From a virus (lineage: Duplodnaviria > Caudoviricetes): DNA of 64,000 nucleotides. The notes under the pieces are model-generated. The model saw only the letters and a program-made list of their open reading frames with translations, was not told where the DNA came from and searched no databases. Shown here one piece after another: positions 1-64,000 of the stretch; positions within the stretch are counted from its first letter, which is position 1, and every line of letters begins with the position of its first letter. Where the stretch lies: IMG/VR virus record IMGVR_UViG_3300013121_000022, positions 32,001 to 96,000 of that record; one strand, given 5' to 3'. The position numbers and the translations under genes are program-made.

Positions 1-15
1 GATAAATCTAAAGCA

Positions 16-1290
16 ATGGGATTTGATACATCCACCAGCATTTATCGCTTGCCACTAAACGCCGACATGACAAAATTCAAGCATGGATTTTTGGTGACAG
101 CGCCCGATTACTATACTCCAAGAGGGCCAAGCTCCAACAACGAAGTTCGCCAAGTGTTCGGCAAGCATCTTCCGGGACAACATGACCAGAGAGATCATGC
201 ACCTGCCCATCTATCCGACTCTGAGCATCAACGCTATGCCCGAAGTCGAGTTAAACGAGAATCGCTGGTGGCTAATGGACTCAAGGGTTATCGAGCACTA
301 ATTCAGTTGGTCGGCGGAGATCGCGCCAGTGAATTAGTCGCGTCTTATCGTCGCTATCGTCCAAGCAGATCGGCGCAGATCGTTTCTCGCTGGTTATTAG
401 ACCTGCATATCCCCCACGAGATGGAAGTAAAGCTTGCCCCTGAAATCTATGTTGACATCATGTTTGGGAACAAGATTATTGAACTACGTGGAAAGAATCA
501 TGCCAATCGATCAAAAGAATATGCCGCACAGCGCAAAGAAATTCAAAAGCGCAAAGCGGATATTGCTCAAAATCGCGGCATGTCTATATTGTATTTAACT
601 GATACAGAAATTCAAACTGGCAAAGCACTCGATAAATTGAAAGTGTTTGTGAACGAGCCTGCTCAAAAGCATCTGGCCGGAATGCATAATCAACAGGATC
701 ATGGACGCAAGAAACGCGAGTACGCCTTGACTGAAATCACTAAACAAGATGATAGTACGTGGTCAAAATCAGCAAATCAACTTTCAAAGCCCAATCATCC
801 GCGTTTTGATGACATCTTGAAATCAGCAATCTATATATATTCAGCCCTTGAAGATCAACAAAAATCAAAAGGCACATACAAGGTTGTTGGTCTGCGAGAC
901 AATTCCAATGTACTACAAGCGTTTTTTGGAGTAGATACATTAGACGCAGGCAAACTAAATAAGCTGAAAGACTATGGCATGTCTAATTCAGACGCAGATC
1001 AAATCAAAGATGCGTTGTACCTTGATTCCTTGTCGGTAGCTCCCTGGCATTTTGGAGATGACGGTGTTTCTGGTTGGGGAATTGAGATTATGAGATCGGC
1101 CATTAATTATGCCAAAAACAATCACAAGAATGGTATATTTCTAGTATCTGCCGATTCGGGATCGGACTCTTTTTACAATCTAATTGACATGAAGAAAATA
1201 TCAACACTCAACAATAAGCAGGGCTATTTTTGGAATACGCAAGACATGGAGGCGTTTTTGAATGAGTATCAACTTAGACAAAGCAAGTAA
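16..1290 (+). CDS. Modular effector/cargo polyprotein: His tag, Vsr/DUF559-like endonuclease, His tag, GNAT acetyltransferase (probably begins upstream of the window)
   Basis: Frame is open from base 1. Tags KHLPGQHDQRDH (163) and KHLAGMHNQQDHG (667). PD-(D/E)xK-like YVDIMFGNKIIELRGKNH..RGMSILYL. GNAT-like LYLDSLSVAPW..GWGIEIMRSAINYA..SFY. Confidence 0.65.
   Translation: MGFDTSTSIYRLPLNADMTKFKHGFLVTAPDYYTPRGPSSNNEVRQVFGKHLPGQHDQRDHAPAHLSDSEHQRYARSRVKRESLVANGLKGYRALIQLVGGDRASELVASYRRYRPSRSAQIVSRWLLDLHIPHEMEVKLAPEIYVDIMFGNKIIELRGKNHANRSKEYAAQRKEIQKRKADIAQNRGMSILYLTDTEIQTGKALDKLKVFVNEPAQKHLAGMHNQQDHGRKKREYALTEITKQDDSTWSKSANQLSKPNHPRFDDILKSAIYIYSALEDQQKSKGTYKVVGLRDNSNVLQAFFGVDTLDAGKLNKLKDYGMSNSDADQIKDALYLDSLSVAPWHFGDDGVSGWGIEIMRSAINYAKNNHKNGIFLVSADSGSDSFYNLIDMKKISTLNNKQGYFWNTQDMEAFLNEYQLRQSK
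368..381 (+). repeat. Dispersed 14-mer GATCGGCGCAGATC (first of at least 7 exact copies)
   Basis: Exact copies at 368, 7575, 33324(-), 38149(-), 44045, 49248 and 60917. Confidence 0.85.
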
Positions 1291-3829
1291 AATAAATCCA
1301 TTCGCCGGACACAAGTCAAGTAAGTTACGATCATCGATAACTCGCGCAATCAAACACTTGCCTGGCGAACACGATCAACTTACTCACGGTCATGGAGATG
1401 GTGTTAATAACTCTCAATCGCCTCAGCCTAACACAAGTTCAGTCGCACCAAAGCCCAAATCTTTGGGATCGCAATTGCAGGGACTTTCCATTCAGGAACG
1501 CAAGGCAATGTGGCAGGCCATGTCACAAGAACAACAAGACGAACTTGTTAACGCAAAAGAATACATCAAAAACACAATCGCAACTCGCCTGAAATTCGCT
1601 GGTAGGCGTCCCACCGAAGGCGAACCAGTCAAAGCGGTCAATCAACGATTGAAGCAGATTGGGGATTTTATTACTCCTGATGCTGGTAAGCAAATTCAAA
1701 AACACATGAAAGCACTTGACGGGTTTTTGAAGGCAAGTAAAGTGGACGACGATTCAATTCGAGAAATTTTACTAGAATCAGTCGATGCCCTTGCGGTTCA
1801 GGAAAACGAGAGCTTGTCTCGATCATTGGGAGATCACGGTGTTCGTCACTTGCTAGGCGATGTCGATGCCGCACTCAGTATTCTTGAAACAGTTCCGGGG
1901 TTTGATTCTCCACAAACCAAAGCGGTAGTAACATTGGCAGGTGTCTTTCACGATTCGGGATACCTAACCGAACCAAGTCACTTCTTTTTGGATTCCGAAC
2001 ATCCACACCATTCTACTCAACACTATGAGGCCAATATTAGTCCAATGATCAAGGACGCACTCGGAGATGCCGCTGATGCCTTGTTAAAGAAAACCATTGA
2101 AACACACTATAGCAATGAACTGGATTGGGAAAACGATCCGGTGGCAAGTGCATTTCGTGTGGCTGATAACGTGGCCTTATTTCATAAGGAAAAACTACCC
2201 GGCCTTATTCATCACGTACCAGAAAACAAGCAGGTAATTTTTGACTTTGCCGATAAAAAAATTGACGTACCCGAAGCAATCAAGCGGATGAAGGCAAACA
2301 TTAAGTCCAGTTCCTTATCCGACTCAGTCAAGGCAGTGCTATCTCATGCCGCCGACGAATTCTCGCCCGTCCTTGTCAAAAATACATTGGGTATGTTGGC
2401 CGGAGAAATAAAAGGCTTTGACTGGCAAGACAATTCTCTGGTCGTAAAGGTAAAGCGCGACCAAGAAAATCTCAAGATGCATCAAGTATTTGATCTTGGG
2501 CAAAAGAACTTCACCAAGTTTGCGGAAGCATTTGGAGTTGATCCAAAGAAATTTGAGACTGAAAACAAATTTGAATTCATCGATCCACAAACAAGCAAGC
2601 TGGATATGCTGGTATTGGTAGAGGGAAAACTTGAAAAAGAATTGTTTGCCAGAATTATGAAAAGTATGAATTCATACTTACGCAAGCATCATGCCGGAGA
2701 GCACGATCAACTTACTCATGGAAACTGGTCGGATGCCACATGGAAGTCGCTCGAATCCGAATCGCAGGACAAAATTATCAATACCATGAAACACGCAAAG
2801 CCTGTAAAAGTTTTTGGTAGCAATCTTGCCAATGTATATACGTTAGACTTGAATGGCGACAGGCGTGTTGTTGAATGGGACGGTGAAGATGACTTGTATC
2901 CAGCAGTGTCGCCAATTGACGACTTTGTGTATTCCAGTTCCGGCGAACGCATGATAAATAAGATCGTCTCTAAACTTTCTGAACAATTTTCATCTGACTT
3001 CAATCAACACCCACAAACACTGTATCATGCAACTGACAGTAAAAACGTTGCATCAATAACGTCGCAAGGGCTAAAACCGTCTGACAAGACCAGAGGCATT
3101 ACAAATCGTCATGTGCATAACGCGATTTTTACAACACTCAATGAGAATTCAGCACTGTCAGGATCATATGGAGATTCGGTATTCAAGATTGACACACAGG
3201 CTATGAAACGTGACGGAATCGATCTGTCAGTCGAAAAAGAACCAGAAGCATTTCGTCAAGAAGCAACTCAAATTTTAGCCAATGCCATTGGGATTGAAGA
3301 TTTTGAGAGCAATGAATCTTTCGATAACGCTGACGACCCTGAAACGGTAATTGCCTACAATTCAATTCCGCCAAAATATCTAACGCTGGTAACTCAAAAG
3401 TCACAAGGCGATAACGCCATACTATATCATGGCACAGGCGCAGATGTAGTTGAACGCATCAAAAAGGAAGGGTTACTTCCTCCATCTCTAACTGGCAACG
3501 CAGTGGCAATGGCACATTCAATTGAAAGTGAGGAAGACGCAGATCGATACGCGTCGGTGTACTTGACTGGCAATAAAAAAAAGACATTGGCCTACGCTTT
3601 ACAATCAGCAAAGTTTCATAATGCATCTCAGGCCGCAATCATAGAGGTTGAATTGCCAGAATCGGAATCGACTATAATCGATGAATACGATTCGGAGTCG
3701 GTGAGACTTCCAGAGGTAAAGCCAGAATGGATCAAAAATATTTCGTTGTTATCTGTCGGTGATTTGGAGAGAATGACAAAAAGCGCAAGAGATAGAGAGA
3801 CTCTATACGCTGTTGTTGTAATAAAATAA
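1262..3829 (+). CDS. Modular effector/cargo polyprotein: His tag, HD domain, His tag, two ADP-ribosyltransferase-like domains
   Basis: Tags at 1352 and 2684. HD motifs DHGVRH..FHDSGY..HHS..ETH..VADN. Two ART/KptA-like motifs LYHATDSKNVASITSQGLKP..IFTT and LYHGTGADVVERIKKEGLLP..VYLT. Confidence 0.7.
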   Translation: MSINLDKASKINPFAGHKSSKLRSSITRAIKHLPGEHDQLTHGHGDGVNNSQSPQPNTSSVAPKPKSLGSQLQGLSIQERKAMWQAMSQEQQDELVNAKEYIKNTIATRLKFAGRRPTEGEPVKAVNQRLKQIGDFITPDAGKQIQKHMKALDGFLKASKVDDDSIREILLESVDALAVQENESLSRSLGDHGVRHLLGDVDAALSILETVPGFDSPQTKAVVTLAGVFHDSGYLTEPSHFFLDSEHPHHSTQHYEANISPMIKDALGDAADALLKKTIETHYSNELDWENDPVASAFRVADNVALFHKEKLPGLIHHVPENKQVIFDFADKKIDVPEAIKRMKANIKSSSLSDSVKAVLSHAADEFSPVLVKNTLGMLAGEIKGFDWQDNSLVVKVKRDQENLKMHQVFDLGQKNFTKFAEAFGVDPKKFETENKFEFIDPQTSKLDMLVLVEGKLEKELFARIMKSMNSYLRKHHAGEHDQLTHGNWSDATWKSLESESQDKIINTMKHAKPVKVFGSNLANVYTLDLNGDRRVVEWDGEDDLYPAVSPIDDFVYSSSGERMINKIVSKLSEQFSSDFNQHPQTLYHATDSKNVASITSQGLKPSDKTRGITNRHVHNAIFTTLNENSALSGSYGDSVFKIDTQAMKRDGIDLSVEKEPEAFRQEATQILANAIGIEDFESNESFDNADDPETVIAYNSIPPKYLTLVTQKSQGDNAILYHGTGADVVERIKKEGLLPPSLTGNAVAMAHSIESEEDADRYASVYLTGNKKKTLAYALQSAKFHNASQAAIIEVELPESESTIIDEYDSESVRLPEVKPEWIKNISLLSVGDLERMTKSARDRETLYAVVVIK

Positions 3830-5313
3830 TGGCCTCCAGCCTAGAAGAAAAAGCACTATACGTCAAAGCACTTTACAAACAAGGTCTAAAGTTTCCGGCA
3901 TGGAGTGTGGAACGCACTAAGTTTCATACTGAATCGTTTTGGTTATTTTCAAATTGGTTTAGACCACAATCCGAACCATATCAACCATTTCATAAAGAGT
4001 GGATGGAAATTGCTTGTGGTCAACAATTCTTTGGAGTTCTCGCACCCCGCGATCATTCAAAGTCAACAACCTTTGGATCGAACTACCCGATCTGGAGATT
4101 GTTTATGCAACCCGAATCGACTATTATGCTGGTCGCTTCTGCCGCCTCAGTTGCTGAATTACAAATGCGACGTATCAAAGAGTGCATCGAAACTGACGAC
4201 TTGCTAAAAAAGTATTTTGGAAATTTATATCCCACCAATCCAATCAAATGGACAAACACAGAAATTATCGTGGAGCGACCCGCTGGTATCGCCCATCCCT
4301 CAGTCGTAGCTCTAGGTGTTGGGGCAGCTATCCTGTCTCGTCGTGCTAAATTCGTAATAGCCGATGATATTGTGCGAGATGACGAAGTTGGAGATGAACA
4401 GCGCGAACGACTGGCGGCATGGGTTAATGGAGTTTTGCTTGGAGTTCTTGAACCTGATGATCAAGTGGGCTTTATTGGCACAAAGAAACACGAGTGGGAT
4501 TTTTACGGGCAATTAGAACAAAATCGAAAATACTTTTATCGGCGCTATGACGCGATTCAAAAAGAAAATCCAGATGGATCATGGGAAACATTGTGGCCGA
4601 GTAAATGGCCGGACAAAGCCCTAAAAGATCGTCTGGAATTACTTGGATCGCATGAATTTAATCGCAACTACCGCAACATCGCAATGGGTGACAACGAATC
4701 ACCTTTTCCGCTCAAGTGGCTTGAAAAATGCAAGCAATGGGACTTAGATTTGCATTGGGAGTATCCTTATCAAGACATCAAAAAGGTGATTTCCATAGAC
4801 TTGTCAATGAACAGTCAAACTAAAGGATCATCGGGATCGTACTTTGTTGCATTGGTCTTGGGATTGCTCCCTGATAACCGCTATATTGTGCTCAACATGA
4901 TTAGAAGCAAGACATTTAACTTTCCGCAACAGGTTGAGGAAGTGTCGCATCTTATTGAAAAATTCCCGCCCGATGCCGTGATTGTTGAAACTAATGCCTA
5001 TCAACGCGCCATGTATGATACTTTGGTGTTAAAATATCCACATATCAACATCGAATCGCACGTTACTGGTCGGAATAAAAATTCACCCGATGAAGGCATT
5101 CCAATTTTACAGCCAATCATTGAATCTGCTCGTCTTCTGTTTCCATATGCAAATCCAACTGCCAGAGCAATTAGCGATGTCATTATCGAGGAATTGAATC
5201 GACTGTTAGTTGCAAGGTACACTGATACAGTTATGGCGCTGTGGTTTGGAGTCAAGTGGTTGGCGCAATACGTGAAAACCACCAAGTACAGAACCAGAGC
5301 TGCTATTCTTTAG
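3829..5313 (+). CDS. terL: Terminase large subunit
   Basis: Walker A APRDHSKST, Walker B FVIADD, coupling motif IGT, RNaseH-like ISIDL..VETN..DTVMA; lies directly upstream of the portal. Confidence 0.92.
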   Translation: MASSLEEKALYVKALYKQGLKFPAWSVERTKFHTESFWLFSNWFRPQSEPYQPFHKEWMEIACGQQFFGVLAPRDHSKSTTFGSNYPIWRLFMQPESTIMLVASAASVAELQMRRIKECIETDDLLKKYFGNLYPTNPIKWTNTEIIVERPAGIAHPSVVALGVGAAILSRRAKFVIADDIVRDDEVGDEQRERLAAWVNGVLLGVLEPDDQVGFIGTKKHEWDFYGQLEQNRKYFYRRYDAIQKENPDGSWETLWPSKWPDKALKDRLELLGSHEFNRNYRNIAMGDNESPFPLKWLEKCKQWDLDLHWEYPYQDIKKVISIDLSMNSQTKGSSGSYFVALVLGLLPDNRYIVLNMIRSKTFNFPQQVEEVSHLIEKFPPDAVIVETNAYQRAMYDTLVLKYPHINIESHVTGRNKNSPDEGIPILQPIIESARLLFPYANPTARAISDVIIEELNRLLVARYTDTVMALWFGVKWLAQYVKTTKYRTRAAIL

Positions 5314-5322
5314 GAACACTGA

Positions 5323-7062
5323 ATGAGAAAATCAAAAACACCGACAAAGCCGCTAATCCCTAAAACAGACATCAAAGTTATTCCAGTCGAAAAGGGAATG
5401 AAAGACGATGGAACACCATTTGTTAAAGCCGTTGTGTTGAAGGGTGCAAAAAAATCACGCGTCAAGCGAGACATTTCCAAGTCGGCCTACAAAGACAATA
5501 AAATAGTTGAACCGTATCTTAAGCCAGCAGTGTTAGACGAGTTTTTGGTTGCCTCTCCAACTCATGCAATCTCAGTACACAAAAAAGCCAGACTAGTCGC
5601 CGGACTCGGCATTAAGATCATTACCCGATTTAACGCTGGAGAGGCTAGGGTAAAAATGCGAAAATGGGAAAATGCCGATCCCGAACAACAAAAAAAGCTC
5701 GATAAAAAAGAGTACGATGAAGCTAAAAAGAATTTGGCGGCATTCAAGCTCGAAAAAGAAAGATTACAAAACTGGCTGGACAGCGCAACAGACGAATCGA
5801 TCTTATTGGATATTATTGAAAACTTTTGGGCGGACTATGAGGCATTTGGTAACGGCAACTTAGAAATTCGCCGCGACGATAATGATGAAGTTGCCAAAAT
5901 CGGACACATCCCCTCACTTCGACTGAAAGTAGTTCAGGGCGGAGAGAAGTTCGCTTACTTCGCCACACCCAATCAAATCAATCCAGAATATTTCAAGCGA
6001 TTTGGCGATCCCCGACACCTAAACGCCAAAACTGGTGAATGGCGAGAGTGGAAAGGATCGATTGACGATGACGATTTTGACGCAGGCAAAGATTGGGGAG
6101 ATGACGAAGCGAATGAGGTATTGCGCTATCTGTGCTACAACTCTCGCGACATGAATTACGGCATTCCTGTTTGGTATTCAGCTTTGGCCGATATGATCGG
6201 CGCAATCGAATCGCGTGACTTCATGCTCAAGTTCTTCACCGAAAAAGCTGTGCCCATGTATGCGGTTCTACTGGAAGGCGGATCGTGGTCGGATGAAACC
6301 ATTGCCACTATTCAAAATTTCTTTCGTCGTGAACTTAACGGAAACTATCACGCGACACTCGCCCTAGAAGTTCCAGAGAATGGCAAGATTACGTTTGAGC
6401 AAATCAGCCAAGAGCCGCGCTGGTGGCCTTTCATTCTAAAATATCGTGACACTGTGCGAGATATTATTGTCTCGGTACACGGCCTTACTCCGTCCCTTGT
6501 GGGCGTCATTGAAACGGCGCACTTGGGAGGCGGAGATGGATCGGCGCAAATGGAAATGGTCAAAACCGCCGAAATCAAGCCGCGTCAAGAAAAACTTGAA
6601 TGGCTGATGAATCAAAAATTGATCAAGGATGGCATGGGATTGTCGCATGTCATGATCAAGTTTGATGAGATTGATGTCAAAGACGAATCTGCAACCGTTC
6701 AATCAGTTAATACACTTTACTCAAGTCCGCAAAGACCTGCTATTACGACCAATGAAGCAAGAGAAATGTTACGCCTTGCGCCCGTTGATGCAGAATGGGC
6801 GGACGAGCTATTGTTGCAAGACCCGCAATTCGGGTTGTTGCCTATCAGTCAAATTTCAGAGGCAGTTCGCAATCAAGCAAAGTCGGCGCAGATCGCTGGA
6901 CAGGCACAGGGCATTGAGTCTCAAACACAAAACGTTGATGGCCTGCCAGCATCGAAACCAACAGGACAACCAGAACAAGTCCCTGATTTCAACAGTATCT
7001 TTTCTGGATTACAAAAATCAAAAATCAATTTGAGGAAAGAGGTTCGAGATGCTATTAAATAG
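5323..7062 (+). CDS. Portal protein (PBSX-like)
   Basis: DYEAFGNGNLEI, YGIPVWYSAL, FF..KAVP, ITTNEAREMLRLAP; follows terL. Confidence 0.9.
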   Translation: MRKSKTPTKPLIPKTDIKVIPVEKGMKDDGTPFVKAVVLKGAKKSRVKRDISKSAYKDNKIVEPYLKPAVLDEFLVASPTHAISVHKKARLVAGLGIKIITRFNAGEARVKMRKWENADPEQQKKLDKKEYDEAKKNLAAFKLEKERLQNWLDSATDESILLDIIENFWADYEAFGNGNLEIRRDDNDEVAKIGHIPSLRLKVVQGGEKFAYFATPNQINPEYFKRFGDPRHLNAKTGEWREWKGSIDDDDFDAGKDWGDDEANEVLRYLCYNSRDMNYGIPVWYSALADMIGAIESRDFMLKFFTEKAVPMYAVLLEGGSWSDETIATIQNFFRRELNGNYHATLALEVPENGKITFEQISQEPRWWPFILKYRDTVRDIIVSVHGLTPSLVGVIETAHLGGGDGSAQMEMVKTAEIKPRQEKLEWLMNQKLIKDGMGLSHVMIKFDEIDVKDESATVQSVNTLYSSPQRPAITTNEAREMLRLAPVDAEWADELLLQDPQFGLLPISQISEAVRNQAKSAQIAGQAQGIESQTQNVDGLPASKPTGQPEQVPDFNSIFSGLQKSKINLRKEVRDAIK

Positions 7063-7360
7063 TTCAGGTGTTATTCGTCCAGAAGGAATTCCGTTTGGAC
7101 ACGCCTACAGAATTCAACCAGAGATTATCAGGCATGGCATACCCGAAGGCAACATATTAAGATGTTGGCAATGCGGATCAATCATTGGAGAAAAACAGTC
7201 GGGAACTTTTTTGGTGTCATCCAATAAAGTTGAGATTGGCGGGATACCACTGAGCCTGTCGGTCTGGCGCAGATGTCGTGGTGGAAAATCACATCCTAAT
7301 TGTCGAGCAGTCAACAAACTTCCAACAGAATGGGTTGTTACCGACAAACTTCTACAATAA
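7049..7360 (+). CDS. Small zinc-ribbon protein (Mu Com-like)
   Basis: RCWQCG...RCR..C.AVN cysteine pattern; directly after the portal. Confidence 0.45.
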   Translation: MLLNSSGVIRPEGIPFGHAYRIQPEIIRHGIPEGNILRCWQCGSIIGEKQSGTFLVSSNKVEIGGIPLSLSVWRRCRGGKSHPNCRAVNKLPTEWVVTDKLLQ

Positions 7361-7395
7361 AAAAATCACCGTCTCAGGACGGTGATTTTCGTTTT
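7359..7395. terminator. Bidirectional intrinsic terminator
   Basis: AAAATCACCGTC-TCAG-GACGGTGATTTT between convergent genes. Confidence 0.8.
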
Positions 7396-7873
7396 ACTTG
7401 TTTCCAAACAGATGCTTGCGCCAAAATTGAATGCGCCCAACCCGCATCATGGATGCATACAAATTCCGATCCATAGAAATGATGTCGGTTGTTTTTAAGT
7501 TGTCTGGAACTAGATCGATCTTCCGGCTTGAAAAAATTTCCTTGAGCCGATTGGTCAGCCGTTCGACTTTTTTGGATCGGCGCAGATCGGCGTAATCGTT
7601 GTACGACACGCCATGCTTGCTTAAAATGTACCGAATACTGCCAGATGATACATTGGAAATTCGCACAGCATCAGTCAGGGTTTCGCCACTCTTGATGAGA
7701 TTAATGATACCCCGCTCATTTTCGGACGAGAGCGCCGAGATAATCGGGTTTGTTTTTCGCGTACCAGCAATTTGTCCAATGCGTTGGCGCGACAATCCCA
7801 TTGATCGGGCGATCTCTGCATCAGAACTACCCGCAATACGCATTGATTCGATTTTTTCTTTTACCTTATCCAT
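7394..7873 (-). CDS. HTH DNA-binding protein
   Basis: SDAEIARSMGLSRQRIGQI and a second HTH-like TLTDAVRISNVSSGSIRYIL. Confidence 0.65.
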   Translation of the reverse strand: MDKVKEKIESMRIAGSSDAEIARSMGLSRQRIGQIAGTRKTNPIISALSSENERGIINLIKSGETLTDAVRISNVSSGSIRYILSKHGVSYNDYADLRRSKKVERLTNRLKEIFSSRKIDLVPDNLKTTDIISMDRNLYASMMRVGRIQFWRKHLFGNK

Positions 7874-7906
7874 ATTTCACCTTAAATGATAAATCCCATA
7901 ACGGGC

Positions 7907-8341
7907 TTATTTTTTCTTATCAACAACAATGAATATTTTTTTGGCCTCTGGATGAGACTCCAGCGTGATCATCTTGCTGGTCTTTGCCGACAAACGTATC
8001 AGCCGTTGGGCGTCGTCAATTGATTCGCAGACATAGCCAACCATGTTTTGTAATTCCAGCGAGTGCAAGATAGCTGCAATGGAATGATAACAAACTGTCT
8101 TTCCGTTTCCCTGACAATCTTGTAATGTGTTATCGACATCTCGCATCATCAAGTGACATGCACACTGAACAATGCTATTGGCCTTGCGTGTAATGGTCAC
8201 GAAATACTGATTGCCACTTGTACCGGGGATGACAAACGACAGTGGTCTGCCGCTTGGATCATGGGCAACCACTCCCGCAAAGATTGAGGCCGCATACGCC
8301 TTAGAGTGTCTTGTTTTTGCCAGTTCTCTCAATGAATTCAT
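7907..8341 (-). CDS. SWIM zinc-finger protein
   Basis: G.SGNQYFV..CAC..CYH pattern. Confidence 0.55.
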   Translation of the reverse strand: MNSLRELAKTRHSKAYAASIFAGVVAHDPSGRPLSFVIPGTSGNQYFVTITRKANSIVQCACHLMMRDVDNTLQDCQGNGKTVCYHSIAAILHSLELQNMVGYVCESIDDAQRLIRLSAKTSKMITLESHPEAKKIFIVVDKKK

Positions 8342-8362
8342 ATCAATTCCTTTCTAAAAGCA

Positions 8363-8416
8363 ATTGTACCTATTACCAGTAAGATGTCAAGCTCGTTTAA
8401 CATCTTACTGGTAATA
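8363..8416 (-). promoter_or_regulatory. Sigma70-like promoter overlapped by a 17-bp inverted repeat
   Basis: TTGACA-16-TACAAT on the - strand; arms TATTACCAGTAAGATGT (8371-8387) and ACATCTTACTGGTAATA (8400-8416). Confidence 0.6.
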
Positions 8417-8418
8417 TA

Positions 8419-10095
8419 CTATTCCTCATCTGCTACAAAAATCAACTCGTGTTTTGCTCTAGTGTAGGCTACGTACACAATGTTCATTTCTTGAACAACT
8501 TCCCAATCCTTTTGATTCTTGCGAACCAACGGCAGTTGTTGAGGTTTCAAAATCCACACTCGATTTGCCTCAAGACCTTTGGCCTTGTGCACAGTCGAAA
8601 GCACGACAGCTGCAACGTCATCCGAAAACAGTTTATCAATTTCCAAGTAAATGTCTTTCGTGGACTGGCATTCAGCCAAGATTAGCCGGAGGGTTTCAAC
8701 TCGATCATTCAATGCTTCAATTTGTGAAACAGAGGCGTTGCGTTTGTTCAGTCGAGCAAGTTCTTTCACCTGATATGCATCGATTTTGGCAAACATCGTA
8801 TCGAACGTATCAGCAAAAACTTTCTTGGCAAAGCCCTTAAGCCCACCAGCAATGTCACGCCCATAAACCACTGCCTTGATTCCAGCCTTCAATAAAGCAT
8901 AGCAATTTGGAATAAGCGGAGCGTTTGTTCGGCACAAAACCATATCACCCGCTTTGATCTCTGCTTGAAAATCTTCTTGAGTAGCATGGCGAACTACGCC
9001 TTCACCAGCATTGTCATTATACTGAATGTGAGGCACAATGGTCTTTGCCAATTCAACAATCGCTTTGTCGCAACGATAGCAAACCGACAACGGCAAAACT
9101 TGGGCATTCAACAATTCGATGAGTTTAGGCATTGCCTGAGTATCAGCACCCCGAAACCCATAAATAGATTGAAAAGGATCACCTACCGCCACAATGCGGC
9201 CTGCCGGACAAGCGTTCAAAATCATCCACGCCTGAGATTCGTTCAAGTCCTGAGTTTCATCAACGCACAGAAAATCAACCGGATCGATCTGGAGTTTCAA
9301 AATATACGGCAACCAAATCATATCGTCATAATCAATTTCCTTGATGTCCGTTCGACTCTTGGCTAAGATGAGTTTCAGGGCATCTAAATACGCATCGACA
9401 TCGCCATTCAAAGCAATATTGAAATGATCAGCCATGTCAAGAACTTCATTCTTGTTGTTAGGATTGACGCACAGGTTTTTCGCTTTACTGACCAAGTGCA
9501 ACAGAGTTTGCCGACGAATAGCCGACGTTTCATCGTCTTTGTCTGTCACACGAAAAGCCGACAAAGCCTGAGTGTTATCAATCATATCGGCAACCTTGAA
9601 TTCATTTACCTTAACTCTGCCGAACTGCTTGGTGATGACAGACAAACCAAACGAGTGCAACGTACACACCCGAATCCAATTGGGTAAACGTGCTTCCAGT
9701 TCCTGCTTAATTCTTTTATTGAAGGCAACCATTACAACGGAGGGATTGCTGATGTTGTTTTTGTTTGCCCATTTAATAATTGAACCGATCATGCCTTCTA
9801 GGGTTGAAGTTTTTCCAGAACCCGCAACAGCGTCGATTACAATATGACCACGACCATTTTCAACCGCATCAAAAATTGCGGCCTGAAAAACTGAGGGGGT
9901 ATATTTCAAAGCGGGAGCGGTAAGATTTTGAATCGCATTCTGAAAGGCATCACCAACCGATTGAACTTCAACGTTCTGGCAATCAACATGAACCCAATTG
10001 CCCTTGCGATTGGTAATCATCGCACCCTGAGCAATGGGTTGCCCACACTCTTTGCATTTTGCTCCGCCGAACTTGGAAGGGAAGATTTTTGCCAT
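8419..10095 (-). CDS. UvrD/Rep-like SF1 helicase with N-terminal zinc ribbon
   Basis: AVAGSGKT, VDETQD, VGDPFQSIYGFRGA, STVHKAKGLE, YVAYTRAK. Confidence 0.93.
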   Translation of the reverse strand: MAKIFPSKFGGAKCKECGQPIAQGAMITNRKGNWVHVDCQNVEVQSVGDAFQNAIQNLTAPALKYTPSVFQAAIFDAVENGRGHIVIDAVAGSGKTSTLEGMIGSIIKWANKNNISNPSVVMVAFNKRIKQELEARLPNWIRVCTLHSFGLSVITKQFGRVKVNEFKVADMIDNTQALSAFRVTDKDDETSAIRRQTLLHLVSKAKNLCVNPNNKNEVLDMADHFNIALNGDVDAYLDALKLILAKSRTDIKEIDYDDMIWLPYILKLQIDPVDFLCVDETQDLNESQAWMILNACPAGRIVAVGDPFQSIYGFRGADTQAMPKLIELLNAQVLPLSVCYRCDKAIVELAKTIVPHIQYNDNAGEGVVRHATQEDFQAEIKAGDMVLCRTNAPLIPNCYALLKAGIKAVVYGRDIAGGLKGFAKKVFADTFDTMFAKIDAYQVKELARLNKRNASVSQIEALNDRVETLRLILAECQSTKDIYLEIDKLFSDDVAAVVLSTVHKAKGLEANRVWILKPQQLPLVRKNQKDWEVVQEMNIVYVAYTRAKHELIFVADEE

Positions 10096-10118
10096 GTTTT
10101 TTCTCTCTTTCGAGAGTC

Positions 10119-10147
10119 ATTTTAGCATGTCGGAAGTGAAAAGTCAA
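10119..10147 (-). promoter_or_regulatory. Sigma70-like promoter for the helicase
   Basis: TTGACT-17-TAAAAT on the - strand. Confidence 0.6.
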
Positions 10148-10173
10148 GTGTCATTTCAGTTCTCGTATCTTAG

Positions 10174-10182
10174 TGGTATAAT
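10174..10182 (+). promoter_or_regulatory. Extended -10 promoter, probably giving a leaderless mRNA
   Basis: TGGTATAAT ends 6 nt before the ATG at 10189; no Shine-Dalgarno visible. Confidence 0.5.
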
Positions 10183-10188
10183 CGCCCC

Positions 10189-10930
10189 ATGCATCTTAGA
10201 AAAAGCGTTCAGCGCATCGTCAAACACTATGGCCCGGGCGACCATAAATCTGGCTCGCCTCAATTGGTTCATAACCCGCATCATTCGAGTGAATCGGACG
10301 ACATTGTTTCTACAGGCGAATCGGTTGGGTATCCAGATATACACGTATCATTCAAAAAGTCCAATCCAAGCGAATTCAAAAAAGCCATACAGTCAACTGA
10401 AAATCGCAGCTCATTTTTAGGTGGATACTCGGAAGACGACTATAAAAAGATGTCGGTGTATCTATCAACTGATGGAAAGACGGGATTTGCAATCAAGCCT
10501 GATGGCGATCTTGTCTCAGTGTTCAACAATGGCGGAGTGAAGGGAGCTGGAAAAGTTGCAATCAAAACTGCTTTGAAGCAGGGCGCAAAAAAACTCGACT
10601 GCTTTGATGGATTTCTACCTAATTTCTATGCCAGCTTTGGTTTCAAAGAAAGTGAGCGCATGAAATGGGACGACCAGTACGCTCCAAAAGATTGGGACTA
10701 TAAGAACTATAACAGACGTTGTTTTTATGGTTGTTGGAGATGAACAAGTGAACAAACAATTGAACAATAAACTAAAACTAAAAATTGAATCAAGATACGG
10801 AAAAGGGTATCTCGATAAATACAGAAAAATGTTCCTAGATCAATTGAATTACATCGAATCTCTTGGTGTTCCAGATAAAATGACTGAACAAGAACTAAAA
10901 GAACTAAGAGAATTCCTTGAAAGCGAATAA
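10189..10930 (+). pseudogene. Tagged GNAT-like cargo protein split by a frameshift near 10713 (ORFs 10189-10743 and 10727-10930)
   Basis: Leader LRKS..IVKHYGPGDH..Q.VH and GNAT-like KGAGK..ALKQGAKKLDCFDGFLPNFYASFGF. The expected continuation (RP)DVVFM appears in the other frame. Confidence 0.65.
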
Positions 10931-10932
10931 CC

Positions 10933-10968
10933 AAAAAGGCCGCACAATAACTCGTGCGGCCTTTGTTT
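10933..10968. terminator. Bidirectional intrinsic terminator
   Basis: AAAGGCCGCAC...GTGCGGCCTTT between convergent genes. Confidence 0.8.
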
Positions 10969-11239
10969 ATAACTCAAACTGATCAAGAACGTTTTGTAAA
11001 CTCTGCTTTTTCTCATTGACTTTCTGGATAAACAACGGAACTTGTTTATCCAGAAAGTTAGACGGATCATTCTTGAGGACAAAATCAATATCGTATCCTA
11101 AAAGATGAAACTTGAGTTGATATTGATTCAAGATTTGATACATCGATTGAGGATCGATGCCTTCAATCATGGCGAGAAATTGACATTGACTCGCCAGATC
11201 AACAAATTGTTGAATACCTTGAAAAATGTCTCTATTCAT
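10967..11239 (-). CDS. Hypothetical protein
   Basis: ORF co-oriented with and downstream of rtcB. Confidence 0.55.
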   Translation of the reverse strand: MNRDIFQGIQQFVDLASQCQFLAMIEGIDPQSMYQILNQYQLKFHLLGYDIDFVLKNDPSNFLDKQVPLFIQKVNEKKQSLQNVLDQFEL

Positions 11240-11244
11240 TGTCT

Positions 11245-12432
11245 TTAGTCCTTATATGGATCAAATTCATCATTTCCGGCCATGCACACGATCAACGGGC
11301 GCAACACATTCGTTACCCGAATAGTGTCAGCATGTTGTTGAATTACATTGTACAAACGCTTGTAGCAATGAGGCGATTCATCAACATCGCCGCCCCGACG
11401 AATAACCCCCAATGAATTTACCCATTCATCCATCATTGACTGAGTAACCAATCCCTCTGACTTGCGTTGACCTGTCTTGCGATCAACCTTACCTTTAGCC
11501 TGAGTACGACTCATTACTCGGCCAGCACCATGCATTGTGGAATAAAATCCGGCAGCTGATTGGCTAGATTCCACTCCCTCTAAAATCACTGAGTGTTCCG
11601 CCATTGTCGCACCGACAAAGCCTGCCTGATTTGGAAATGCCGGAGTAGCACCCTTACGAACTACGATCAATTCTTCTCCGCCATGAATTTCCTTCCAAGC
11701 AAAGTTGTGGTTGTTATGAATTGATCGTTCAATCTGTCCGCCGATCAAGTCAGTAACCGCCTGACAAACCCAATCGCGTCCGGCATAAGCATATAATCCG
11801 GCTAATTGCATAGCATCCCAATAGTCCTGACCGATTTGAGACTCAAGAGTAAAAACGACTGGTTCAGCATCAATCGAATCAATGGCATTAGCCGCCTTCA
11901 AAAAATACGTGGCTAACTTGTGTCCAAGTCCGCGTGATCCAAAGTGAACTCCAACCCAAATCGAATTGTCCGAGTCATCTACAAATACATCAACGTAGTG
12001 ATTGCCAGACCCGACTGTGCCAAGTTGAGATTGAGCCAAGTGCTTCAATAACTTAAAGGGTTCATCGTTCCAGATCGACAGGTCAAACAGCGGACTATCA
12101 ACCGAAACGTTGTTTGGGCGTCCAACACCAAACGATACAATCCGACGAATTTCATCGGCCAGCGTTTCCAGCGAAACTGATTCGAGCAATTCTGATAAAG
12201 TGACATTCAGGCGCACCGCTTTGTTTCCACATCCGATGTCGTAACCAACTCCCGTTGGGCTAACGGCATTTCGATAAGCAATAACTCCGCCGATTGGAAC
12301 ACCGTAACCTTGATGAGCATCACCCATCAACGCCGTTCCGACAACGCGTTCATGCTGACCTGCTTTGTCGATTTGGCGCAAAGCACCTTCCTCAACTCCA
12401 TATGGATTGTACAAAATTCTAAGTTTTGACAT
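11245..12432 (-). CDS. rtcB: RtcB family RNA ligase
   Basis: DAHQGYG.PIG, VGYDIGCG, GTVGSGNHY, VHFGSRG, HNFAW, RKGATPA, HGAGR, DESP..YK; start chosen at MSKL after a purine-rich leader. Confidence 0.95.
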   Translation of the reverse strand: MSKLRILYNPYGVEEGALRQIDKAGQHERVVGTALMGDAHQGYGVPIGGVIAYRNAVSPTGVGYDIGCGNKAVRLNVTLSELLESVSLETLADEIRRIVSFGVGRPNNVSVDSPLFDLSIWNDEPFKLLKHLAQSQLGTVGSGNHYVDVFVDDSDNSIWVGVHFGSRGLGHKLATYFLKAANAIDSIDAEPVVFTLESQIGQDYWDAMQLAGLYAYAGRDWVCQAVTDLIGGQIERSIHNNHNFAWKEIHGGEELIVVRKGATPAFPNQAGFVGATMAEHSVILEGVESSQSAAGFYSTMHGAGRVMSRTQAKGKVDRKTGQRKSEGLVTQSMMDEWVNSLGVIRRGGDVDESPHCYKRLYNVIQQHADTIRVTNVLRPLIVCMAGNDEFDPYKD

Positions 12433-12479
12433 TGTTGTCTCTCTTTCTGGATGGATTTTAGTACATATACCAAAATATG

Positions 12480-12998
12480 TCAAGAATTATTCTTAGACTT
12501 GCTTCGGTAGAAGTAAAAGCAAAACGGAGGATTTTCCAACATCTCGGCAACCAGTGTTTCCGCTTGCTCGCCATATTGTCTTTTGATGGCCTGCTTGAGA
12601 GACTCGTTTGATCGTGGTTGCAGACGATCATCCAGTTTGATTACATCTACTCCGCAAATATCCACTGGCAGATTGAACTTGAACAATGCATAAAAATCTT
12701 TAGCGTAATGCTGATACCACGTTGGGAACATTTTCGATTCCGGCAAACCGCTTGCCTTCCCAAAGTAATCGATCATGCGACTGATCTCAGATTCGATATA
12801 CTCTAAGTTTTCAATAACATAATCGGGCAGACCACACAACATACCCGATTCGATGTTATGAAGTAGTTTTCGCTTGTCTTGGGCAAAGGTGTACTTGGAG
12901 TTTGGAACAATAAATTTTTTGCCGGATGCCTCTCGTGTTTCTACCTTGCCATTCGGATAGATTGAAAGCGTCTTGAATTTCACGTTAGTCCTCATCAC
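12480..12998 (-). CDS. Hypothetical protein
   Basis: ORF between the ligase and rtcB. Confidence 0.55.
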   Translation of the reverse strand: MMRTNVKFKTLSIYPNGKVETREASGKKFIVPNSKYTFAQDKRKLLHNIESGMLCGLPDYVIENLEYIESEISRMIDYFGKASGLPESKMFPTWYQHYAKDFYALFKFNLPVDICGVDVIKLDDRLQPRSNESLKQAIKRQYGEQAETLVAEMLENPPFCFYFYRSKSKNNS

Positions 12999-14148
12999 TC
13001 TGTGAGTTCGGTTTGTAAATCAACTGATTCAATAAACATTCTTTCGGATACTTGTCCGTTCGTCCGCCACGCCAGCGCGGTTGAAACAGATTATTAGTTT
13101 CGGGATTGGCATACAAATAACGCACCTGACCAACCGATCCAATGGGCGGCATTTCGTATTTGACTGAGATCGATGTGTTGCCCACAAAAACAAGTTTGCC
13201 CGTAGAGTCATTCAGCCACATACTGACACTACGCTTGCCCGAACGACTTTCGCCAACGATGACATCGGCCTCTTTTACAAACTTGTACTTGAACTGATCG
13301 CCGCCTGAATTTGGCTTGCCAGCAGTATAAGGCGCATCGATTCGTTTGAATACAACCCCTTCCTCTGCGGAATACATCAATCCATTGTCGTCATACACAA
13401 CCCGACTGGCATTCTCGAATGCATTCAATTTTTCTTGCGTCGAGAAATACGCGTGAACATAATCGACATTCTTGTAGTTCTTGTGAAACAACCGAATAAG
13501 GGCATCGTATCGTTGTCCGAATCCATAAGATCGTAAATCAATATCACCGTACTTAAGCAAATCGAATACGTAATAAAATGCACTGACATCTTCACCGTCA
13601 ACTAACAAATGACTGGTCAACCCGAATGTTGCCAGATGATTTAGATCGGCCTGTATTTCTCTGGCGCATTCCGTTAGCAGACCTTTCTTGTTGATCCCAA
13701 AAGTTCCATGACTCGCATCATAATCAATCAGTAAGCGCCGACCATCCTTTTTGAATTGCATCGCATACTCAGGATTGCGACACAAGTCTAAGGCTTGTTC
13801 GTATTCAATTTCATTCAAGAGCTGCGGATAAGTCTGAGGCGGAACGATCCCGATAATTTTTCCGGCACTGTCAGCGATTGGAGTTGACTGAGGGGCGTAT
13901 CCAGAAATCGCCATTGGCAGATAACCCTCTTTGCGTTTCTCGGTTTCTTTAGCGTCGTAAAGTTTTATCGCCTGATCATACGGAACATTTATTGCCACGT
14001 CCCGTCGAGTTAAAGTCCCACCGTGTCGGCCATTGCGAGTTACAACGTTCCATTTTCCGGCAACAGCAGACTTCTCAAGAACGATCTCGAAGTCTTTATT
14101 CGATGTACCCGACTCAAAATGAAGCATAATACTTTTTGGTTCGTTCAT
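12985..14148 (-). CDS. WGR-domain ATP-dependent DNA ligase-like nucleotidyltransferase
   Basis: N-terminal GTSNKDF..VVTRNGRHG (WGR-like); motif I KKDGRR, VDGE, YVFDLL, EGVVFK, YK.K; C-terminal OB-like region. Confidence 0.85.
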   Translation of the reverse strand: MNEPKSIMLHFESGTSNKDFEIVLEKSAVAGKWNVVTRNGRHGGTLTRRDVAINVPYDQAIKLYDAKETEKRKEGYLPMAISGYAPQSTPIADSAGKIIGIVPPQTYPQLLNEIEYEQALDLCRNPEYAMQFKKDGRRLLIDYDASHGTFGINKKGLLTECAREIQADLNHLATFGLTSHLLVDGEDVSAFYYVFDLLKYGDIDLRSYGFGQRYDALIRLFHKNYKNVDYVHAYFSTQEKLNAFENASRVVYDDNGLMYSAEEGVVFKRIDAPYTAGKPNSGGDQFKYKFVKEADVIVGESRSGKRSVSMWLNDSTGKLVFVGNTSISVKYEMPPIGSVGQVRYLYANPETNNLFQPRWRGGRTDKYPKECLLNQLIYKPNSQSDED

Positions 14149-14186
14149 TGTTAATTTATCTCTCTCGGATGAAATCGCTAATCTGT

Positions 14187-14546
14187 TTATTCGGCATCAA
14201 AATCAAGCTTACCCCGCCGAATCAAATCATCCCATTCGGGAATATCCAATTGATTGGCAACAGCATCAATCTGCATGATGGGAATGTGACGTTCAATCAG
14301 AAAGACAAAATTTTTCAACTCTTGCAATGTCACATGTCCGCCTCCATCAATTCGATCTGCTACTTTGGCAAGGGGCGGGATAATACTCATTTTTCCAAAC
14401 AGATAGGGATTGATGACACCAAGATTGACATAGGCATCGATGTCTGTATCACCCACTGCTTCACTTTCAATGCTTTTTGTCTTTTGGGCACATGTCAAAA
14501 GATTCCGAATCAAGGTATCGGCCTGTGATTGAGTAAGTGTTGTCAT
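14187..14546 (-). CDS. Hypothetical protein
   Basis: ORF with upstream GAAGGG RBS in the - strand operon. Confidence 0.55.
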   Translation of the reverse strand: MTTLTQSQADTLIRNLLTCAQKTKSIESEAVGDTDIDAYVNLGVINPYLFGKMSIIPPLAKVADRIDGGGHVTLQELKNFVFLIERHIPIMQIDAVANQLDIPEWDDLIRRGKLDFDAE

Positions 14547-14547
14547 T

Positions 14548-14860
14548 TTATCCCTTCAGAATCGCCAGAGCTGTGGTGTATCGATAAACTTGGGACGGGC
14601 GCAGTGTTGCACGATGATCTAAATAATCAGTGAGATCGGCAATCTTGATCGGCGCAGACTCAGTTGGCTTTAGAGATCGAATGTAATCAAAATATCGAAC
14701 ATCTTCATTACGAGTCACGATTTGAACTAAAGCCAAGACCCGTTCTCCAAACTTATCACGAATAAGATGAGGCACGATATTATTTGAAAGATCGTCCTCA
14801 ATTGTGTCGTGCAAAATGGCGTGCGGCAAAAATTTTTGATCTCTCTAAAATGTTATCCAT
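14548..14860 (-). pseudogene. RelA/SpoT(MESH1)-like HD hydrolase with an internal deletion and frameshift
   Basis: ATG at 14860 reads MDNILERSKIFAA, joined out of frame to AILHDTIED..IKIAD; the usual H..Q.RK..PY..H segment is missing. Confidence 0.65.
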
Positions 14861-14866
14861 GCCAGT

Positions 14867-14895
14867 ATTGTAATACCGTTTGAAGTAAACGTCAA
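14867..14895 (-). promoter_or_regulatory. Promoter of the repair operon (leaderless start at 14860)
   Basis: TTGACG-17-TACAAT ending 6 nt before the ATG. Confidence 0.65.
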
Positions 14896-14929
14896 TACCA
14901 TTATTCTAGGTAGTGTCCCTTGATTTCAT

Positions 14930-14958
14930 TTGACAGAATATTACATACCTATTAAACT
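14930..14958 (+). promoter_or_regulatory. Promoter of the head-assembly operon
   Basis: TTGACA-17-TAAACT. Confidence 0.65.
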
Positions 14959-14989
14959 GAACTCAATAAAAATACAGCCGGACATTCAC

Positions 14990-15023
14990 GCCGCAAATTC
15001 TCTTAGAGAGTTTGCGGCTTTTT
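14990..15023 (+). terminator. Terminator-like hairpin in the 5' leader of the protease gene
   Basis: GCCGCAAATTCTC-TTA-GAGAGTTTGCGGC followed by TTTTT, between the promoter and the ATG. Confidence 0.55.
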
Positions 15024-15035
15024 CGTTAATGGACT

Positions 15036-16010
15036 ATGACATCAAAACAAGAATTGATTAAAAACATAACCGCACAAATTGCAAGCCTGCTCGACAAAGG
15101 ACTTGAGACATCAAATCTTAGTCAAGGTGGCATGTTGAATTCGGCACAACTTGTTTTGCCAAAGTCGGTTGATGAATTGCCCGACTCAGCAAAAGAAGAA
15201 TTTATTTCAGTGTACAAATCAACAGACGGTGGGGAAGAAACAAAACTCTCCACTGCATGGAAGGCAGTCAAGCGCAAGTGGAAAAAAGTTGAACCCGAAG
15301 ATTCGGAAGACGAAGAATCTGCCGATCACGAACAGGGTGAAACTCCCGACGAAGAAAAAACCGAAGACGAGAATGGCAAGAAAAAGAAAAAGCCGTTCTG
15401 GATGAAAAAAGATGTCTTAGGGCCAATCGTTGGCGATGTTGATCAGTTGCGTCGTCAGTTGATTACAGATGGCTACCCCGAAGCGGCAGAAGAAGTTCAG
15501 ATGGTTGCTGACTCTGGATGGACAATGCCTCTCGCTTTAGACTCAATCCCTCATGGATACAGGGAAACAATTTCGGAGCGATATTTTCATGCTCGCAAGG
15601 ACTTGACTGAAAACGCCGACGAAGCGTTTGAAGTTCAAGTTGCTTTCAAGGCATTGCTTGATGAGCGCAAGATTACTTATGGGGTTGTGTATCCAGCCAA
15701 TGAGGTTGATTTGCAGAAAGAATGGGCGACGGAAAATGTAATTGAAAACGCCGCGCATAATTTCATGGCAAATTACCGACAGCACGACACCTTCCACAAC
15801 GAACGTGCTGGAGCAGGCGTACCCGTTGAATCGTTTATCGCGCCATGCGATATAACCGAATTTCACGGCAAGCGTCTAACTCCCGATCAAGTTATCAAGA
15901 AAGGTTCGTGGATCATGGCAACGAAGTGGAACGATGATACTTGGAACTTGGTCAAGAGCGGAAAGATTAAAGGTTACAGTATCGGCGGATTCAAACGAGT
16001 TCGGAGATAA
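15036..16010 (+). CDS. ChaB domain plus XkdF-like prohead serine protease
   Basis: ChaB-like ELPDSAKEEF..AWKAVKRKW; XkdF-like YGVVYP..D.Q.E..IENAAHNF..H..VESFI..KGSW..GKIKGYSIGG. Confidence 0.85.
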   Translation: MTSKQELIKNITAQIASLLDKGLETSNLSQGGMLNSAQLVLPKSVDELPDSAKEEFISVYKSTDGGEETKLSTAWKAVKRKWKKVEPEDSEDEESADHEQGETPDEEKTEDENGKKKKKPFWMKKDVLGPIVGDVDQLRRQLITDGYPEAAEEVQMVADSGWTMPLALDSIPHGYRETISERYFHARKDLTENADEAFEVQVAFKALLDERKITYGVVYPANEVDLQKEWATENVIENAAHNFMANYRQHDTFHNERAGAGVPVESFIAPCDITEFHGKRLTPDQVIKKGSWIMATKWNDDTWNLVKSGKIKGYSIGGFKRVRR

Positions 16011-16012
16011 AT

Positions 16013-16921
16013 ATGACGAACAAATTAACTAAAGACGATCCAGAAGCGAAAGAGCTTACACACTTAGATGTTCAATTTGTAAGTGCAGTTGGTAATCCAG
16101 CTACTGGAAAGGACTTCTTACTTTACAAGTCGAAAGACAAAGAGGCACACAACATGAGTGATAAACTTACAGCCGATCAAGGCGTCTTTAAGGAATTTGG
16201 ACGCAAGCTTGCTCAGGCATTTGGCGTTGAAACCGTTGACGAAAGTTTGGCGGAAGCAACTCAGCATCTTGCTGAAATTGCAGCTAAGGCCAGCGGACGC
16301 GCACCAGCTGATGATGCAGGCAATGGTCGTAATCCAAACTATCCCAACCCACCCTATGCGAAATCTCAGGGTATTCCAAATTCAAATGGCGCAACCGCGT
16401 CAGTTGGTAGTTCCGCTCCGGGAACAACTATGAAGCAACAGGCTGAAATTGTACAGGGCAACCCAGCTTTCAATTCCAGCATGAGCGATGTAGTTTCGGG
16501 ACAACCAGTTACAAAAGACGCAATTCAGGAATTTTTGAATCGTGTCGAGAAATCAGCAATCAACCCAAGCGCACTGGAAACAGCTCGTGAAGCTTTGGAA
16601 GCGGCATTCAATCCTGCGCCGGAGGAAACACACATGACATCCGAAGAAGTTAAAGAACTTGTCCTCAAAGCACTCGATCCAATCATCGAGCAAGTTGAGG
16701 AACATGATGAAACAATTACAACCCTTAAGAGCTCGACTGATTGGGAAGCGAAATACAACGAGCTGTTGTATCGCGTCGATGCACTTGAAGCTACCTTCAA
16801 GAATGCAGATGGCACACGCAAAGTTGCAAAAAGTCGTGTTCCGCCTGTCACCGAACCCGTAGCGAAGTCCAGCGGTGTTTGGGCAGGTTCGCCGTTTGAC
16901 ATCTCGGAAGATTTGCTGTAA
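16013..16921 (+). CDS. Capsid scaffold protein
   Basis: N-terminal LDVQFVSAVGNPA..FLLYKS, many Lys-Ser/Ala sites, C-terminal coiled coil; between protease and capsid. Confidence 0.7.
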   Translation: MTNKLTKDDPEAKELTHLDVQFVSAVGNPATGKDFLLYKSKDKEAHNMSDKLTADQGVFKEFGRKLAQAFGVETVDESLAEATQHLAEIAAKASGRAPADDAGNGRNPNYPNPPYAKSQGIPNSNGATASVGSSAPGTTMKQQAEIVQGNPAFNSSMSDVVSGQPVTKDAIQEFLNRVEKSAINPSALETAREALEAAFNPAPEETHMTSEEVKELVLKALDPIIEQVEEHDETITTLKSSTDWEAKYNELLYRVDALEATFKNADGTRKVAKSRVPPVTEPVAKSSGVWAGSPFDISEDLL

Positions 16922-16954
16922 TTGCTCACCAACAAAGGATAAGGTAACTATACA

Positions 16955-17932
16955 ATGGCTATGACACCAGAAGAAATTCAGAAACTTGCAGAAGAAATGA
17001 CCCTTCGCAAGTCTTTGCAAACAAGCAACTTGGTTAATGGTGGTTTATTGAATCCGGCGCAAGCTGATGCATTTATCACCTATATGTTCGAGTTGACTGT
17101 GTTGACCAAGCTCCGCTTGATCCGCATGACAACTCCAAAGCAGGACATCGACAAGATCGGTGTTGGTACACGTTTGCTCCGCAAGGCAAGCGAAATGACC
17201 ACTGTTTCCGACTCCACAACGTTTACGTTGGGTAAGGTTCAGTTGGTTACTCAGAAATTGGTATTGCCCTGGGATATTTCCCGCGATACCTACAAATCAA
17301 ACATCGAACGCTCAGGCGTTGCTGATACGGTTCAGCGATTGATGGCTATTCAGGCCGGAAACGATGTTGAAGATTTAGCTATCAACGGTGATACCGCGTC
17401 CGGCGATTCATTGCTATCGGCTAACGATGGTTGGTTGAAGTTGGCAAAGGCATCCGCCGATACCGTTCAGATCATGGCATCTGGTTCTGGTATTTCAAAG
17501 GCGTTGTTCAGTCGAATGATCAAGGGCTTGCCCAACAAGTTCAAGACTCGTCGTTCAGAATTGCGCTTCTATGCCGCACCGAACATCGTTCAGGATTACG
17601 TCGATCAATTGTCAGATCGCGAGACACAATTGGGCGATAGCTTGATCCAAGAAGGCGCTCGTGCAATGGTCTTTGGTATTCCGTTGATCGAAGTTCCATT
17701 GATCCCAACCGATACCGCTGGTACATACGTTGGAGCAACCGGAAACCACTCCGATGTTATCTTGACCTTCCCTGAAAACTTCGTAACTGGAGTTTTGGAA
17801 GACATCGTAGTGTTCCACTGGTTCAATGCTCGTAAAGACGCGCATGAATTTACCATGTACGTTGAAACAGATTACCAGTGGGAAAACTTGCAGGCAGTTG
17901 TTCTACTGCGAGATACCAAAGTATTAAGCTAA
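16955..17932 (+). CDS. Major capsid protein (HK97 fold)
   Basis: GGLLNPAQADAF, DKIGVGTRLL, NDVEDLAINGD, DGWLK; strong RBS, followed by a terminator. Confidence 0.9.
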   Translation: MAMTPEEIQKLAEEMTLRKSLQTSNLVNGGLLNPAQADAFITYMFELTVLTKLRLIRMTTPKQDIDKIGVGTRLLRKASEMTTVSDSTTFTLGKVQLVTQKLVLPWDISRDTYKSNIERSGVADTVQRLMAIQAGNDVEDLAINGDTASGDSLLSANDGWLKLAKASADTVQIMASGSGISKALFSRMIKGLPNKFKTRRSELRFYAAPNIVQDYVDQLSDRETQLGDSLIQEGARAMVFGIPLIEVPLIPTDTAGTYVGATGNHSDVILTFPENFVTGVLEDIVVFHWFNARKDAHEFTMYVETDYQWENLQAVVLLRDTKVLS

Positions 17933-17957
17933 CCATTAATACCTGATACTACAAGCC

Positions 17958-17997
17958 GACAGGCGACGATCTAAACAGTCGTCGCCTGTTTTGTTTC
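17958..17997 (+). terminator. Intrinsic terminator after the capsid gene
   Basis: ACAGGCGACG...CGTCGCCTGT followed by TTTGTTT. Confidence 0.8.
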
Positions 17998-18032
17998 CCC
18001 GTATAAAGAGCGCCAGATAAACGAGATTTATC

Positions 18033-19121
18033 ATGCCCATTCGCCAGCGTATTAGATCGATCCTTGTCAAACATTTAGCTGGACAACACGATCAATTAAC
18101 TCATGACCCAACTCCCGATTGGGATGCTCAGGATTCCAAGTTTGAATACGAAGTGGTTTCACACACCAGTGCAGTCAATAAAGACTTGCTAGATTGGCGC
18201 GATCAAATTGGTAAAGTAATGAGCAAATTTAATCAGCGGTATGACTTTGAAAGATTTTTTGGATTCCGTCCAAATCGAGACGACCTTGATCAACTGGATG
18301 AATCGGCCACTATTCAGTACAACGCAGTGACTTTTCTATTAAATCGATCCGGTGGATCGTTGCAAGACGACTTTCAAACAGAAAAAACCATTGTTGAGTC
18401 TCGGCTACAGCAAGCACAAGATGCGTTAGACAACGCAACTTTCAAGACTGATGAATATCGCAAGATTTGGAAAAAAGCAGATCAAGAATATGAAGATTAT
18501 GATGGGGACGATGAATACACCATTAATGTACTCAGTCGTCGAGTGAGCGATGCCAAGTATAATTTTGAAGAATATGAAGACTACCAAAAAAGCTACGAGA
18601 ACGATCTTGAGGAAGTGCAGAATGAACTCGACAACCTTGAAACATCTTGGGAGGATGGTACATATGCAAAGGATCATGACAGCGCCTACAATGAAGCTGT
18701 GGCATCAACTTATCGAGATTCGAGTGGTATACTACAAGCGTTTGCAGTATTTTCTGGAAAACCCGAACCCAATGGCGAGTGGTATATGGAATTTATGTCT
18801 GTAGCTCCCTGGAACAATCCTAATGCCAGTCGCATTCGAGACGAGGAAACAGGTAAGCGAGTAAACATTGATCGTCAAATCGAAAATCTTTTTGGTCACA
18901 AAAAAGACGCAACTGCTTCATTGAAATTGGCTTTGAAAATATGCAAAGATGCGGTAAAATCAAATTCAACTCTCAGGTTTCAGCCAGCCACAGATCAAGT
19001 TCAAAAGCTGTATGAATTCGTGGGCGCAAAAGTTGTCGGGCGTGAGGAAAACATGCCAGTGATGACATGGGACGTTAATTCTATGAAGAAATTCATAGAG
19101 AACTACAAAGGGAATTCCTAA
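18033..19121 (+). CDS. Tagged cargo protein with acidic coiled coil and C-terminal GNAT-like domain
   Basis: KHLAGQHDQLTH at 18069. RDSSGILQAF..YMEFMSVAPW..LYEF.G..W..MKKFI resembles the GNAT in ORF 16-1290. Confidence 0.65.
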   Translation: MPIRQRIRSILVKHLAGQHDQLTHDPTPDWDAQDSKFEYEVVSHTSAVNKDLLDWRDQIGKVMSKFNQRYDFERFFGFRPNRDDLDQLDESATIQYNAVTFLLNRSGGSLQDDFQTEKTIVESRLQQAQDALDNATFKTDEYRKIWKKADQEYEDYDGDDEYTINVLSRRVSDAKYNFEEYEDYQKSYENDLEEVQNELDNLETSWEDGTYAKDHDSAYNEAVASTYRDSSGILQAFAVFSGKPEPNGEWYMEFMSVAPWNNPNASRIRDEETGKRVNIDRQIENLFGHKKDATASLKLALKICKDAVKSNSTLRFQPATDQVQKLYEFVGAKVVGREENMPVMTWDVNSMKKFIENYKGNS

Positions 19122-19747
19122 TGAAAAAACCAGATGATTTAGAATGGGACTTTACAGTTGTCAAGCCCAAGAAAAAAACAAATCTTAAAAAAGCAGTCGC
19201 TCAAGCACTTGAAGTCAACAAGCATTTGCCGGGACAGCACGATCAATCAAGTCATGCTGGTAATCGAGCTAAAGCAAAAATGTTTGATCGGACGCAGTTT
19301 TCAAACCATGATGAAAATTCTTTTAAGCAAGTAGCCAAAAAAAACCAAGAGAAGTTTGCCAAACTTTCATCAGTAGAAAAAGGCAGTCTCATTAGACAGT
19401 GGGCGAATAACAACCCGCATCAATTGTTCAAAACGTTAGCTGCTTTTTTGGATAACAACAATCAGTCCACTCTATCGGGAATCGTGGATAAAATGGCGAG
19501 TCATTATCCCGACATACATGATACAGTTGGAAACACCGCAAACGGCATGTTTCATATCGCCGGACGTGACGCCTTAGAACTGGATACATACCACAGAACA
19601 CTCGATCCTGACGTTGAGCGAGAGGGTATTGTACAACTCATAAGCCGAACAGGAAGCAACCCAAGCGATGTGTTTAGATCGGCATTTGGTCAAGCACAAC
19701 TCACCGTTCAGGATCGAAATTGGCTTGATAAAAAGTTGTCATGGTAA
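19121..19747 (+). CDS. Tagged cargo protein, unknown domain
   Basis: KHLPGQHDQSSH at 19220. Confidence 0.65.
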   Translation: MKKPDDLEWDFTVVKPKKKTNLKKAVAQALEVNKHLPGQHDQSSHAGNRAKAKMFDRTQFSNHDENSFKQVAKKNQEKFAKLSSVEKGSLIRQWANNNPHQLFKTLAAFLDNNNQSTLSGIVDKMASHYPDIHDTVGNTANGMFHIAGRDALELDTYHRTLDPDVEREGIVQLISRTGSNPSDVFRSAFGQAQLTVQDRNWLDKKLSW

Positions 19748-19853
19748 AACAAAGTCACAACTCAAGAAACAAGTCGAAGAAATTTTACAAAAAGCAGGAA
19801 CGTCAGCCGGAGTAAAAGACTTGGATCAAGAATCCAAGTATCAGGAGTATTAG
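19741..19853 (+). pseudogene. Degraded cargo-leader remnant
   Basis: KSQLKKQVEEILQK nearly duplicates KSPLKKQVEEVLQK in the next ORF; the ATG at 19741 is one base out of frame. Confidence 0.4.
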
Positions 19854-19856
19854 ATT

Positions 19857-20384
19857 ATGGGAAAACATACACCCGAATTTGAAAGGTGTGTAGAATCGGT
19901 CATGGAGTCTGGCAAAGACAAGTCCAGCGCATTCGCTATTTGTACCGCTTCTTTCAAAAAGGCAGGGAAACCAATTTTGAAATCACCACTCAAAAAGCAA
20001 GTTGAAGAAGTTTTGCAGAAACACCCAGGACACCCCGATCAAAAAGTACATGGTCATAAAGGTCGCGGTACATCTCAGAACGAATCGGCAAGTGCAACCA
20101 AACCATCGTCTAATAGCCCCAAGATCATTGAGTGGGAAAAATCGAAAGCAACAATCTCCAAACGAAATGATGGTGGTCACGACGTTGAATACAAGGGCCT
20201 GAAGGTTGAAATCAAACCTCATTCATTGGGCGGATTCATGGCGCACTTTAGACCCCCGCCAATTGGCGGCAAAAAATCGAATGAAATAACTTCAATGAGA
20301 CTCAACGGGCAAGACAATTTATTGCAATGGGCAAAAAGCACTCTTATTGAGTTCAGTCGAAACAATTTGTACGATAAAGACTAA
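19857..20384 (+). CDS. Tagged cargo protein with N-terminal two-helix Cys motif
   Basis: FERCV..AFAIC domain; KHPGHPDQKVHG at 20019. Confidence 0.65.
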   Translation: MGKHTPEFERCVESVMESGKDKSSAFAICTASFKKAGKPILKSPLKKQVEEVLQKHPGHPDQKVHGHKGRGTSQNESASATKPSSNSPKIIEWEKSKATISKRNDGGHDVEYKGLKVEIKPHSLGGFMAHFRPPPIGGKKSNEITSMRLNGQDNLLQWAKSTLIEFSRNNLYDKD

Positions 20385-20415
20385 TACGCATCACTTAGCA
20401 GAAAGGCTAAACAAC

Positions 20416-21417
20416 ATGTTTTCAGTAGTCATCCCCGTTGGGGGAGGCAGGATGAAAAACCTGCAAAACGTTTTACATAGTTTGACCCTGCAAACATTCA
20501 AGGATTTTGAGGTAATAGTTGTCAATGACGGATCGAGCGACGATATTTTGTCGGTGTGCAATCTCTTTCCAACCCTAGATGTTGACTATGTGTATGGAAA
20601 AAAATTCGAGATCGGTAAGGATATTCCGCCACGCAATAAAGGGGCACGACTCGCTCGTTATCCATTCTTGATTTTTCTGGACTCTGACGTAATCTTGGAC
20701 AAGCAGGCAATGGAGTTTTACGCCGAAGACTTTGACAAAAACCCGATTGGAATTGTGGCCGGACTATACGACTGGTTGTTCCCCTGTCGCATTGGCCCTG
20801 ACGAAATCGAACGAGGTCTTGATTCGATCTATCACATTGACGGTGATCACTTGGTGATGGACATCAAAATGCAAGACTGGCCGAAAGGTCATCAAACTCA
20901 TAATGCCTGTCGAGATATGCGGCGACCCATGTTTATGGAAACAAACCCGTCAGTGGTATATACTGGCCCAGGCAACATGAATGTTTATCTTGGAATGTTT
21001 TCCGGAAACTTGGGATTTGCGGCCAAGACATTTTGGGGCGCGGGTGGATATTGGGATTCGCTTACTCCGGGCATTGTGGACGATGGCGCATTTGGATTGA
21101 CTAATTGGGTATTAAGCGCCAAGCGTGATGATACCGGACGATTACTGACAGATGAAAACGGCGAACCAATTCCCGATCCAATGTTTGGCGTTAGATTGGA
21201 TAAGCGCATTCGCGGAGCGCATCAATACCATGATCGCAACGTGCAATTCGTGCAAGTCACATCCACGCGAGAAGTAGATTTAATCAATCGCAGATTTCGA
21301 CTGGAAAAATACGCGGATGGTGGAATTCCGATTATTCCAAAACCAGTTTATGAACTAACTCGTGAAGCTCAGGTTTCATGGGGAGTAGATAAGTGGGAAA
21401 AAAGATGGGACAAGTAA
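20416..21417 (+). CDS. Glycosyltransferase family 2
   Basis: FSVVIP..EVIVVNDGSSD..RNKG..IFLDSD. Confidence 0.88.
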   Translation: MFSVVIPVGGGRMKNLQNVLHSLTLQTFKDFEVIVVNDGSSDDILSVCNLFPTLDVDYVYGKKFEIGKDIPPRNKGARLARYPFLIFLDSDVILDKQAMEFYAEDFDKNPIGIVAGLYDWLFPCRIGPDEIERGLDSIYHIDGDHLVMDIKMQDWPKGHQTHNACRDMRRPMFMETNPSVVYTGPGNMNVYLGMFSGNLGFAAKTFWGAGGYWDSLTPGIVDDGAFGLTNWVLSAKRDDTGRLLTDENGEPIPDPMFGVRLDKRIRGAHQYHDRNVQFVQVTSTREVDLINRRFRLEKYADGGIPIIPKPVYELTREAQVSWGVDKWEKRWDK

Positions 21418-21593
21418 GAACATTTTGTTACAACTGCAAACAATGGGGAGATGTTGAGGCCAATGCACCGGACGAAGTATATTGTCAATGGTGTTTGGCT
21501 ACATCCGCTGTCGTTGTTTATCCATTGTACAAATGGCATTCCGAAATGATTCCAAGAATGTCATTTTGGGGCATTCTGAAATTCAGGTGGTAA
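21393..21593 (+). CDS. Small zinc-ribbon protein
   Basis: Two CxxC motifs. Confidence 0.4.
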   Translation: MGKKMGQVRTFCYNCKQWGDVEANAPDEVYCQWCLATSAVVVYPLYKWHSEMIPRMSFWGILKFRW

Positions 21594-21649
21594 GTGATAA
21601 CCTGATAAAATAATGGAACACGTAGGTTTATAAATACAGGAGATTCAAT

Positions 21650-21976
21650 ATGCCCGGACAAGTTAATACATTTGCAAAGTTAGCCCTTGCAATCGACAAA
21701 GGTACAAAAGGTGGAAACCTGACTGATAAAGAAATCGCAGACGCTTTGCGTGATATTGCGGCCTTTATCGGGGTTACTGGAGTGGGACAACAGACCAGTA
21801 ACGTGGTTCTGGACACAGCTACCGCACCCACAGATGCCCTTGTGCAAGCTTCGTTAGGCGGATTGGAAGTTTATGACGGACAAGAAGTTTATGTTCGCAA
21901 TTCTTCAAACAACGCCCAACTGAAAAAGTGGCGTCGTCACGCTGGATCGTGGTTAGCGGTTGTCGCCGCTCCATAA
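21650..21976 (+). CDS. Hypothetical protein (possible virion protein)
   Basis: Strong AGGAG RBS and its own terminator; small and Ala/Gly-rich. Confidence 0.55.
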   Translation: MPGQVNTFAKLALAIDKGTKGGNLTDKEIADALRDIAAFIGVTGVGQQTSNVVLDTATAPTDALVQASLGGLEVYDGQEVYVRNSSNNAQLKKWRRHAGSWLAVVAAP

Positions 21977-21991
21977 CATTTGGCCTCTATC

Positions 21992-22018
21992 AAAAGGGGG
22001 AGATTGACTCCCCCTTTT
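21992..22018 (+). terminator. Intrinsic terminator
   Basis: AAAAGGGGGAG..CTCCCCCTTTT. Confidence 0.75.
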
Positions 22019-22026
22019 CAATTCCT

Positions 22027-22479
22027 ATGGATTGGTCTGTCTTTATTGAACGCGTCGGAGTGCCGATAGCAATTCTATTTGCTATTGGAATGTTCATATA
22101 CTTCAAGGCATGGCCTTTCTTAACTCAACAAATCATATCGTTCAACAAAGAACGAACAGACGAACGTAAAAATCAAATCAAAGAACGCGAAGATTTTATC
22201 AGCGCTCTGCATCAAATTACCCATGAACGTTCAGTTGAAAATACTCGCATTCAAGAATTCTTGAGTCTGGTAGAGCGAGAACGAGAAGGCAACACCAAAA
22301 TATCTCAATCAGTCGAAAACTTGGCAATACACATTCGAGAAATGGACGAATCAAAACGTATTCGCGATGAAAAAATTGCAGAGATATTGACCGACCTAAC
22401 GGTTAGTGTCAGGCAGCTTAGCGAACAAATTTCGGCACAAACAAAAACTAAAAGGAAAACAAGGAATGCTGATAAGTGA
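22027..22479 (+). CDS. Holin-like membrane protein (one TM helix plus coiled coil)
   Basis: MDWSVFIERVGVPIAILFAIGMFIY followed by a coiled coil. Confidence 0.45.
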   Translation: MDWSVFIERVGVPIAILFAIGMFIYFKAWPFLTQQIISFNKERTDERKNQIKEREDFISALHQITHERSVENTRIQEFLSLVEREREGNTKISQSVENLAIHIREMDESKRIRDEKIAEILTDLTVSVRQLSEQISAQTKTKRKTRNADK

Positions 22480-22924
22480 ATTAGTAATAATTCAATGGAT
22501 TAGAGAAAGTCGAGCAATGATAGGAATTGCTCATGGGTTGATTGGGTTTTTGATCGCGCTTAGATTAGCAACATGGGACAAAAGCGAAAACACTAACAGA
22601 AGCAAATACTTAATTTTATTATTAGTGGGTATTGGACTGTCGGGTGTAATAGAAGGCATATCGTTGATCATCGGACAATCCTTAGATCGTCAAACGCTTG
22701 GCGTTATTCCTCAAGTCTTTTTGCTTGTGTCAGGATTGTTCGACCTAATCCCAACGATGATTTACACCCTTTATATTTTTGGAATTGTAAATGGAGTTGC
22801 ACCATATTCAAACAAGATCATGGAAGAACGAATTTACGAATTCCTGCATAAAGAAATAGAAAAAGTAGTCGATCAAAGGATCGAAGAAAGAACAGCTAAA
22901 CAAGATGAAACTCGATCTGTGTAG
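22466..22924 (+). CDS. Multi-pass membrane protein
   Basis: Three hydrophobic segments. Confidence 0.55.
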   Translation: MLISELVIIQWIRESRAMIGIAHGLIGFLIALRLATWDKSENTNRSKYLILLLVGIGLSGVIEGISLIIGQSLDRQTLGVIPQVFLLVSGLFDLIPTMIYTLYIFGIVNGVAPYSNKIMEERIYEFLHKEIEKVVDQRIEERTAKQDETRSV

Positions 22925-23477
22925 CGGAACTGCCGCACCACAACGCAAACGCGAGGGTTACACAACAATTGATGCCAGACCTTTTGATGGGGTTGATTTC
23001 GTGTGCGAACTCGGATCAGCCCCATTGCCTTTTGCGGATAATTCATTTACGGAAATTCGAGCACATGACGCTTTGGAGCACATTCGGGATGGATTTTTTG
23101 AGCTCATGGATGAATGTTGGCGAGTAATGCAACCGAAAGGCATATTCGATATTCATGTACCGCGCTTTCCGTCTCCAGCAGCTATCATGCATCCTGAACA
23201 TTGCCAGTATTTTGTGGGCGAACAAGATGCCATTCCGTTTGCCAAAGCCTTAGCACCACTTATCAATCGTGAGATAGATCGACTATTTTGTATTCATAGT
23301 TGGGCGTTTTTTCTTCCATCTGCCGATGGGATCGATCCGCATGGATACCTCAAGGGGTTCTGGCATCTTGTCAGTCAACGAGAAATCGACAGTCACATTC
23401 AAGTAAAGCTAACCCCCAATAAACCCAACGGTTTATTTCCATACAAACATATCATTCGCAAAGACACGATTCTTTAA
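22905..23477 (+). CDS. SAM-dependent methyltransferase
   Basis: KLDLCSG, LPFADNS, LEHI, ECWRVMQPKG. Confidence 0.8.
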   Translation: MKLDLCSGTAAPQRKREGYTTIDARPFDGVDFVCELGSAPLPFADNSFTEIRAHDALEHIRDGFFELMDECWRVMQPKGIFDIHVPRFPSPAAIMHPEHCQYFVGEQDAIPFAKALAPLINREIDRLFCIHSWAFFLPSADGIDPHGYLKGFWHLVSQREIDSHIQVKLTPNKPNGLFPYKHIIRKDTIL

Positions 23478-23538
23478 TATTCACAATCTTGAAGTAATGT
23501 GTTAAAGTCGATAATCCTAATCAAAAAAAGAGACAATT

Positions 23539-24363
23539 ATGAATTCACTTCCTCCATTGGTTGTTGTAATTGGCGATACCCACTATGGTTCGGCGGTAGC
23601 AAGTTGTACTCCCACTTATGAATTAAGACCCGGACACGTTGTAAACTGTAATGCCCTTAACGCTTGGTTGTATTCACGTTGGTGTAGCTTTTGGGAGTCC
23701 ACAGTTATGCCGCAGATCGTGGATCGGCAAGGTAAAAAACTCAGACAATTATTTGTCTTTCACAATGGCGACATCATCGATGGGATTCATCATGGCGGGA
23801 ATGAACTCATCGTTCGCTCCCTGAGCGGTCAGAAGAAAATCGCACTCGCTCATCTTACTCCAATAAAACAATACGCAGACTGGATTGGAATGACCAAAGG
23901 AACGGAAGCTCATGACACCGACGAACATGAGGCCGCGACTGGTATTGCCGACTCGCTAAACGTTGACGAATACGATCAGCGACTACGTGTATGGGTGGGC
24001 GACATTCTTATTGATGTTGCACATCATGGGCGATCCAAATCAAGTCCCTGGACATCCTCAGCCGCCAATCTGGTATCTAAAGTTGTAATGGATTGTGCGC
24101 TTTATGATGAGGAAATTCCTCACTACATCTTTCGCGGACATCGCCATGTGGTAGACGATTCGGGCTTGCAATTTGACAGGGTTCGTGCTATTATCTGTCC
24201 TGCATGGCAGCTATCCAATAACTTTGCATGGAAGGTTGCCACAGAAACAAGACCTGATATTGGAGGAGTCATAATTGATGGCAAAAAAACCTGTGAAATT
24301 GTTCGGTATGTCGCAAAACGAAATCCGCCAACAAGACCAAGTATCCGAGAAAAATCTTCTTGA
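23539..24363 (+). CDS. Calcineurin-like metallophosphoesterase
   Basis: GDTH, GDIIDG, GTEAH, HHG, GHRH. Confidence 0.8.
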   Translation: MNSLPPLVVVIGDTHYGSAVASCTPTYELRPGHVVNCNALNAWLYSRWCSFWESTVMPQIVDRQGKKLRQLFVFHNGDIIDGIHHGGNELIVRSLSGQKKIALAHLTPIKQYADWIGMTKGTEAHDTDEHEAATGIADSLNVDEYDQRLRVWVGDILIDVAHHGRSKSSPWTSSAANLVSKVVMDCALYDEEIPHYIFRGHRHVVDDSGLQFDRVRAIICPAWQLSNNFAWKVATETRPDIGGVIIDGKKTCEIVRYVAKRNPPTRPSIREKSS

Positions 24364-24613
24364 CGAGCTAGTGTCAATTTTTAGGCCAGAGCGCCAAACA
24401 AAAGACGATGTGACAATCAACGAATTAGCGTCTAAAACCGGACGATCAAAAGATTTTCTGAGACGAGAACTAGATAAATTGGTTGACGCCGAACAACTAA
24501 CGTCTTTTGAGGGTATAGCCAACACAGGGCGAACAACCACTATTTACAGGCGAATCAAGGGGAAAAAAGTCGACTTTTCCGTTTTGCAAGCACCACCCAA
24601 GAAAAAGAAATAA
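24275..24613 (+). CDS. Winged-helix DNA-binding protein
   Basis: TINELASKTGRS..LRRELDKLV; exact start uncertain. Confidence 0.5.
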   Translation: MMAKKPVKLFGMSQNEIRQQDQVSEKNLLDELVSIFRPERQTKDDVTINELASKTGRSKDFLRRELDKLVDAEQLTSFEGIANTGRTTTIYRRIKGKKVDFSVLQAPPKKKK

Positions 24614-24615
24614 CA

Positions 24616-24933
24616 ATGCCCCTACAAACCCCTACAACCGTTGATCCACGCGATGGACGTTATTATGTGTCTGTAGTCGATGGAAAGCGCTTTACACTGC
24701 TTCTAGGGCCATTCCAGAGGCATCAGGACGCACTAAACAGAGTAGACGAATGTTATCAGCTGGCCTGTAAACTCAATTCGTGGGCGCATTTCTATGCATA
24801 CGGAACTGTTAGAATGGATGACAATTTCACTCTGGCAGGCAAATTCAATGACCTTTTGAAGTACAAGCCGCCTGACTATACAATCGGATCGGCACAGATC
24901 AAAAACAACAAAAAAGCCTCTCGCAAAAAGTGA
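24616..24933 (+). CDS. Hypothetical protein
   Basis: Closely coupled ORF ending at a terminator. Confidence 0.55.
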   Translation: MPLQTPTTVDPRDGRYYVSVVDGKRFTLLLGPFQRHQDALNRVDECYQLACKLNSWAHFYAYGTVRMDDNFTLAGKFNDLLKYKPPDYTIGSAQIKNNKKASRKK

Positions 24934-24945
24934 GAGGCTTTTTTT
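24911..24945. terminator. Bidirectional intrinsic terminator
   Basis: AAAAAGCCTCTC..GAGAGGCTTTTTT. Confidence 0.75.
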
Positions 24946-24961
24946 ATTCGTGTATTTCACG

Positions 24962-25717
24962 TTACTCGACTTTTGGTGAAATTCCTTGATTCATACCAGT
25001 GTCAATAAACATTCGGATACTGGTAAATAAATCGTTAGGATTGGTCAAATCTCCTGAATCGTCCATCAAATCCATGAGCCAGAACTGCAATGGCTTGACG
25101 ATCAAAGCGGTTCGACTGAACTTCACGCGGGGAGCGGCAAGTTCATACAACTCTCTCTCGAAAACATCAAAATTGGGAATCTCAAAATCTGGATCGCGCT
25201 GTTTCATGTGTGCATGATTAGCCGAGCAAGACATCATTTGCCCTTCTGGTTGCCCGTTTTCGTTCATCTTCACTCTTGCGGCCTGACCAAAACCACGACA
25301 AATTAATGGACGAGAATCATAAACGGTACACAGGTTGTTATCGCCCAATAAAGGACAGACATGATCAACTTTTCCGATTGCTTCTGTTACTTTACCGATT
25401 GTGTCTCGATCTAAACGCTCACGATCATCAACCGAATCAAATAATTCAGGACTAGCTGCTCGAATAGCATTCACTTGATCTTTAGCTTTTTTGGCTAACG
25501 ATCTTCTGTCGGCAGGTGTCCAGTCTTGAATGCGACTCCAGATCAATTCCATTTCAATCCAAGTCAACATTGCTTGCAACGAATGCCGACAACAATCAGC
25601 GTTTCCATCGCAACATCCCTTTTGGTTACACAAAAACCAGTCAGGGGCTTGTAATCGCTGGTCGACTTGGGCAAAAAAATCACGCGATTCTTCAATCGTC
25701 GGCAAAAAACTATTCAT
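24962..25717 (-). CDS. YkgJ/CxxCxxCC cysteine-cluster protein
   Basis: C..GCC..CC, CPLL...C.VY..RPLICR. Confidence 0.8.
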   Translation of the reverse strand: MNSFLPTIEESRDFFAQVDQRLQAPDWFLCNQKGCCDGNADCCRHSLQAMLTWIEMELIWSRIQDWTPADRRSLAKKAKDQVNAIRAASPELFDSVDDRERLDRDTIGKVTEAIGKVDHVCPLLGDNNLCTVYDSRPLICRGFGQAARVKMNENGQPEGQMMSCSANHAHMKQRDPDFEIPNFDVFERELYELAAPRVKFSRTALIVKPLQFWLMDLMDDSGDLTNPNDLFTSIRMFIDTGMNQGISPKVE

Positions 25718-26120
25718 CTTTCAACCATCCTTTTTCTTTGGCTATACCAAGATAATATACCCACAGCCTATCGGTGTATATATATCCATGATACTTCATC
25801 ATTAGCGGCAACCAAAACTCAGGCTTACAGTCATAATCCATGTGATGCGCCCGACACGTCCCAACCAAATTACGCGGGTTATGCAAAATGTTGAAATTGC
25901 TTTCTCCGGGAAGTCTTGAGCGCGGGATCACATGATTGTAATCGTCAATACGACCTGTTCCCATGCCGCCATTTAGCAACGGAATGCCTTCTAAACAGGC
26001 AATACACCTACCCAAAATTCTGAACGACGAATCCCTGTGCTGAGAATCTTGAATAGCCGCCGAAAGAATACTGTTTTCGCGCAAGCGACGTTCTTTTTTG
26101 GGTTTAGATGTTTTGATCAT
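25710..26120 (-). CDS. HNH endonuclease
   Basis: CIAC..HVIPRS..NL..TCRAHH. Confidence 0.7.
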   Translation of the reverse strand: MIKTSKPKKERRLRENSILSAAIQDSQHRDSSFRILGRCIACLEGIPLLNGGMGTGRIDDYNHVIPRSRLPGESNFNILHNPRNLVGTCRAHHMDYDCKPEFWLPLMMKYHGYIYTDRLWVYYLGIAKEKGWLKDE

Positions 26121-26311
26121 TGAACTTGATCGGGAATATGTTTCACAACTTCAACATTGATAGGCAGCTCGTCATCTTCTGAACCGCCGAACATGATCTT
26201 GTCATTGACTAATGTGTTGCCGTTGTTTAAGTTGTCAATGTCTTGTTGAGTTAAAACAACCTTGAGAGTTGCGGCATTGCCATTCTGAGGGTAAACTTTT
26301 ACAATATCCAT
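26117..26311 (-). CDS. Hypothetical protein
   Basis: Short ORF whose stop overlaps the HNH start. Confidence 0.45.
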   Translation of the reverse strand: MDIVKVYPQNGNAATLKVVLTQQDIDNLNNGNTLVNDKIMFGGSEDDELPINVEVVKHIPDQVQ

Positions 26312-26323
26312 GATCGTCTTTCT

Positions 26324-26359
26324 AAAAAGTGGGTTACACCATTGCGATGTAACCCACTT
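26324..26359 (-). terminator. Intrinsic terminator
   Basis: AAGTGGGTTACA..TGTAACCCACTT with a T-run on the - strand. Confidence 0.6.
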
Positions 26360-26377
26360 GATTTCATTTGAAGCAGA

Positions 26378-26998
26378 TTACAAGATGACTGATTTGCCAG
26401 ACATTTCAGCCAGAGTCTCGATACGAGACTTCACTACTTTGGCCTCATCCGGTGACAATTCAGAAACCTTACGACTCTCTCCATCCGGCAATTTCAGCGC
26501 CTTACGCACCAACTCAGCTGCTTTGACCGGAACTTCTTCTTCGGGCACATCCGAGAACAACGTCCTGATTGCGGTACGAATCAATTCCGCTTCCTCTGCG
26601 CTGATCAATTGCTTGGGAGCGGGGCGAATGTCGTTGATCATCCACATTGGATCACCAGCATTCTTGCTTTTCGCGCCTTTGACTCCATGTTTTGATTCGA
26701 TTTCGACTAAGCAGTCGACAGGTTCAATCTCGTCATCGAAAGTAACGCCTTCTGGAAGTTCGGCCAATCCGCGACAAGCGGCAATCAACTTCGCAATCAA
26801 ATGCTTGGTTGGGATACCGCCGCTTTTAGGAACTGACAACCATGCGTTCCACTGAGATTTATCGGACATCAAACGCAGAGTTAATCCCAATTGTGTTCCA
26901 TATTGGGTGTCCTTGCGAGTTGACGCCAAAACCTTGACCAAATGCCAACCTTCCGGCAAGAGTGGATATACGTTTGCGGTGCTTTGTGTTTGAGCCAT
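26378..26998 (-). CDS. Putative single-stranded DNA-binding protein (DUF669-like OB fold)
   Basis: LLPEGWHLVKV N-terminus typical of phage SSBs. Confidence 0.5.
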   Translation of the reverse strand: MAQTQSTANVYPLLPEGWHLVKVLASTRKDTQYGTQLGLTLRLMSDKSQWNAWLSVPKSGGIPTKHLIAKLIAACRGLAELPEGVTFDDEIEPVDCLVEIESKHGVKGAKSKNAGDPMWMINDIRPAPKQLISAEEAELIRTAIRTLFSDVPEEEVPVKAAELVRKALKLPDGESRKVSELSPDEAKVVKSRIETLAEMSGKSVIL

Positions 26999-27089
26999 TG
27001 TTTATTTTCCTTTTTCAAGAGTAATGTGATGTTTAGTAATAAGATGCAATAAGATTTTGTTCAAGTTTCATTCAATAATTTTATTCCTT

Positions 27090-27902
27090 TCAACGAGAAG
27101 CGTGAAGCATATCGACTAGCATATTGATATGCCTTTTATCTTTTGTAACTACCCGACCCAACTTTACGGGCTTATCATTTACCCATGCTGTCACGCTATC
27201 AGCATCAATGGTTGCACTATCCCATTTATCGTGAAAGATCATAACCAAAGCCCTAGCAACTAGGGGAGTAATTTCATCAAATACCACAACGGGATTTCCC
27301 TTTGAATCAAAAATGGTCTTTCTTCTTGAATCAAAAGTGTACTCTGATTGAATTGTAGACTGTCGATTCTTGTTGTGATCTCGCCAATGGGTATTTTGAA
27401 TTTCAGTAATCTGAGATCGCAAGCGTCCCAATTCTTTCGCCCGACTAGGATCACTTGGAGGCGGAAGAAGTGCTACCGCATTTTCTAAAACTGGCATAGC
27501 AGGTGAAGATGTAACAGATCGCGGCAATTCCGAAAACAAATCAATTTCAGGAACAAGCAATTGTAAATCCACCAACCGAACCAGTCGATTGCGCGTTGCA
27601 TTTCCCACAACCTCACGACCCCATAAGGCCGATGCAATTTCAGGATCACGAATCATTTCGTAAAAATCAGTATAACCCAAACATCGAACTCGTTCGTCAT
27701 CCTGAGAAAACCAAATCAAAATTTCGCGCTGTTTCATGGACAGCGCTTCTTTTTGTTCGCCCATGTTGATCAAGTCGCGCTGTTTACTGGACGCCTCATT
27801 AATCATGGCAGTTGAAAACGTTGTTACCAAAGTTGTTTGGATCATAGAGAGAGTATCCTTGTGGGTGAGTGGCATTTTACGACACTCGCTAAATTTTGTC
27901 AC
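27090..27902 (-). CDS. Hypothetical protein
   Basis: 270-aa ORF in the - strand operon. Confidence 0.6.
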   Translation of the reverse strand: MTKFSECRKMPLTHKDTLSMIQTTLVTTFSTAMINEASSKQRDLINMGEQKEALSMKQREILIWFSQDDERVRCLGYTDFYEMIRDPEIASALWGREVVGNATRNRLVRLVDLQLLVPEIDLFSELPRSVTSSPAMPVLENAVALLPPPSDPSRAKELGRLRSQITEIQNTHWRDHNKNRQSTIQSEYTFDSRRKTIFDSKGNPVVVFDEITPLVARALVMIFHDKWDSATIDADSVTAWVNDKPVKLGRVVTKDKRHINMLVDMLHASR

Positions 27903-27904
27903 TA

Positions 27905-28690
27905 TTAAACTTTTTGAACTTCAAGCCGGATACGTTCTGTCGCAATATCGCAGTACGCTTGGTTGAAATCAATTCCAAGAGCCTGCCGATTATTTTTCAA
28001 CGCCATGACAACGGTTGTGCCTGAACCACAAAATGGATCGAACACAAAATCACCCTCTGCGCTAAAGCACATGATAATGTCTTCGGCCAGTTTATCTGGA
28101 AATGTTGCGGGATGACCAGATTTCACCTTATTGCGTTCGCTGTTTGAAGTAGCATAATGCCAAATCGTCCCGCGACACTTGGTGGGATTGACTGTTTTGG
28201 GTTCAATTTTAGAAAGCGATCCATCGCTATGGCGATCTGTGCCAGAATATGTCTTGCCTGCATGTTTGCTTGGGATCATTATATGACTCTTGTTGAAGAT
28301 TCGTGGTCGTTTTCCCTTAAAGAATATGAAAATAAATTCGTGATCAACTCGAAATCGTTTAGACCACCATGCACCCGGATTACCATCACGAGCGTAGATA
28401 CAGGTTTCAAACATCTTCCAACCAAGATCGACCCAATCCACTGCCAAGCGCATAGATGTCATGGACTTGGCAAAGTCTTTCGTTTGATCACCAATAATCA
28501 CTACGCAGACTCCACCTTCTTTTGTACGACTGAGCAATCGAGTGCCAAATGTTTTGAAATCCATCGGCGGAAGATCGCTGACACCATACGTTCGCAAGTC
28601 GTCGTATTGTGGACTAAAAATTGTAAGATCGATTGAATTTTCAGGTAACGATTGCAGGGCAACTTGACAATCTGCTTTTAGGATGTTCAT
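27905..28690 (-). CDS. N4/N6 DNA methyltransferase (beta class)
   Basis: FSPQY (variant motif IV), HPATFP, DPFCGSGTT. Confidence 0.88.
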   Translation of the reverse strand: MNILKADCQVALQSLPENSIDLTIFSPQYDDLRTYGVSDLPPMDFKTFGTRLLSRTKEGGVCVVIIGDQTKDFAKSMTSMRLAVDWVDLGWKMFETCIYARDGNPGAWWSKRFRVDHEFIFIFFKGKRPRIFNKSHIMIPSKHAGKTYSGTDRHSDGSLSKIEPKTVNPTKCRGTIWHYATSNSERNKVKSGHPATFPDKLAEDIIMCFSAEGDFVFDPFCGSGTTVVMALKNNRQALGIDFNQAYCDIATERIRLEVQKV

Positions 28691-28759
28691 GGATATGGAA
28701 TCAAAACGGCGAATCGATCTGTGCAGATCGATTCGCCGTTTGGGATATGAGATTATTAA

Positions 28760-29047
28760 TTAAGGATGTGGCAGTGTGCGCTGAAACAATCGCGCCTCAT
28801 TTCCACCAACTTCTGCGCCAAAAATCACGGCGTAGTCATTGACGTGAGGCATAGCCGCCAAAATCAATCCGCGAATAGCTTCGTGCGAAATTTCAAGATT
28901 TGGACTCGACTTGCGAGCTTGCAGAGTCACGTGATGGGCAGTGTATGGCAGATTGTGTTTTTCGATGTCGGCAACTGCTTGGACAAATGTGGTTAATAGT
29001 TCAGCGAGTGTTGGTTTTGTGCGTTCAACTTCGGTAGGCTGTGTCAT
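28760..29047 (-). CDS. Hypothetical protein
   Basis: ORF with RBS downstream of the PARP gene. Confidence 0.55.
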   Translation of the reverse strand: MTQPTEVERTKPTLAELLTTFVQAVADIEKHNLPYTAHHVTLQARKSSPNLEISHEAIRGLILAAMPHVNDYAVIFGAEVGGNEARLFQRTLPHP

Positions 29048-29061
29048 ATTTCATGTTCCTT

Positions 29062-30315
29062 TCAAGAACGAGTAATTTCCGCTATGTAGCGGAGAGTGAT
29101 TTGACTTTCATTATAAACGATAAACTCATTGTAGGCAAGAGAATATCCGGCCTCACCTTGAACTGAATGATAACCAGCGGGAGCACGTTGCAACGAAGAA
29201 TCGCTATGCTGGAGCTTTTTGATATTTCCTAATTTGACTTCACAGACAAACAGATAGTGTGGATTGCGTTTTGCGTTTCTGTGAAACGTGTATTGTGCTG
29301 ACTTAGTGGATTTGTCGGCGGTATAAATACCATTGCCAAACATCGCGCCAGACAAAGGAACATTCTGAGGACGTAACAGCAATCCACGACTGATAATACC
29401 TACCGAATTAGCATTACCAGACCCATGAAACAACTCGACAGGGTTATGAACGTCGCAACGATCATAGCGAGTGTTCAGGAATGGATTATTGATCTCGAAC
29501 ACGTTCCCTACCTTCAAATGGAAATGACGACCCTCTGATCCAATAATAAAATCGCGAATGCGCTTGGTCGTTTTTGAATCGGCCAACGTAATTTCTGCGC
29601 CCAATGCATCTTGTTGCTTGGTTTGGCCTTGATTGCCAAATCCGGCCTTAGCCTTGACTGCGTCTTCAATGCTTTGAAGGAAGTCGTACTCATCTTCAAG
29701 TTTTTGGGTTGAATTAACAGCCACATCTAAGGCGTCGTGAATGTGACGCGGAATCTGTAAATGACCTGAACCTGTTTGATGGGGAATTAGAGAGTAATAG
29801 CGCGACGAAGATCGAATGATCTCTTTTCTGTTGTTGGTCTTGATTGACTTTGACAGAGTCAATAGATGATCTCGTGCTTCGGCAATTCGATCTGGATGAA
29901 TATCGGTGAACTCACCCAACAAGACCTGCCGAATTGAATTATCAGCCTCATCAAAAATGTGATCCAAGAACATCGACACCGGATCGTTTGCTTTAGACTT
30001 GGAAATTACAACGGGAGTGGCCAAATTTGCGCGGGGAACTTTCGTGTATTTCCGAGACTTAGATCGGATATATGACTGGAATGCCTTTTCAGAAGTTGGA
30101 TACGTCCAATCAACAGCGGCGGATTTTGCCTCCACCGATCCAGTCTTTCCAAACTGAACTTTCTGAATCAGCGTTCCATTAGCGTCTCGCCACAGCTCTG
30201 CAAGAATTTCTTTGTTTGTTCCAAATGTACCTGCTTCAAGATCGCATTGAATCATGTATTCCGAATCGATGACTTTACTGTTATCAAGATTGTAAGCCTT
30301 CAAGTTTTTAGTCAT
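29062..30315 (-). CDS. PARP-like ADP-ribosyltransferase (WGR-like, regulatory and catalytic domains)
   Basis: SSRYYSLIPH regulatory helix; LFHGS, MFGNGIYTA..KSAQY and YNEFIVY give the H-Y-E triad. Confidence 0.9.
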   Translation of the reverse strand: MTKNLKAYNLDNSKVIDSEYMIQCDLEAGTFGTNKEILAELWRDANGTLIQKVQFGKTGSVEAKSAAVDWTYPTSEKAFQSYIRSKSRKYTKVPRANLATPVVISKSKANDPVSMFLDHIFDEADNSIRQVLLGEFTDIHPDRIAEARDHLLTLSKSIKTNNRKEIIRSSSRYYSLIPHQTGSGHLQIPRHIHDALDVAVNSTQKLEDEYDFLQSIEDAVKAKAGFGNQGQTKQQDALGAEITLADSKTTKRIRDFIIGSEGRHFHLKVGNVFEINNPFLNTRYDRCDVHNPVELFHGSGNANSVGIISRGLLLRPQNVPLSGAMFGNGIYTADKSTKSAQYTFHRNAKRNPHYLFVCEVKLGNIKKLQHSDSSLQRAPAGYHSVQGEAGYSLAYNEFIVYNESQITLRYIAEITRS

Positions 30316-30350
30316 GTCAATCTCCTATTCAAGTTTCAGGTAATTATATG

Positions 30351-30827
30351 TCAAAATGGATGGGCGTCAAGGTAGTTTTCAGGCGGAAACAAATCTCGTT
30401 CTCTTTCAAGAGTATAGACATTCCAACTCTCAGGAATCATTCTGACGATTCGCGTCCAATCTCCGCCTGCCAAACCACAGCCGATGCGGGGAATATGCAC
30501 ACTTGCACCAGCGTTTAGGGCAAATCTTTGGGTATGCCCTATGCACAGTTTTAGTGCCTCATAGTCCAATGGATGTTTAACTCCAAGTGTTTGAGCGCAC
30601 ATATTCACAACGCACCCAACCCGATAATCAATCGATACACCGACAATCTGAATCAGGCCGCGTATATGTTCGTGTAGTCCAAGATATGCCTGCCTGCTGG
30701 CCGGAAACTTTTTTGCAAGCGGAACAACAAAACCAGCACCCCATGCGTGTTTGTCGTTTACGATATGGGCAATCACAAATCGATCTGTTCCTACCGGATC
30801 AAGTGCTGAACCAATGTAGTGCTTCAT
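30351..30827 (-). CDS. Macrodomain protein (Poa1p/TARG1/DarG-like)
   Basis: IAHIVN..WGAGF..LAKKFP and IPRIGCGLAGGDW. Confidence 0.88.
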   Translation of the reverse strand: MKHYIGSALDPVGTDRFVIAHIVNDKHAWGAGFVVPLAKKFPASRQAYLGLHEHIRGLIQIVGVSIDYRVGCVVNMCAQTLGVKHPLDYEALKLCIGHTQRFALNAGASVHIPRIGCGLAGGDWTRIVRMIPESWNVYTLERERDLFPPENYLDAHPF

Positions 30828-31111
30828 ATTTTTTCTCCAATAATCTCAAGATCGCTAATTGCATACCATGCCGACTCGCCGGACTGATTGAGAAGTTCTA
30901 CATAAGTATGAGAATCTTCAAGGCCAATAACTCGATATACCTGTACGCGTGAGTAATTAGTTTTGATTACCACTTTTTTACTGGAAATCGTTGACGGGTG
31001 CGACAACCATCCACAAAGCCTATCGTACTTTCGTTCTCTTTGATGGTCGCGAAGTTTGGTTTGCGCTTTGAGCGCAAAAGACAAGCGATCAATTTTGTAG
31101 TTATCAGTCAT
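30824..31111 (-). CDS. Hypothetical protein
   Basis: AGGAG RBS before MTDNY; stop overlaps the macrodomain start. Confidence 0.5.
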   Translation of the reverse strand: MTDNYKIDRLSFALKAQTKLRDHQRERKYDRLCGWLSHPSTISSKKVVIKTNYSRVQVYRVIGLEDSHTYVELLNQSGESAWYAISDLEIIGEKI

Positions 31112-31334
31112 TGAATAAACTCCTATTTGCTTTACGAATGGGCTTGAATGCTTTTTGCTTCTTGCCAACATGACATCCATGTGGGCAAGTTAACGAGAAA
31201 CTGTATCCATGTTGATACCAATATTGCGAACATGGATACAGTCGTTTATAGCGCAAGGCCAGAATATCGGCCTGAGCGCGATCATAGCCTCTTGCCCGAT
31301 AATGCAAAAAAGCTTCTCCGCCTGTTATAGCCAT
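31104..31334 (-). CDS. Hypothetical protein
   Basis: Coupled short ORF with CPHGCH. Confidence 0.4.
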   Translation of the reverse strand: MAITGGEAFLHYRARGYDRAQADILALRYKRLYPCSQYWYQHGYSFSLTCPHGCHVGKKQKAFKPIRKANRSLFND

Positions 31335-31888
31335 CGGATACCTATTTTCGTTGTTACCGCATTCATTTTCTTGCCAGTAAAGATGTATTCACGAGCGGCA
31401 ACCAGTGCGGCGGCAACAGTCATATCAATTATCGGAACTCCGAGTTGATTGGTGCAAATAGCCTCCCCTTCAACGTCTTCGCCCATTGCATATCCATCAT
31501 TCCAAAGAACAGCTCCAGTTCCAAGACCAACACCAACATGCAAAACCTCTGGATAGGTGGCCGCAACGATTTTTCGACTGGCAAAGTTATCGAAACAATC
31601 AATCGAGAATTCACCTACTTGCCAATCGTCGTTCCAACCGGAATCGACGGGCATAAAAAATTCTTCTACACGGCGACGATATTTCAAATACGTCAACTGT
31701 GAAAATGCCTTGACCTTTGGCATACCAATTTGATTTGATTGATAAGCGCTTGTGCCAGTCAAAACATTTTCGCTGGACACCCTATCACTGTCAATTACCC
31801 TTATCGTTAAGTCTTCAATGTATCCAAGACCTAATCCGATTTTACTTCCCAATGCACCTACTCCAAAAATTGTAATTGCGTTGTTCAT
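31325..31888 (-). CDS. ThiF/E1-like adenylyltransferase
   Basis: IFGVGALGS, IDSDRV..EN, KV, IDCFDNFASR, and a C-terminal ICT cysteine. Confidence 0.85.
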   Translation of the reverse strand: MNNAITIFGVGALGSKIGLGLGYIEDLTIRVIDSDRVSSENVLTGTSAYQSNQIGMPKVKAFSQLTYLKYRRRVEEFFMPVDSGWNDDWQVGEFSIDCFDNFASRKIVAATYPEVLHVGVGLGTGAVLWNDGYAMGEDVEGEAICTNQLGVPIIDMTVAAALVAAREYIFTGKKMNAVTTKIGIRWL

Positions 31889-32139
31889 TTGAAAATTCTC
31901 TTCCATTCAGGATGTCTTTCTAGTTCAAGATTCGCTTGCCCGATTTCACTGGCAATAAAGTGTTGAACCGCCAAACATTCATCGTTTCCACAGTATAAAA
32001 GCACAATACCATGTATAACGCGAAAGTTGTTATCGGAATCAATGTTCAGCATGGTTTCGTAACCCGCTCGAACAATGATCGTTGGGTTGAGACGTAATAG
32101 CTCTACAATAGTGTGTACGTTGCTCAAATCATTCGCCAT
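31885..32139 (-). CDS. Hypothetical protein
   Basis: ATGA coupling to the ThiF gene. Confidence 0.5.
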   Translation of the reverse strand: MANDLSNVHTIVELLRLNPTIIVRAGYETMLNIDSDNNFRVIHGIVLLYCGNDECLAVQHFIASEIGQANLELERHPEWKRIFK

Positions 32140-32503
32140 AAGCCGCCTCTATCGGTTGACTACACTCATCGCACGTCAGGCATTTATCTTCGTAATTAAT
32201 CTCACAGCCAACGATCAAGAATTGATCGTCATCTCCACCAGCGCAACGCGAAATATTTTTATTGCAACATGCCGGACACAATATTCCATCGTCTTTTGTA
32301 ATGTAATACAAAGGATACCCGCCCGGAAAAGCGTAGGCATCGTATTCCAGTCCAATCGGCCTCCACTCGCTATAATGCAAGTCCCATTCCTTAGCGTCGG
32401 TCAGCGAGTCCCATTCTTGACCAATTTGTAAAATTTGATTTTTGAGAGACGCCTTTTCTCCAGCATACACAACAACGATATTGGGTTGAATAATTTTAGT
32501 CAT
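32129..32503 (-). CDS. Hypothetical zinc-binding protein
   Basis: AFPGGYPLYY..CPAC..CDEC. Confidence 0.55.
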   Translation of the reverse strand: MTKIIQPNIVVVYAGEKASLKNQILQIGQEWDSLTDAKEWDLHYSEWRPIGLEYDAYAFPGGYPLYYITKDDGILCPACCNKNISRCAGGDDDQFLIVGCEINYEDKCLTCDECSQPIEAAYGE

Positions 32504-33506
32504 CGTCATCCTCATAATCATTATGATCTTCATAATCGTAACCGTCAGCCGCATTCAATCGATCATCTGGCAAATTGATACCACCAGCATTGCGCCACAA
32601 TTCTTTTGGAATATCAAAGCGATGCAAGTCTCTCGCCTTATCAAAAGCGGCAACCGCCGAACTTAGATTGTGATATTGATCAAAATGACTAACACAAAAA
32701 CCAATCGATGTCACCCTCAGCGTCTTGGGATTGACCAGTGGAATTGTCCAATTTGCACCACGATAACGAAAGGTCACTTTGATTGCGTCTCGATTAACAT
32801 TAGACCAGTCAACCAAATCTGCGCCCATAAAGCCTAATTGATTGCGGATTTTTTCTTCCAGAGTCAGCGTCTTGGCATTTGCTTCGGCCAATGCATTCTT
32901 TCTAGACGCTTCTTTTTCTTCGGCCAAAATTCTTTCGCGTTCAAATCGAATGCGATCTGCCAAAATTCTAAATGGTTGCTGATAATGTCGTGGCGCATGT
33001 GTGATGTCAAAAGAATCGTTGCTCTGCTCGATCTGATACTGTAATTCTTGTGCCCATCGATCAACTGCCAAGCCATAGGCAATATCAACAAACAAAAAGA
33101 TACCGCCATACACTCCAACAACCACTCTATCTAGTGGCTGAATATTTTGATCGACCAAGTGAATGAGACGGGGTTCGCCCTCCCAATTCTTTTGACGAGC
33201 ATCTGAATAGTTATATGGCAAGCACAACCACGTTTGCTCCCCGACTGGACAAACGGCGATAACGGTAAATTTTTTAAGTCCGTCTAAGTAATATTGAATT
33301 TCCACAAAATTAGCTTCATCAACGATCTGCGCCGATCTACGATCTATTGGCTGAACATTAAACCATCCGCGTCTTGTATCGTTGACGTGAAAACGAAATG
33401 GAGTTCCGTCCTGAACAACCATGATGTCCACCGATCCAACACTTGGAATAGGCGCAACAAATGGTTCTGGTGTTTGATTGGCAATGCGACGAAAAGCGTT
33501 TAGCAT
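32496..33506 (-). CDS. Hypothetical protein, putative E2-like C-terminal domain
   Basis: C-terminal L.V.SIGFCVS with a Cys like the E2 G.ICL; lies between the Ro-vWA and ThiF genes. Confidence 0.5.
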   Translation of the reverse strand: MLNAFRRIANQTPEPFVAPIPSVGSVDIMVVQDGTPFRFHVNDTRRGWFNVQPIDRRSAQIVDEANFVEIQYYLDGLKKFTVIAVCPVGEQTWLCLPYNYSDARQKNWEGEPRLIHLVDQNIQPLDRVVVGVYGGIFLFVDIAYGLAVDRWAQELQYQIEQSNDSFDITHAPRHYQQPFRILADRIRFERERILAEEKEASRKNALAEANAKTLTLEEKIRNQLGFMGADLVDWSNVNRDAIKVTFRYRGANWTIPLVNPKTLRVTSIGFCVSHFDQYHNLSSAVAAFDKARDLHRFDIPKELWRNAGGINLPDDRLNAADGYDYEDHNDYEDDDD

Positions 33507-33521
33507 GTTTATCTCTCCAAT

Positions 33522-33562
33522 AAAAAAAGCACTGACAAATTGTAACTCTGTCAGTGCTTTTT
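33522..33562 (-). terminator. Intrinsic terminator after the Ro-like gene
   Basis: AAAAAGCACTGACA..TGTCAGTGCTTTTT. Confidence 0.75.
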
Positions 33563-33569
33563 GTCAACG

Positions 33570-35042
33570 CTAGAAGCTGTACCCGACAATCTTGGGTAAT
33601 TCGGTGTCCGCAATGATGTCTGCAATATTGCGTGTCTTATCCCCCGCAAACCAACCAACAATTGCATCACCAATGTACGGATCGAACGGTGTAGTTGTCA
33701 AATCATAATGAACAACTCGAATACCGGCATCTTCAAGAACCTGAATGTCGATGCTTGGATTTCCATGCTCCGAAGATGGCAGCTGAATGATTGACAAATT
33801 CTGAACACCAAGCTCCCTAAAAGTCTTGTAAGCTTCGGTTGTGTTTGATTCGTGTAAATCTCCGATCCAAACGACATTGGTCAAATCAACACCCTTGTCG
33901 TGTGCCTTTCGCAGTGCTACGTGAACTAACGTGCCGCCCGTTGCGCGAAGTTTCGAGAAATCACGTTGAACCTGCGTCAACGATTGGCTTGAGAATTCCA
34001 TTTGCGTAGCTGATGTGTTGTACATAAAGACATTGACAGGTTCATCAGAGGCCGCAACAATGATCGGGACAGTTTCGCGTGTCGTTGCAATGCTAACTTC
34101 CTGCGAACCCGATTGATCACCGATAATGACAGGCGGATGTGCAATTCGTTGACCCTGTTGAACTGCCTTTTCAGTCGTCTGTTGAATGGCGGCATTGATT
34201 TCGGCGTCCGATCCCTGAGTGCTTTTACGCTTTTGCAGTGTCGCCACTGACTTGGTTGCACTGGCAATCAACTTCAAGTAATGCGCCTTGACCTCTGGAA
34301 TAGCAAACAATCCAGAGCGTTCAATCCACGAACGACTATTCAAAGCCTCTTGCGGCGACATGCGCGACAACAAAGCCAAACCAATAGCGGCATCAACCTT
34401 TGGCAAAATCGAAACGGCAATGCGATAAGGAATCTTATGCTTCATTACCATCTCGGCCTTTTTGACTGGATCGGTTTCTGCGACGATCATCTTCAAGGCC
34501 GCGATCTTTGATCCTTCCGGTGGAGTATCACTAAATAACAAAGCACTAACGTATTGATTGGTAGGGACATAAAAATACTTGATCAACCACGTCAAAGACT
34601 TGCGGTTTTGAATTGATACAGCATCCAATAGCGCGGGATTTGCCATTAGGCTATTGACCCAATCAATGGCAATTTTTCGCGCCTGTCGAGTAATTGGCCT
34701 GTCACTCTTACGAATGTAATCCAAGACGCGAATCAACTGAAACGCCTCCAGACCATCGATCTCTTTGTGAAAATCAATTTGATAAACACGCTGACCCAAA
34801 GCCAAAGCCCGACCTGCTTCCCGAAACTCTGGATACTCTGGATCGGCCTGCAACAAAGTCACAATTGCGGCCATGACCTGATCGTTGATCTTACTGGTTG
34901 AGGCGATGTGAACCAGAGCGCGACTGATGAAGTTTGGATCGTTGTTCAGTAAATCGGCGTATGTGCCAACTAGCGGAGCAAGATCGCGATGGGTAACACG
35001 AGTCATCGTCTGATAAATCTGGTTGTTATTTAGTTCTGTCAT
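33570..35042 (-). CDS. Ro60/TROVE-like helical RNA-binding protein with C-terminal vWA domain
   Basis: Helical N-terminus (DPNFISRAL, KIPYRIAVS, MSPQEALN); MIDAS DQSGS, GGT, IGD; adjacent to tRNA-like RNAs. Confidence 0.65.
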   Translation of the reverse strand: MTELNNNQIYQTMTRVTHRDLAPLVGTYADLLNNDPNFISRALVHIASTSKINDQVMAAIVTLLQADPEYPEFREAGRALALGQRVYQIDFHKEIDGLEAFQLIRVLDYIRKSDRPITRQARKIAIDWVNSLMANPALLDAVSIQNRKSLTWLIKYFYVPTNQYVSALLFSDTPPEGSKIAALKMIVAETDPVKKAEMVMKHKIPYRIAVSILPKVDAAIGLALLSRMSPQEALNSRSWIERSGLFAIPEVKAHYLKLIASATKSVATLQKRKSTQGSDAEINAAIQQTTEKAVQQGQRIAHPPVIIGDQSGSQEVSIATTRETVPIIVAASDEPVNVFMYNTSATQMEFSSQSLTQVQRDFSKLRATGGTLVHVALRKAHDKGVDLTNVVWIGDLHESNTTEAYKTFRELGVQNLSIIQLPSSEHGNPSIDIQVLEDAGIRVVHYDLTTTPFDPYIGDAIVGWFAGDKTRNIADIIADTELPKIVGYSF

Positions 35043-35071
35043 TGTTCTCTCTCTTTCTGGATTCAAGAATT

Positions 35072-35099
35072 AAAAAAGCCCGTAACATGTACGGGCTTT
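35072..35099 (-). terminator. Terminator of the ncRNA array
   Basis: AAAGCCCGTAC..TACGGGCTTTTTT on the - strand. Confidence 0.75.
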
Positions 35100-35112
35100 A
35101 ATTTAAGTGTCC

Positions 35113-35223
35113 AGCGTATAAAGTCTCTGAGGGTGTTACATAGTGGGACTTGAACCCACAACTAATTCTTAAAAGGAATCTGCTTTTCCGGTCAGCTTTA
35201 TGTGTCTCAGAATGGAATACGCT
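35113..35223 (-). ncRNA. tRNA-like RNA A (Lys-UUU-type anticodon arm, acceptor extended into a closed terminal helix; Y-RNA-like)
   Basis: T arm GTGGG-TTCAAGT-CCCAC, anticodon arm GATTC-CTTTTAA-GAATT, D-like GCT..AGC, closed by AGCGTAT/ATACGCT. Confidence 0.75.
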
Positions 35224-35226
35224 AGA

Positions 35227-35359
35227 AGGCGGCAGATGTAGGAATCGAACCCACTGTTCTTTTTTGGAAAAAAAGGATTTAACCATTGTGTGCGTTTATC
35301 AGAAATACGCTACCCGTTAGGAAACGTATACGTTGAAAAACATTCAACTTTTATCTGCC
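35227..35359 (-). ncRNA. tRNA-like RNA B (Gly-UCC-type anticodon arm, large D-arm insertion)
   Basis: Acceptor GGCAGAT/ATCTGCC, T arm GTGGG-TTCGATT-CCTAC, CTTTT-TTTCCAA-AAAAG, inserted ATACG..CGTAT helix. Confidence 0.7.
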
Positions 35360-35466
35360 GTATTAAGTTTGAAAAGTACGGTTGACCTATACACCGAAAG
35401 GTTATTACTACAAAACACTCGTCACATTTGAGCATCTTTCGATTACGCTTGACGAGTCTGATTTCT

Positions 35467-35592
35467 TGGGGCGAAGCTAGGAATCGAACCTAGAGCGTCT
35501 ATTTACAAGATAGATTGTGTGAGTGTGTCTGAAATACGCCGGGTTATTCCGGCGTATAAAGCGAAACACTTTTTTGTCCATTACACTTCGCC
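35467..35592 (-). ncRNA. tRNA-like RNA C (Thr-UGU-type anticodon arm, large D-arm insertion)
   Basis: Acceptor GGCGAAG/CTTCGCC, T arm CTAGG-TTCGATT-CCTAG, TCTAT-CTTGTAA-ATAGA, inserted ATACGCCGG..CCGGCGTAT helix. Confidence 0.75.
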
Positions 35593-35624
35593 ATGTGTCG
35601 GCGTTTTTACTGCCAACGTTTGCA

Positions 35625-35652
35625 ATTATATCCAGTTATTACTTCTTGTCAA
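35625..35652 (-). promoter_or_regulatory. Consensus promoter of the ncRNA array
   Basis: TTGACA-16-TATAAT. Confidence 0.75.
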
Positions 35653-35929
35653 TAGGCAAATTTTTCTCTGTAAAACTTTGACGTTCTGCCTTTTTTTGCT
35701 CGTACTCGGCAATCAACTGGTCGTAATTTGTCGCTAAAAACGCATAACCAAAAACATTCCGACCACAGATATTGGTTAGCGCCGATTGAAATCGATCAAA
35801 CGGAACTGCTAAATATTCTTGATACAACTGAAAGTCACAAATTTGTTCGTCTGTCCAAGTGCTCCAATCAGTTGTGTTGCCCATGTGTATTGCTTCTTGT
35901 TTAGTCAGCTGGTGTTTAAGGTTGAACAT
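35639..35929 (-). CDS. Hypothetical protein
   Basis: Coupled ORF in the - strand operon. Confidence 0.5.
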   Translation of the reverse strand: MFNLKHQLTKQEAIHMGNTTDWSTWTDEQICDFQLYQEYLAVPFDRFQSALTNICGRNVFGYAFLATNYDQLIAEYEQKKAERQSFTEKNLPIDKK

Positions 35930-36251
35930 AATTCATCTCCACATCACGCGCAAACCAAAAATCTTCTGTTTCTTCAAAGCCGCAATACGGACATCGAATC
36001 AATTCAATCAACTTCATGGTTTCAAATTCATTCGAATGATCGATGCGATAATTCCATAGACTCATAAACGTGTCTTCAGTTACTTCACATTTAGCGGCGT
36101 CCGAAAATAAATGTCCGTCTTGATCTGTAGCTGCGACAAAAAACACCCAAATTTGCGGTAGTTCACCTGCTGGAATTGACTTTCGACAATAACAATTCTT
36201 TCTACCGCAAACAGGGTGTTGAATTTTGCGACACTTCGGGCAATCAACCAT
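35916..36251 (-). CDS. Cys-rich zinc-binding hypothetical protein
   Basis: CPKC, CYC, CPYCG. Confidence 0.5.
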   Translation of the reverse strand: MVDCPKCRKIQHPVCGRKNCYCRKSIPAGELPQIWVFFVAATDQDGHLFSDAAKCEVTEDTFMSLWNYRIDHSNEFETMKLIELIRCPYCGFEETEDFWFARDVEMNYVQP

Positions 36252-36507
36252 ACTTGACTAAAGGCGCAATCAGGATCGATCCAGACTCTGGACGAGTAAC
36301 GGCGAAACGCTGTCCAGAAAGTGTGATTGGATTGTTCTGTGCCTGAGTTTCGTTCAGGAAATTCTGAACCAACGTCAACAGATGCGCGTCAGCAATCATT
36401 GGATCGGTTGTGACTTCATCCAAATAGAATCGCTCGAATTCACGATCTGGCGTATGTACCATAACCTGAACGTTTCCAAGTGTATTTGCAAGAATCAAGT
36501 CTGTCAT
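36244..36507 (-). CDS. Putative ubiquitin-like (beta-grasp) protein
   Basis: 87 aa with a beta-beta-alpha-beta-beta pattern, ends ILIAPLVKYG; near ThiF. Confidence 0.5.
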   Translation of the reverse strand: MTDLILANTLGNVQVMVHTPDREFERFYLDEVTTDPMIADAHLLTLVQNFLNETQAQNNPITLSGQRFAVTRPESGSILIAPLVKYG

Positions 36508-36932
36508 TTTTTTCTCTCCCATCTAATTGCTAGTGTCGTTCCCGCCACTGGCTGAGTATCAAATTGAGCGTGGGCATAAAGCATCGAACAATATACAGCC
36601 GCGCCCAAATTTGTTTCTTCGTTTTTCAATACATGTGTTCCCCATTCCGATTTACGAATAATCATCTTTTGAAATTCGGAATAAGGATGTGGATAGACAA
36701 TGTTCAATAACGCGGCCTTGTTCCAAATGCGGGTTCTTACGATCAACTTATATCCATAGTGTTTTGCAACTAAACCGTGTATATAAGGTACAACCGCTGG
36801 ATCGGTGTAATCGTTTGTCTGTCCCTGAAAAGCTTTCTTGACCGTCAAATACAAAATCCAATCAAATTTATTTAGATTGATTTCGAGAACTCGACGGGCA
36901 TAATCTCTCATTGAATCGTATACACAGTTCAT
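36504..36932 (-). CDS. Hypothetical protein
   Basis: Coupled ORF. Confidence 0.5.
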   Translation of the reverse strand: MNCVYDSMRDYARRVLEINLNKFDWILYLTVKKAFQGQTNDYTDPAVVPYIHGLVAKHYGYKLIVRTRIWNKAALLNIVYPHPYSEFQKMIIRKSEWGTHVLKNEETNLGAAVYCSMLYAHAQFDTQPVAGTTLAIRWERKK

Positions 36933-37073
36933 GAGAGGATTATATTTACAATATGAAATTTGTCAAGAGCCATGCACACCCCAAGCAACCACCACAGGCG
37001 CAAACTACAATTACGGCAACAGTTACACCCATAATGATATTGGTCTTGCGATCTCCGCCGACAACACAAGTGA

Positions 37074-37277
37074 TCATTTTGAAAGCAACTCGATAAGCTT
37101 TGCATTTCCTTCGTTGGCCTGTTCGAGACTGTCTTGAAGCTGCTTAATATCATCGCGCAACCAACCAACAAAAGTATCGTGTTGCTCAACTTCGGTTCGC
37201 AAATGCATGATTTCATGGCACATCATTTGCCATTCTTTGTGAGTCATAATCTTAAGTCCAAGTATTTCCATGATCAC
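37074..37277 (-). CDS. Small coiled-coil protein
   Basis: Coupled to the dcd stop codon. Confidence 0.45.
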
Positions 37278-37843
37278 ATCCTAGCTGGAACAACTTCTGA
37301 CGACTGACCTTGATATTTTCCCTTGCGGTCTGCATACGAAGTCAGACAAGGTTCGTCGGCCTCCAAAAACAAAATCTGACCAATACCTTCATTGGCATAT
37401 ACCTTTGCTGGTAAAGGCGTTGTGTTTGAAATTTCAATGGTTGCATAGCCTTCCCACTCTGGTTCAAAAGGCGTAACATTGATAATCAATCCACATCGAG
37501 CATATGTACTCTTGCCCAAGCAAACAGTCAAAACCGAACGCGGAATCTTGAAGCGTTCAATCGTCCGGCATAACACAAACGAATTCGGCGGGATGATGCA
37601 TTCATCACCGACAACATCAATAAACGCCTTCTCGTTGAATACCTTTGGATCGACTACTGCCGAGTGAGCGTTATGGAAAATTTTCCATTCAGGCGCAACC
37701 CGAAAATCATATCCGTAAGATGTCACGCCATAAGAAATGACTTTTCGTCCATCAACGTTGGATATTTGCGTTGGCTGAAACGGATTAATCAAGTTATACA
37801 AGGTCGCTTGTTCGATAATCCATCTATCGTTTTTTAGTCCCAT
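37274..37843 (-). CDS. dcd: dCTP deaminase
   Basis: [38 protein letters not shown]. Confidence 0.95.
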
Positions 37844-37855
37844 ATCTCTCTCCAA

Positions 37856-38833
37856 TTAAAAATCATGTATCTTGGCTGGTGAACCGACGTTAGGAGCGCT
37901 GACAGAAAATCCGGCCTGAACCAGTTCGCTGATAGCTCGCTGTTGATCAAAAACCTGTTCGTTCTCCGCAAAGTGAATTTCGCATTGAGTCTTGACTGGG
38001 CAATAGTTACATTTCCACCCAAATCCAAATCCATCCTCAGACCTTGCATTCGACATTGTTACCATTGGCCTGTCCATGTCAACGTAATGAGGCATTGTCT
38101 TTTTGATCCATGCCGATACATCTTCAATGTCGTCAAAATTGACGCGTTGATCTGCGCCGATCTGAACTCGTTTCACTGCCTCCATACTGCGATAAACCAC
38201 TTCGCCATAGCCTACATCAATCGGATCAACCTCAATCCAGTCGTCGGGCGTGGCCTGCCAAAACTCAATTCCATCGCGCAATTGAATGGGCTTACCGTCT
38301 ATGTCACTCAACATCCATCGATAGATGTTCAGTTGTTTTTTGTGCGTCGGCCAGGGCGAACCATACTTGGGAACGGACTTGGTTCGTTTGTAATCCCTAA
38401 TCAATGCCTGACCATTCTTATAGTCGAGCACGACCTCATCCATTCGCCCGGGGAGAATAAATTCCTTGCGATTGCTTCCGCGTCCCAAAACAACTCGTTT
38501 AGCAAATCGCTTTTCCCGAAATCCTTTGAATCCCTCTGGTTCAGGAGTCATTTCAACCATTGCATGAAAAAACGTACCGTCGATAGCGAATTGACCCTGT
38601 TCCAGTGAAAGCGTATAAGGACGATCTTGTTTCAGTCGAAATTCGCGGGGACATGTACCAGTAATGCTGGTTGCCGAAAATGCGTCATCACCCCGATAAC
38701 CCTTAACCATCAGGTATCCCATTGCATAAGTAAAGTCACTGGTGTTTGCGGGACTAGCTAACCATTGCAACAATTCATCTGCCGAAAAAACTCGTGTGGG
38801 TTGACTTTCAGTTGTGTAACCTAGTAATGTCAT
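37856..38833 (-). CDS. Cas4/RecB-like PD-(D/E)XK exonuclease with Fe-S cysteines
   Basis: CPR, G..FH, GRMD, DYK, QL.IY, C.YCP...C. Confidence 0.8.
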   Translation of the reverse strand: MTLLGYTTESQPTRVFSADELLQWLASPANTSDFTYAMGYLMVKGYRGDDAFSATSITGTCPREFRLKQDRPYTLSLEQGQFAIDGTFFHAMVEMTPEPEGFKGFREKRFAKRVVLGRGSNRKEFILPGRMDEVVLDYKNGQALIRDYKRTKSVPKYGSPWPTHKKQLNIYRWMLSDIDGKPIQLRDGIEFWQATPDDWIEVDPIDVGYGEVVYRSMEAVKRVQIGADQRVNFDDIEDVSAWIKKTMPHYVDMDRPMVTMSNARSEDGFGFGWKCNYCPVKTQCEIHFAENEQVFDQQRAISELVQAGFSVSAPNVGSPAKIHDF

Positions 38834-38850
38834 TAGTTATTCCTTTCAAG

Positions 38851-39405
38851 TTAAAAGTTAGTGTGATTAATGTTTGCTAGATCAATGCGCCACATAGACG
38901 ACTCTTGGCTAACCGCCCATATCATGATAGATACAGAGTCAATGGCGTCTTGACTTGATTCGTTTTTTAGTTGAGGAAATAGACTTTTGATCTCTTTGGC
39001 GATCATTGCTTTACTGGCGTTTCCGTTTCCAGTCAAAACTCGCTTCGCGTCGTGTACCGCTACAGCTACCGGAATGGCGTGATATTCAAAACATGCGGCC
39101 TCTATTGCCATTTCAATTCGACCCAAAGCCCGTTGCACAACTCTGTTTTGCTTCTCTCGCATTTGACGCATCGGAAACGGTTCAGCCGGATAACCAGATC
39201 GATGCCAGTCGGTCATCTCGTAATAAACATGTTCAACGGGTTTCTTTGCAATCATTCGCTGGATTGCAATATATTTTCGAGTAAGCACCGATCCTTCTTT
39301 TTTAGTAGCGGTAGCCGGAAGATTGAATGTGCCACACTCAATAATTTTGAGTCCTTCAAAATAAGTAAAGCCCATTTTCTGTCCAAGATCAAGTGCTAGA
39401 TTCAT
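38851..39405 (-). CDS. RuvC-like Holliday junction resolvase
   Basis: LALDLG, YE, TGNGNASK, DAIDS. Confidence 0.8.
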   Translation of the reverse strand: MNLALDLGQKMGFTYFEGLKIIECGTFNLPATATKKEGSVLTRKYIAIQRMIAKKPVEHVYYEMTDWHRSGYPAEPFPMRQMREKQNRVVQRALGRIEMAIEAACFEYHAIPVAVAVHDAKRVLTGNGNASKAMIAKEIKSLFPQLKNESSQDAIDSVSIMIWAVSQESSMWRIDLANINHTNF

Positions 39406-39767
39406 AGTATTGAAGTTAGCAATCCGCGTTTTTCGCGTGAGCGTTCATTGGCACATCTTGAACAATAGTCAGATCGCTTTGTAGGAACACCACATTGAAT
39501 ACAGAATCTCACAAGTTTTTCACGTGGTGTTTTGATCAACTTATGACACGAGAGTCCACATGGCAAATTCTCAAAAGGATAGAACATTCCTTTTTGGCAT
39601 TCCTCTCTAATCGTTCCAAGCGCTTCACAAATACAGTCGCGCCATGCGGCGGTTTCTTCACCCTCTACCGCTTTGGCTAACTTTATCGGCTTGAGTTGTT
39701 TGACCTGACCCGCTTTAGGGGATCGAGATTTCGGGATTCGTTTTTTACGTCGAACCATTTTGAACAC
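39402..39767 (-). CDS. Cys-rich hypothetical protein
   Basis: Several CxxC motifs. Confidence 0.45.
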   Translation of the reverse strand: MFKMVRRKKRIPKSRSPKAGQVKQLKPIKLAKAVEGEETAAWRDCICEALGTIREECQKGMFYPFENLPCGLSCHKLIKTPREKLVRFCIQCGVPTKRSDYCSRCANERSREKRGLLTSIL

Positions 39768-39969
39768 GGTCTATAAGACTCAGAGCTTGTTCAAAACTTC
39801 GTTTGGCCTGCGTCAAGTGAATGAATGCACTTTGTAACGTTTGGTTGAGTTCCCGAACACTGTCGTCTGATTTATAAATCTCCCTAAGCAATTCAATCGC
39901 GTCTATATTGTCTGATAGATTTTTCAAGTGCTGGTTATAATCAACCGTTGCAATATCCAGTTCGTCCAT
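39745..39969 (-). CDS. Hypothetical protein
   Basis: Coupled helical ORF. Confidence 0.45.
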   Translation of the reverse strand: MDELDIATVDYNQHLKNLSDNIDAIELLREIYKSDDSVRELNQTLQSAFIHLTQAKRSFEQALSLIDRVQNGST

Positions 39970-39971
39970 AT

Positions 39972-40418
39972 TTATTTTGTCGCACCTAATGTATAAACGG
40001 CACGACGATCTCCGTTTTTAGTCTTGATCACTGCTGACTTGAAATCAGGCAAGTGTTGTTTCATCCATGTCAGATGTGGGCGCAACAAAGGTTCAGATAA
40101 AGAGTTGTTGTAGACCCATTGAGACATATCCCGCATATAAACTGTCTCGCCTTTACTTTGGGTGACAATGACATACTCCAGAACCTTCGCCCATGTTGGC
40201 CTGAGTTTAATAGTCTTACCCCGATACGTCAAGGTGTTATCCATAATGTTTAATACATACCCACCAAAGGCAACTTCATCGTTGTAACCGCGAAAAGTAA
40301 GCGTATCATACAAATATGTCAACGCTCGTTGGGGAGCAGTCATCAAAAGTTCATGATAAACTTTGCGCTCAAAGCTATTCAATTTTCTATAATCAGGATG
40401 CAAGTTTCTAGTGTCCAT
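39972..40418 (-). CDS. OmpR-type winged-helix protein
   Basis: FGGYVL..LTYRGKTIKLRPT..KVLEYV. Confidence 0.5.
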   Translation of the reverse strand: MDTRNLHPDYRKLNSFERKVYHELLMTAPQRALTYLYDTLTFRGYNDEVAFGGYVLNIMDNTLTYRGKTIKLRPTWAKVLEYVIVTQSKGETVYMRDMSQWVYNNSLSEPLLRPHLTWMKQHLPDFKSAVIKTKNGDRRAVYTLGATK

Positions 40419-40635
40419 GTTTGTCTGTGCCTTTTTTCGTGTCTTTTTTGTCTGTCTTAGAGTCCGACATTATCAGACCATCCTCAGACAATTCTCTCAA
40501 AACTGTCTGAACCTGTCCGACAGAGACATTCAATACCGAAGCTATGTCAGAAGTGAGTTCGTCGGAAATATCAAAATCATAAAAGAAGTATAGTTCATAT
40601 ACCTGAGAATGTAAGGGAGTGCGATACAATTTCAT
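40408..40635 (-). CDS. Small winged-helix protein
   Basis: LTSDIASVLNVSVGQVQTVLRELSEDGLI. Confidence 0.55.
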   Translation of the reverse strand: MKLYRTPLHSQVYELYFFYDFDISDELTSDIASVLNVSVGQVQTVLRELSEDGLIMSDSKTDKKDTKKGTDKHGH

Positions 40636-41645
40636 GACAATATCGGCTTGACCCGTCCACTGAAAATGCCCTTACGTGCATTAGAGAGCATTTCCAAGAA
40701 CAAGTCGGCTGTGCCGCCTTCCTGATAGTAATCTGCAAAATCAAAACCTGATTTCACCTTTGGATCATACAATGTCCGCCAATCACACAAGATTACACGT
40801 GGTAAATGTCGTTTGATGTTCATTGTCCCAAGTTGGCCGGACTCGTCGGCGTCCAACCAGCAAAAGACTTCGCTAAATCGAGACAAATGACTATTGAAAG
40901 TTGAATCCCACGATCCTTCACCACTGGTTGCAGTGACAAAAGGCAGTTTAAGTTGATGTCCAAGAATAGTGTCTTTTTCTCCGCCTTTGATCACCACAAA
41001 TGGACTGTCTGATTTGACAAAGTGAATTCCATACAGATAATTGTGAGCACCGTCTTTATAATGCCATGTCTTGATTTCACCACGTGCGGCTTTAGGGCGA
41101 TACAATTTCAGATCAACAATAGTGTCATGGCGCAACGGATGTTGGATCGGAATTGAAAACACACCTTCACCAAACTTGCCAATCTTGTGACCGACAGCTG
41201 TCTCACGCTCGATTCCGGTCTTGGCAAGTAATTCGTCATAATCCGTATCCAGCATAGCATTGTGGAAAGCGTCTGGTTCATACGAATACTTGGGCGGATC
41301 GGGCGGAACAACATACGACTGACGATGAACAACATGCAAAGAATCAAACCCATGTTGCAAATGTGTGCAGGCAGTAATAAAATCCATGCCCTGAGTTTTC
41401 ATGACAAAAGAAATAATGTCACCTTGCTCAAGACAACCCCGACATAAATAACCATCCTTGTAAATCAGCATGGAGGGTTTGTGATCGCTGTGAAAGACAC
41501 ACAGATCAACCGAGTATGTCGGATAGTTGCGCCTCTTGACTTTTGGATACAAGTCTCGGAGATCGTAAGTCTCTTTGATGTACGCTTTTATTTCCGGTAT
41601 TGAATTGTAATCAAACGTATCGGCGTTACTGGTTTGGGTTTTCAT
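40632..41645 (-). CDS. DNA primase (CHC2 zinc finger plus Toprim)
   Basis: CVFHSDHKPS..CRGC..GDII; GGEKD, LDADESG, DFADY; start at MKTQ. Confidence 0.85.
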   Translation of the reverse strand: MKTQTSNADTFDYNSIPEIKAYIKETYDLRDLYPKVKRRNYPTYSVDLCVFHSDHKPSMLIYKDGYLCRGCLEQGDIISFVMKTQGMDFITACTHLQHGFDSLHVVHRQSYVVPPDPPKYSYEPDAFHNAMLDTDYDELLAKTGIERETAVGHKIGKFGEGVFSIPIQHPLRHDTIVDLKLYRPKAARGEIKTWHYKDGAHNYLYGIHFVKSDSPFVVIKGGEKDTILGHQLKLPFVTATSGEGSWDSTFNSHLSRFSEVFCWLDADESGQLGTMNIKRHLPRVILCDWRTLYDPKVKSGFDFADYYQEGGTADLFLEMLSNARKGIFSGRVKPILS

Positions 41646-42963
41646 ATAACAATCCACACGCTGGCACAATGTTGGTTTCGACTTTGAAATATGGACGACT
41701 TCGAGCGTACTTATATTCGAGTTGCAGGATCGATGGTGTCTCTTGCTGATTGTATTCCGTTCCGACAACCATTGATGCGCGACCTTCCGCACCACCACCA
41801 CCACGTAGCTTACCGTCACGCGAATATTGACTGATCGCAATTGTCAGAATCCCATATCGAGAGACAAGATTATCAACGGGCGGCACAACTCGATTCATCA
41901 CATCATAATCGCTTTCACCAGAAATCCGCCAACCTTGAAAGTTATCAATAATAACTTGCTCAACACCGTTGAACTCGATGTCTGCCGCAACCTTTGCCAT
42001 AACACCTTGAAACTCCAAAGAGTCTCCGTCATCCATTCCGGCAAAATACATGCGAATTGGAAGTGTTGTTATATATTCATAGGCGCGATCAATAATGTCG
42101 CCAATGCTTCCTGAGTAATCATTGGTCAGAACATCGTATCGCGAAAACGAAAACGGTACGAACTCACCATTATGACTTGTGCCGACTCGTTCAACAATAG
42201 CCAAACGACTGGCCTCCATTGCCCATAAGTCGCCCAATGCGTGAACACGATCTACCGAACCCTCATTGCACACCCATGCAAGCGCACCCTGATCGTGATT
42301 GCGAAGCATATTGATCATAAGGGTATTGGTGAAACTGGTCTTGCGTTGCTTTTCAAAACCAGAGACAATGACTAACTCGCCGGGGTTCTTTTGAACACCC
42401 CCGCCGAACGCAGTATCAATCGCCAAAATACCTGTGCTGATTCGGTGTCCGACCTTACCATCCTCTTTTTGTTTTTTGTATTTTTCGCCTGCGGCCTTGA
42501 TACTTGGATCGTAAGATTGACTGGTATCATGCGCTAATGCCGATACAGTTTCCTGAATGTTTCTAGCAATCTTGTCGATGTCGATCAAGTCGGCCTGAAC
42601 AACTCGCTTGACGCTGGTTGTTAGCGTATTGTGCAATTCTTTCTGCTTGGCAATTTGGCGCAAGCGTTCAACATTCTCCCAAAAAGAATTGCCTGCCTCA
42701 AACGACAGTTGATCGAAAATGGATTGCGGATTCCACTCGGTGTCCAGTAGACTCGGATTTTCGCGCAAGATATATGATGGCAAAACAACTCCATCTGTTC
42801 CAAAAGCAACACGCAAAATTTGATGTGCCTCTGAATCTGGAAAAATTTTCAAAACCTTTCCAGGAAATCGGCGGATCAATTCATTTCGTAAATGCGGCTC
42901 ATGAAGCAAAACCGACAATACGGTTTTTTCAATTTCGATTAGTGCTGAGTTATTGAAACTCAT
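41626..42963 (-). CDS. DnaB-like replicative helicase
   Basis: ISTGI..ID..FGG, GELVIVSG..KT (degenerate Walker A), VIIDN, ISQ.SR. Confidence 0.8.
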   Translation of the reverse strand: MSFNNSALIEIEKTVLSVLLHEPHLRNELIRRFPGKVLKIFPDSEAHQILRVAFGTDGVVLPSYILRENPSLLDTEWNPQSIFDQLSFEAGNSFWENVERLRQIAKQKELHNTLTTSVKRVVQADLIDIDKIARNIQETVSALAHDTSQSYDPSIKAAGEKYKKQKEDGKVGHRISTGILAIDTAFGGGVQKNPGELVIVSGFEKQRKTSFTNTLMINMLRNHDQGALAWVCNEGSVDRVHALGDLWAMEASRLAIVERVGTSHNGEFVPFSFSRYDVLTNDYSGSIGDIIDRAYEYITTLPIRMYFAGMDDGDSLEFQGVMAKVAADIEFNGVEQVIIDNFQGWRISGESDYDVMNRVVPPVDNLVSRYGILTIAISQYSRDGKLRGGGGAEGRASMVVGTEYNQQETPSILQLEYKYARSRPYFKVETNIVPACGLLYENPNQ

Positions 42964-44027
42964 TTCTTCACCTTGAATGCGTTAAGAGCTTCTTGTCTGG
43001 CTTTTTCTCGTGCCATATTCTCGGTTGAAATTCGCGTTGTGTCAATAGCAGGATTTGCTTTGACTTCTGGAATGTCTTTTGGTTCAAATACGCCATGACG
43101 ATCAATAGCCTTAAGAATCGAATTAACAATTCGACCTTTAGGAATTTTTGCTTTTACCGCCCAATCGATAGTTACCCTAAGTTTTGATGTGCCAATCTGT
43201 TTTTCAATATTCTCAAACTCATCACGCTGTTTTTCGGTGGCAAATTCTTTCCAGCGATAGTGGGGTGTGGGAATTTTTGCCGACTCGGTTTGAAGATATA
43301 AAGCGCCTGCCGTTCTAGGAGCAAATGTCTTGAAGCTAGCGGAAGTAAATCCGCCTCCAATCGCTGGTATCTTGAATTGAAGTTCCGCACCGCATTGACA
43401 ACAATAAGGTTGCTTCTCAAAGGACTGTCGTTCCAAGCAGTATGGACATTCAAATTGATCTTGATTTTTTGATTCAAGATAAATGACTTGAACAGGGATA
43501 ACAGAATCAACATCGGATGGTACGACGCCAGTCGAACCATTGGTTGTATTCTCTGTTTTTAATCTCTGCTTTAAGGACTTGCCGGAATCCGACATATGGG
43601 ACTTGTTGGATTCCGGCAAGTCGGAAATGCTGGATTCCGGCAAGTCGGAAATTGTCAAGTTCACGGATTTAGGGGTAAGGATTTCAATGATGTCACGTGT
43701 CAGAACATCAAGATCAACCCGATAATGGGTTTTAGGAGTTCCATACACTTTGGCTATTTTTGTGGTTACATATTTGCTGATGCATTTTAGAGCGGTTTCT
43801 AGTCCGCCTCTTGGCAAGCCCAACTCATCCTGCCAGTCTTGATCGGTTTTATAAAACCAACCATCATTGTCTTTGGTTTTATCACTCCAATAGACGCACT
43901 GACTTAAAAGTAATGCAGCTCGATGATTGTTATCAAGCAACGTCAGGTAAATACGTGGGATTGTCAGCACATTTGCCTGTCCGCTGATTGACTTGATAAG
44001 CGAGACGATTGATTTTTGATTACTCAT
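42960..44027 (-). CDS. Replication initiator (winged-helix, lambda O-like organisation)
   Basis: LLSQ..YW..DGWFYKT..W..ELGL N-terminus, internal iterons, upstream of the helicase. Confidence 0.8.
   Translation of the reverse strand: MSNQKSIVSLIKSISGQANVLTIPRIYLTLLDNNHRAALLLSQCVYWSDKTKDNDGWFYKTDQDWQDELGLPRGGLETALKCISKYVTTKIAKVYGTPKTHYRVDLDVLTRDIIEILTPKSVNLTISDLPESSISDLPESNKSHMSDSGKSLKQRLKTENTTNGSTGVVPSDVDSVIPVQVIYLESKNQDQFECPYCLERQSFEKQPYCCQCGAELQFKIPAIGGGFTSASFKTFAPRTAGALYLQTESAKIPTPHYRWKEFATEKQRDEFENIEKQIGTSKLRVTIDWAVKAKIPKGRIVNSILKAIDRHGVFEPKDIPEVKANPAIDTTRISTENMAREKARQEALNAFKVKK
43576..43646. repeat. Iterons / putative replication origin
   Basis: GGATTCCGGCAAGTC at 43608 and 43632 (24-bp period) plus an inverted copy at 43576-43590. 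Confidence 0.75.
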
Positions 44028-44308
44028 TTATTCTCCCTTTTCTTGATCGGCGCAGATCGAAACTTGTCTGGCTGTAAATGCGCCATGATAGCTAATTCAT
44101 GTGAACACATATCATGTTGACAGTCTTCACATTCGTATATAAATCCATGCTTGGATACATTGGTTACTTTGACAAAATGAGATTTCCGTCCACCGGACAC
44201 AATAAAAATTCCAGATGGATCGGTGAGAACGAACGATAGTTTCCGTGAATATCGGCGTCTCTTTTTTGTTGCGGGGAGTTTATGGGAATGATGTTGTGTG
44301 GATCGCAT
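44024..44308 (-). CDS. SWIM-like zinc-finger protein
   Basis: CEDC..CSH. Confidence 0.5.
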   Translation of the reverse strand: MRSTQHHSHKLPATKKRRRYSRKLSFVLTDPSGIFIVSGGRKSHFVKVTNVSKHGFIYECEDCQHDMCSHELAIMAHLQPDKFRSAPIKKRENK

Positions 44309-44464
44309 ATTTCCTCAGACCAGATATAGGCTACATAAAACCTAAAGCACACTAGCAGATAAACATTATTGAGGAAATATGCTTGTGTCTTGGTAACACG
44401 AAATGCTTACCTGCTAGTGTGCTTTAGGTGACTGGCATTATATGGCTAATCACCCGTTTGTCAA
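44305..44464 (-). promoter_or_regulatory. Promoter and structured 5' leader of the replication operon
   Basis: TTGACA(44464-44459)-16-TATAAT; long hairpin 44340-44429; 13-nt anti-SD/AUG sequence in its loop. Confidence 0.7.
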
Positions 44465-44562
44465 TGGATCGAAATTAAGGTCTTGTCATTTTAGATGAAA
44501 TGCTGTACACTTTTGCCTCACATACACTTTATCTGACATACAATTGATTTGAGGAAACATAC

Positions 44563-46323
44563 ATGTTACTAACTCTTGATCCTGATGAGCGTGAATTCTA
44601 TTTTGTTTTTTCGTTCAACGAAGACATCAAAAACGATCTAAAAGAATCGTTACCCGGTCGACAGTGGGAAGGTAATAGCACATGGTCAGTGCCAATTACA
44701 CCAACATCAATCCCGCTGGTGTTTGCATTTGCTGATAAGTGGGGATTCAAAATATCAGACGAAGCTAAACATGCATCGAGCATTTATGAAAATGCTGTTA
44801 CGAAACGCAAGGCCACATCTGGCGCAGTTGATGTGCCCGTTGAAATTACCATCAAGGGTATTCAGGGCGAACTCATGGGGCATCAAAAAGCGGCGGTTGC
44901 CTATGCTCGTCAAACAATCTCCAAAGGACGCGGCTTGATCATTGCGGATGAACCCGGTCTTGGCAAGACCTGCGAATCTCTGGCGATTGTGGAAGATCAA
45001 AACGCTTATCCAGTGCTTATTATTTGTCCTGCCAAACTCAAGCTCAACTGGAAAAACGAAATTGAACGCTGGCTACCCAATCGTTCTGTAATTGTAATCT
45101 CTGCTGGTAAGAAATCCAAAAAAGAAAACGACGAGTCGCTTATTACTCCTGCCGAATACATGGAACTTTGTCCGATGTCTGATTTTGTTGTAGTGAATTA
45201 TGACATTGTGCGCGATGTTGAAATCAATCCACATTCAACGTCAAACTTCGATAAGTACATTGTTCCAGAAGGAACGCTCAGTCATACACTCATCAACGCC
45301 TTCAACCCAACGTCAGTGATATTCGATGAGGGACACGTCATCTCAAACTATAAATCGGCGCAGACTCGTACCGCTAAAAAAATTGCCGCCAGACGAAAAG
45401 TTAGATTACTGTTGACTGGTACACCTGTGGTCAATAAACCTCAAGACTTGCTTTCGCAACTTACCGCCATTGGTCAATTAGAGGCGCTAGGCGGATTTAA
45501 TTTCTTTCGAGAAAAATATTGCGGTGTTACCGATTTCAATCCCAAAGGATCACCGTCGAATCTAATCGAGTTGCATGATCGACTTACCGAAACCTGTTAT
45601 ATCCGCCGAACCAAGAAAGACGTTTTGAAGTTCCTGCCCGAAAAAATGTATGCCGAAGTTGTGTTTGCCAATGACAACAAAAAAGGCTACACGATTGCGC
45701 TTGCCAATTTATTGGATGGCGGCGACCACAAACAAATGTCCAGCGGCATGACTGAGGTTGATGCCATGAAAGAACAGGCCGCACTCGGAAAGATGGATGG
45801 AGTTGTAGAGTGGGCAGAAAAGAACTTCATTGACTCCAATACCAAACTGGTTATCTTTGCATGGCACAAATCAATTCAAAAAGAATTGTTCACACGCCTT
45901 AGTGCCATAACCAGTTGCGCTCGACTGTCGGCGGACGATTCGGATGCACAGGTTGAAGCGTACAAGGAAAAGTTCAATAACGATCCGAACTGCCTGATTA
46001 TGATTGCCTCAATGAAGATGGGTTCGGTGGGACATACTATTCACGCTAATGGTCTGGCAACCAACGTAGCCTTCATGGAGTTTGGCTGGAATCCAAAAGA
46101 TCACATTCAATCCGAAGATCGTATTCACCGTATCGGGCAGACTGGACAGGTCACGGTTTGGAATTTGATTGCCGACGGAACAGTTGATAGAGACATCTTG
46201 GAATTGATTGCGGTCAAGCGAAAGATTGTCAATCAAATTGCCGATGGAAAAATCTCTAGCGATCAATCTGAGGACTTGAATATCTATCACGAACTCATGC
46301 AACGAATTGGACAAATGCGATGA
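44563..46323 (+). CDS. SNF2-family helicase with HARP-like N-terminus
   Basis: ADEPGLGKT, DEGH, LTGTP..N, WNP....QSEDRIHRIGQ. Confidence 0.92.
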   Translation: MLLTLDPDEREFYFVFSFNEDIKNDLKESLPGRQWEGNSTWSVPITPTSIPLVFAFADKWGFKISDEAKHASSIYENAVTKRKATSGAVDVPVEITIKGIQGELMGHQKAAVAYARQTISKGRGLIIADEPGLGKTCESLAIVEDQNAYPVLIICPAKLKLNWKNEIERWLPNRSVIVISAGKKSKKENDESLITPAEYMELCPMSDFVVVNYDIVRDVEINPHSTSNFDKYIVPEGTLSHTLINAFNPTSVIFDEGHVISNYKSAQTRTAKKIAARRKVRLLLTGTPVVNKPQDLLSQLTAIGQLEALGGFNFFREKYCGVTDFNPKGSPSNLIELHDRLTETCYIRRTKKDVLKFLPEKMYAEVVFANDNKKGYTIALANLLDGGDHKQMSSGMTEVDAMKEQAALGKMDGVVEWAEKNFIDSNTKLVIFAWHKSIQKELFTRLSAITSCARLSADDSDAQVEAYKEKFNNDPNCLIMIASMKMGSVGHTIHANGLATNVAFMEFGWNPKDHIQSEDRIHRIGQTGQVTVWNLIADGTVDRDILELIAVKRKIVNQIADGKISSDQSEDLNIYHELMQRIGQMR

Positions 46324-46684
46324 CAAGACTACAACGATCTATCAATCGAGAGATCAGTCGTCTGGAGGGTTTTGTGGCGACTGGACTTCTCTCCAAGTTG
46401 ATACATGGAACGTACTGGAAGATGCAATCGAGCGGCGAGATTCGGCTAGTCTTGTTGCGAATGATTTGGTGAAACTAAACGATACTCTTGAAGTGTTTGC
46501 TGGCTTATCAAGCAGTGAAAGTCGGGAGTTAAAAGATTTGGCGCGAGAGTGGAAAAAGCGCCATACAGCCTCAAAGAAAATCTACGCCAGATCGCAAAAG
46601 GCTTTTGACGCAATCTCGAATCGTATTAGTAAAACGCTGGCACGTATCGATGAACTCAAAAAATTGGATATTCAGAAAGAATAG
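46307..46684 (+). CDS. Hypothetical protein
   Basis: Coupled ORF. Confidence 0.45.
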   Translation: MDKCDDKTTTIYQSRDQSSGGFCGDWTSLQVDTWNVLEDAIERRDSASLVANDLVKLNDTLEVFAGLSSSESRELKDLAREWKKRHTASKKIYARSQKAFDAISNRISKTLARIDELKKLDIQKE

Positions 46685-46689
46685 ACAAA

Positions 46690-47115
46690 ATGAATAATTT
46701 CTACATCATGAACAATCTACTCAAGTTCCTTGAAAATCACACGATGCGCGGCGATTGTTTATGCGGTCAGTGTATCGATACAGGAGATGGATCGCAACCA
46801 ATTGGACATACAGCCGACTTGATGTTTTTCAAAGTTGCCCTAAATGAAAGTGGATCATCCAAACAACAACTGAAAGACGATCTATTGGCGGCAATCAAGT
46901 CCGATTATCCTGATTTGCTGGACGGACAAGAACATTCATATATTGAAATTGGTTATTGGATTGGTGGTCAGGATTGGGCTTTGCGTTTAATGGGTGCATG
47001 TGACTTACTCGGATTGATGACTCTGTTGACTCCGCGCAAGATACTCTCCGGTGCTGACGAATCATTGCTGATGTCTGCCGCGCAATCTGGATTTATTACT
47101 GTACAGAAAAGATAA
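46690..47115 (+). CDS. Hypothetical protein
   Basis: Coupled ORF with CLCGQC. Confidence 0.55.
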   Translation: MNNFYIMNNLLKFLENHTMRGDCLCGQCIDTGDGSQPIGHTADLMFFKVALNESGSSKQQLKDDLLAAIKSDYPDLLDGQEHSYIEIGYWIGGQDWALRLMGACDLLGLMTLLTPRKILSGADESLLMSAAQSGFITVQKR

Positions 47116-47117
47116 TC

Positions 47118-47513
47118 ATGACTGACTACACACCGACACTAAAGCAATTTCCGTCCCTGTTACTGAGACAGCGATTCATAGATATTATCGTTGATCCGAT
47201 TTCAAAAACCGGAGTTCGATGTTTTTACATTTCCGAAGATGGCGAAGTCCGAATCATGAGTCCATTGGGATTTGAACTCAATAATCCAAAGGTAATTTCT
47301 GTAACGAACGAAGAAGCGACTCAACTTTTATCGGGTGGTTTAGCCGATCATTGCGCTCAGGCATTTACTTTTTTTGGATGGCCGCGTATACTAGACGATC
47401 TAACTGATGTCCGACAAACACTGTTGAATCACGCTTTTGTCGAAAAGGCAAATCGCTTAGAATGCTTGTCAATGTATGAATGTACAAGCAACTATGTTGC
47501 GTTTTTGATATGA
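47118..47513 (+). CDS. Hypothetical protein
   Basis: Coupled ORF. Confidence 0.5.
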   Translation: MTDYTPTLKQFPSLLLRQRFIDIIVDPISKTGVRCFYISEDGEVRIMSPLGFELNNPKVISVTNEEATQLLSGGLADHCAQAFTFFGWPRILDDLTDVRQTLLNHAFVEKANRLECLSMYECTSNYVAFLI

Positions 47514-47696
47514 ACACCGATTACTTGGGCGATCCGATGCCAGATGGTTACTCCCGATGGTTTTGTTCGGCTTGCGGAGCGGGTTGAACTTTTGAGGCCA
47601 TGAGTTGGTGTAGCCAACCCGATAATACTTGTCCGTTTGTGATCGAAAAACCGACAGTCAATTTTGAGTATTTTGCATTCATTCAAAGGATAGACG

Positions 47697-47996
47697 ATGA
47701 ACATATTGAAACGACTTAAGTTTAGGTGGGACAATGGCCGCGATATATTACCCGGCGAAACTGAACCAGTTGTAATTGAAGGGCGATCAACTCGCGTGGT
47801 CTTGATGATTGACGATGGATTGGACGCCGAGAACCATATCATCCTGAGACGACTGCGGGGATTGTTGCTTGGCTATGGTTCAGGCTGGACATTTCAACAA
47901 GCGTTTGTTGACGCGGTTGTTCCGTACATTGCAGTATTATGCGCGATCTTGGTTATCATACTTTGTTTTGTATGGATGTTTTTCTATGCCTTCTAA
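47697..47996 (+). CDS. Membrane protein
   Basis: C-terminal hydrophobic helix; AAAGGA RBS. Confidence 0.5.
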   Translation: MNILKRLKFRWDNGRDILPGETEPVVIEGRSTRVVLMIDDGLDAENHIILRRLRGLLLGYGSGWTFQQAFVDAVVPYIAVLCAILVIILCFVWMFFYAF

Positions 47997-48756
47997 ACCA
48001 AAAACTAATCAACCTCAAACACCAGACTCGATTCAAGTTCGCGACGATTTTCAGACGCCACTATATGCAATCACAGATGTACTCGTTCCGTTCTTGGGTT
48101 CTGTTCTGGACATGTCTCGTTCGACTAATCCATCTGAGTACGACATATGGGATGGTTGTGCTGGAAAACTTAGGCAATACCCAAAAGCATTTGCGCGAAG
48201 TGGCTACACCTGTAAGGCGACGGATTTACTTGATGGAGAGCAATACAACTTTCTAACCTATCAGCCGGACTTTGATTGGAAAATGTTTGCAAGCAATGTT
48301 CCGTTCAGCATCAAGGATTTGTTTGTCCAGAGGCTGATCAAGTATTTTGACAAGCCCTTTGGAGTTTTGATTCCAGCTGATTGGTCAAGTTGGATAATCG
48401 AGTCAATCAACGACTATGATTGTCAGTTGATTGTTCCCAATCGACGCATCAGTTACATCACGCCCAACATGTGCGATGTGGTTTTTAGAAACGAAACTCT
48501 CAAGAATTTTCTCAAGGCGCATCCTGAACTCAAAAAGCAAACGCCCAAAATCAAGTTCGCAGACCTAAGTGAAAGCGACATTCAAGCACACGCTGGAACT
48601 TTGTATCCAAACATTGAATCAATTCCCAATCCAGTTTTGTACGCCAATTCGCAAGCACAATTTCACTCAATGTACTTGACTCGAAAATTGAACTTGCCAG
48701 AACGACTAAACTTTGTCAATCTAAGCCTTGAAAGCATGAAGACCAATATTTTGTAG
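47986..48756 (+). CDS. Phage N6-adenine DNA methyltransferase-like protein
   Basis: DDFQTP, IWDGCAG, NVPFS (NPPF variant), RISY. Confidence 0.6.
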   Translation: MPSKPKTNQPQTPDSIQVRDDFQTPLYAITDVLVPFLGSVLDMSRSTNPSEYDIWDGCAGKLRQYPKAFARSGYTCKATDLLDGEQYNFLTYQPDFDWKMFASNVPFSIKDLFVQRLIKYFDKPFGVLIPADWSSWIIESINDYDCQLIVPNRRISYITPNMCDVVFRNETLKNFLKAHPELKKQTPKIKFADLSESDIQAHAGTLYPNIESIPNPVLYANSQAQFHSMYLTRKLNLPERLNFVNLSLESMKTNIL

Positions 48757-48764
48757 AGGTACAT

Positions 48765-49028
48765 ATGTCAAAAAAGAGTACAGATCAAACAACTTTATTC
48801 GATGAAACTCCTGAATGGCAGAAAGAGTGGCAAGGTATGCCTGAGTTTGTACAAGAGAAGAAAAAGGCATACGCTCAGATTATCGTCCGATTCGATTCGG
48901 AGGAATCGTTGCAAGAGTTTGCCAAACTGATCGATCAAAAACTGACTCGAAAAACCAAAAGCATCTGGCATCCGGCCAAGTCACATTGGGGCGGAGAAAA
49001 TACCAAGAAAGTATATGTCAAATCCTAA
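48765..49028 (+). CDS. Small partner protein of the TAGT-like glycosyltransferase
   Basis: EWQGMPEF..IIVRF..FAKLI.Q..T.KTKSIW; coupled to the next gene. Confidence 0.55.
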   Translation: MSKKSTDQTTLFDETPEWQKEWQGMPEFVQEKKKAYAQIIVRFDSEESLQEFAKLIDQKLTRKTKSIWHPAKSHWGGENTKKVYVKS

Positions 49029-49866
49029 ATATCCAGTGTACATTATCTCGAAAGGTCGCTGGTCAACCCGCTTGACCAGTAAAGCCCTTGAAAAGATGAA
49101 TGTGCCATATCAGATTGTTGTCGAACCACAGGAATTTGACAACTACGCTGAACATATCAACGCAAGTAAAATTTTGGTCTTGCCATTCTCAAATCTTGGA
49201 GAGGGTTCAATTCCCGCTCGTAATTTTGTGTGGGAACATTCTCGACAGATCGGCGCAGATCGACATTGGATTTTGGACGACAACATCGAAGCTTTCAATC
49301 GACTGAATCGCAACATGAAGCCCGAAGTCAGGACGGGAGCGATCTTCAAGGCCGCAGAAGATTTCGTGGATCGATACTATAATGTGGCGCTGGCTGGATT
49401 CAACTACTATTCATTTTGCAAGACTACTGATCGAGTTCCACCGTATTATTTGAATACGCGCATCTACTCCTGTATTCTGATCAAGAACGACTTACCCTAT
49501 CGTTGGAGAGGCATATACAACGAAGATACCGATCTTTCTATTCGGGTACTGAAATTGGGTTTGTGTACCGTCCTGTTCAATGCCTTCCTTGCCGGAAAAG
49601 TAACCACCATGCGAATGAAAGGCGGAAACACCAAAGAATTGTACTCGGACGAAGATGGACGCAAAAAAATGGCCGAGTCATTGCGCGAACAACACCCTGA
49701 TGTAGTCAAGGTGGTTTGGAAGTTCAATCGCTGGCAACATCATGTTGACTATCGGCCATTCAAAAAGAACCGATTGATCCGCAAACATGGAATTGAAATT
49801 CCAAGCGGCATCAATAACTATGAAATGATCTTGAAGGAAAAGAATGAATCCCAACAAACAATGTAA
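49015..49866 (+). CDS. TET-associated/GREB1-like DNA glycosyltransferase
   Basis: YPVYIISKGR, ARN, HWILDDNI, YSCIL, YNEDTDLS, GGNT. Confidence 0.75.
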   Translation: MSNPKYPVYIISKGRWSTRLTSKALEKMNVPYQIVVEPQEFDNYAEHINASKILVLPFSNLGEGSIPARNFVWEHSRQIGADRHWILDDNIEAFNRLNRNMKPEVRTGAIFKAAEDFVDRYYNVALAGFNYYSFCKTTDRVPPYYLNTRIYSCILIKNDLPYRWRGIYNEDTDLSIRVLKLGLCTVLFNAFLAGKVTTMRMKGGNTKELYSDEDGRKKMAESLREQHPDVVKVVWKFNRWQHHVDYRPFKKNRLIRKHGIEIPSGINNYEMILKEKNESQQTM

Positions 49867-50041
49867 AGGCAAAAAGAAATACAAAAGTTTGTCGGACGCA
49901 GAACACGCGGCTTATATGTTATGGCTACATAATCACAATATCAAAACGGGAGATGTACATGGGTATCAATGTCCAGAATGCAAAAAATACCATGTAGGTC
50001 ATGTTCCGGGCTTATACACCAAACAACTACAGGAGAAATAA
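49844..50041 (+). CDS. Small zinc-ribbon protein
   Basis: C.GKKKY..Y.CPECKKYH. Confidence 0.5.
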   Translation: MNPNKQCKGKKKYKSLSDAEHAAYMLWLHNHNIKTGDVHGYQCPECKKYHVGHVPGLYTKQLQEK

Positions 50042-50868
50042 TGGAACAAGTATTGTGCGGGGACTGCCTTGATATTTTACCGTCCATCCCTAGTCAAAGT
50101 GTCGATCTTATTATCACATCCCCACCGTATGCCGAAAGTCGGAAAGACTCGTATGGAGGAATTTCGGCCAAAAAATACGTTGAGTGGTTTTTGCCAATTG
50201 CCAACGAACTCAAAAGAGTTCTTCATCCCAAAGGTAGTTTTTTTCTAAATATCAAACCGCACACCGAGCGCGGCGAAAGATCGATGTATGTCATGGATTT
50301 AATTTTGGCCTTGAAACGAACTACTGGTTTTCGCTTCATCGATGAATATTGCTGGACAAAAAACCCATTTCCTAATGGGGCGCATGGCAGATTCAAGAAT
50401 GGATTTGAGCCTGTGTATCATTTTACAGTGTCGCATCTGAGCAAAATCAACTTCAATCCGTTGGCTTGCGGAACTCCAGTCAAAACATCTAGTGCTCAAC
50501 GGGTTACTCGGAAGCAGGGCGGTAGTCCAGTGAACGGAAGTAAACTAAGTGCAATTCGGCACAGCAATATGAAAAAAATTTCAGTTGCCAGACCATCAAA
50601 TGTTATCCATGCCAACAACGTAAGCAATCAATTTACCGACACAAAAGATCATCCCGCTCCATTTCCAGAAAAGCTGGTCGAGTTTTTTGTTAGATCGTTT
50701 AGTAATGCCGGAATGACGGTGCTCGATCCATTTGCCGGAAGTGGAACGGTTGGCGCTGTATGTCAACGATATAATAGGCAATTCATTTTGATTGAAAAAA
50801 AGCAGGCATATTTAGACATTATTCACCAAAGACTTGAAACCAGCGATCAAATGCTGTTAGAGATATAA
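50041..50868 (+). CDS. N4-cytosine/N6-adenine DNA methyltransferase
   Basis: TSPPY, HPAPFP, DPFAGSGT. Confidence 0.9.
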   Translation: MEQVLCGDCLDILPSIPSQSVDLIITSPPYAESRKDSYGGISAKKYVEWFLPIANELKRVLHPKGSFFLNIKPHTERGERSMYVMDLILALKRTTGFRFIDEYCWTKNPFPNGAHGRFKNGFEPVYHFTVSHLSKINFNPLACGTPVKTSSAQRVTRKQGGSPVNGSKLSAIRHSNMKKISVARPSNVIHANNVSNQFTDTKDHPAPFPEKLVEFFVRSFSNAGMTVLDPFAGSGTVGAVCQRYNRQFILIEKKQAYLDIIHQRLETSDQMLLEI

Positions 50869-50875
50869 TAGTCGG

Positions 50876-51160
50876 ATGGACGAAAATACGGTAGCTTTTG
50901 ACTTGTGGAAACGCCTTAAGCGCGAACTTAAGATTGAAACCACTGCCGAGCAAGATGAGGCAGTGGTAATTGATATTGCAACCGCACTTGCCAAAGTATC
51001 CGGTTCAGATGTCTTGTCCCATACAACCGTGTATAATCCCATAAAAGTTTCGCAACAACTTTCTTCTCTGGCAACTCAAGTGGAAAATAAAACGCTGTCC
51101 ACTAAACGAGTTATAACCCGACTGAGAGCCATTGCCGAAAAAATAAAATCCATGCCCTAA
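50876..51160 (+). CDS. Hypothetical protein
   Basis: ORF in the + strand operon. Confidence 0.5.
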   Translation: MDENTVAFDLWKRLKRELKIETTAEQDEAVVIDIATALAKVSGSDVLSHTTVYNPIKVSQQLSSLATQVENKTLSTKRVITRLRAIAEKIKSMP

Positions 51161-51180
51161 TCGGCGCAGATCGGAATATC

Positions 51181-52641
51181 ATGAACGTTTCAGTAGTGAT
51201 TACAACCTTCAATCGCAGTAGGCAACTCCATCGATCTCTGTGGAGTATCCTATCTTATGCAAGTCGCAAGCCCCAAGAGATCATTGTCGTAGATGACATG
51301 TCCACCGACAACACCGCAGAAACCGTTAGAGGTTATGCTGATTTATTTCCCGAAGTTCAAATCTCTTATATTCCATATCGCAGACCCAATGTAGGTTGGT
51401 CAAATCCAGCGATACCGCGCAACATGGGTATTCGCTTTACAAATCCCAATCATGAATTGATCGTGTTTTCCGAACCCGAAATGTTATGGACACAGGATGT
51501 TCTGAAAACATTTTGCGAATGGTTTGAAAATCCTCCCGCTACACTTCCTAAAGACCCCTACAAAGACTGGATTCCGCCAGAACCCATTCATGATCGATTC
51601 TTTTTGACTGCCTCTCATGTCGCGTACTGTCCAGACGATCAAGCACTTGGCAACAACGATGGACGTGATCCTATGTCAGTATTCGGGCATCATACCGTCG
51701 ATAGACGCTGGCCTGAAATAAACACGCGTGTTGCGGCAGTTCTTAGAAAAGACGTGTTCAATGTGCGTGGTTGGGATGAGCGATTTCAAGGATGGGGTTA
51801 TGACGATACAGATTTCATGAATCGACTTCAAATGTCGGGATGTAAGCACATTCCGTTGATGATTCCAGTCATTCATACCCATCATGAATATCCACCTGCT
51901 ACTGGATCGACAGCGCAACACAATCTTGAACTTATGCAAGAATCACATCGCAACGGAATTATTGCTCCGAATGGCGATGATTGGGGCGGAAAAGTTAAGC
52001 GTGAAAAATTCGGAACAGAAATCAGCCACGATCTTTGGAATCAAATTCAGAGTGAAGAACTAGCATCGTGGACAGATAAGGCATGGCCGAGTCGATCTGG
52101 CAAATTATTGCGCGAAAGAAAATACCTGACTCAAGCGGCAATTGATCTGGACTTGGACAATTTAGTTGATCCATCCATCGATGGTGTTGCCGTTGATTTT
52201 GGGTGTGGGCCATTGTCAATTCTGGAAGTCGTCAACAATAATCTTCAAAAAATTGCTATCGATCCTCTGCATGAAGGATATGAAGCGATTCGCAATTGGG
52301 AACATGAATCGGTAACGTATATGTATGGTCGGGGAGAGGATTATAAGTCTAAACTCCCTATTCGTCTTATCACTTCTATCAACGGCATCGATCACTACGA
52401 GAATCCATACAAGACACTTGTCAACATGGTTTCTCTGTTAACTAAGGGCGGATTCATTGCTTTGCATTACTGCATTAATAATGCCAGTGAAGGACATCCG
52501 CATCCGGCGCATCGCATCGATCTGGACTCGGAAACCATGCTTGCATGGGGCAAAGAACTTGGATTGACTGTTGTATCGGCCAAAGAAGTTCCTTATGGCT
52601 GGCGTCATCAATTGTCGGCGGCAATTGTATTTCAAAAATAG
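51181..52641 (+). CDS. GT2 glycosyltransferase fused to a SAM methyltransferase
   Basis: VSVVITTFNR, VVDDMS, GWDERFQGWGYDD; C-terminal VDFGCG..IDP..NGIDH. Confidence 0.85.
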   Translation: MNVSVVITTFNRSRQLHRSLWSILSYASRKPQEIIVVDDMSTDNTAETVRGYADLFPEVQISYIPYRRPNVGWSNPAIPRNMGIRFTNPNHELIVFSEPEMLWTQDVLKTFCEWFENPPATLPKDPYKDWIPPEPIHDRFFLTASHVAYCPDDQALGNNDGRDPMSVFGHHTVDRRWPEINTRVAAVLRKDVFNVRGWDERFQGWGYDDTDFMNRLQMSGCKHIPLMIPVIHTHHEYPPATGSTAQHNLELMQESHRNGIIAPNGDDWGGKVKREKFGTEISHDLWNQIQSEELASWTDKAWPSRSGKLLRERKYLTQAAIDLDLDNLVDPSIDGVAVDFGCGPLSILEVVNNNLQKIAIDPLHEGYEAIRNWEHESVTYMYGRGEDYKSKLPIRLITSINGIDHYENPYKTLVNMVSLLTKGGFIALHYCINNASEGHPHPAHRIDLDSETMLAWGKELGLTVVSAKEVPYGWRHQLSAAIVFQK

Positions 52642-53007
52642 AAAGTGAACCGAAATGATAAAAATAGAACTTGTCTGCGACGAGTGTTTATCCACCATTA
52701 CGTCTGGAGTTTTCGTTCAGACTGGCACAGGCCGAGCTTGGATTGATGGTATAGATAACAACTCGCAGGAAGTAGAGTTATGCAATGTCTGTTTTTCCAA
52801 ACTTGATTAGTCACAGTGTAATTATCGTGGCGAATGGAAACCAGATGGCTTTAAGCGAGTATCATTCTATTACACACCCCGTCATGAATAGCAAAGATAG
52901 AACATCGCGATATAAACGAAAAAAACGTCTTCCTAAATACAAGCGGAGAGGACGCCGAACAATACCGCTTGATACCAAAAAAGTTTATCGAGTGAAAGAG
53001 GTTTTGA

Positions 53008-53484
53008 ATGACCTTGAATCAACTTAGGAACTATTTTTTGTATGTTGTGCGGCATAAATGGTTTGTGTTTCGACAAGGCCAAATGCTTGGTGCTCCGATT
53101 TGGAGATTGATCATTCATGATTGGTCGAAATTCTTGCCGGATGAATTTATAGCATATGCAAAGTGCTTTAACTCGCCACAGGGCGAACCCCGCTATTTGC
53201 CTACTTATGAATTTGCCGTTGCTTGGAATAAACATATTAACCGCAATGATCATCATTATCAACATTGGGTTCTTGAATGGGATAGTGGAAAAATTGAACC
53301 CTTAAAAATCCCAATAGACTGTGTTCTGGAAATGATTGCTGATTGGTCTGGAGCAAATTTAGCTCGCGGCGGAGATGGCAACCCAAAAACATGGCTGGAA
53401 AAAAAAGTAAAGGATAACAGTTTGTCTATGAATCCCGAAACTCTACAAGCAGTGCGGGATATTATAGACTTGCACTGGAACTAA
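53008..53484 (+). CDS. HD-like phage protein (DUF5662-like)
   Basis: RH, HDWSKF, H..RNDHH, EMIADW. Confidence 0.7.
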   Translation: MTLNQLRNYFLYVVRHKWFVFRQGQMLGAPIWRLIIHDWSKFLPDEFIAYAKCFNSPQGEPRYLPTYEFAVAWNKHINRNDHHYQHWVLEWDSGKIEPLKIPIDCVLEMIADWSGANLARGGDGNPKTWLEKKVKDNSLSMNPETLQAVRDIIDLHWN

Positions 53485-53485
53485 C

Positions 53486-54472
53486 ATGAATATTGTTGTA
53501 ACGGGCGGTTTAGGTTTTATTGGATCAAACTTAGTAAAGTCGTTCAAAGCAAGTCGTCACAATCAGATCGTGGTATTTGATAGTTTGAAGCGAGAAAATG
53601 TAGAGCGCAATTTCTCGGTAATTGAGAGTCCCAACGTCACAGTAGTTCGTGGCGATGTTCGTTTGAGATACGATTTTCAGTCGATACCATTTAGGCCGGA
53701 TGTCATTTTGCATTATGCTGGCAACGCTGGAATTCCCTGGTCGCTTGAAAATCCAGAATCTGACTTTGAAGAAAATGTAGTCGGGACATTCAATGTTCTG
53801 CAATATGCTCGACAGTTTCCAGATGTTCAAGTAATCATGGCTAGTACAAACCGAGTGTATGCTACCAATACGGGACATCCTTTGACGAGCGACGCCAAGA
53901 AGTTTATTCCCGCAAGCAGATTTGAATTTGGTATTGACGAAAACTATAGTAGTTTCGGGCAACTTTCTCCGTATGGCGCAAGCAAAAAATCCGCCGATCA
54001 ACTGTGTCAAGAATGGTTTTATTCGTTTGGCGTAAATGTTGTTATTAATCGCATGGGTGTTATTTACGGTGAGGGACAATGGGGCGCAACCGAACAAGGC
54101 TGGTTGGGATATTTTTGTAGAATGAAAACCCAAAATCAACCAATTACTATTTTTGGTAATGGTAAGCAGGTGCGCGATCCTTTGTACATCAGCGATTTAG
54201 TTCGACTGGTTCATAGACAAGTGGATAGCGGATCGTATGCGGCAGGGGAAGTCTTCAATGTCGGCGGAGGTATTTCCAATGCTGTATCTCTCAACGAAGT
54301 GGTTGATTATTTAGGTGTTGTTCCAACATACGACGAAATTCGTCCAGCTGATATGTTATGGTATGTAAGCGACATTCGGAAAGTTCAAAAACTTTTCCAG
54401 TGGAGTCCGGCAACGAATATATGGGATGGTATTGACTTGACTTTGGAATGGCTCAAACATGAAATATCGTGA
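53486..54472 (+). CDS. NAD-dependent nucleotide-sugar epimerase/dehydratase
   Basis: TGGLGFIG, YGASK, GKQVRD. Confidence 0.92.
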   Translation: MNIVVTGGLGFIGSNLVKSFKASRHNQIVVFDSLKRENVERNFSVIESPNVTVVRGDVRLRYDFQSIPFRPDVILHYAGNAGIPWSLENPESDFEENVVGTFNVLQYARQFPDVQVIMASTNRVYATNTGHPLTSDAKKFIPASRFEFGIDENYSSFGQLSPYGASKKSADQLCQEWFYSFGVNVVINRMGVIYGEGQWGATEQGWLGYFCRMKTQNQPITIFGNGKQVRDPLYISDLVRLVHRQVDSGSYAAGEVFNVGGGISNAVSLNEVVDYLGVVPTYDEIRPADMLWYVSDIRKVQKLFQWSPATNIWDGIDLTLEWLKHEIS

Positions 54473-54962
54473 ACTCTGGCAACATAGTTTCGATAGATGG
54501 TCACAAGCTACTCGCGAAAAGGCAGTCAGTCAATGGGCGGCAGATTGTCGCGCCGACGATCCGAAATTCAGTGCACGCATGTTGTTTTTGAAAAACATCC
54601 TAAACATAAAGGGTGATAGATATTCTGATGGTGGATTGTTGTTGATAAGCCCTACTACAGACAAAATCATAGTGGCCGGAAATTGGTTTATTCAAAATGA
54701 TGCAATGCATCTTCAACGCCTCTGTGTTTCTCCCGAAATTTTCAACTCTGGAGTAAAGGGGTGGGGAACAATATTCATGCGGCGGATAGGAAGTTACGTT
54801 CTAACCAAAGCAGGTATCAAGGAAGGAATGTATGTTCAGGCGTTTCAGGATAATTTTAGATTTTATCTGTCGTTGGGATTTTTCATAGACTACCAACAAG
54901 ACAATATGGTGTTTATGTATTGGGATCGAAAAGCTATCGAAAAGTTTTTGAAGCGAAAATGA
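54459..54962 (+). CDS. GNAT acetyltransferase (untagged relative of the cargo GNATs)
   Basis: LCVSP..GVKGWG..MR..FYLSLGF..YWD..IEKFL. Confidence 0.65.
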   Translation: MKYRELWQHSFDRWSQATREKAVSQWAADCRADDPKFSARMLFLKNILNIKGDRYSDGGLLLISPTTDKIIVAGNWFIQNDAMHLQRLCVSPEIFNSGVKGWGTIFMRRIGSYVLTKAGIKEGMYVQAFQDNFRFYLSLGFFIDYQQDNMVFMYWDRKAIEKFLKRK

Positions 54963-55076
54963 TAGTGTGCTATGATCTGCCTAACAAGGTCAGTCCATTT
55001 TCTTGTTTGACCTTCCCCTCTTTCTCTTTCTCTCTCTTGAATGGGCTGACCTTGCAACCTATTACGCGAAAGTCTC

Positions 55077-56201
55077 GTGATGAATTACGAAATAGTCAAC
55101 GATAACATCTACAATTGGATAAAAACATACTCAGGCGCAAAATTTCATGCGCTTTTTTCTGATCCTCCATACGAAATGAAATTTATGGGAAATCTATGGG
55201 ACGGAACGGGAGTTTCATTCGATCCAGAGATGTGGGCGGGACTATTGAATCATCTACACGATGGTGCTTTTGGACTGGTGTATGGTGGTTCGCGCAGCTA
55301 TCACCGTTTGGCGGCGGCTATTGAAGACGCCGGAGCAATCATTCATCCGTCTATTTTTTTATGGGCTAGAGGTCAGGGAATGCCTCATGCTGTGCCAGTC
55401 AAAAACGAAAAGATTTTCAAAAACCATCGTTATGGCAGGCAGGTGATGAAACCCAATGTTGAACCTGTTGTATTGTTTCAAAAGCCATACAACGAAGATT
55501 ACACTCTAGTAGAAAACATAAAATTGACAGGCGCAGGAACTCTCAATATCGATAATCCGTTTGGTGGCTGGCCGGGTAATTTTATGATGGTTCATAACCC
55601 CGACTGTGAGATTGTTGGTAAAACAAACCGCACTTATGTTTTGAATCGCTGGTCGGAAGGGGCAAGGCCATTTGGTGGAGCGGCAGGCCAAAAATTCCAC
55701 TCTGTGCCAGTTCAACGCGTAGTTGACATCTGGCGATGTTCGGATGGATGTCCGGTTGCCAATATTGGAAGTCAACATGCGGGTGCTGAACAATACTTTG
55801 AGGCGTTTGATTGGGCATATGAACAATTTGAGGGTGATAAAGTCGTTTATGCTTCTAAGCCCAATAAAAAAGAACGCGATTCTGGACTTGAGGATTCTGC
55901 TAATACAGTCAATGCATTTGGTGTTGCTGAATGGGCTTATGGTGAAAAGAGAAAGACAAAGAGAAAAAACTTTCACGCCACAGTCAAGCCGATCAGCGCA
56001 GATCGGCGGTTCGCCTATCTGTTACTTCCCCCCAAAGAATATACTCCCCGTAGGATTTTGAATCCTTTCAGCGGCAGTGGTAGCGAGATGATTGGATCGT
56101 TCTTGGCCGGATGGGATGAATGTGTGGGAATTGAAAACGAATCTCCATATGTCGAGATCGCGCAGGCGCGACTCAAGCATTGGGTAGAAAGTGGAATTTA
56201 G
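55077..56201 (+). CDS. N6-adenine/N4-cytosine DNA methyltransferase
   Basis: SDPPY, HATVKP, NPFSGSGS. Confidence 0.85.
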   Translation: MMNYEIVNDNIYNWIKTYSGAKFHALFSDPPYEMKFMGNLWDGTGVSFDPEMWAGLLNHLHDGAFGLVYGGSRSYHRLAAAIEDAGAIIHPSIFLWARGQGMPHAVPVKNEKIFKNHRYGRQVMKPNVEPVVLFQKPYNEDYTLVENIKLTGAGTLNIDNPFGGWPGNFMMVHNPDCEIVGKTNRTYVLNRWSEGARPFGGAAGQKFHSVPVQRVVDIWRCSDGCPVANIGSQHAGAEQYFEAFDWAYEQFEGDKVVYASKPNKKERDSGLEDSANTVNAFGVAEWAYGEKRKTKRKNFHATVKPISADRRFAYLLLPPKEYTPRRILNPFSGSGSEMIGSFLAGWDECVGIENESPYVEIAQARLKHWVESGI

Positions 56202-56202
56202 T

Positions 56203-56934
56203 ATGCACGATCACTCGATTGTAGCCTTTGAAATTAGATCGCCGTTTCCGCCCAAGAAAAAAGGCGAATATCACGATTCGTGGTTCACGATTTGGCACGA
56301 CGATCCAGAAATAAATAACTACGAAGATTCATGCGGCTGGTCAACGCCACAGATGTCTGATGCGGACAAAAAAATCGTTGAATACATGATTGAGTGGGAT
56401 AAGGCGTTTCCGTATTACACTTCACCTTATTTAGATTCGATTTCCGTCATTGTCAATCACCAATACAAATTTAGGTCGTTACCCGCTGGAGAATGTCTAG
56501 CGTTGGTGTCTGCTGTTTGGTCTGAAATCGTATGGCAACGCGAACATCGCTCGATATTAACCAACCGCGAGATTTCGACTATCTTTTCTATTTCTAGTAG
56601 TCCAATCGACAATCTTCGATCCTCTTTGGTGCAAGGCCAAAGTCGAGAAGAAAGAATGCGTAATTTTATTGTATGCATTTTTAGGGCTTATCTACGTACA
56701 AATCGCAAATGGTATCAACATCCTAAATGGCATATTCATCATTGGCGAATCCAGTGGCATTGGTTGCAAAAACTGGACAGATTCTTGTTCCAGCGATGTG
56801 CGGTATGTGGAAAACGATTTACTAAATGGGGAACAGGAAATGTGTACGGGAGTTGGGATGGCAAAGAAATTTGGCATCCTGAATGTCAAGCCCAACGAGA
56901 GATTGATAATGCCAAGCGGATTGACTCATACTAG
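56203..56934 (+). CDS. Hypothetical protein (Trp/His-rich C-terminus, zinc ribbon)
   Basis: WYQHPKWHIHHW, CAVCG..HPEC. Confidence 0.55.
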   Translation: MHDHSIVAFEIRSPFPPKKKGEYHDSWFTIWHDDPEINNYEDSCGWSTPQMSDADKKIVEYMIEWDKAFPYYTSPYLDSISVIVNHQYKFRSLPAGECLALVSAVWSEIVWQREHRSILTNREISTIFSISSSPIDNLRSSLVQGQSREERMRNFIVCIFRAYLRTNRKWYQHPKWHIHHWRIQWHWLQKLDRFLFQRCAVCGKRFTKWGTGNVYGSWDGKEIWHPECQAQREIDNAKRIDSY

Positions 56935-57349
56935 AGTGTCGGTTATCGCAACGACAGCCTTGTTTCCCTCATTGGCATATGCCGGAGTATCGCCACTCAA
57001 TATTGTGCTGTGTTGCTTTGGGTGTCTGTGCGGAATTGTCATTAGTCCCGATCTGGATGTTGATGCGGGTTTTTATGGACTCTATATTTTGAGGCGTATT
57101 TTTGGGCGGACTTTTTCAATCATTTGGCAGTTTTATTGGATGCCTTACTCTAAGTTTGTGCCACACAGATCGTTTTGGTCGCATAGTATTTTTGGAACGG
57201 TGTTTCGACTGATATACCTGTTTGCGACTCCGGCGATTGTTTTATACTTAATGGGTTGGTCGTTTCCGCTCAATTGGGAACTTGGTTGGTGGTGCTTGGG
57301 CTTGTTTATCAGCGATCTGTGTCACATTACAATGGATCGATTATTATGA
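56909..57349 (+). CDS. DUF2227-like membrane metal-binding protein
   Basis: MPSG.TH, SPDLD, HRSFWSH, CHI..D. Confidence 0.75.
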   Translation: MPSGLTHTRVSVIATTALFPSLAYAGVSPLNIVLCCFGCLCGIVISPDLDVDAGFYGLYILRRIFGRTFSIIWQFYWMPYSKFVPHRSFWSHSIFGTVFRLIYLFATPAIVLYLMGWSFPLNWELGWWCLGLFISDLCHITMDRLL

Positions 57350-57672
57350 AATCCATTAAACAGCACTTACACATTGTGACTGATGGCGGAGTAAATTGTG
57401 AGCTAAACGAATCGACGCAGATTGAAAATGGCCTTTACGACTGTACGATTGAATTTAAGTACATTGGTCTAAGCTCGTTGGATATTTACGTTCATATGTT
57501 TGATATTTTTGTAATGCAAAAATTTTTTTCGTCTGATGATCGACAGAAATTCGTTGTGGATTTTAGATCATTTGTGTCTATGCAGAAAAACTACCGCATT
57601 AGACTTGTTTCTAACGATGCATCTGACATTGAAATATACTCAATTACTTTTGAAAGAAGGATTACCGAATGA
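57346..57672 (+). CDS. Hypothetical protein
   Basis: ATGA coupled at both ends. Confidence 0.45.
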   Translation: MKSIKQHLHIVTDGGVNCELNESTQIENGLYDCTIEFKYIGLSSLDIYVHMFDIFVMQKFFSSDDRQKFVVDFRSFVSMQKNYRIRLVSNDASDIEIYSITFERRITE

Positions 57673-58478
57673 CTGATTTTGCAACTTTAGTAGTGCTTTC
57701 GTATAGGCGTCCTGAAAGTACACGAGACTCTTTAGAATCGTTACTCAATAACACCTATGGAATACAGTACGAACTCATTGTGGTTGACGATGGATCGCGT
57801 GATCCGAACTGGCCGATGCTAATGCAATGTGCGCGGCGAGAAGAACTGTCCTCATTCATTTTGAATGCAGGCAAAAACATGGGAGTTGGACACGGCATTC
57901 GACGCGGCTTTGAAGTTGGTCGCGGAAAATGGCTGGTCAAATTGGATGCCGATCTCGAATATACACCCGGATGGCTAGATGCTGGTGTGGCAATTCTGGA
58001 AAACTTTCCAAAAGTTGGCGTGGTCGGGTTTTTCGACTATCGCAACTACAATCCAATTGACGAACGTTTTACCAAGAAGGAAGAACTCAAGATTGCTGGT
58101 CAGGTCGTTGGAGCAACAGTCACGGATTTTGTGGGTTCAGCCTTTATGATTCGTCGGGACGATTATTTGAAGTTGGGGGTTGAAGGTGTCGAGTGGAAAT
58201 TTGAAGATGGGAAGCTTGTCGCGACTGCAATGAGTGAATCTCCGAAGTGGCGCGGTTTTGACGAATTTTCTGAGGCATTCGCGGAAGATGTTATGTGGAA
58301 ACAACGTATGCAAGCACTTGGTTATGAATTGGCAATCACCGTTCCAGACATGATGCGAAATCATGGATTTGGACTAGGAAAGTCTACCGTTGTTGAAATG
58401 GACGAGAATAAACAACCGCGTGTTCATGCTATTCATACCGAACCATTGTTGTTTGGTCGTAAACGACAGGCAAAATAA
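57669..58478 (+). CDS. Glycosyltransferase family 2
   Basis: IVVDDGS, N.G, LDAD, ED. Confidence 0.85.
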   Translation: MTDFATLVVLSYRRPESTRDSLESLLNNTYGIQYELIVVDDGSRDPNWPMLMQCARREELSSFILNAGKNMGVGHGIRRGFEVGRGKWLVKLDADLEYTPGWLDAGVAILENFPKVGVVGFFDYRNYNPIDERFTKKEELKIAGQVVGATVTDFVGSAFMIRRDDYLKLGVEGVEWKFEDGKLVATAMSESPKWRGFDEFSEAFAEDVMWKQRMQALGYELAITVPDMMRNHGFGLGKSTVVEMDENKQPRVHAIHTEPLLFGRKRQAK

Positions 58479-58480
58479 GT

Positions 58481-59626
58481 ATGACTAAAAAACGTATTCT
58501 ATATTTTTCGGATTTGCGTCCAGTAAAAGACGGATATGCAGGCGGCTATTCCGTTATTACCGAAGGCATGTGCACTGCCCTATCTCGACTTGGACATGAT
58601 GTTAAGTGCGTGGCAATGTCATACAATGCTCAACAGCACAATTTACCGTTTTCGGTTATTCCAATGCTCGACCCGCGCTATTTATCGGTTCAACTGACTG
58701 ATATTATCGAAGGCTGGAATCCTGATGCCGTTGTAGTGGCTATGGATATTCCCTGGCAGTGCGATATTTTCCCATCTTTACGATCTCCTGTTAAGTATAT
58801 TGCCATTACGCCAGTTGAAGGAACTCCATTGCTCAAGAAATGGTCAGATGGCTTGTCGAGCATTGATCACATTTTTGTATTGTCTGAATTTGGCAAAAAA
58901 GTCTTGAAGGATGTTGGACTTCGATCTAAGGTCTTGCCTGTGTCTCACACAATGGGTAGCGTAATTGCTAAACCCGAACATGTTCAAGAGGTTAGGGAAA
59001 AAATCGGTATCAGTGACAAGTTTGCTATTGTCAAAATTGCAGATAATCATTCTCGAAAAAATTGGGCGCATACCATTGAGTTTTGGGTAAAGTGGACAGC
59101 GGACAAACCCAAGAACGTGCTATATGCAGTCACGCGAGATGCTGGCATTGGATGGGATTTGCCGGAGCTCATGGAAGAATTCGGTGCAATTCGTAAAACT
59201 GGAGTTAATATTTGGGAGTGGCCGGATGGTCGCGAAATTCGTATCCTAGAAAATATTGGAAGACAAGATTTATTGTGGGTTGAAAATTTTTGTGACGTTC
59301 TTTTGATGGATACAGGTAATGAAGGATTGGGTATGCCGATTTTGGACGCTTTTTCTGTTGGCCTACCAGTAATCGCCATGAATCACACATCCATGACTGA
59401 ACTCGTGTCACCCAATCGCGGCATTTTATTTGCTCCCGGGTATGAATATCGAGATGTATTTGGCAACGTCAAGCGTTATTACCCTGATTACGATTCATGG
59501 TCAGACGCAATGACTTTTGCTTACACTAATCGAGACAAGATGGATCAACTCGCCTTGAATGCTTATGAATGGTTACGTGGGCGAACATGGGAAAATGCCG
59601 CACAAATTTTGGCGGAGGAAATCTAA
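58481..59626 (+). CDS. GT-B (family 4-like) glycosyltransferase
   Basis: EGLGMPILDA..GLPVI..ELV. Confidence 0.85.
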   Translation: MTKKRILYFSDLRPVKDGYAGGYSVITEGMCTALSRLGHDVKCVAMSYNAQQHNLPFSVIPMLDPRYLSVQLTDIIEGWNPDAVVVAMDIPWQCDIFPSLRSPVKYIAITPVEGTPLLKKWSDGLSSIDHIFVLSEFGKKVLKDVGLRSKVLPVSHTMGSVIAKPEHVQEVREKIGISDKFAIVKIADNHSRKNWAHTIEFWVKWTADKPKNVLYAVTRDAGIGWDLPELMEEFGAIRKTGVNIWEWPDGREIRILENIGRQDLLWVENFCDVLLMDTGNEGLGMPILDAFSVGLPVIAMNHTSMTELVSPNRGILFAPGYEYRDVFGNVKRYYPDYDSWSDAMTFAYTNRDKMDQLALNAYEWLRGRTWENAAQILAEEI

Positions 59627-60438
59627 TGGCTATACAGCAAAAAAACTTAGTAGATATAATCGTTCCGGTCTATGGCGGATACGATCACTTAGAACGACTG
59701 ATTCCGGCTTTGGTTGACACACTGGCGAGTTTCAAAGATGACGTGAAAGTGTTTTTTGTTGATGATTGTACGCCGGAAGAACTAGGTCGCGATGCGATTG
59801 AAAAGCTGATCACGTCATCGATTTTGCCGCACTGGAAGTTTATCAAAGCTCCGGCCAATGGTGGATTTTCAGCAACCAACAATCTTGGGGCAAGTCACGG
59901 CAACGGTCAGTATATTTGTATGCTGAACTCTGATACCGTTCCTCATCCATTGTGGCTGGATCATTTGGTTGCGACACTGGATAAATACCCACAGGCAGGT
60001 GGAGTGGGATCGAAATTGTTGTTTCCAGCATGGTCAAAAGACCCAACTCGACCTGCTGGCAAAATTCAACATGCAGGCGTAGCTTTTAATGCGGCTCGAA
60101 TGCCCTACCATTTGTTTTTGGGATGGGACGCTGACAATCCAAGAGTCAATCGCCATTTAATGATGCAAGCGGTTACTGGAGCGTGTTTTTTGACTCGGCG
60201 CAGATTGTGGGATCAAATCGGCGGACTGGATATTGCTTATGGAATCGGCAACTTTGAAGACATCGATCTATGCTTACAGATTGGCGAACGCGGCTATGAT
60301 ATTGCCTACAACCCCGATTCCGTTTTATACCATTGGGGGAGTGGATCGAATAACACCGAATCGTCTGATCGTAATGCTATGATCTTTCTGTCGCGATGGG
60401 CAGATAAAGTAGTGTCGGACGACTGGAAATTCTGGTAA
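59626..60438 (+). CDS. Glycosyltransferase family 2
   Basis: DIIVPVY, VDD, NGGFS..NN.G, LNSD, AVTGAC, FEDIDLC. Confidence 0.9.
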   Translation: MAIQQKNLVDIIVPVYGGYDHLERLIPALVDTLASFKDDVKVFFVDDCTPEELGRDAIEKLITSSILPHWKFIKAPANGGFSATNNLGASHGNGQYICMLNSDTVPHPLWLDHLVATLDKYPQAGGVGSKLLFPAWSKDPTRPAGKIQHAGVAFNAARMPYHLFLGWDADNPRVNRHLMMQAVTGACFLTRRRLWDQIGGLDIAYGIGNFEDIDLCLQIGERGYDIAYNPDSVLYHWGSGSNNTESSDRNAMIFLSRWADKVVSDDWKFW

Positions 60439-60938
60439 TGATAAAATTTATACTTCCATTCATTATTTTGTTTTCGACATCTGTTGAAACCGTCAAGGCG
60501 AATGAACCGCATCCAGAAAAACTGGTGTTTGGCGATCATAGTTTTGTGGTGTACGATCTACCAGAAAATAGCCTCAACATTGGACGCAAACAAAATCAGG
60601 TTACTCTCCACTACAAAACTTTCGATGATGAGCCATTGTTGTTTATGGCTCATAATTTTTTGTCCGGCAAATGGTTTTATGAACTCGGTAACGATTCTCA
60701 AGTCGATGTTGTGTATGACGATGGATCGATTAGATCGTTCGTAATTGTCAAGGTTATTCGGTATCAAGTCAAAGGATCAAACTGGATCGATTTGGATACC
60801 GGAGAATCGTTCAACGAGTCTGTGGTGGCTGGCGAAATTAGATTTGGTAAACACGATATTGCATTGATGACTTGTATTCAGAAAGGCCGCAATCTGTCGT
60901 GGGGCAGAGCGTTTTGGATCGGCGCAGATCGTCCGTGA
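60438..60938 (+). CDS. Secreted sortase-like protein
   Basis: Signal peptide; AHN, LMTC and GR in the sortase His-Cys-Arg order. Confidence 0.55.
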   Translation: MIKFILPFIILFSTSVETVKANEPHPEKLVFGDHSFVVYDLPENSLNIGRKQNQVTLHYKTFDDEPLLFMAHNFLSGKWFYELGNDSQVDVVYDDGSIRSFVIVKVIRYQVKGSNWIDLDTGESFNESVVAGEIRFGKHDIALMTCIQKGRNLSWGRAFWIGADRP

Positions 60939-60968
60939 TAGAATCAGTTGGTTGATTCTAGGAGAACT

Positions 60969-61712
60969 ATGCCATATAACGTTAGTGCTATTAGGAATAA
61001 AAATTTTATAGTTGGTACTCCCTATAGTGGTTTGTTGGATTCCGTACCAAGCGCAGTCGCGGCTTACTCTGTGGGTAGAAAACTTCGTGCGGGTTATCTT
61101 GGCAATGCTTTGCAATTACGGGAAGACGCCGGAAATACCTTGATGGATTTCGGATTCAATGGAAGCGGAGCGGTGGACGATGCAGCTATTGCCGCATGGA
61201 AAACTAGCGTTGGAGCTAGTAATTTGTATGTGGCACGAGTGTACGATCAATCAGGCGGCGGATACGATTTTGTTCAAGCCGTTGATGGTGCACAGCCACT
61301 CTATAATACTCGCGAAGTAATTCTTGACGGCACAGATGACAAATTAACTGCTAGTTATTCCGGTGGTACAGCCAGTGCTTTTGCTTTAGTGGCAAAGTCT
61401 GGCGCAACGGGCGCACAATATGTATTTTCCGTTCCGCTTGATACTAACGCTATTATTCAAGGATTTACTTCTGGTAAATGGGAATGGTACGACACACCAA
61501 GAACGGTAATTGGTGATGTTAGTACATCTGTATATCAAACCATAAAATTTGGTGGTGCTTCTTTGACTAACGGAACGTGGAAAATAGGTCAAGCCGAATC
61601 TGGAGGAAGTCATTGGCCCGGACGTTGGAGTGAATTTATTGTATGGTTAACATTGTCAAATCCAAACTTGACAACGGTGGCCTCTAATCAAGCTGCATTT
61701 TATGGATACTAA
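60969..61712 (+). CDS. Concanavalin A/LamG-like virion protein
   Basis: AAYS..KLR.GY.G, VYDQSG, G..SEFIVW; N-terminal MPYNVSAIRNKNF. Confidence 0.6.
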   Translation: MPYNVSAIRNKNFIVGTPYSGLLDSVPSAVAAYSVGRKLRAGYLGNALQLREDAGNTLMDFGFNGSGAVDDAAIAAWKTSVGASNLYVARVYDQSGGGYDFVQAVDGAQPLYNTREVILDGTDDKLTASYSGGTASAFALVAKSGATGAQYVFSVPLDTNAIIQGFTSGKWEWYDTPRTVIGDVSTSVYQTIKFGGASLTNGTWKIGQAESGGSHWPGRWSEFIVWLTLSNPNLTTVASNQAAFYGY

Positions 61713-61748
61713 GCTCAGAATTCTTACTAGGTCAGTAGCACACTAATT

Positions 61749-62483
61749 ATGCCATACCCCGTCGCCAGTGTTAGAAATAAAAATTTCGGAATTTCTGCCA
61801 GTGCATTATTGACTAGCTTAGTTAGTTATTGGAAGATTGATGAAACCAGTGGTGTCAGAAATGACAGCTACGGAACTAATCACTTAACCGATAATAATAC
61901 CGTTACATATAACCCCGGAGTAGTTAGTAATGCTGGTCAGTTTACAGCGGCTAACAATGAAACTTTATCCATAGCAAACAATGCCACACTTAGTGTTCAG
62001 GGCTTGGATTTTACGATAAGCTTATGGACTTATTTGGATTCAATGCCCACCTTGAATAGCAATAGATACTTGATAGGAAAAAATGTTGGAAACACAGACT
62101 ATTCGATTTACTTAAATATGACTGCGGGTGGTACAGAACGATTTGCGTTTTTGATGGGAAACACTGCCAGTGGTAGTCCAACCCTTTTGGCAAACACATT
62201 TGGAACTCCATCTAATTCTGTGTGGTATCATGTTTTATGCGAATACAATACTTCAACCAAGAAGATGAAAATCATTATCAATAATACCTACAGCGATGAG
62301 GGTAATAACATAAACGGATCGACCACTGGTAGCGGAACTTTTAGAGTTGGCGGAGTTAGTGGGGGTGGATCGGTTTGGGATGGAAGAATTGATGAAATAG
62401 GATTCTGGAAAAGATTGTTGACTGATTCAGAAAAATCTGCCTTGTACAATAACGGAGCTGGATTGACCTATCCATTTAGTTGA
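61749..62483 (+). CDS. LamG-like jelly-roll virion protein
   Basis: LVSYWKIDE, FTISLW, WYHV, GRIDEIGFWKR.L...E...LYN; N-terminal MPYPVASVRNKNF. Confidence 0.8.
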   Translation: MPYPVASVRNKNFGISASALLTSLVSYWKIDETSGVRNDSYGTNHLTDNNTVTYNPGVVSNAGQFTAANNETLSIANNATLSVQGLDFTISLWTYLDSMPTLNSNRYLIGKNVGNTDYSIYLNMTAGGTERFAFLMGNTASGSPTLLANTFGTPSNSVWYHVLCEYNTSTKKMKIIINNTYSDEGNNINGSTTGSGTFRVGGVSGGGSVWDGRIDEIGFWKRLLTDSEKSALYNNGAGLTYPFS

Positions 62484-62917
62484 TTATGTCCTTACTTGAT
62501 CCCTTGTTCAATTTGATTGGTGTTGTTACGTGGCCTTTAGCTGGCCGGAAATACATTGACGATACACACAATATAGTGGTCGCGGATACCGCCCTTCTTC
62601 AAGACGAGTATTTTCAAAAGTACGGTAAATATTGGCAGGGCATTGAAACGCCAAGTATTCTGCCTTCTAATGGCGCAAAACAAAATTCCGATCTCAATCT
62701 CAAGCCCACAGATCAGGAACAAAGTTGGGATACTTTTTATAAACTTGATACTCAACTTCCATGCTCAGTACGCATTGATACTTATACCTGTTTGCAGGGG
62801 CATGGCTATACTGTCACAACTACCGCCAGTTATGGTGGAAAATTATTTCAGAAGTGCACGAATTTTGGATTTGAATCAGAACGAGAGTTTGACTGGATTG
62901 AAATCAAGACAGATTGA
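62480..62917 (+). CDS. Hypothetical protein
   Basis: Coupled ORF. Confidence 0.55.
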   Translation: MIMSLLDPLFNLIGVVTWPLAGRKYIDDTHNIVVADTALLQDEYFQKYGKYWQGIETPSILPSNGAKQNSDLNLKPTDQEQSWDTFYKLDTQLPCSVRIDTYTCLQGHGYTVTTTASYGGKLFQKCTNFGFESEREFDWIEIKTD

Positions 62918-62956
62918 TAACAAGTGGTAAAATACACCTAATCAATAACACCCTTA

Positions 62957-63003
62957 GCGGGTTGATCCAAAAAACGTATTGGATCAACCCGCTTTTTTTT
63001 TTT
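62957..63003 (+). terminator. Intrinsic terminator
   Basis: GCGGGTTGATCCAA..TTGGATCAACCCGC plus a long T run. Confidence 0.75.
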
Positions 63004-63014
63004 GGAGAATTAGT

Positions 63015-63470
63015 ATGCCTCTATTCACAGATTACGATCTGCAAACTGGCCTTAAACCCGCAGATTGGCCGAAAATTTTTGTTGGTTTGGTAAATGCTTT
63101 ATTGAGTCCATCGGGAAGCAACACAAGTGCAATCAACACTCGCGATGGTGGGCCTCAACAAACTCTGACTCGCACATACACAACATCTTCTGATATGACT
63201 ACTGCGGCGGCTATTTCTGCCGCTCCCGAAGCAGGCAAAAAAGTTGTGGCAATGGATATTGTAATCAGCACAGATACCGCCATGAACTTTATCGTTCAAA
63301 TGGAAACATCGACAAACGGCTTATTGAAAGTGTTTTTGCCTGCCAATGGAGCTGTTCAAATTACGTTGCGCGGTTATCTCAAGGGCGATGCCGCCGACAA
63401 ACGACTGTTTGGAAAAGCAAGTGTTGCCGGAAACGTAGCTATTACAGTTGTTCAATTTAGCGAAGCGTAA
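63015..63470 (+). CDS. Hypothetical (probably structural) protein
   Basis: GGAG RBS; beta-rich; coupled to the connector gene. Confidence 0.55.
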   Translation: MPLFTDYDLQTGLKPADWPKIFVGLVNALLSPSGSNTSAINTRDGGPQQTLTRTYTTSSDMTTAAAISAAPEAGKKVVAMDIVISTDTAMNFIVQMETSTNGLLKVFLPANGAVQITLRGYLKGDAADKRLFGKASVAGNVAITVVQFSEA

Positions 63471-64000
63471 TGACAAATTTATGTACACTCGCAGAAGTGC
63501 GAGACACACTTCAACTAACAGACTCGGAAACCGATCAAGACGCTTTGATTACGCGTCTAATTGGATCGGTGACTGATTTCATTTCCAAGCGAACCCGTCG
63601 CGTATTTGGAACGGGTGTTGAAACTCGTCTATTTGATGGTAATGACAAAGGCTATTTGATCTTAGACGACTATCAAGAAATCACATCTGTTCGACTATTG
63701 AACTTGGATAATACTGCGTGGAAAACATTCAATGTGTCCACAGAGTTGAAGTCTTATCCGCTGAACACAAGTCCAAAGACAAAACTGCAAATCGTAAACG
63801 TTACTAGCGAAAATCCGTATCGCGTCATTGGTCGTTCGCCATTTATTTTTCCTAAAGGCTATGGCAATGTTGAGGTTGTTGCAAATTGGGGAAGTTGGGC
63901 AACTCCGCCAAGTTCGCTTACGGAATTGGCGATTAATATGGTTGTATCCAAAACACAAAAAGCCAAAGTTCGCGGAATAAAATCTGTGTCTATCGGCGGC
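63470..64000 (+). CDS. Head-tail connector protein (runs off the window end)
   Basis: My own translation: MTNLCTLAEVRD.L..D.LITRLI..TR.FDG..FPKGYGNVEV..WG..PP..L..A; absent from the ORF track because it has no stop in the window. Confidence 0.75.
   Translation, partial: MTNLCTLAEVRDTLQLTDSETDQDALITRLIGSVTDFISKRTRRVFGTGVETRLFDGNDKGYLILDDYQEITSVRLLNLDNTAWKTFNVSTELKSYPLNTSPKTKLQIVNVTSENPYRVIGRSPFIFPKGYGNVEVVANWGSWATPPSSLTELAINMVVSKTQKAKVRGIKSVSIGG

What the first reader, a model, noticed from the sequence alone, without database searches (positions are those of the whole stretch)
163..20054. Repeated His-rich tag after a Lys marks a set of swappable effector modules around the head genes: candidate capsid-loaded effector delivery system
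Seen: the motif K-H-[LH]-[PA]-G-x-H-[DN]-Q-x-x-H occurs at 163, 667, 1352, 2684, 18069 and 19220, with variants at 10222 (KHYGPGDH..Q..H) and 20019 (KHPGHPDQKVHG). That is 8 copies in 6 ORFs, all on the structural strand and flanking terminase, portal and capsid. Codons differ between copies, so conservation is at the protein level. Each tag precedes a different domain: Vsr-like nuclease, GNAT (three times), HD hydrolase, ADP-ribosyltransferases, unknown. In two ORFs the tag is repeated internally, giving polyproteins. Established: prohead proteases process head and internal proteins, and some phages inject enzymatic internal proteins. Inference: the XkdF-type protease cuts after the Lys, exposing an N-terminal HLPGQHDQ..H peptide that acts as a packaging or ejection signal for host-takeover or anti-defence enzymes.
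Basis: partly seen in the sequence, partly recalled or inferred. Interest (0 to 1): 0.9.

Follow-up and report, generated by a model that had tools for sequence, protein, structure and literature searches.

The report
Histidine-rich header tag on phage cargo
A 172-kb uncultured phage puts one short histidine-rich peptide in front of about 22 enzyme modules encoded around its head genes. The residue just before the peptide changes with the type of head protease in other phages, so it is probably an undescribed "load and cut" label for enzymes carried in the capsid and injected with the DNA.

Summary
All six canonical copies sit exactly where reported (0 expected by chance), and both variants are there.

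The window shows only the edge of the system. The whole genome has 18 canonical and 4 variant copies in 17 ORFs, all on one strand, between 9.3 and 52.4 kb.

The tagged proteins are phage "polyvalent protein" modules: ADP-ribosyltransferases, Macro, topoisomerase IB, a poly(A)/CCA polymerase and a GNAT-like fold.

The tag core H-L-P-G-x-H-D-Q-x-x-H-G is widespread in uncultured phages, with at least 779 representative proteins. It is almost absent from prokaryote genomes. I did not find it in deposited phage genomes, solved structures or the papers I could search.

The tag always heads a module and never ends a protein.

The residue before the first His is specific to each lineage: K, E, F, A or L, and it is the same for all tags of one phage. 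K-type phages carry S78 or XkdF-type proteases (24 of 39 contigs). E- and F-type phages never do (0 of 27).

This supports cleavage just before the His by the phage's own head protease. It refutes a link to XkdF alone. Packaging, cleavage and the role of the universal core are still unproven.

Earlier scan notes described the same tag in other genomes.

The parts
1..1290 (+). C-terminal 429 aa of a 1425-aa polyprotein (genome 29013-33290). It has 5 tags; the last two are in the window.
   Evidence: Pfam ART-PolyVal and weak LPD1 lie in the upstream part.
163..201 (+). Tag copy KHLPGQHDQRDHA
667..705 (+). Tag copy KHLAGMHNQQDHG
1262..3829 (+). 855-aa two-tag polyprotein: leader-tag, a 440-aa module of unconfirmed family, a second tag, then Tpt1/KptA/PARP-like ADP-ribosyltransferase modules. 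Its stop overlaps the terminase start.
1352..1390 (+). Tag copy KHLPGEHDQLTHG
2684..2722 (+). Tag copy KHHAGEHDQLTHG
3829..5313 (+). Large terminase subunit
   Evidence: phrog_38, E 3.6e-60
5323..7062 (+). Portal protein
   Evidence: PF04860 and phrog_12
10189..10743 (+). 184-aa ORF with an intact leader (HLRKSVQRIVK) and a decayed core (HYGPGDH...LVH, from 10222). It lies alone on the + strand inside a minus-strand block.
   Evidence: phrog_2563, function unknown
15036..16010 (+). Head maturation protease: weak ChaB-like N-part and XkdF-type S78_2 C-part. Its N-terminus carries LLDK|GLETSNL (Lys codon at 15096-15098).
   Evidence: PF14550, E 8.9e-28; phrog_3017
16013..16921 (+). Scaffold-like protein. 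It matches the C-terminal part of protease-scaffold fusions.
   Evidence: phrog_3017, positions 231-337
16955..17932 (+). HK97-fold major capsid protein. Its N-terminus carries TLRK|SLQTSNL (Lys codon at 17009-17011), a candidate maturation site.
   Evidence: phrog_1623, E 2e-88
18033..19121 (+). 362-aa single-tag protein: 12-aa leader, tag at 18069-18107, coiled-coil region and a GNAT-like C-terminal fold.
19121..19747 (+). 208-aa single-tag protein of unknown family, tag at 19220-19258.
19857..20384 (+). 175-aa protein with the short variant tag KHPGHPDQKVHG (20019-20054). A relative keeps a similar variant at the same place, before the glycosyltransferase gene.

Best explanation
**What the tag is.** The repeat is a two-part header placed in front of each enzyme module that the phage carries as capsid cargo.

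- **Part 1, specific to the lineage.** A short predicted helix ends in hydrophobic-x-Lys. This is most likely the recognition site of the phage's own head-maturation protease (here XkdF-type, S78_2), which would cut between Lys and His.
- **Part 2, universal.** The core H-L-P-G-x-H-[D/N]-Q-x-x-H-G, followed by a Gly/Arg/Ser-rich linker, would stay as the new N-terminus of every released module.

**What the modules are.** They are 'polyvalent protein' effectors: ADP-ribosyltransferases, Macro, topoisomerase IB, poly(A)/CCA polymerase with HD, and a GNAT-like fold. They are made together with the head genes. They are probably built into the procapsid, cut free inside it and injected with the DNA.

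**Shown here**
- The motif, its header position and its spread among phages.
- The enzyme families of the tagged proteins.
- The covariation of the residue before His with the protease family.

**Inferred**
- Packaging, cleavage and injection.
- The role of the universal core. A three-His/Asp metal site, or a contact with a shared head part such as MuF or the portal, is a guess.
For: **The motif in this genome**
- Six exact copies lie in the window against 0 expected.
- The genome has 22 copies, all on the + strand. The degenerate DNA pattern gave no match on the reverse strand or in the backwards-read control.
- Codons differ between copies.
- The tagged ORFs form one block with terminase, portal, protease, scaffold and capsid genes, and stops and starts overlap.

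**The tagged proteins**
- Pfam finds ADPrib_exo_Tox, Topoisom_I, Macro, PolyA_pol with HD, ART-PolyVal, LPD1 and Tpt1/KptA.

**The same tag elsewhere**
- 61 IMG/VR stretches hold the strict pattern.
- A profile search finds 779 representative proteins, with up to 10 tags per protein.
- These proteins carry polyvalent-protein domains and fusions to MuF, portal, S78 and XkdF protease.

**Geometry in the IMG/VR loci**
- No tag lies less than 5 residues from an ORF start or less than 86 residues from an ORF end.
- Tag-to-tag spacing is 103-562 aa.

**The residue before His**
- It is K in all 121 IMG/VR tags. About a third of these were found without requiring K.
- It is K in 90% of 665 database tags.
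- The exceptions are protein-wide: F, A, L or E in all, or all but one, of the tags of a protein. They are also contig-wide.
- Each class has its own P3 residue: L/I/V before E, E/T/D before F, V/I/L before K.

**Link to the protease family**
- S78 or S78_2 is present in 24 of 39 K-type contigs (6 of 8 complete). It is present in 0 of 27 E- and F-type contigs (0 of 8 complete). Fisher p = 4.5e-8.
- Mu-like_Pro is found only in F-type contigs.

**Candidate maturation sites in head proteins**
- All 22 capsid proteins of this clade keep hydrophobic-x-K|(S/A/N/D)-(L/M/F)-x-T near the N-terminus.
- The protease repeats the same site.
- In a relative, the protease ORF starts exactly one residue after that Lys.
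- In an E-type phage, all 7 tags are hydrophobic-x-E|H, and L-T-E|S occurs twice just before the capsid domain.

**Fold of the tag**
- AlphaFold2 on 113 tags gives a helix ending at the Lys, a loop and a short D-Q-x-x-H helix. pLDDT is only 60-72, so it looks like a linear motif and not a domain.
Against: **No direct data**
- There are no virion proteomics, no N-termini and no cultured host.

**Weak points in the protease link**
- The contigs in the protease contingency table are related to each other, so the p-value overstates independence.
- The E-type sites look like the T4 gp21 consensus, but no S77 protease was detected in those contigs. That search also had no positive control.
- Two complete K-type genomes show none of the protease families I tested.

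**The core is not explained**
- A 12-residue core that is nearly invariant across phages with different protease families is far more than a protease site needs. Its function is not explained by cleavage.
- This phage's capsid, scaffold and portal proteins lack the core, so the core is not needed for ordinary maturation cuts.

**Other points**
- This genome has no detectable MuF, although MuF accompanies the tag in 53 of 66 other contigs.
- Several neighbouring effector-like ORFs carry no tag (RelA/SpoT-like, Zeta toxin).
Confidence: 0.55

Rival explanations
1. The tag is only a docking peptide and is not cut. The helix plus His-rich core would bind a head component (MuF, portal, scaffold or the inner capsid surface), so that modules ride into the procapsid. 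The lineage-specific residues before His would adapt to that partner and not to a protease.
For: - MuF is the most constant companion of the tag: 28 of 39 K-type and 25 of 27 E- and F-type contigs.
- The core is conserved far beyond what a protease site needs.
- The tag behaves as a linear motif after a helix, like the cargo-loading peptides of encapsulins and the C-terminal tail of the HK97 protease. That comparison rests on my own knowledge.
Against: - In portal-, MuF- or protease-fused proteins the module is already tethered, yet the tag still sits at each junction. Docking alone does not explain this.
- The sharp break between variable and universal residues falls exactly at X|H.
- The X residue tracks the protease family.
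- This genome has 22 tags and no detectable MuF.
Confidence: 0.2
2. The core is a self-contained chemical device. It could be a small metal-binding site (three His plus Asp/Asn), or a self-cleaving or crosslinking element. It would act without the head protease, for example by cutting or anchoring modules on its own.
For: - K, three His, Gly, Gln and D/N are invariant across phages with different protease families.
- Two complete tag-bearing genomes have no protease family detected.
- The His spacing (0, +5, +10), a P-G turn and a predicted one-turn helix over D-Q-x-x-H are compatible with a chelating loop.
Against: - Neither Pfam nor the PDB has a matching known motif.
- The model confidence is low.
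- This reading does not explain why the residue before His is lineage-specific and tracks the protease family.
- No chemistry was tested.
Confidence: 0.1
3. The tag has nothing to do with the capsid. It would be an inter-domain linker or regulatory peptide, such as a site for a host factor or a joint that eases module shuffling, on effectors made late and released at lysis or acting inside the producing cell.
For: - No packaging data exist.
- One tagged ORF (10189-10743) lies outside the head operon, among replication and repair genes.
- Close relatives of this phage lack canonical tags near the capsid gene and use other leaders.
Against: - The tag is tightly linked to head genes here and elsewhere, including direct fusions to portal, MuF and prohead proteases.
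- It is strongly enriched in viral contigs: 61 stretches, against 1 credible hit in 596 Gb of prokaryote genomes.
- DNA identity between copies is low, so it is not a recombination site.
Confidence: 0.07

Closest known systems
Capsid targeting sequence (CTS) of phage T4 internal proteins IPI-III and Alt, removed by prohead protease gp21 (own knowledge; reviewed in PMC9026906, which one search listed but I did not read)
   Same: A short N-terminal amphipathic leader ends in the head protease's consensus site. It sits on otherwise unrelated proteins, including an ADP-ribosyltransferase, that are packed in the head and injected. The 12-aa leaders here (for example M-x-I-R-x-R-I-x-x-L-x-K) have the same format.
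   Different: - There is no sequence similarity to the T4 CTS.
- The protease here is S78_2, not S77.
- The putative P1 residue is Lys, not Glu.
- A universal 12-residue His-rich core follows the cut site and would stay on the cargo. T4 has nothing like it.
- The tag is also used internally to string modules into polyproteins.
- It spans many unrelated phage lineages.
Phage-type polyvalent proteins and MuF- or portal-fused effectors (Iyer, Burroughs, Anand, de Souza, Aravind 2017, PMC5512222; also PMC9503650)
   Same: The domain repertoire is the same (ART-PolyVal, LPD1, ADPrib_exo_Tox, Macro, TopoIB, GNAT, ParB, Zeta, RelA/SpoT). So are the position next to the portal and terminase genes and the proposed delivery with the DNA.
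   Different: - Term searches of the three Aravind-lab papers for linker, processing, leader and related words found no mention of this tag. The 2017 paper proposes zincin-like peptidases for processing.
- Here many modules are separate genes, each with its own tag.
- No MuF is detectable in this genome.
MuF polymorphic toxins of temperate phages (Jamet et al. 2017, PMC5576092)
   Same: A head protein (MuF) carries variable C-terminal toxin or effector domains. The tag often lies between MuF and the effector in other phages.
   Different: - That family is defined by an N-terminal MuF domain and by prophages.
- This phage has no MuF.
- The tag is almost absent from prokaryote genomes.
- A term search of that paper for linker, cleavage and motif words found nothing on such a tag.
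HK97 capsid maturation (gp4 protease, S78; cleavage of gp5 after Lys103; own knowledge)
   Same: A protease of the same superfamily, with cleavage after Lys in a helical leader. K-type tags co-occur with S78 or S78_2 proteases.
   Different: HK97 is not known to load enzymatic cargo through such a site, and it has no His-rich core.

Membership tests
Phage-type polyvalent proteins (Iyer et al. 2017) | Several unrelated effector or enzyme domains of the polyvalent repertoire in one polypeptide | tested here: met
   - The 1425-aa ORF has ART-PolyVal and weak LPD1, with 5 tag-separated modules.
- The 855-aa ORF has two tag-separated parts with Tpt1/PARP-like ARTs.
- Many other modules here are single-domain ORFs, so they are split versions.
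Phage-type polyvalent proteins (Iyer et al. 2017) | Encoded next to the portal-terminase packaging genes | tested here: met
   The tagged block runs from genome 9.3 kb to the terminase start. Three more tagged ORFs follow the capsid gene.
Phage-type polyvalent proteins (Iyer et al. 2017) | Carried in the virion and delivered with the DNA | not testable with these tools
   The phage is uncultured and no proteomics exist.
T4-type capsid-targeted internal proteins (CTS system) | Short N-terminal leader ending in the prohead protease consensus, shared with the capsid maturation sites | tested here: inconclusive
   - Leaders of 12-13 aa ending in hydrophobic-x-K lie on 5 single-module ORFs.
- The same hydrophobic-x-K is conserved at the N-termini of the capsid protein and the protease.
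- No cleavage data exist.
T4-type capsid-targeted internal proteins (CTS system) | gp21-type (S77) protease and L/I-x-E cleavage | tested here: not met
   The protease is PF14550, S78_2, and the residue before His is Lys. This phage therefore works like the T4 system but is not a member of it.
MuF polymorphic toxins | N-terminal MuF (PF04233) domain | tested here: not met
   No PF04233 match in the whole genome at E <= 1.
XkdF-type prohead protease (Peptidase_S78_2) | Pfam PF14550 match above the gathering score, in the head-gene position | tested here: met
   97.3 bits against a cut-off of 24, residues 209-319. It lies between the portal and the scaffold and capsid genes.

The most novel reading that the evidence does not exclude
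The core H-L-P-G-x-H-D-Q-x-x-H-G is a universal, portable address label for capsid cargo across many unrelated tailed phages. Each phage's own head protease cuts immediately before the first His. This would create a His-first, metal-binding N-terminus that every injected module needs for retention in the head, for passage through the tail, or for its first action in the host. If so, the tag would allow a whole class of injected anti-defence and takeover enzymes to be listed from sequence alone.
Probability: 0.3. Interest if true: 0.85.

Novelty: new variant of a known kind. Interest (0 to 1): 0.75.

Why it matters
**An open question becomes testable.** How tailed phages other than T4, P1 and the phiKZ group choose which proteins to pack into the capsid is largely unknown. 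So is how the giant polyvalent proteins are taken apart.

**Uses of the tag**
- A short, near-universal tag gives a sequence handle for finding packaged effectors in metagenomes.
- Its preceding residue appears to report the specificity of the phage's head protease.
- The tag offers a clear experimental design: tag a reporter, then mutate the residue before His.
- It could become a tool for loading proteins into phage capsids.

**Scale in this genome.** About 7,700 residues of coding capacity, roughly 13% of the genome, are devoted to tagged modules. That is an unusually large payload.

Tried and rejected
**Structure and complex prediction**
- Predicted complex of the tag with the full-length protease: no verdict (score 0.01, controls not run). 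This is evidence neither for nor against binding.
- AlphaFold2 of the tag alone gave only a low-confidence helix-loop-helix.
- The PDB profile search gave one irrelevant weak hit.

**Literature**
- Searches for the literal motif found nothing relevant.
- A search on XkdF cleavage specificity found nothing usable.

**Deposited phage genomes**
- Streptomyces phage Coruscant has the nearest named capsid relative. The first 45 kb of its record, which hold the head genes, carry no tag.
- tblastn of two tag peptides against 50,697 deposited phage genomes gave one hit, in a short unannotated frame of an unannotated record, which I judge to be chance. Sensitivity for so short a query is limited.

**Accession look-ups**
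- Ten NCBI-sourced tagged proteins yielded no cultured phage.

**Searches for a matching site in other lineages**
- The contigs for the F-, A- and L-type proteins either did not include head genes or gave no DNA.
- Two F-type Mu-like genomes gave no readable capsid cleavage site.

**Domain calls and sequencing runs**
- Pfam at E <= 1 on single modules did not confirm the Vsr, HD or GNAT calls.
- BLAST between the three putative GNAT modules was not significant.

**Rejected reading**
- A DNA-level repeat or recombination site. Nucleotide identity is 67% and the longest shared word is 23 nt.

Full report
**1.

A degenerate DNA pattern for K-H-x-x-G-x-H-[D/N]-Q-x-x-H matches the window six times, at 163, 667, 1352, 2684, 18069 and 19220. 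All matches are on the + strand, and none of 100 dinucleotide-preserving shuffles gave a match. The two variants are present at 10222 (KHYGPGDH...LVH) and 20019 (KHPGHPDQKVHG).

Copies share only 67% nucleotide identity over the 39 nt. Both synonymous codons are used at each invariant Lys and His, and the longest word shared by any two copies with their flanks is 23 nt. Selection therefore acts on the peptide and not on the DNA.

**2. The window shows only the edge of the system**

The window is bases 32001-96000 of a 172,504-bp IMG/VR virus record with direct terminal repeats. ORF 1-1290 is the C-terminal end of a 1425-aa polyprotein with five tags.

Genome-wide there are 18 canonical copies. 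A local profile adds four variants, including one with a two-residue insertion at the N-terminus of an 1112-aa ORF. That makes 22 tags in 17 ORFs, all on the + strand, between 9.3 and 52.4 kb. The degenerate pattern had no match on the reverse strand or in the backwards-read control.

In this genome the tag is preceded by a leader of the form (L/I)-R-x-x-(I/V)-x-x-x-(L/I/V)-x-K and followed by H-G-(R/N)-(R/K). Five single-module ORFs begin with exactly this 12-13-residue leader.

**3. What is tagged**

| Group | Content |
|---|---|
| Tagged ORFs (Pfam) | ADP-ribosyltransferase exoenzyme, bacterial topoisomerase IB, Macro, poly(A)/CCA polymerase with HD, ART-PolyVal with weak LPD1, Tpt1/KptA/PARP-like ARTs |
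| ORF 18033-19121 | Structure neighbours in the ESM Atlas are GNAT acetyltransferases (TM 0.6-0.7 on the GNAT side); a lead only |
| Untagged neighbours | RelA/SpoT-like, Zeta toxin, ParB-methyltransferase |

The block runs without a strand change into the large terminase (the stop of the 855-aa ORF overlaps the terminase start) and the portal. Three more tagged ORFs follow the capsid gene. The head protease is XkdF-type (PF14550, 97 bits), followed by a scaffold-like protein and an HK97-fold capsid protein.

**4. The tag is widespread, phage-specific and apparently undescribed**

- **IMG/VR.** The strict pattern K-H-L-P-G-x-H-D-Q-x-x-H occurs in 61 stretches from many samples, up to 7 per stretch.
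- **Profile search with word index.** A profile of the 18 copies finds 165 proteins in the 5.8-billion-protein set. They carry ART-PolyVal, ADPrib_exo_Tox, TopoIB, GNAT, InPase, ParB, SprT, NUDIX, DUF3626, MuF, portal, S78 and XkdF domains, and none has an informative name.
- **Exhaustive profile search.** It finds 779 representative proteins at E <= 0.001, with up to 10 tags in one 3023-aa protein.
- **Prokaryote genomes.** The same DNA pattern has 2 matches in 596 Gb from 185,579 prokaryote species. One is in a 767-aa ORF of a MAG contig and the other in an 18-aa frame.
- **Deposited phage genomes.** tblastn of tag peptides gave only one hit, in a short unannotated frame, which I judge to be chance. 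Sensitivity for so short a query is limited.
- **Structures and papers.** No solved structure contains the motif. No held paper contains the motif strings in a relevant context. Term searches of the polyvalent-protein, NAD-ADPr, jumbo-phage and MuF-toxin papers found no mention of such a tag.
- **Earlier scan notes.** Notes on other genomes describe what seems to be the same tag and call it undescribed. They are not independent evidence.

**5. Rules of placement**

These figures come from 96 distinct tag-bearing ORFs in the IMG/VR loci.

- Every tag is followed by at least 86 residues (median about 300).
- No tag lies less than 5 residues from an ORF start.
- Spacing between tags in one protein is 103-562 residues, the size of a domain.
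- After the core comes a Gly/Arg/Ser-rich linker.
- In fusion proteins the order is, for example, portal-MuF-tag-ART, MuF-tag-TopoIB-tag, S78 protease-tag-x-tag-y, or five tagged modules followed by MuF.

The unit is therefore [leader - tag - linker - module], and the tag is a header, not a tail.

AlphaFold2 on an alignment of 113 tags predicts a helix that ends at the Lys, a loop, and a one-turn helix over D-Q-x-x-H. pLDDT is only 60-72. This points to a linear motif and not a domain.

**6. The residue before the His tracks the head protease**

*The residue is lineage-specific.*
- In the IMG/VR set the residue before His is Lys in 121 of 121 tags. About a third of these were found without requiring Lys.
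- In 665 database tags it is Lys in 90%. The exceptions are not scattered:

| Protein | Residue before His | Tags |
|---|---|---|
| P0011 | F | 6 of 7 |
| P0059 | F | 6 of 6 |
| P0165 | A | 6 of 6 |
| P0133 | L | 5 of 5 |
| P0148 | E | 6 of 6 |

- Dedicated scans found 16 E-type and 37 F-type stretches in IMG/VR. Within each contig all tags belong to one class.
- Each class has its own P3 residue: L/I/V before E, E/T/D before F, V/I/L before K.
- The universal part therefore begins exactly at the His, and the three residues before it are under lineage-specific constraint.

*The class correlates with the protease family.*

| Family | K-type contigs (39) | E- and F-type contigs (27) |
|---|---|---|
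| XkdF/S78_2 | 13 | 0 |
| HK97-type S78 | 11 | 0 |
| S78 or S78_2, complete genomes only | 6 of 8 | 0 of 8 |
| Mu-like_Pro | 0 | 2 (both F-type) |
| S77, ClpP, S49 | tested in 5 contigs only; one has ClpP-type | 0 |

Fisher's exact test for S78 or S78_2 gives p = 4.5e-8 over all contigs and p = 0.007 for complete genomes.

The tag is thus not tied to XkdF, but the Lys form goes with the S78/S78_2 superfamily.

*Candidate maturation sites in the head proteins fit.*
- In this phage's clade, all 22 capsid proteins keep hydrophobic-x-K followed by (S/A/N/D)-(L/M/F)-x-T, about 19 residues from the start.
- The protease carries the same element: 13 of 20 residues are identical to the capsid N-terminus.
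- In one relative the protease ORF starts exactly one residue after that Lys.
- In the E-type phage of P0148, a seventh tag in a second protein is also hydrophobic-x-E|H, and L-T-E|S occurs twice right before the capsid domain of a scaffold-capsid fusion.

**7. Reading**

The simplest account has five steps.
1. The modules are made with the head genes.
2. They enter the procapsid.
3. The head protease cuts at X|H.
4. The leader is lost, or stays on the preceding module.
5. Each module starts with the His-rich core and is later ejected with the DNA.

This is the logic of the T4 capsid-targeting sequence, but with a different protease family, a different site and an extra universal element.

The core itself is not explained. 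It is far more conserved than a protease site needs to be, and it is the same across phages with different proteases. It must therefore serve something they share.
- MuF is the most constant companion, in 53 of 66 contigs. This genome, however, has none detectable.
- A three-His/Asp metal site, or a role in ejection, are open guesses.

I put 0.55 on the load-and-cut reading as a whole. Cleavage exactly at X|H, taken alone, I put at about 0.5.

**8. Caveats**

- All the evidence is comparative.
- Contigs are fragments and are related to each other.
- Protease absence rests on Pfam models, and the S77 search had no positive control.
- The strict patterns miss diverged tags.
- Close relatives of this phage lack canonical tags near the capsid gene. 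One uses the short KHPGH...KVHGH variant, and another uses a different leader (M-W-x-x-F-F-D-A...R-K) on its ART-PolyVal ORF. Tag types are therefore exchanged even within a clade.

Noticed in passing
window 15036-15150 and 16955-17070: The N-termini of the head protease and the major capsid protein share a 20-residue element, L-x-K-x-L-(E/Q)-T-S-N-L-x-x-G-G-(M/L)-L-N-x-A-Q (13 of 20 identical). The Lys is conserved in all 22 capsid proteins of the clade. In relative L133 the protease ORF begins right after it. This is a possible maturation site or a capsid-mimicking assembly motif.
   Followed up: partly
window 17932-20347; L132:10975-13566; L133:10987-13235: The slot between the capsid gene and a conserved family-2 glycosyltransferase gene varies among relatives. 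This phage has three tagged ORFs there. L132 has minus-strand small genes plus one ORF with a KHPGH...KVHGH variant tag. L133 has two ORFs including ART-PolyVal.
   Followed up: partly
L133:5629-6144 and L133:12601-13242: In a related 129-kb phage, two ORFs (one of them ART-PolyVal) share a different N-terminal leader, M-W-x-x-F-F-D-A-x-x-x-R-K-(D/E)-(Y/W)-N, followed by a P-R motif. This looks like a second, unrelated cargo-tag type.
   Followed up: no
window 7394-14829, minus strand: A minus-strand block sits between the portal and the protease genes. It encodes a UvrD-type helicase, RtcB RNA ligase, an ATP-dependent ligase-like protein and an HTH protein. This placement splits the head module.
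   Followed up: partly
genome 12674-14701 and 15378-16226 (L009:4674-6701, 7378-8226): The RelA/SpoT-like (675 aa) and Zeta-toxin (282 aa) ORFs carry no tag. Each starts at or within the stop of a tagged ORF, so they may be translationally coupled partners or cargo loaded by another route.
   Followed up: no
genome 20396-21550 (L009:12396-13550): An untagged 384-aa ORF in the middle of the tagged array matches phrog_4529 'minor head protein and DNA pilot' and weakly LPD1. It may be this phage's diverged stand-in for MuF.
   Followed up: no
L076:8435-10981: An E-type tag phage encodes an 848-aa fusion of an unassigned N-terminal region (possibly protease plus scaffold) with a Phage_capsid_4 domain. 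L-T-E|S occurs twice at the junction.
   Followed up: partly

Follow-up and report, generated by a model that had tools for sequence, protein, structure and literature searches.

The window analysed here comprises 64,000 nucleotides from the genome of an uncultured phage, which is represented in IMG/VR by a circularly assembled sequence of 172.4 kb. Among its genes and intergenic regions lie copies of a 14-base word, GATCGGCGCAGATC, in which GCGC is flanked by two GATC arms to form a near-palindrome. The exact copies and near-copies in the window are as follows (window coordinates):

368..381, plus strand: exact copy, sense within the plus-strand ORF 16-1290, read as RSAQI
7575..7588, plus strand: exact copy, antisense to the minus-strand ORF 7394-7873, read as DLRRS
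33324..33337, minus strand: exact copy, sense within the minus-strand ORF 32496-33506, read as RSAQI
38149..38162, minus strand: exact copy, sense within the minus-strand ORF 37856-38833, read as IGAD
44045..44058, plus strand: exact copy in a 536-bp divergent intergenic region with replication-type genes on either side, 17 nt from the start of the minus-strand ORF 42960-44027
49248..49261, plus strand: exact copy, sense within the plus-strand ORF 49015-49866, read as IGAD; the gene 3' of this ORF, 49969-50868, encodes an M.PvuII-like methyltransferase
60917..60930, plus strand: exact copy, sense, 8 nt from the end of ORF 60438-60938 and followed by the extended -10-like TGATAGAAT
24887..24900, plus strand: one-mismatch copy (G8A), 2 nt past the promoter-like TTGAAG-17-TACAAT
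51159..51172, plus strand: one-mismatch copy (G1A), ending 8 nt 5' of the ATG of ORF 51181-52641
55991..56004, plus strand: one-mismatch copy (G5A), sense within ORF 55077-56201
6539..6552, plus strand: two-mismatch copy, sense within the portal gene
6881..6894, plus strand: two-mismatch copy with the core TCGGCGCAGA kept, sense within the portal gene
14647..14660, plus strand: two-mismatch copy with the core kept, antisense to a minus-strand ORF
309..322, plus strand: two-mismatch copy
28716..28729, no strand assigned: two-mismatch look-alike GATCTGTGCAGATC at the tip of a hairpin with a 16-bp stem, directly 5' of a methyltransferase gene

A sequence-only reading of the window had already placed the seven exact copies at their correct coordinates and strands, and was equally accurate in their translations (RSAQI, IGAD and DLRRS), in that of the near-copy at 14647 (SAPI), in the 10-bp distance between the two GATC starts, and in the one-mismatch copies at 24887, 51159 and 55991. 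The two-mismatch copies that it listed at 6539, 6881, 14647 and 28716 are also all present, and the one at 309..322 is additional to them; the look-alike at 28716, however, is part of a hairpin and probably not a member of the word family.

Genome-wide, GATCGGCGCAGATC occurs in 22 exact copies, 11 per strand, against 0.0007 to 0.055 expected under Markov models of orders 0 to 5, and seven further copies carry one mismatch. The proposal that the count lies far above chance is thus borne out even by the higher-order models (to order 5), which yield at most 0.06 copies; in the window, 100 dinucleotide shuffles gave 0 matches. Every reading frame is represented among the copies, in sense as well as antisense to genes, and the 13 intragenic exact copies of the word fall to 0 after a synonymous-codon shuffle. 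Since Illumina and Nextera adapter words are missing from the sequence and the copies lie in frame within intact ORFs, GATCGGCGCAGATC is not an adapter or assembly artefact, an explanation raised at the outset. Frame and strand independence, the codon shuffle, the sharp 14-bp edges and the non-random orientation described below together give good support to the DNA-level signal first suspected: GATCGGCGCAGATC is under DNA-level selection.

The edges and shape of the word can be set beside an extreme avoidance of restriction sites. The genome lacks about 30 of the 64 six-base palindromes, and RGATCY and GGWCC are also absent. Outside the 14 bp, the only flank information is a purine (R) at +15 and the exclusion of C at -1, both attributable to the complete absence of RGATCY and CGATCG. 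Within the word, the asymmetric pair G5/A10 is kept across copies, save for G5A at window position 55991, and perfectly palindromic versions of GATCGGCGCAGATC are absent from the genome; each would need a purged or depleted hexamer, GGCGCC, TGCGCA and CGCGCG having 0 genome copies each and AGCGCT 8 against 24 expected. This single asymmetric pair was possibly set by restriction-site avoidance, and the near-palindromic shape is suited to a dimer. GATC itself is enriched 1.8-fold in the genome, with about 1,150 sites outside the word, and 25 of the 27 occurrences of the GATC-N6-GATC spacing are GATCGGCGCAGATC or a one-mismatch variant. The inner GGCGCA matches the GATC arms in invariance, and the core TCGGCGCAGA, with 34 copies genome-wide, is better kept than the outer bases; the 8-mer GGCGCAGA is present at 47 places, one for roughly every 3.7 kb, and shows the block polarity described below.

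Gene junctions and promoters hold more copies than expected. Of the 22 exact copies, nine are found no more than 30 nt from a gene boundary (P = 6e-4), and in three genes the stop codon TGA overlaps the first GATC of the word; 13 of the 22 are intragenic, many at a distance of over 100 nt from the nearest boundary. Six of 29 copies stand 1-9 nt past a sigma-70-like promoter, against 5% expected, and one copy overlaps the -10 element of a tRNA-Lys operon. The geometry of copy and promoter varies, with the word at +1 at some sites and in the spacer or at -35 at others.

The occurrence of the word in both orientations had been recognized from the window, and both strands are indeed used (11/11), but this understates a pattern in which orientation runs in long blocks. 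The 29 sites show only 6 strand switches around the circle (P = 0.001). Between 26 and 146 kb (genome coordinates), 17 of 20 copies are sense to genes, whereas in a 31-kb block running from 160 to 17 kb across the circle join all nine copies are antisense and none of the nine is sense. The partial word GCGCAG outside the core has the same polarity, at 1:9 in the 160-to-17-kb block versus 21:7 elsewhere (Fisher P = 5e-4). Owing to this block, orientation fails to follow transcription throughout the genome. Of the 34 core sites, 30 obey a two-domain rule (minus strand from about 150 kb through the join to 20 kb, plus strand between 20 and 150 kb), a better fit than gene strand alone achieves. 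Orientation also flips at a divergent intergenic region at 76 kb, with replication genes on either side; copies are antisense in the minus-gene block at 39-47 kb and sense in that at 57-76 kb. The flip between 17 and 27 kb falls within tightly packed plus-strand genes of one apparent class, with few sigma-70-like promoters, and, because it lies inside such a one-class run, looks positional rather than transcription-class-linked. At the two orientation boundaries (20 and 150 kb), GC skew at four-fold degenerate sites does not flip, and no iterons or long repeats were found.

GATCGGCGCAGATC is probably a protein recognition site of some kind. More specifically, we infer a protein that binds the word, is of phage origin and affects transcription, and we tentatively favour a phage-specific site read by a phage-encoded, sequence-specific DNA-binding protein, for which the word may serve as an orientation-dependent operator or roadblock. 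Such a protein would read the word on double-stranded DNA; when bound at promoter sites it would block initiation, and at junction or intragenic sites it would halt RNA polymerase from one side only. One protein could thus handle the 160-to-17-kb block, with its antisense sites, differently from the remainder of the genome, where they are sense, and the block polarity shared by the GCGCAG partial words also argues for a roadblock. Against it stand the 13 intragenic copies, often more than 100 nt from a boundary, the inconstant promoter geometry, the positional look of the 17-27-kb flip, and the difference in sense and antisense placement between the minus-gene blocks. The sole hint of a reader protein is an 89-aa Cro/C1-like HTH protein with a sub-threshold Pfam match (genome 170996-171265). 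A recombination, packaging or condensation role, as also suggested from the window, is possible. The initial interpretation stands in part; it did not notice that orientation runs in blocks, that copies concentrate at junctions and promoters, that restriction avoidance shaped the word, or that two copies serve as an RNA helix.

Several known systems offer points of comparison for a protein-bound site. In mycobacteriophage L5, more than 20 asymmetric 13-mers lie at promoters and in short intergenic spaces, pointing along transcription, and they become inactive when reversed (PMC9283540). These stoperators (cluster A, repressor gp71) resemble the present word in comprising more than 20 near-exact asymmetric 13-14-mers with a link between orientation and transcription; the L5 placement at promoters and junctions is matched by part of the copies here. 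They differ in that over half of the copies here are intragenic, that one 31-kb block has all copies gene-reversed, and that the word is near-palindromic whereas the L5 site is fully asymmetric; furthermore, no L5-family repressor, integrase or other temperate sign was seen among 50 of the 86 Pfam families found in the genome. The parS, Noc NBS, MatP matS and SlmA SBS sites are likewise 12-16-bp palindromes in tens of copies, often intragenic, and, as with parS-type sites, a copy falls within a gene for a protein with a ParB domain (genome position 8575). Unlike the present word, these sites lack functional orientation, and the phage protein has only a ParB N-terminal domain, fused to a methyltransferase, in which no ParB HTH was detected.

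An unlikely alternative, and together with the polar signal considered next a main rival, is that the word is the site of a phage site-specific nicking enzyme, which would leave the DNA with localized single-strand interruptions like those of T5, phiKMV-like phages and phage tf. Strand polarity could then matter, for instance in clamp loading and late transcription as at T4 nicks, reportedly described by Herendeen, Kassavetis and Geiduschek. The copies are exact, sharply bounded, asymmetric and frame-independent, tolerate few variants and keep their strand polarity over long blocks, and the phage encodes HNH endonucleases, a pol III beta-type clamp and RNA ligase-family (PF09414) proteins. The known nick sites similarly have a short, exact, asymmetric consensus, with about 5-14 intragenic sites per genome and few variants: phage tf has 14 sites of TACT/RTGMC (PMC3517423), and the T5 major-nick consensus R/GCGCRGG, quoted in the same paper, resembles the core GGCGCAG, with G/GCGCAGA agreeing at 7 of 8 positions, a likeness that was spotted after the fact. 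However, the nick sites of T5, tf and phiKMV-like phages all lie on one strand (PMC3517423) and are not near-palindromic, whereas here 11 plus-strand and 11 minus-strand copies are arranged in blocks; nicks, moreover, are invisible in an assembly.

Orientation could instead be set by replication direction or by distance from physical ends, not by genes, if the word served to guide or to stop a DNA-tracking machine in a polar manner, much as Chi, KOPS or Ter do; these, too, are over-represented, frame-independent and oriented in large domains. The success of the two-domain rule over the gene-strand rule, the polarity retained by partial words and the flip between replication genes at 76 kb are in keeping with this, as are the Chi-like density of GGCGCAGA and the RecA, UvrD-type helicase and PD-(D/E)XK nuclease that the phage encodes. 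We nevertheless regard it as quite unlikely, since Chi and KOPS are 5-8 nt long, with a translocating enzyme reading them on one strand, whereas the selected word has 14 bp with palindromic GATC arms, and Ter is unlike a GATC-armed near-palindrome. Additionally, the orientation boundaries show neither a compositional switch in four-fold-site GC skew nor iterons or long repeats, and several boundaries are being fitted to only about 30 sites.

A role in RNA comes into consideration through the RNase P RNA of the phage (Rfam RF00010, 58.9 bits, E = 2.8e-17), which begins directly after a TTGACT-17-TAATAT promoter and whose P1 helix is built from one exact and one near copy of the word. Two near-copies 34 nt apart form a hairpin (z = -2.8), and copies lie 4 and 18 nt 5' of tRNA genes. 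The word would then provide closing helices or processing stems, and the mRNAs of the antisense block would hold its complement, allowing 14-bp pairing in trans; the 17 of 20 sense copies outside that block also fit. Such a role appears improbable, given that most copies are without a partner at folding distance, that nine are antisense to genes with no sign of antisense transcripts, and that complementarity between sense and antisense sites ends at the 14-mer. A quasi-palindrome present twice in one orientation is, in any case, always helix-capable, and the RNA use may be secondary.

Three beta-class N6/N4 methyltransferases are encoded by the phage, their closest solved relative being M.PvuII, an N4-cytosine enzyme; one of them is the ParB-fused protein whose gene holds a copy, and a TET-associated glycosyltransferase is encoded as well. 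These enzymes, the enrichment of GATC and the near-confinement of the GATC-N6-GATC spacing to the word and its one-mismatch variants would accord with an epigenetic site, at which the GATC pair would be read in a methylation-dependent manner (SeqA-like or OxyR/Lrp-like) or the word would be the preferred target of a phage DNA-modification enzyme. This is decidedly improbable, considering that the inner GGCGCA is as invariant as the arms and the core outlasts the outer bases, that no phage gene scores above the curated cut-off for the Dam (D12) family, that phage T-dioxygenases are known to prefer trinucleotide sequences (PMC13229309), and that the orientation blocks are left unexplained.

Very improbably, the word could be a dual-use, genome-wide polarity tag, with the tagged RNAs, or RNase P guided by them, pairing with the messages of the 160-to-17-kb block and silencing them as a class. 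Transcripts from most of the genome would contain GAUCGGCGCAGAUC, among them the RNase P RNA at its 5' end and the tRNA operons in their leaders, and the mRNAs of the block would bear its perfect 14-nt complement. If true, this would be a phage-encoded trans-RNA regulatory code embedded in coding sequence.

The earlier suggestion of a highly iterated word common to phage and host (HIP1-like or uptake-sequence-like), for which the restriction-avoidance profile, read as a sign that the phage is closely adapted to a host with many restriction systems, and the existence of phages that share words with their hosts might speak, is extremely improbable, as it finds no support in 502 sampled genomes, with no more than three copies in any of 401 cyanobacterial genomes and no more than two in any of 101 Chloroflexota genomes, and as scans of 185,579 species' genomes and IMG/VR gave single scattered matches per stretch among the matches listed. 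Cyanobacterial HIP1, GCGATCGC, is similarly a GATC-centred iterated word kept irrespective of coding; it is a perfect 8-bp palindrome plentiful in host genomes and is absent from the phage, whereas the present word was not iterated in any sampled genome. No close relative of the phage was found.

Genome-wide exact recognition words are rare in phages, and the studied cases (L5 stoperators, T5 and tf nick sites, and Chi) exposed unusual control of transcription, DNA integrity and recombination. Here, four features are joined in one word, namely strong selection within coding sequence, block polarity, a shape reflecting restriction avoidance and reuse in the RNase P RNA helix. The protein that reads GATCGGCGCAGATC, once found, would add a new tool for sequence-specific DNA work, with a site of 14 bp, and would show how a large phage that has a translation-related RNA set of its own partitions its genome.

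The IMG/VR record totals 172,504 bp, of which the window is bases 32001-96000, and its first 141 bases recur as its last 141; this 141-bp overlap indicates a circular assembly only, of about 172.36 kb. The sequence-only reading of the window had reported seven exact copies of a dispersed 14-bp word of the form GATC-N6-GATC, all of which are present:

368, plus strand, exact copy
7575, plus strand, exact copy
33324, minus strand, exact copy
38149, minus strand, exact copy
44045, plus strand, exact copy
49248, plus strand, exact copy
60917, plus strand, exact copy

Every near-copy that it named is likewise found in the window, with an additional two-mismatch near-copy at 309. The whole genome contains 22 exact copies (11 per strand), 7 one-mismatch copies, and 11 two-mismatch copies, against 0.0007 to 0.055 expected copies of the 14-mer under Markov models of order 0 to 5, and the word never occurred in 100 dinucleotide-preserving shuffles of the window. 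When synonymous codons were shuffled within each gene, a control that the same reading had proposed, only 9 copies remained, namely those not fully within a called gene, and composition therefore does not account for the count. Of the two explanations under which that reading would have withdrawn its proposal, chance or composition is ruled out by the Markov models together with the codon shuffle, and an adapter or assembly artefact by the absence of adapter words and by copies lying in frame within intact ORFs. A mobile element or longer repeat is excluded by flanks that lack conservation, and paralogy of the two 405-nt genes ending in the word by their identity of 15%. The word is real and strongly non-random.

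In an alignment of the 22 exact copies, information content reaches background directly beyond the 14 bp, except for a purine at +15 (12 G, 10 A) and a missing C at -1. The better-kept inner part, TCGGCGCAGA, occurs 34 times genome-wide, and GGCGCAGA, with 47 occurrences, is the commonest G+C-rich 8-mer. GATC itself is 1.8-fold enriched across the genome, where 25 of the 27 GATC-N6-GATC pairs are the word or a one-mismatch variant of it.

Gene calls produced for this analysis comprise 223 genes, which together span 86% of the genome. The 13 intragenic exact copies use all three frames, in sense and antisense orientation, and are translated as RSAQI, IGAD, DRRRS, DLRRS, or ICAD. Gene boundaries are favored, since 9 of the 22 exact copies lie within 30 nt of one, compared with an expected 12% (P = 6e-4), and the first GATC overlaps the TGA stop codon of three genes. 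Likewise, 6 of the 29 copies with at most one mismatch follow a sigma-70-like promoter at a distance of 1-9 nt, compared with 5% of random positions, and a further overlap involves the -10 element of a tRNA-Lys operon, where the copy stops 4 nt short of the tRNA. A core promoter or terminator element is ruled out because neither the -10/-35 geometry nor the hairpin geometry is constant. Even spacing around the circle is unsupported (coefficient of variation 0.81, versus 0.94 for random placement; P = 0.23).

The main new result is the orientation of the copies. The strand of the 29 copies changes only 6 times around the circle, whereas 14.9 changes are expected (P = 0.001), and the copies fall into the following blocks of genome coordinates:

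160 kb round to 17 kb, minus strand, copies of the word
26-57 kb, plus strand, copies of the word
65-70 kb, minus strand, copies of the word
76-104 kb, plus strand, copies of the word
115-117 kb, minus strand, copies of the word
125-146 kb, plus strand, copies of the word

Outside the block running from 160 to 17 kb, 17 of 20 copies are sense to their gene, whereas within it all 9 are antisense. The genes of this block, which include a ParB_N-methyltransferase fusion, a RelA/SpoT-domain protein, and a type IB topoisomerase, are carried on the plus strand, and its general oligomer asymmetry agrees with that of other plus-strand regions. Two of these genes hold an antisense copy (coordinates in L396, a stretch of the phage genome record):

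L396:8036-9361, ParB N-terminal domain fused to an N6/N4 DNA methyltransferase, antisense copy inside
L396:16880-18028, type IB topoisomerase, antisense copy inside

Shorter words behave in the same way outside the core: GCGCAG is distributed 1:9 in the block versus 21:7 elsewhere (Fisher P = 5e-4), and GGCGCAG 0:6 versus 12:4. Reversing a copy alters only one amino acid (R/L, Q/P, or G/C), and within the block Cys is used where the opposite orientation would encode Gly; a protein-level preference therefore does not account for the orientation, and something therefore reads the asymmetry of the word. At 17-27 kb the flip is located inside tightly packed plus-strand genes poor in sigma-70-like promoters, and GC skew at four-fold degenerate sites shows no flip there. 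The flip at 76 kb falls at a divergent intergenic region that separates replication genes and contains a 28-bp inverted repeat as well. Neither a replication-type skew nor iterons or long repeats were found at the orientation boundaries.

The near-palindromic form, the sharp 14-bp edges, and the enrichment at gene junctions and promoters point first to a sequence-specific DNA-binding protein as the putative reader. The closest described system is the stoperator/operator set of phage L5 (PMC9283540), and the word may work in a similar manner, although membership is not claimed: the defining feature of L5 stoperators, an orientation that tracks transcription everywhere, is not shared by the word, and the L5 set has a cognate repressor, whereas none is known here. 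The main rival to a bound protein is a site-specific nick site, which would fit a word that is exact and asymmetric and whose core resembles the T5 nick consensus R/GCGCRGG (PMC3517423), but the copies occur on two strands and the arms of the word are palindromic. A polar guide of the Chi, KOPS, or Ter kind gives the best account of the block structure, yet it is the worst fit to the length and shape of the word and lacks compositional support.

For a bound protein, the asymmetry itself could have its origin in the avoidance of restriction sites. Of the 64 six-base palindromes, about 30 are missing or almost missing from the genome, including CGATCG, AGATCT, GGATCC, GGCGCC, TGCGCA, and CGCGCG; RGATCY is absent against 161 expected occurrences and GGWCC against 214, and GGYRCC, CCRYGG, and CCTNAGG have no copies. 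Such extreme avoidance suggests that the host belongs to a lineage with very many type II restriction systems. GGTNACC and GCCN5GGC are likewise absent or nearly so, and GATC, TCGA, and ATCGAT are instead enriched. The purge of restriction-type words explains both flank preferences, as it permits no pyrimidine after AGATC and no C before GATCG. The pair G5/A10 is the sole departure of the word from a palindrome, and each of its four perfectly palindromic versions, none of which exists in the genome, would hold a purged or depleted hexamer. Should the putative reader protein accept either G or T at position 5 in both half-sites, no full site other than the observed hybrid would be permitted, and given such tolerance restriction avoidance alone could account for the asymmetry.

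Readings at the RNA level, epigenetic readings, and a word shared with the host rank lower. An RNase P RNA of bacterial type A is matched at genome 125196-125574 (L399:9196-9574; Rfam RF00010, E = 2.8e-17) with 58.9 bits, below the family's gathering score of 100; it is preceded by TTGACT-17-TAATAT, a sigma-70-like promoter, and its helix P1 pairs a 5′-terminal exact copy with a 3′-terminal copy carrying one mismatch. In the tRNA/ncRNA region, two near-copies 34 nt apart form the inner stem of a 71-nt hairpin (genome 139985-140055, L400:3985-4055; -22 kcal/mol, z = -2.8). RNA use is regarded as secondary because any same-orientation pair of quasi-palindromes can form a helix; what these elements do show is that the word is tolerated, or exploited, within functional RNA. 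A paired-copy pattern modelled on the RNase P arrangement was found in three unrelated high-GC contigs without an RNase P match. The two-mismatch look-alike at window 28716 is explained by a perfect hairpin with a 16-bp stem at 28700-28745 (AAACGGCGAATCGATC, a 6-nt loop, GATCGATTCGCCGTTT), directly upstream of a methyltransferase gene (27905-28690). With regard to methylation, the phage encodes three beta-class N6/N4 methyltransferases, with M.PvuII as the closest solved relative, and no Dam-family gene above the cut-off was found among its genes.

The suggestion that the word is a highly iterated repeat shared with the host is unsupported in the genomes sampled, with at most three copies in each of 401 cyanobacterial genomes and at most two in each of 101 Chloroflexota genomes. 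Scans of genome and viral contig collections gave only scattered single copies among the matches listed, and five large IMG/VR contigs with one copy each are unrelated to the phage. Neither the 14-mer nor its complement was found in the literature. By large terminase, the only relatives found are a 12.4-kb IMG/VR fragment and two ENA contigs (58-59% identity, 60-63% G+C). Neither GATC nor the word, even at up to two mismatches, occurs in the fragment; the two contigs were searched for part-words of the 14-mer only. The same fragment (L315, 63% G+C) carries GTTCTTGGGCGCA three times on one strand (2316, 6677, and 6881), two of these copies being 204 nt apart and possibly belonging to one repeated gene segment. 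The nearest cultured matches are Bacteroides phages at 25% identity, and megablast against the phage collection gave no match.

The phage encodes a large terminase, a portal protein, several helicases, a UvrD-type helicase, a PD-(D/E)XK nuclease, HNH endonucleases, and a pol III beta-type clamp. Genome positions 114.8-164.8 kb (L398-L401) contain about 46 tRNA genes, which together serve almost every amino acid, and a tmRNA whose 26-residue tag ends in AA. The gene content suggests hypermodified DNA, given a TET-associated glycosyltransferase, a dCTP-deaminase-like protein, and several glycosyltransferases, as well as a large arsenal for taking over the host, given domains of the ADP-ribosyltransferase, PARP, Macro, Zeta-toxin, and RelA/SpoT types. 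The following gene has a one-mismatch copy of the word 74 nt upstream of it:

Genome 146435-147496 (L400:10435-11496), full-length bacterial-type RecA (Pfam E = 1.9e-115)

RecA was rejected as a host marker, as its best matches among the cellular RecA proteins of the database reach only 55-60% identity and are taxonomically mixed, the top-scoring one being on a bacterial chromosome.

Collectively, the analysis establishes the word as a phage-specific, strand-oriented signal under DNA-level selection, best filed with the dispersed phage recognition words already known.

What the first reader, a model, noticed from the sequence alone, without database searches (positions are those of the whole stretch)
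35113..35652. Stand-alone transcription unit of three tRNA-mimic RNAs sharing one helix in permuted positions, next to a Ro/TROVE-like gene
Seen: a TTGACA-16-TATAAT promoter (35652-35625) and a terminator (35099-35072) bracket three elements. Each has a good T arm and a 7-nt anticodon loop, reading UGU (Thr), UCC (Gly) and UUU (Lys). All three contain a helix T-ATACG.../...CGTAT-T(T/C)C. In B and C it is inserted into the D arm; in A it closes the 5' and 3' ends below a shortened acceptor stem. None ends in a clean NCCA. Established: bacterial Y RNAs are tRNA mimics bound by Ro60 and encoded near it and rtcB. Inference: this is a new Y-RNA-like family in which the shared helix docks on the Ro-vWA protein and the U34 anticodon arms act as decoys or adaptors for host anticodon nucleases or RNA repair.
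Basis: partly seen in the sequence, partly recalled or inferred. Interest (0 to 1): 0.9.

Follow-up and report, generated by a model that had tools for sequence, protein, structure and literature searches.

The report
Phage Ro60-like gene with tRNA-mimic RNAs
A 172-kb phage makes three small tRNA-shaped RNAs that share one conserved stem "handle", just upstream of a very diverged relative of the RNA-binding ring protein Ro60, which looks like an undescribed branch of the known Ro60/Y-RNA particles.

Summary
A perfect sigma-70 promoter and an intrinsic terminator bracket three tRNA-like RNAs on the minus strand. All three carry the same helix (AUACG.../...CGUAU). It forms an internal hairpin in E1 and E2 and closes the two ends in E3.

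The gene downstream has no Pfam, PHROG or PDB sequence match. Its predicted fold is a full-length Ro60 ring plus vWA domain with an intact MIDAS motif.

About half of the related phage loci I fetched (Ro-like proteins 22-45% identical) have the same layout. The RNAs share a two-helix "handle" followed by a conserved ACAAAC-like box. The handle covaries strongly in both wirings. A third wiring has a YrlA-like topology.

The cargo is tRNA-shaped, but its anticodons look unconstrained. The phage already has 46 normal tRNAs, including the same three anticodons.

My best reading (0.68) is that these are Y-RNA-like partners of the Ro60-like protein. Binding is inferred, not shown.

A 336-aa partner gene is also conserved downstream.

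This scan has reported similar systems on other DNA. I found no paper describing this RNA family. I class it as a new variant of a known kind.

The parts
35625..35652 (-). Sigma-70-type promoter of the RNA array (TTGACA, 16 nt, TATAAT)
   Evidence: It matches 12 of 12 positions and is the only promoter-like site in 34800-35900. I also read it directly.
35469..35592 (-). E1, a type-B RNA. It has a 7-bp acceptor stem (GGCGAAG/CUUCGCC) and no proper D arm. The handle lies at 35570-35515: P2 AGUGU/ACACU, a P1 hairpin at 35557-35534, then ACACAA. An anticodon-like arm (UGU) and a T arm follow.
   Evidence: Rfam tRNA gives 35.2 bits with a 68-nt insert. The fold has z = -4.83. The handle model R2, built from relatives only, gives its single window hit here, at 16.2 bits and E 0.31.
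35230..35359 (-). E2, a type-B RNA. It has a 7-bp acceptor stem (GGCAGAU/AUCUGCC), a D-like hairpin and a P1 hairpin at 35329-35305. Then come the CGUAUUUC...ACACAA box (35309-35286), an anticodon-like arm (UCC), a T arm and a GCC-U tail.
   Evidence: Rfam tRNA gives 20.6 bits, below the cut-off. The fold has z = -3.34. The acceptor and T arm were found by script. R2 does not detect it.
35111..35227 (-). E3, a type-A RNA. Closing helix P1 pairs 35225-35217 with 35119-35111. P2 is CUGAG/CUCAG. A 5-bp acceptor stem and a complete tRNA-like core (35203-35138, anticodon loop UUU) follow.
   Evidence: Rfam tRNA gives 45.2 bits over model positions 3-68. Model R1, built from relatives only, matches at full length with 56.9 bits and E 1.6e-14.
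35075..35099 (-). Intrinsic terminator between the RNA array and the Ro-like gene
   Evidence: A 10-bp stem is followed by a T-run. Equivalent hairpins follow the arrays in relatives.
33570..35042 (-). Ro60-like protein, 490 aa: a HEAT-repeat ring plus a vWA domain with a MIDAS motif
   Evidence: It has no Pfam, PHROG or PDB sequence match. The AlphaFold2 model has pLDDT 81. The top Foldseek hits are all Ro60, including Thermus phage phiLo, with TM 0.55-0.62 over 520-557 columns. D309, S311, S313, T371 and D395 are invariant.
32496..33506 (-). Conserved partner protein, 336 aa, rich in beta strands, with an OB-like barrel at residues 76-144 and invariant Q105 and C271
   Evidence: Homologues lie downstream of the Ro-like gene in at least 20 loci. 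The alignment is, the model, and fold matches. It has no Pfam or NCBIfam match.

Best explanation
The three RNAs are Y-RNA-like partner RNAs of the phage's Ro60-like protein.

Expression. One promoter drives E1, E2 and E3. The terminator stops most transcripts. Read-through would supply the Ro-like gene, whose ATG lies 32 nt downstream, and its partner gene. That would put the RNAs in excess over the proteins (inferred).

The handle. Each RNA carries the same module:
- helix P1, with an invariant ACG/CGU core;
- an asymmetric internal loop;
- helix P2;
- a single-stranded A/C-rich box (ACAAAC in relatives, ACACAA or ACAUAA here).

I propose that the handle is the docking site for the Ro-like ring, as the conserved stem is in Y RNAs (inferred).

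The cargo. The handle is joined to a tRNA-shaped cargo in interchangeable ways:
- it closes the ends of a whole tRNA (E3);
- it sits as a hairpin between the D region and the anticodon or T arm (E1, E2);
- in a relative, it closes a circularly permuted tRNA, as in YrlA.

The cargo would present a tRNA shape to tRNA-binding factors. These could be host nucleases, repair or modification enzymes, or the 336-aa partner. The particle would then act in RNA surveillance or counter-defence during infection (speculative).
For: (1) Ro60 fold. The downstream protein matches Ro60 structures over its full length, and its MIDAS residues are invariant.

(2) Conserved layout.
- Of about 24 related loci with upstream sequence, 13 carry tRNA-like genes with the handle directly upstream on the same strand. 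Protein identity across these loci is 22-45%.
- The order is promoter, type B, type A, terminator, gene.

(3) Covariation of the handle.
- Type A: 88.2% of cells paired against 65.9% in shuffles and 31-45% when slid. The covariation score is 0.68 against 0.25, with 0 of 500 shuffles as high.
- Type B: 88.4% against 71.9% and 26-36%. The score is 0.50 against 0.19, with 0 of 500 shuffles as high.

(4) Independent model. A model built from relatives alone finds E3 at full length, with 56.9 bits.

(5) YrlA-like wiring. L011:3053-3200 folds as handle, T arm, acceptor hairpin closed by UUCG, D arm and anticodon-like arm.

(6) The cargo is not needed for decoding.
- The phage has 46 canonical tRNAs, including Thr-UGU, Gly-UCC and two Lys-UUU.
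- The 16 related type-A cargos show 14 different anticodons. Six have A34 and three read stop codons, against 1 of 46 with A34 and none reading stop codons in the canonical set (p = 5e-6).

(7) Precedent.
- Y RNAs lie upstream of Ro60 on the same strand, are co-transcribed with tRNAs and mimic tRNA (PMC4201824).
- Thermus phage phiLo Ro60 binds upstream Yrl RNAs (PMC12135203).
- Bas63 gp130 is Ro60-like and lies next to tRNA genes (PMC11482910).
Against: - No binding or expression data exist for this locus.
- The window's handles are divergent (CGUAUUYC...ACACAA instead of CGUGACC...ACAAAC). A linear profile built without them does not find them in the genome.
- The handle model finds E1 only weakly (E 0.31) and misses E2.
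- The YrlA model RF02553 does not match at the locus.
- The YrlA motif GNCGAAN0-1G is present only in E1 and is not conserved in relatives.
- About half of the related loci show no such RNAs within the 3.5 kb upstream that I fetched.
- The handle could instead bind the partner protein or a host factor.
Confidence: 0.68

Rival explanations
1. They are working tRNA genes with an unusual precursor structure. The handle would be a processing element, either a leader-trailer stem or an excised insert. RNase P, 3' trimming and CCA addition would release decoding tRNAs. The Ro-like protein would act at most as a folding or processing helper.
For: - Related type-A cargos score 50-70 bits as tRNA.
- Type-B RNAs have perfect, GC-rich 7-bp acceptor stems followed by a conserved ACC-U (E2: GCC-U).
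- M. smegmatis YrlA is cut by RNase P and receives CCA (PMC4201824).
Against: - I know of no bacterial mechanism that removes a 50-70-nt insert between the D and anticodon arms (my own knowledge).
- Many type-B relatives have no anticodon arm.
- E3 has only a 5-bp acceptor stem and no discriminator-CCA.
- Cargo anticodons include A34 forms and stop-codon readers, and almost all differ from each other.
- The phage already encodes the same three anticodons.
Confidence: 0.12
2. They are decoys or sponges for host tRNA-targeting defence nucleases, and the anticodon loops UGU, UCC and UUU are the active bait. The Ro-like ring would protect or recycle the cleaved RNAs.
For: - The anticodon loops keep U33 and a purine at position 37.
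- Rapid turnover of anticodons among relatives would fit an arms race.
- A Ro60-like phage protein counters the ppl defence in Bas63 (PMC11482910).
Against: - Many family members lack an anticodon arm.
- Several cargo anticodons (AUU, AUG, ACA, UUA, UCA) are, to my knowledge, not normal bacterial tRNA anticodons. Bacteria normally use G34/Q34 forms for those amino acids and have no stop-codon-reading tRNAs.
- E1-E3 anticodon arms are no closer to the phage's own same-anticodon tRNAs than to other tRNAs.
- The host is unknown, so I could not compare them with host tRNAs.
Confidence: 0.12
3. The handle is recognised by something other than the Ro-like protein. This could be the conserved 336-aa partner or a host factor such as RNase E, RNase III or PNPase. 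The co-location with the Ro-like gene would then reflect a shared pathway only.
For: - The partner gene is as tightly linked as the RNAs.
- The partner contains an OB-like barrel, a fold common in RNA-binding proteins.
Against: - Ro60 proteins in every studied system bind stem-containing RNAs encoded beside them (PMC4201824, PMC12135203).
- Nothing here points to a particular host factor.
Confidence: 0.08

Closest known systems
Bacterial and mycobacteriophage YrlA Y RNAs with Ro60/Rsr (Rfam RF02553; Chen et al. 2014, PMC4201824)
   Same: - The small RNAs lie directly upstream of the Ro60 gene on the same strand and can be co-transcribed with tRNAs.
- They have a terminal stem plus a tRNA-like domain with a T arm.
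- One relative (L011:3053-3200) has the YrlA order T arm, closed acceptor hairpin, D arm.
   Different: - RF02553 gives no match at the locus.
- The conserved GNCGAAN0-1G box is replaced by a P1(ACG/CGU)-loop-P2-ACAAAC handle.
- The handle is used in at least three wirings, including whole tRNAs and tRNAs with free acceptor ends.
- The protein lacks a detectable TROVE profile match.
- There is no rtcB/rtcA neighbour.
Thermus phage phiLo Ro60 with Yrl1/Yrl2 (PDB 9KOP, 9L5Y; PMC12135203)
   Same: - It is a phage-encoded Ro60 ring with partner RNAs encoded just upstream.
- It is among the best structural matches to the window's protein.
   Different: - Yrl1 and Yrl2 are stem-bulge-stem RNAs with a CGAA motif and no tRNA cargo.
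- Sequence identity to the window's protein is about 13-14%.
Bas63 gp130, a Ro60-like protein of a Felix O1-type coliphage that counters the ppl defence (PMC11482910)
   Same: - It is a Ro60-like phage protein recognised by fold.
- It lies next to tRNA genes, some of which the authors suspect are Y RNAs.
   Different: - I did not establish homology. tblastn of the window's protein against GenBank phages found only two distant uncultured records.
- The gene order differs: gp130 lies upstream of the tRNAs.
- Gp130 expressed from a plasmid or inserted into T7 restored T7 plaquing on the ppl strain, with no Bas63 RNA reported as co-expressed.
Deinococcus radiodurans Yrn1/Yrn2 with Rsr and PNPase (RYPER)
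   Same: - The Ro-binding stem is formed by the 5' and 3' ends.
- The RNAs have a T arm and an anticodon-like arm.
- They are made as a polycistronic precursor with a tRNA (PMC4201824).
   Different: - The Deinococcus RNAs keep the metazoan-type Ro-binding helix.
- No PNPase link is shown here.
- The conserved protein neighbour is a 336-aa protein of no recognised family.

Membership tests
Ro60 / TROVE proteins | HEAT-repeat ring followed by a vWA domain (fold) | tested here: met
   The AlphaFold2 model has pLDDT 81. Every Foldseek hit through rank 13 is a Ro60 structure, with TM 0.55-0.62 and 520-557 aligned columns.
Ro60 / TROVE proteins | Match to the Pfam TROVE profile (PF05731) | tested here: not met
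   The window protein has no Pfam hit. Among 40 family members, 21 match VWA_2 and 4 match vWA_Ro60, but none matches TROVE.
Ro60 / TROVE proteins | MIDAS motif DxSxS...T...D in the vWA domain | tested here: met
   D309, S311, S313, T371 and D395 are invariant in 8- and 40-sequence alignments.
Ro60 / TROVE proteins | Binds a stem-containing small RNA | not testable with these tools
   This needs EMSA, CLIP or a solved structure.
YrlA Y RNA (RF02553) | Covariance-model match at or above the gathering score | tested here: not met
   RF02553 gives no hit at genome 67.1-67.6 kb. The weak hits elsewhere fall at tandem tRNA junctions. No Y-RNA family appears at E up to 10.
YrlA Y RNA (RF02553) | Encoded within about 4 kb of the Ro60 gene, on the same strand | tested here: met
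   The RNAs lie at 35111-35592 (-) and the gene at 35042-33570 (-). The same holds in 13 loci.
YrlA Y RNA (RF02553) | GNCGAAN0-1G motif near the 5' end | tested here: not met
   Only E1 begins with GGCGAAG. E2, E3 and the related type-B RNAs do not carry the motif.
YrlA Y RNA (RF02553) | tRNA-like domain with T and D arms | tested here: met
   All three have canonical T arms (UUCGAUU or UUCAAGU loops). E3 has a D arm, E2 has a D-like hairpin and E1 has none.
Functional tRNA | Detected as tRNA: Rfam at or above 29 bits over the full model, and called by ARAGORN | tested here: not met
   ARAGORN finds no tRNA in the window. E1 reaches 35.2 bits only by skipping a 68-nt insert. E2 scores 20.6 bits. 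E3 scores 45.2 bits but only over model positions 3-68.
Functional tRNA | 7-bp acceptor stem with discriminator and a CCA end (or an end to which CCA can be added) | tested here: inconclusive
   E1 and E2 have 7-bp stems, with tails CCAA and GCCU. E3 has a 5-bp stem buried in the closing stem.
Functional tRNA | Fills a decoding need | tested here: not met
   Canonical tRNAs for UGU, UCC and UUU (two copies) are present in the same genome.
ARPP domain (Iyer et al. 2022, PMC9503650), for the 336-aa partner | Beta-meander repeats with an inserted beta-barrel, and an absolutely conserved Cys and Gln | tested here: inconclusive
   The model is beta-rich with an OB-like barrel at residues 76-144. 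Q105 and C271 are invariant. No Pfam or NCBIfam profile matched.

The most novel reading that the evidence does not exclude
The handle is a universal adaptor. A diverged Ro60 ring and its always-linked 336-aa partner load interchangeable tRNA-shaped cargos. Phages swap these cargos rapidly to capture, neutralise or repair the damage done by host tRNA-targeting defences. This would be an RNA-guided counter-defence particle whose specificity lies in the cargo.
Probability: 0.2. Interest if true: 0.85.

Novelty: new variant of a known kind. Interest (0 to 1): 0.6.

Why it matters
Ro60/Y-RNA particles occur from bacteria to humans, but what the tRNA-like part of bacterial Y RNAs does is still unknown.

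This family offers a natural experiment:
- One conserved handle is attached to whole, permuted or partial tRNAs.
- It sits beside a Ro60 relative so diverged that the profile searches run here (Pfam, PHROGs, PDB sequences) do not recognise it.
- That protein family has hundreds of members in metagenomes: 432 cluster representatives at E < 1e-30.

If the handle does bind the ring, the family gives:
- a defined minimal binding module;
- many cargo variants for testing what tRNA mimicry is for;
- a possible link between Ro60-like proteins and phage counter-defence.

Tried and rejected
- blastn of the RNA region against GenBank phages found nothing.
- tblastn of the Ro-like protein found only two distant uncultured records.
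- The search for related loci in viral contigs gave no locus with the single protein and one locus with the small alignment. Two wider alignments were too diverse to use.
- A linear nhmmer profile of the 3' half of the handle, built without the window's copies, did not recover them from the 172-kb genome. With them included, the three top hits were these copies, but that test is circular.
- The word-based protein search found no relatives of the 336-aa partner. I found them only by scanning the fetched loci.
- I considered an archaeal-type intron or a split or permuted tRNA gene and rejected it. The promoter and terminator are bacterial in type, and I saw no bulge-helix-bulge motif.
- I looked at the resemblance to Dictyostelium Class I RNAs, a lead from earlier notes. 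Only CUUACA is shared with my recollection of their 11-nt box. The paper's text confirms just five positions of that box, and the handle lacks three of them. I treat it as too weak to use.
- Foldseek and VIA-align of the partner gave only generic OB-barrel matches, at Z about 8.

Full report
**Setting**

The window is bases 32001-96000 of a complete 172.5-kb phage genome with terminal repeats. Its 46 ordinary tRNA genes lie far away, at 114-165 kb. The finding lies in a run of minus-strand genes that also includes a primase, a helicase, a PD-(D/E)XK nuclease, a ThiF-like protein and a PARP.

**The observation**

Read on the minus strand, TTGACA-16-TATAAT lies at 35652-35625 and matches 12 of 12 positions. 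A 10-bp hairpin with a T-run lies at 35099-35075. These are the only promoter-like and terminator-like sites in 34800-35900.

Three tRNA-like elements lie between them.

| Element | Coordinates (-) | Rfam tRNA score | Anticodon loop | Notes |
|---|---|---|---|---|
| E1 | 35592-35469 | 35.2 bits, skipping a 68-nt insert | CUUGUAA (UGU) | 7-bp acceptor stem GGCGAAG/CUUCGCC |
| E2 | 35359-35230 | 20.6 bits, below cut-off | UUUCCAA (UCC) | 7-bp acceptor stem, canonical T arm |
| E3 | core 35203-35138 | 45.2 bits, model positions 3-68 only | CUUUUAA (UUU) | acceptor stem only 5 bp |

ARAGORN calls none of the three.

The shared helix is present in all three:
- E1: a hairpin, AUACGCCGG/CCGGCGUAU.
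- E2: a hairpin, AUACGUU/AGCGUAU.
- E3: CUAGCGUAU near the 5' end pairs with AUACGCUGG near the 3' end and encloses the tRNA core.

In each element the 3' strand of the helix starts a 24-nt stretch, CGUAUUYC...ACA(C/U)AA. Single-sequence folds give z-scores of -4.8, -3.3 and -2.7.

**The neighbouring protein**

The 490-aa ORF (35042-33570) has no Pfam, PHROG or PDB sequence match. An AlphaFold2 model built on an 8-sequence alignment has pLDDT 81.

Every Foldseek hit through rank 13 is a Ro60 structure, aligned over the full length with TM 0.55-0.62. They include the Ro60 of Thermus phage phiLo, D. radiodurans Rsr, and frog and human Ro60. The MIDAS residues D309, S311, S313, T371 and D395 are invariant.

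A profile search found 432 cluster representatives at E < 1e-30. Of 40 family members scanned against Pfam, 21 match VWA_2, 4 match vWA_Ro60 and none matches TROVE. This is therefore a large Ro60-like lineage that the TROVE profile does not recognise.

**Relatives**

I fetched 29 loci that encode relatives 22-45% identical. Thirteen distinct loci carry tRNA or tRNA-like genes immediately upstream on the same strand, usually followed by a terminator. These are L001, L002, L004, L005, L006, L008, L011, L016, L018/L019, L024, L025, L028/L029 and the window.

These RNAs share a module that I call the handle. Its parts are:
- a 5' strand ending ...YUU(A/G)UACGnn;
- a 3' strand nnCGUG(A/G)CC;
- about 13 nt;
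- the box (U/C)(U/A)ACAAAC.

The 3' half is 24-26 nt long throughout.

The partner strand lies in one of two places. It is either 7-17 nt upstream, forming a hairpin, or 115-127 nt downstream, enclosing a tRNA of about 72 nt.

**Covariation**

For 17 type-A RNAs, in which the handle closes the ends, RNAalifold predicts two helices. P1 has 9 bp with an invariant C-G, G-C, U-A core. P2 has 5 bp.

| Set | Cells paired | In shuffles | When slid | Covariation score | Shuffles as high |
|---|---|---|---|---|---|
| Type A, 17 RNAs | 88.2% | 65.9% | 31-45% | 0.68 vs 0.25 | 0 of 500 |
| Type B, 19 handles | 88.4% | 71.9% | 26-36% | 0.50 vs 0.19 | 0 of 500 |

The pair flanking the P1 core varies between U-G, C-G and U-A. 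The window uses U-A.

**Are the window's copies members?**

- A covariance model of type A built only from relatives matches window 35108-35228 (-) over its full length, with 56.9 bits and E 1.6e-14. P1 is correctly aligned.
- A handle-hairpin model built only from relatives gives a single hit in the whole 64-kb window. It falls on E1 but is weak, at 16.2 bits and E 0.31. E2 is missed.
- A linear profile built without the window's copies fails to find them.

So E3 is a clear member. E1 and E2 are placed mainly by architecture:
- the same order, type B then type A;
- the same NCC-U junction running straight into the next unit's strand;
- the same 24-nt spacing;
- P2 readable as AGUGU/ACACU in E1.

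**Wirings**

- Type A: the handle joins the acceptor stem of a complete tRNA.
- Type B: the ends are a perfect, GC-rich 7-bp acceptor stem. The handle hairpin follows the D arm and precedes either an anticodon-like arm or the T arm directly. In the second case it replaces the anticodon arm.
- Type C: L011:3053-3200 folds as handle, T arm, acceptor hairpin closed by UUCG, D arm and anticodon-like arm. This is a circularly permuted tRNA with a YrlA-like order.
- Mini versions carry only a T arm or other hairpins.

**Are they tRNAs?**

Probably not working decoders.
- The phage already has Thr-UGU, Gly-UCC and two Lys-UUU tRNAs.
- E1-E3 are not close copies of those tRNAs.
- Among 16 type-A cargos there are 14 different anticodons. 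Six have A34 (AUG twice, AAG, AGU, AUU, AAC) and three read stop codons (UUA twice, UCA). In the phage's canonical set, 1 of 46 has A34 and none reads a stop codon (p = 5e-6).
- The loops still keep U33 and a purine at position 37, so the tRNA shape is preserved while the anticodon drifts or is diversified.

The conserved ACC-U tails suggest that type-B RNAs may be end-processed like tRNAs, as M. smegmatis YrlA is (PMC4201824).

**Comparison with known Y RNAs**

- YrlA RNAs lie within 4 kb of Ro60 on the same strand, mimic tRNA and carry GNCGAAN0-1G near the 5' end (PMC4201824).
- Rfam YrlA (RF02553) does not match at this locus.
- The GNCGAA motif is seen only in E1 (GGCGAAG), so I treat it as chance.
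- Thermus phage phiLo Ro60 binds two upstream Yrl RNAs (PMC12135203).
- Bas63 gp130 is Ro60-like by fold, lies beside tRNA genes and counters the ppl defence (PMC11482910). I did not establish homology to gp130.

**The partner gene**

The 336-aa ORF just downstream (33506-32496) has homologues downstream of the Ro-like gene in at least 20 loci.
- Its model is beta-rich, with an OB-like barrel at residues 76-144. The best fold match has Z 8.0, rmsd 2.3 A and 62 aligned residues, which is a middling score.
- Q105 and C271 are invariant.
- This fits the published description of the ARPP domain (PMC9503650), but no profile matched.

A complex prediction for the Ro-like protein and the partner gave weak support.
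- The score was 0.60 and the best control scored 0.00.
- The pass mark was reached by 58 of 80 solved complexes and 2 of 110 mismatched pairs.
- Scores of 0.60 or under came from only 7 of those 80 solved complexes, and from both mismatched pairs that passed.
- The runs agree in at least 76% of contacts, and the partner's pLDDT is at least 73.

**Mechanism**

Shown:
- the transcription-unit signals;
- the folds;
- conservation and covariation of the handle;
- linkage to the Ro-like and partner genes.

Inferred:
- The handle docks on the Ro-like ring.
- Terminator read-through sets an excess of RNA over protein.
- The tRNA-shaped cargo engages tRNA-binding factors.

Speculative:
- a role in counter-defence.

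**Earlier notes of this scan**

Follow-up agents reported similar systems on other genomes: a diverged Ro60-like protein, an ARPP-like partner, and RNAs that share a handle and carry tRNA look-alikes in several wirings. They also found no paper describing them. None of those reports shares sequence with this protein. My conclusions rest on the tests above.

**Verdict**

This is a new variant of the Ro60/Y-RNA kind. Interest is 0.6.

Noticed in passing
window 29062-31906 (-): A PARP catalytic plus regulatory domain protein (417 aa) and a minimal ThiF-like protein (193 aa) lie just downstream. A ThiF-like gene also recurs a few genes after the Ro-like gene in L001, L002, L003 and the contigs that carry P0005.
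   Followed up: partly
window 32496-33506 (-): The 336-aa partner of the Ro-like gene is conserved in at least 20 loci. It has invariant Q105 and C271 and an OB-like barrel. It may be ARPP-like, but no profile matches it.
   Followed up: partly
L001:2430-4800: A long array of at least eight handle-bearing units lies behind one TTGACA/TATAAT promoter. The units are often separated by UUAACAAC-like spacers, which may be processing sites.
   Followed up: no
L024:2323-2460: A type-A RNA whose closing helix (AUCAUCACC/GGUGAUGU) lacks the otherwise invariant ACG/CGU core but keeps the spacing and the ACAAAC box.
   Followed up: no
L010:2067, L012:2474, L013:2973, L014:1917: Four loci that lack the tRNA-like array share a conserved GGGCGU-AC-UUUUCGUCGAUACA-AA stretch about 0.5-1.6 kb upstream of the Ro-like gene. 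Its nature is unknown.
   Followed up: no
L002:1016-1088: An apparently ordinary tRNA-Met (CAU, 62.6 bits) sits inside the array between two handle-bearing units, so arrays can mix normal tRNAs with mimics.
   Followed up: no
window 35042-35075 (-): Only 32 nt separate the terminator from the ATG of the Ro-like gene, and no other promoter-like site was found in 34800-35900. The gene is probably expressed by terminator read-through.
   Followed up: no
handle consensus, relatives: The box after P2 often reads ACUUACAAAC. It shares CUUACA with my recollection of the 11-nt motif of Dictyostelium Class I RNAs, which likewise follows the 5' strand of an end-closing stem (PMC7919456). The overlap is short and may be chance.
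   Followed up: partly
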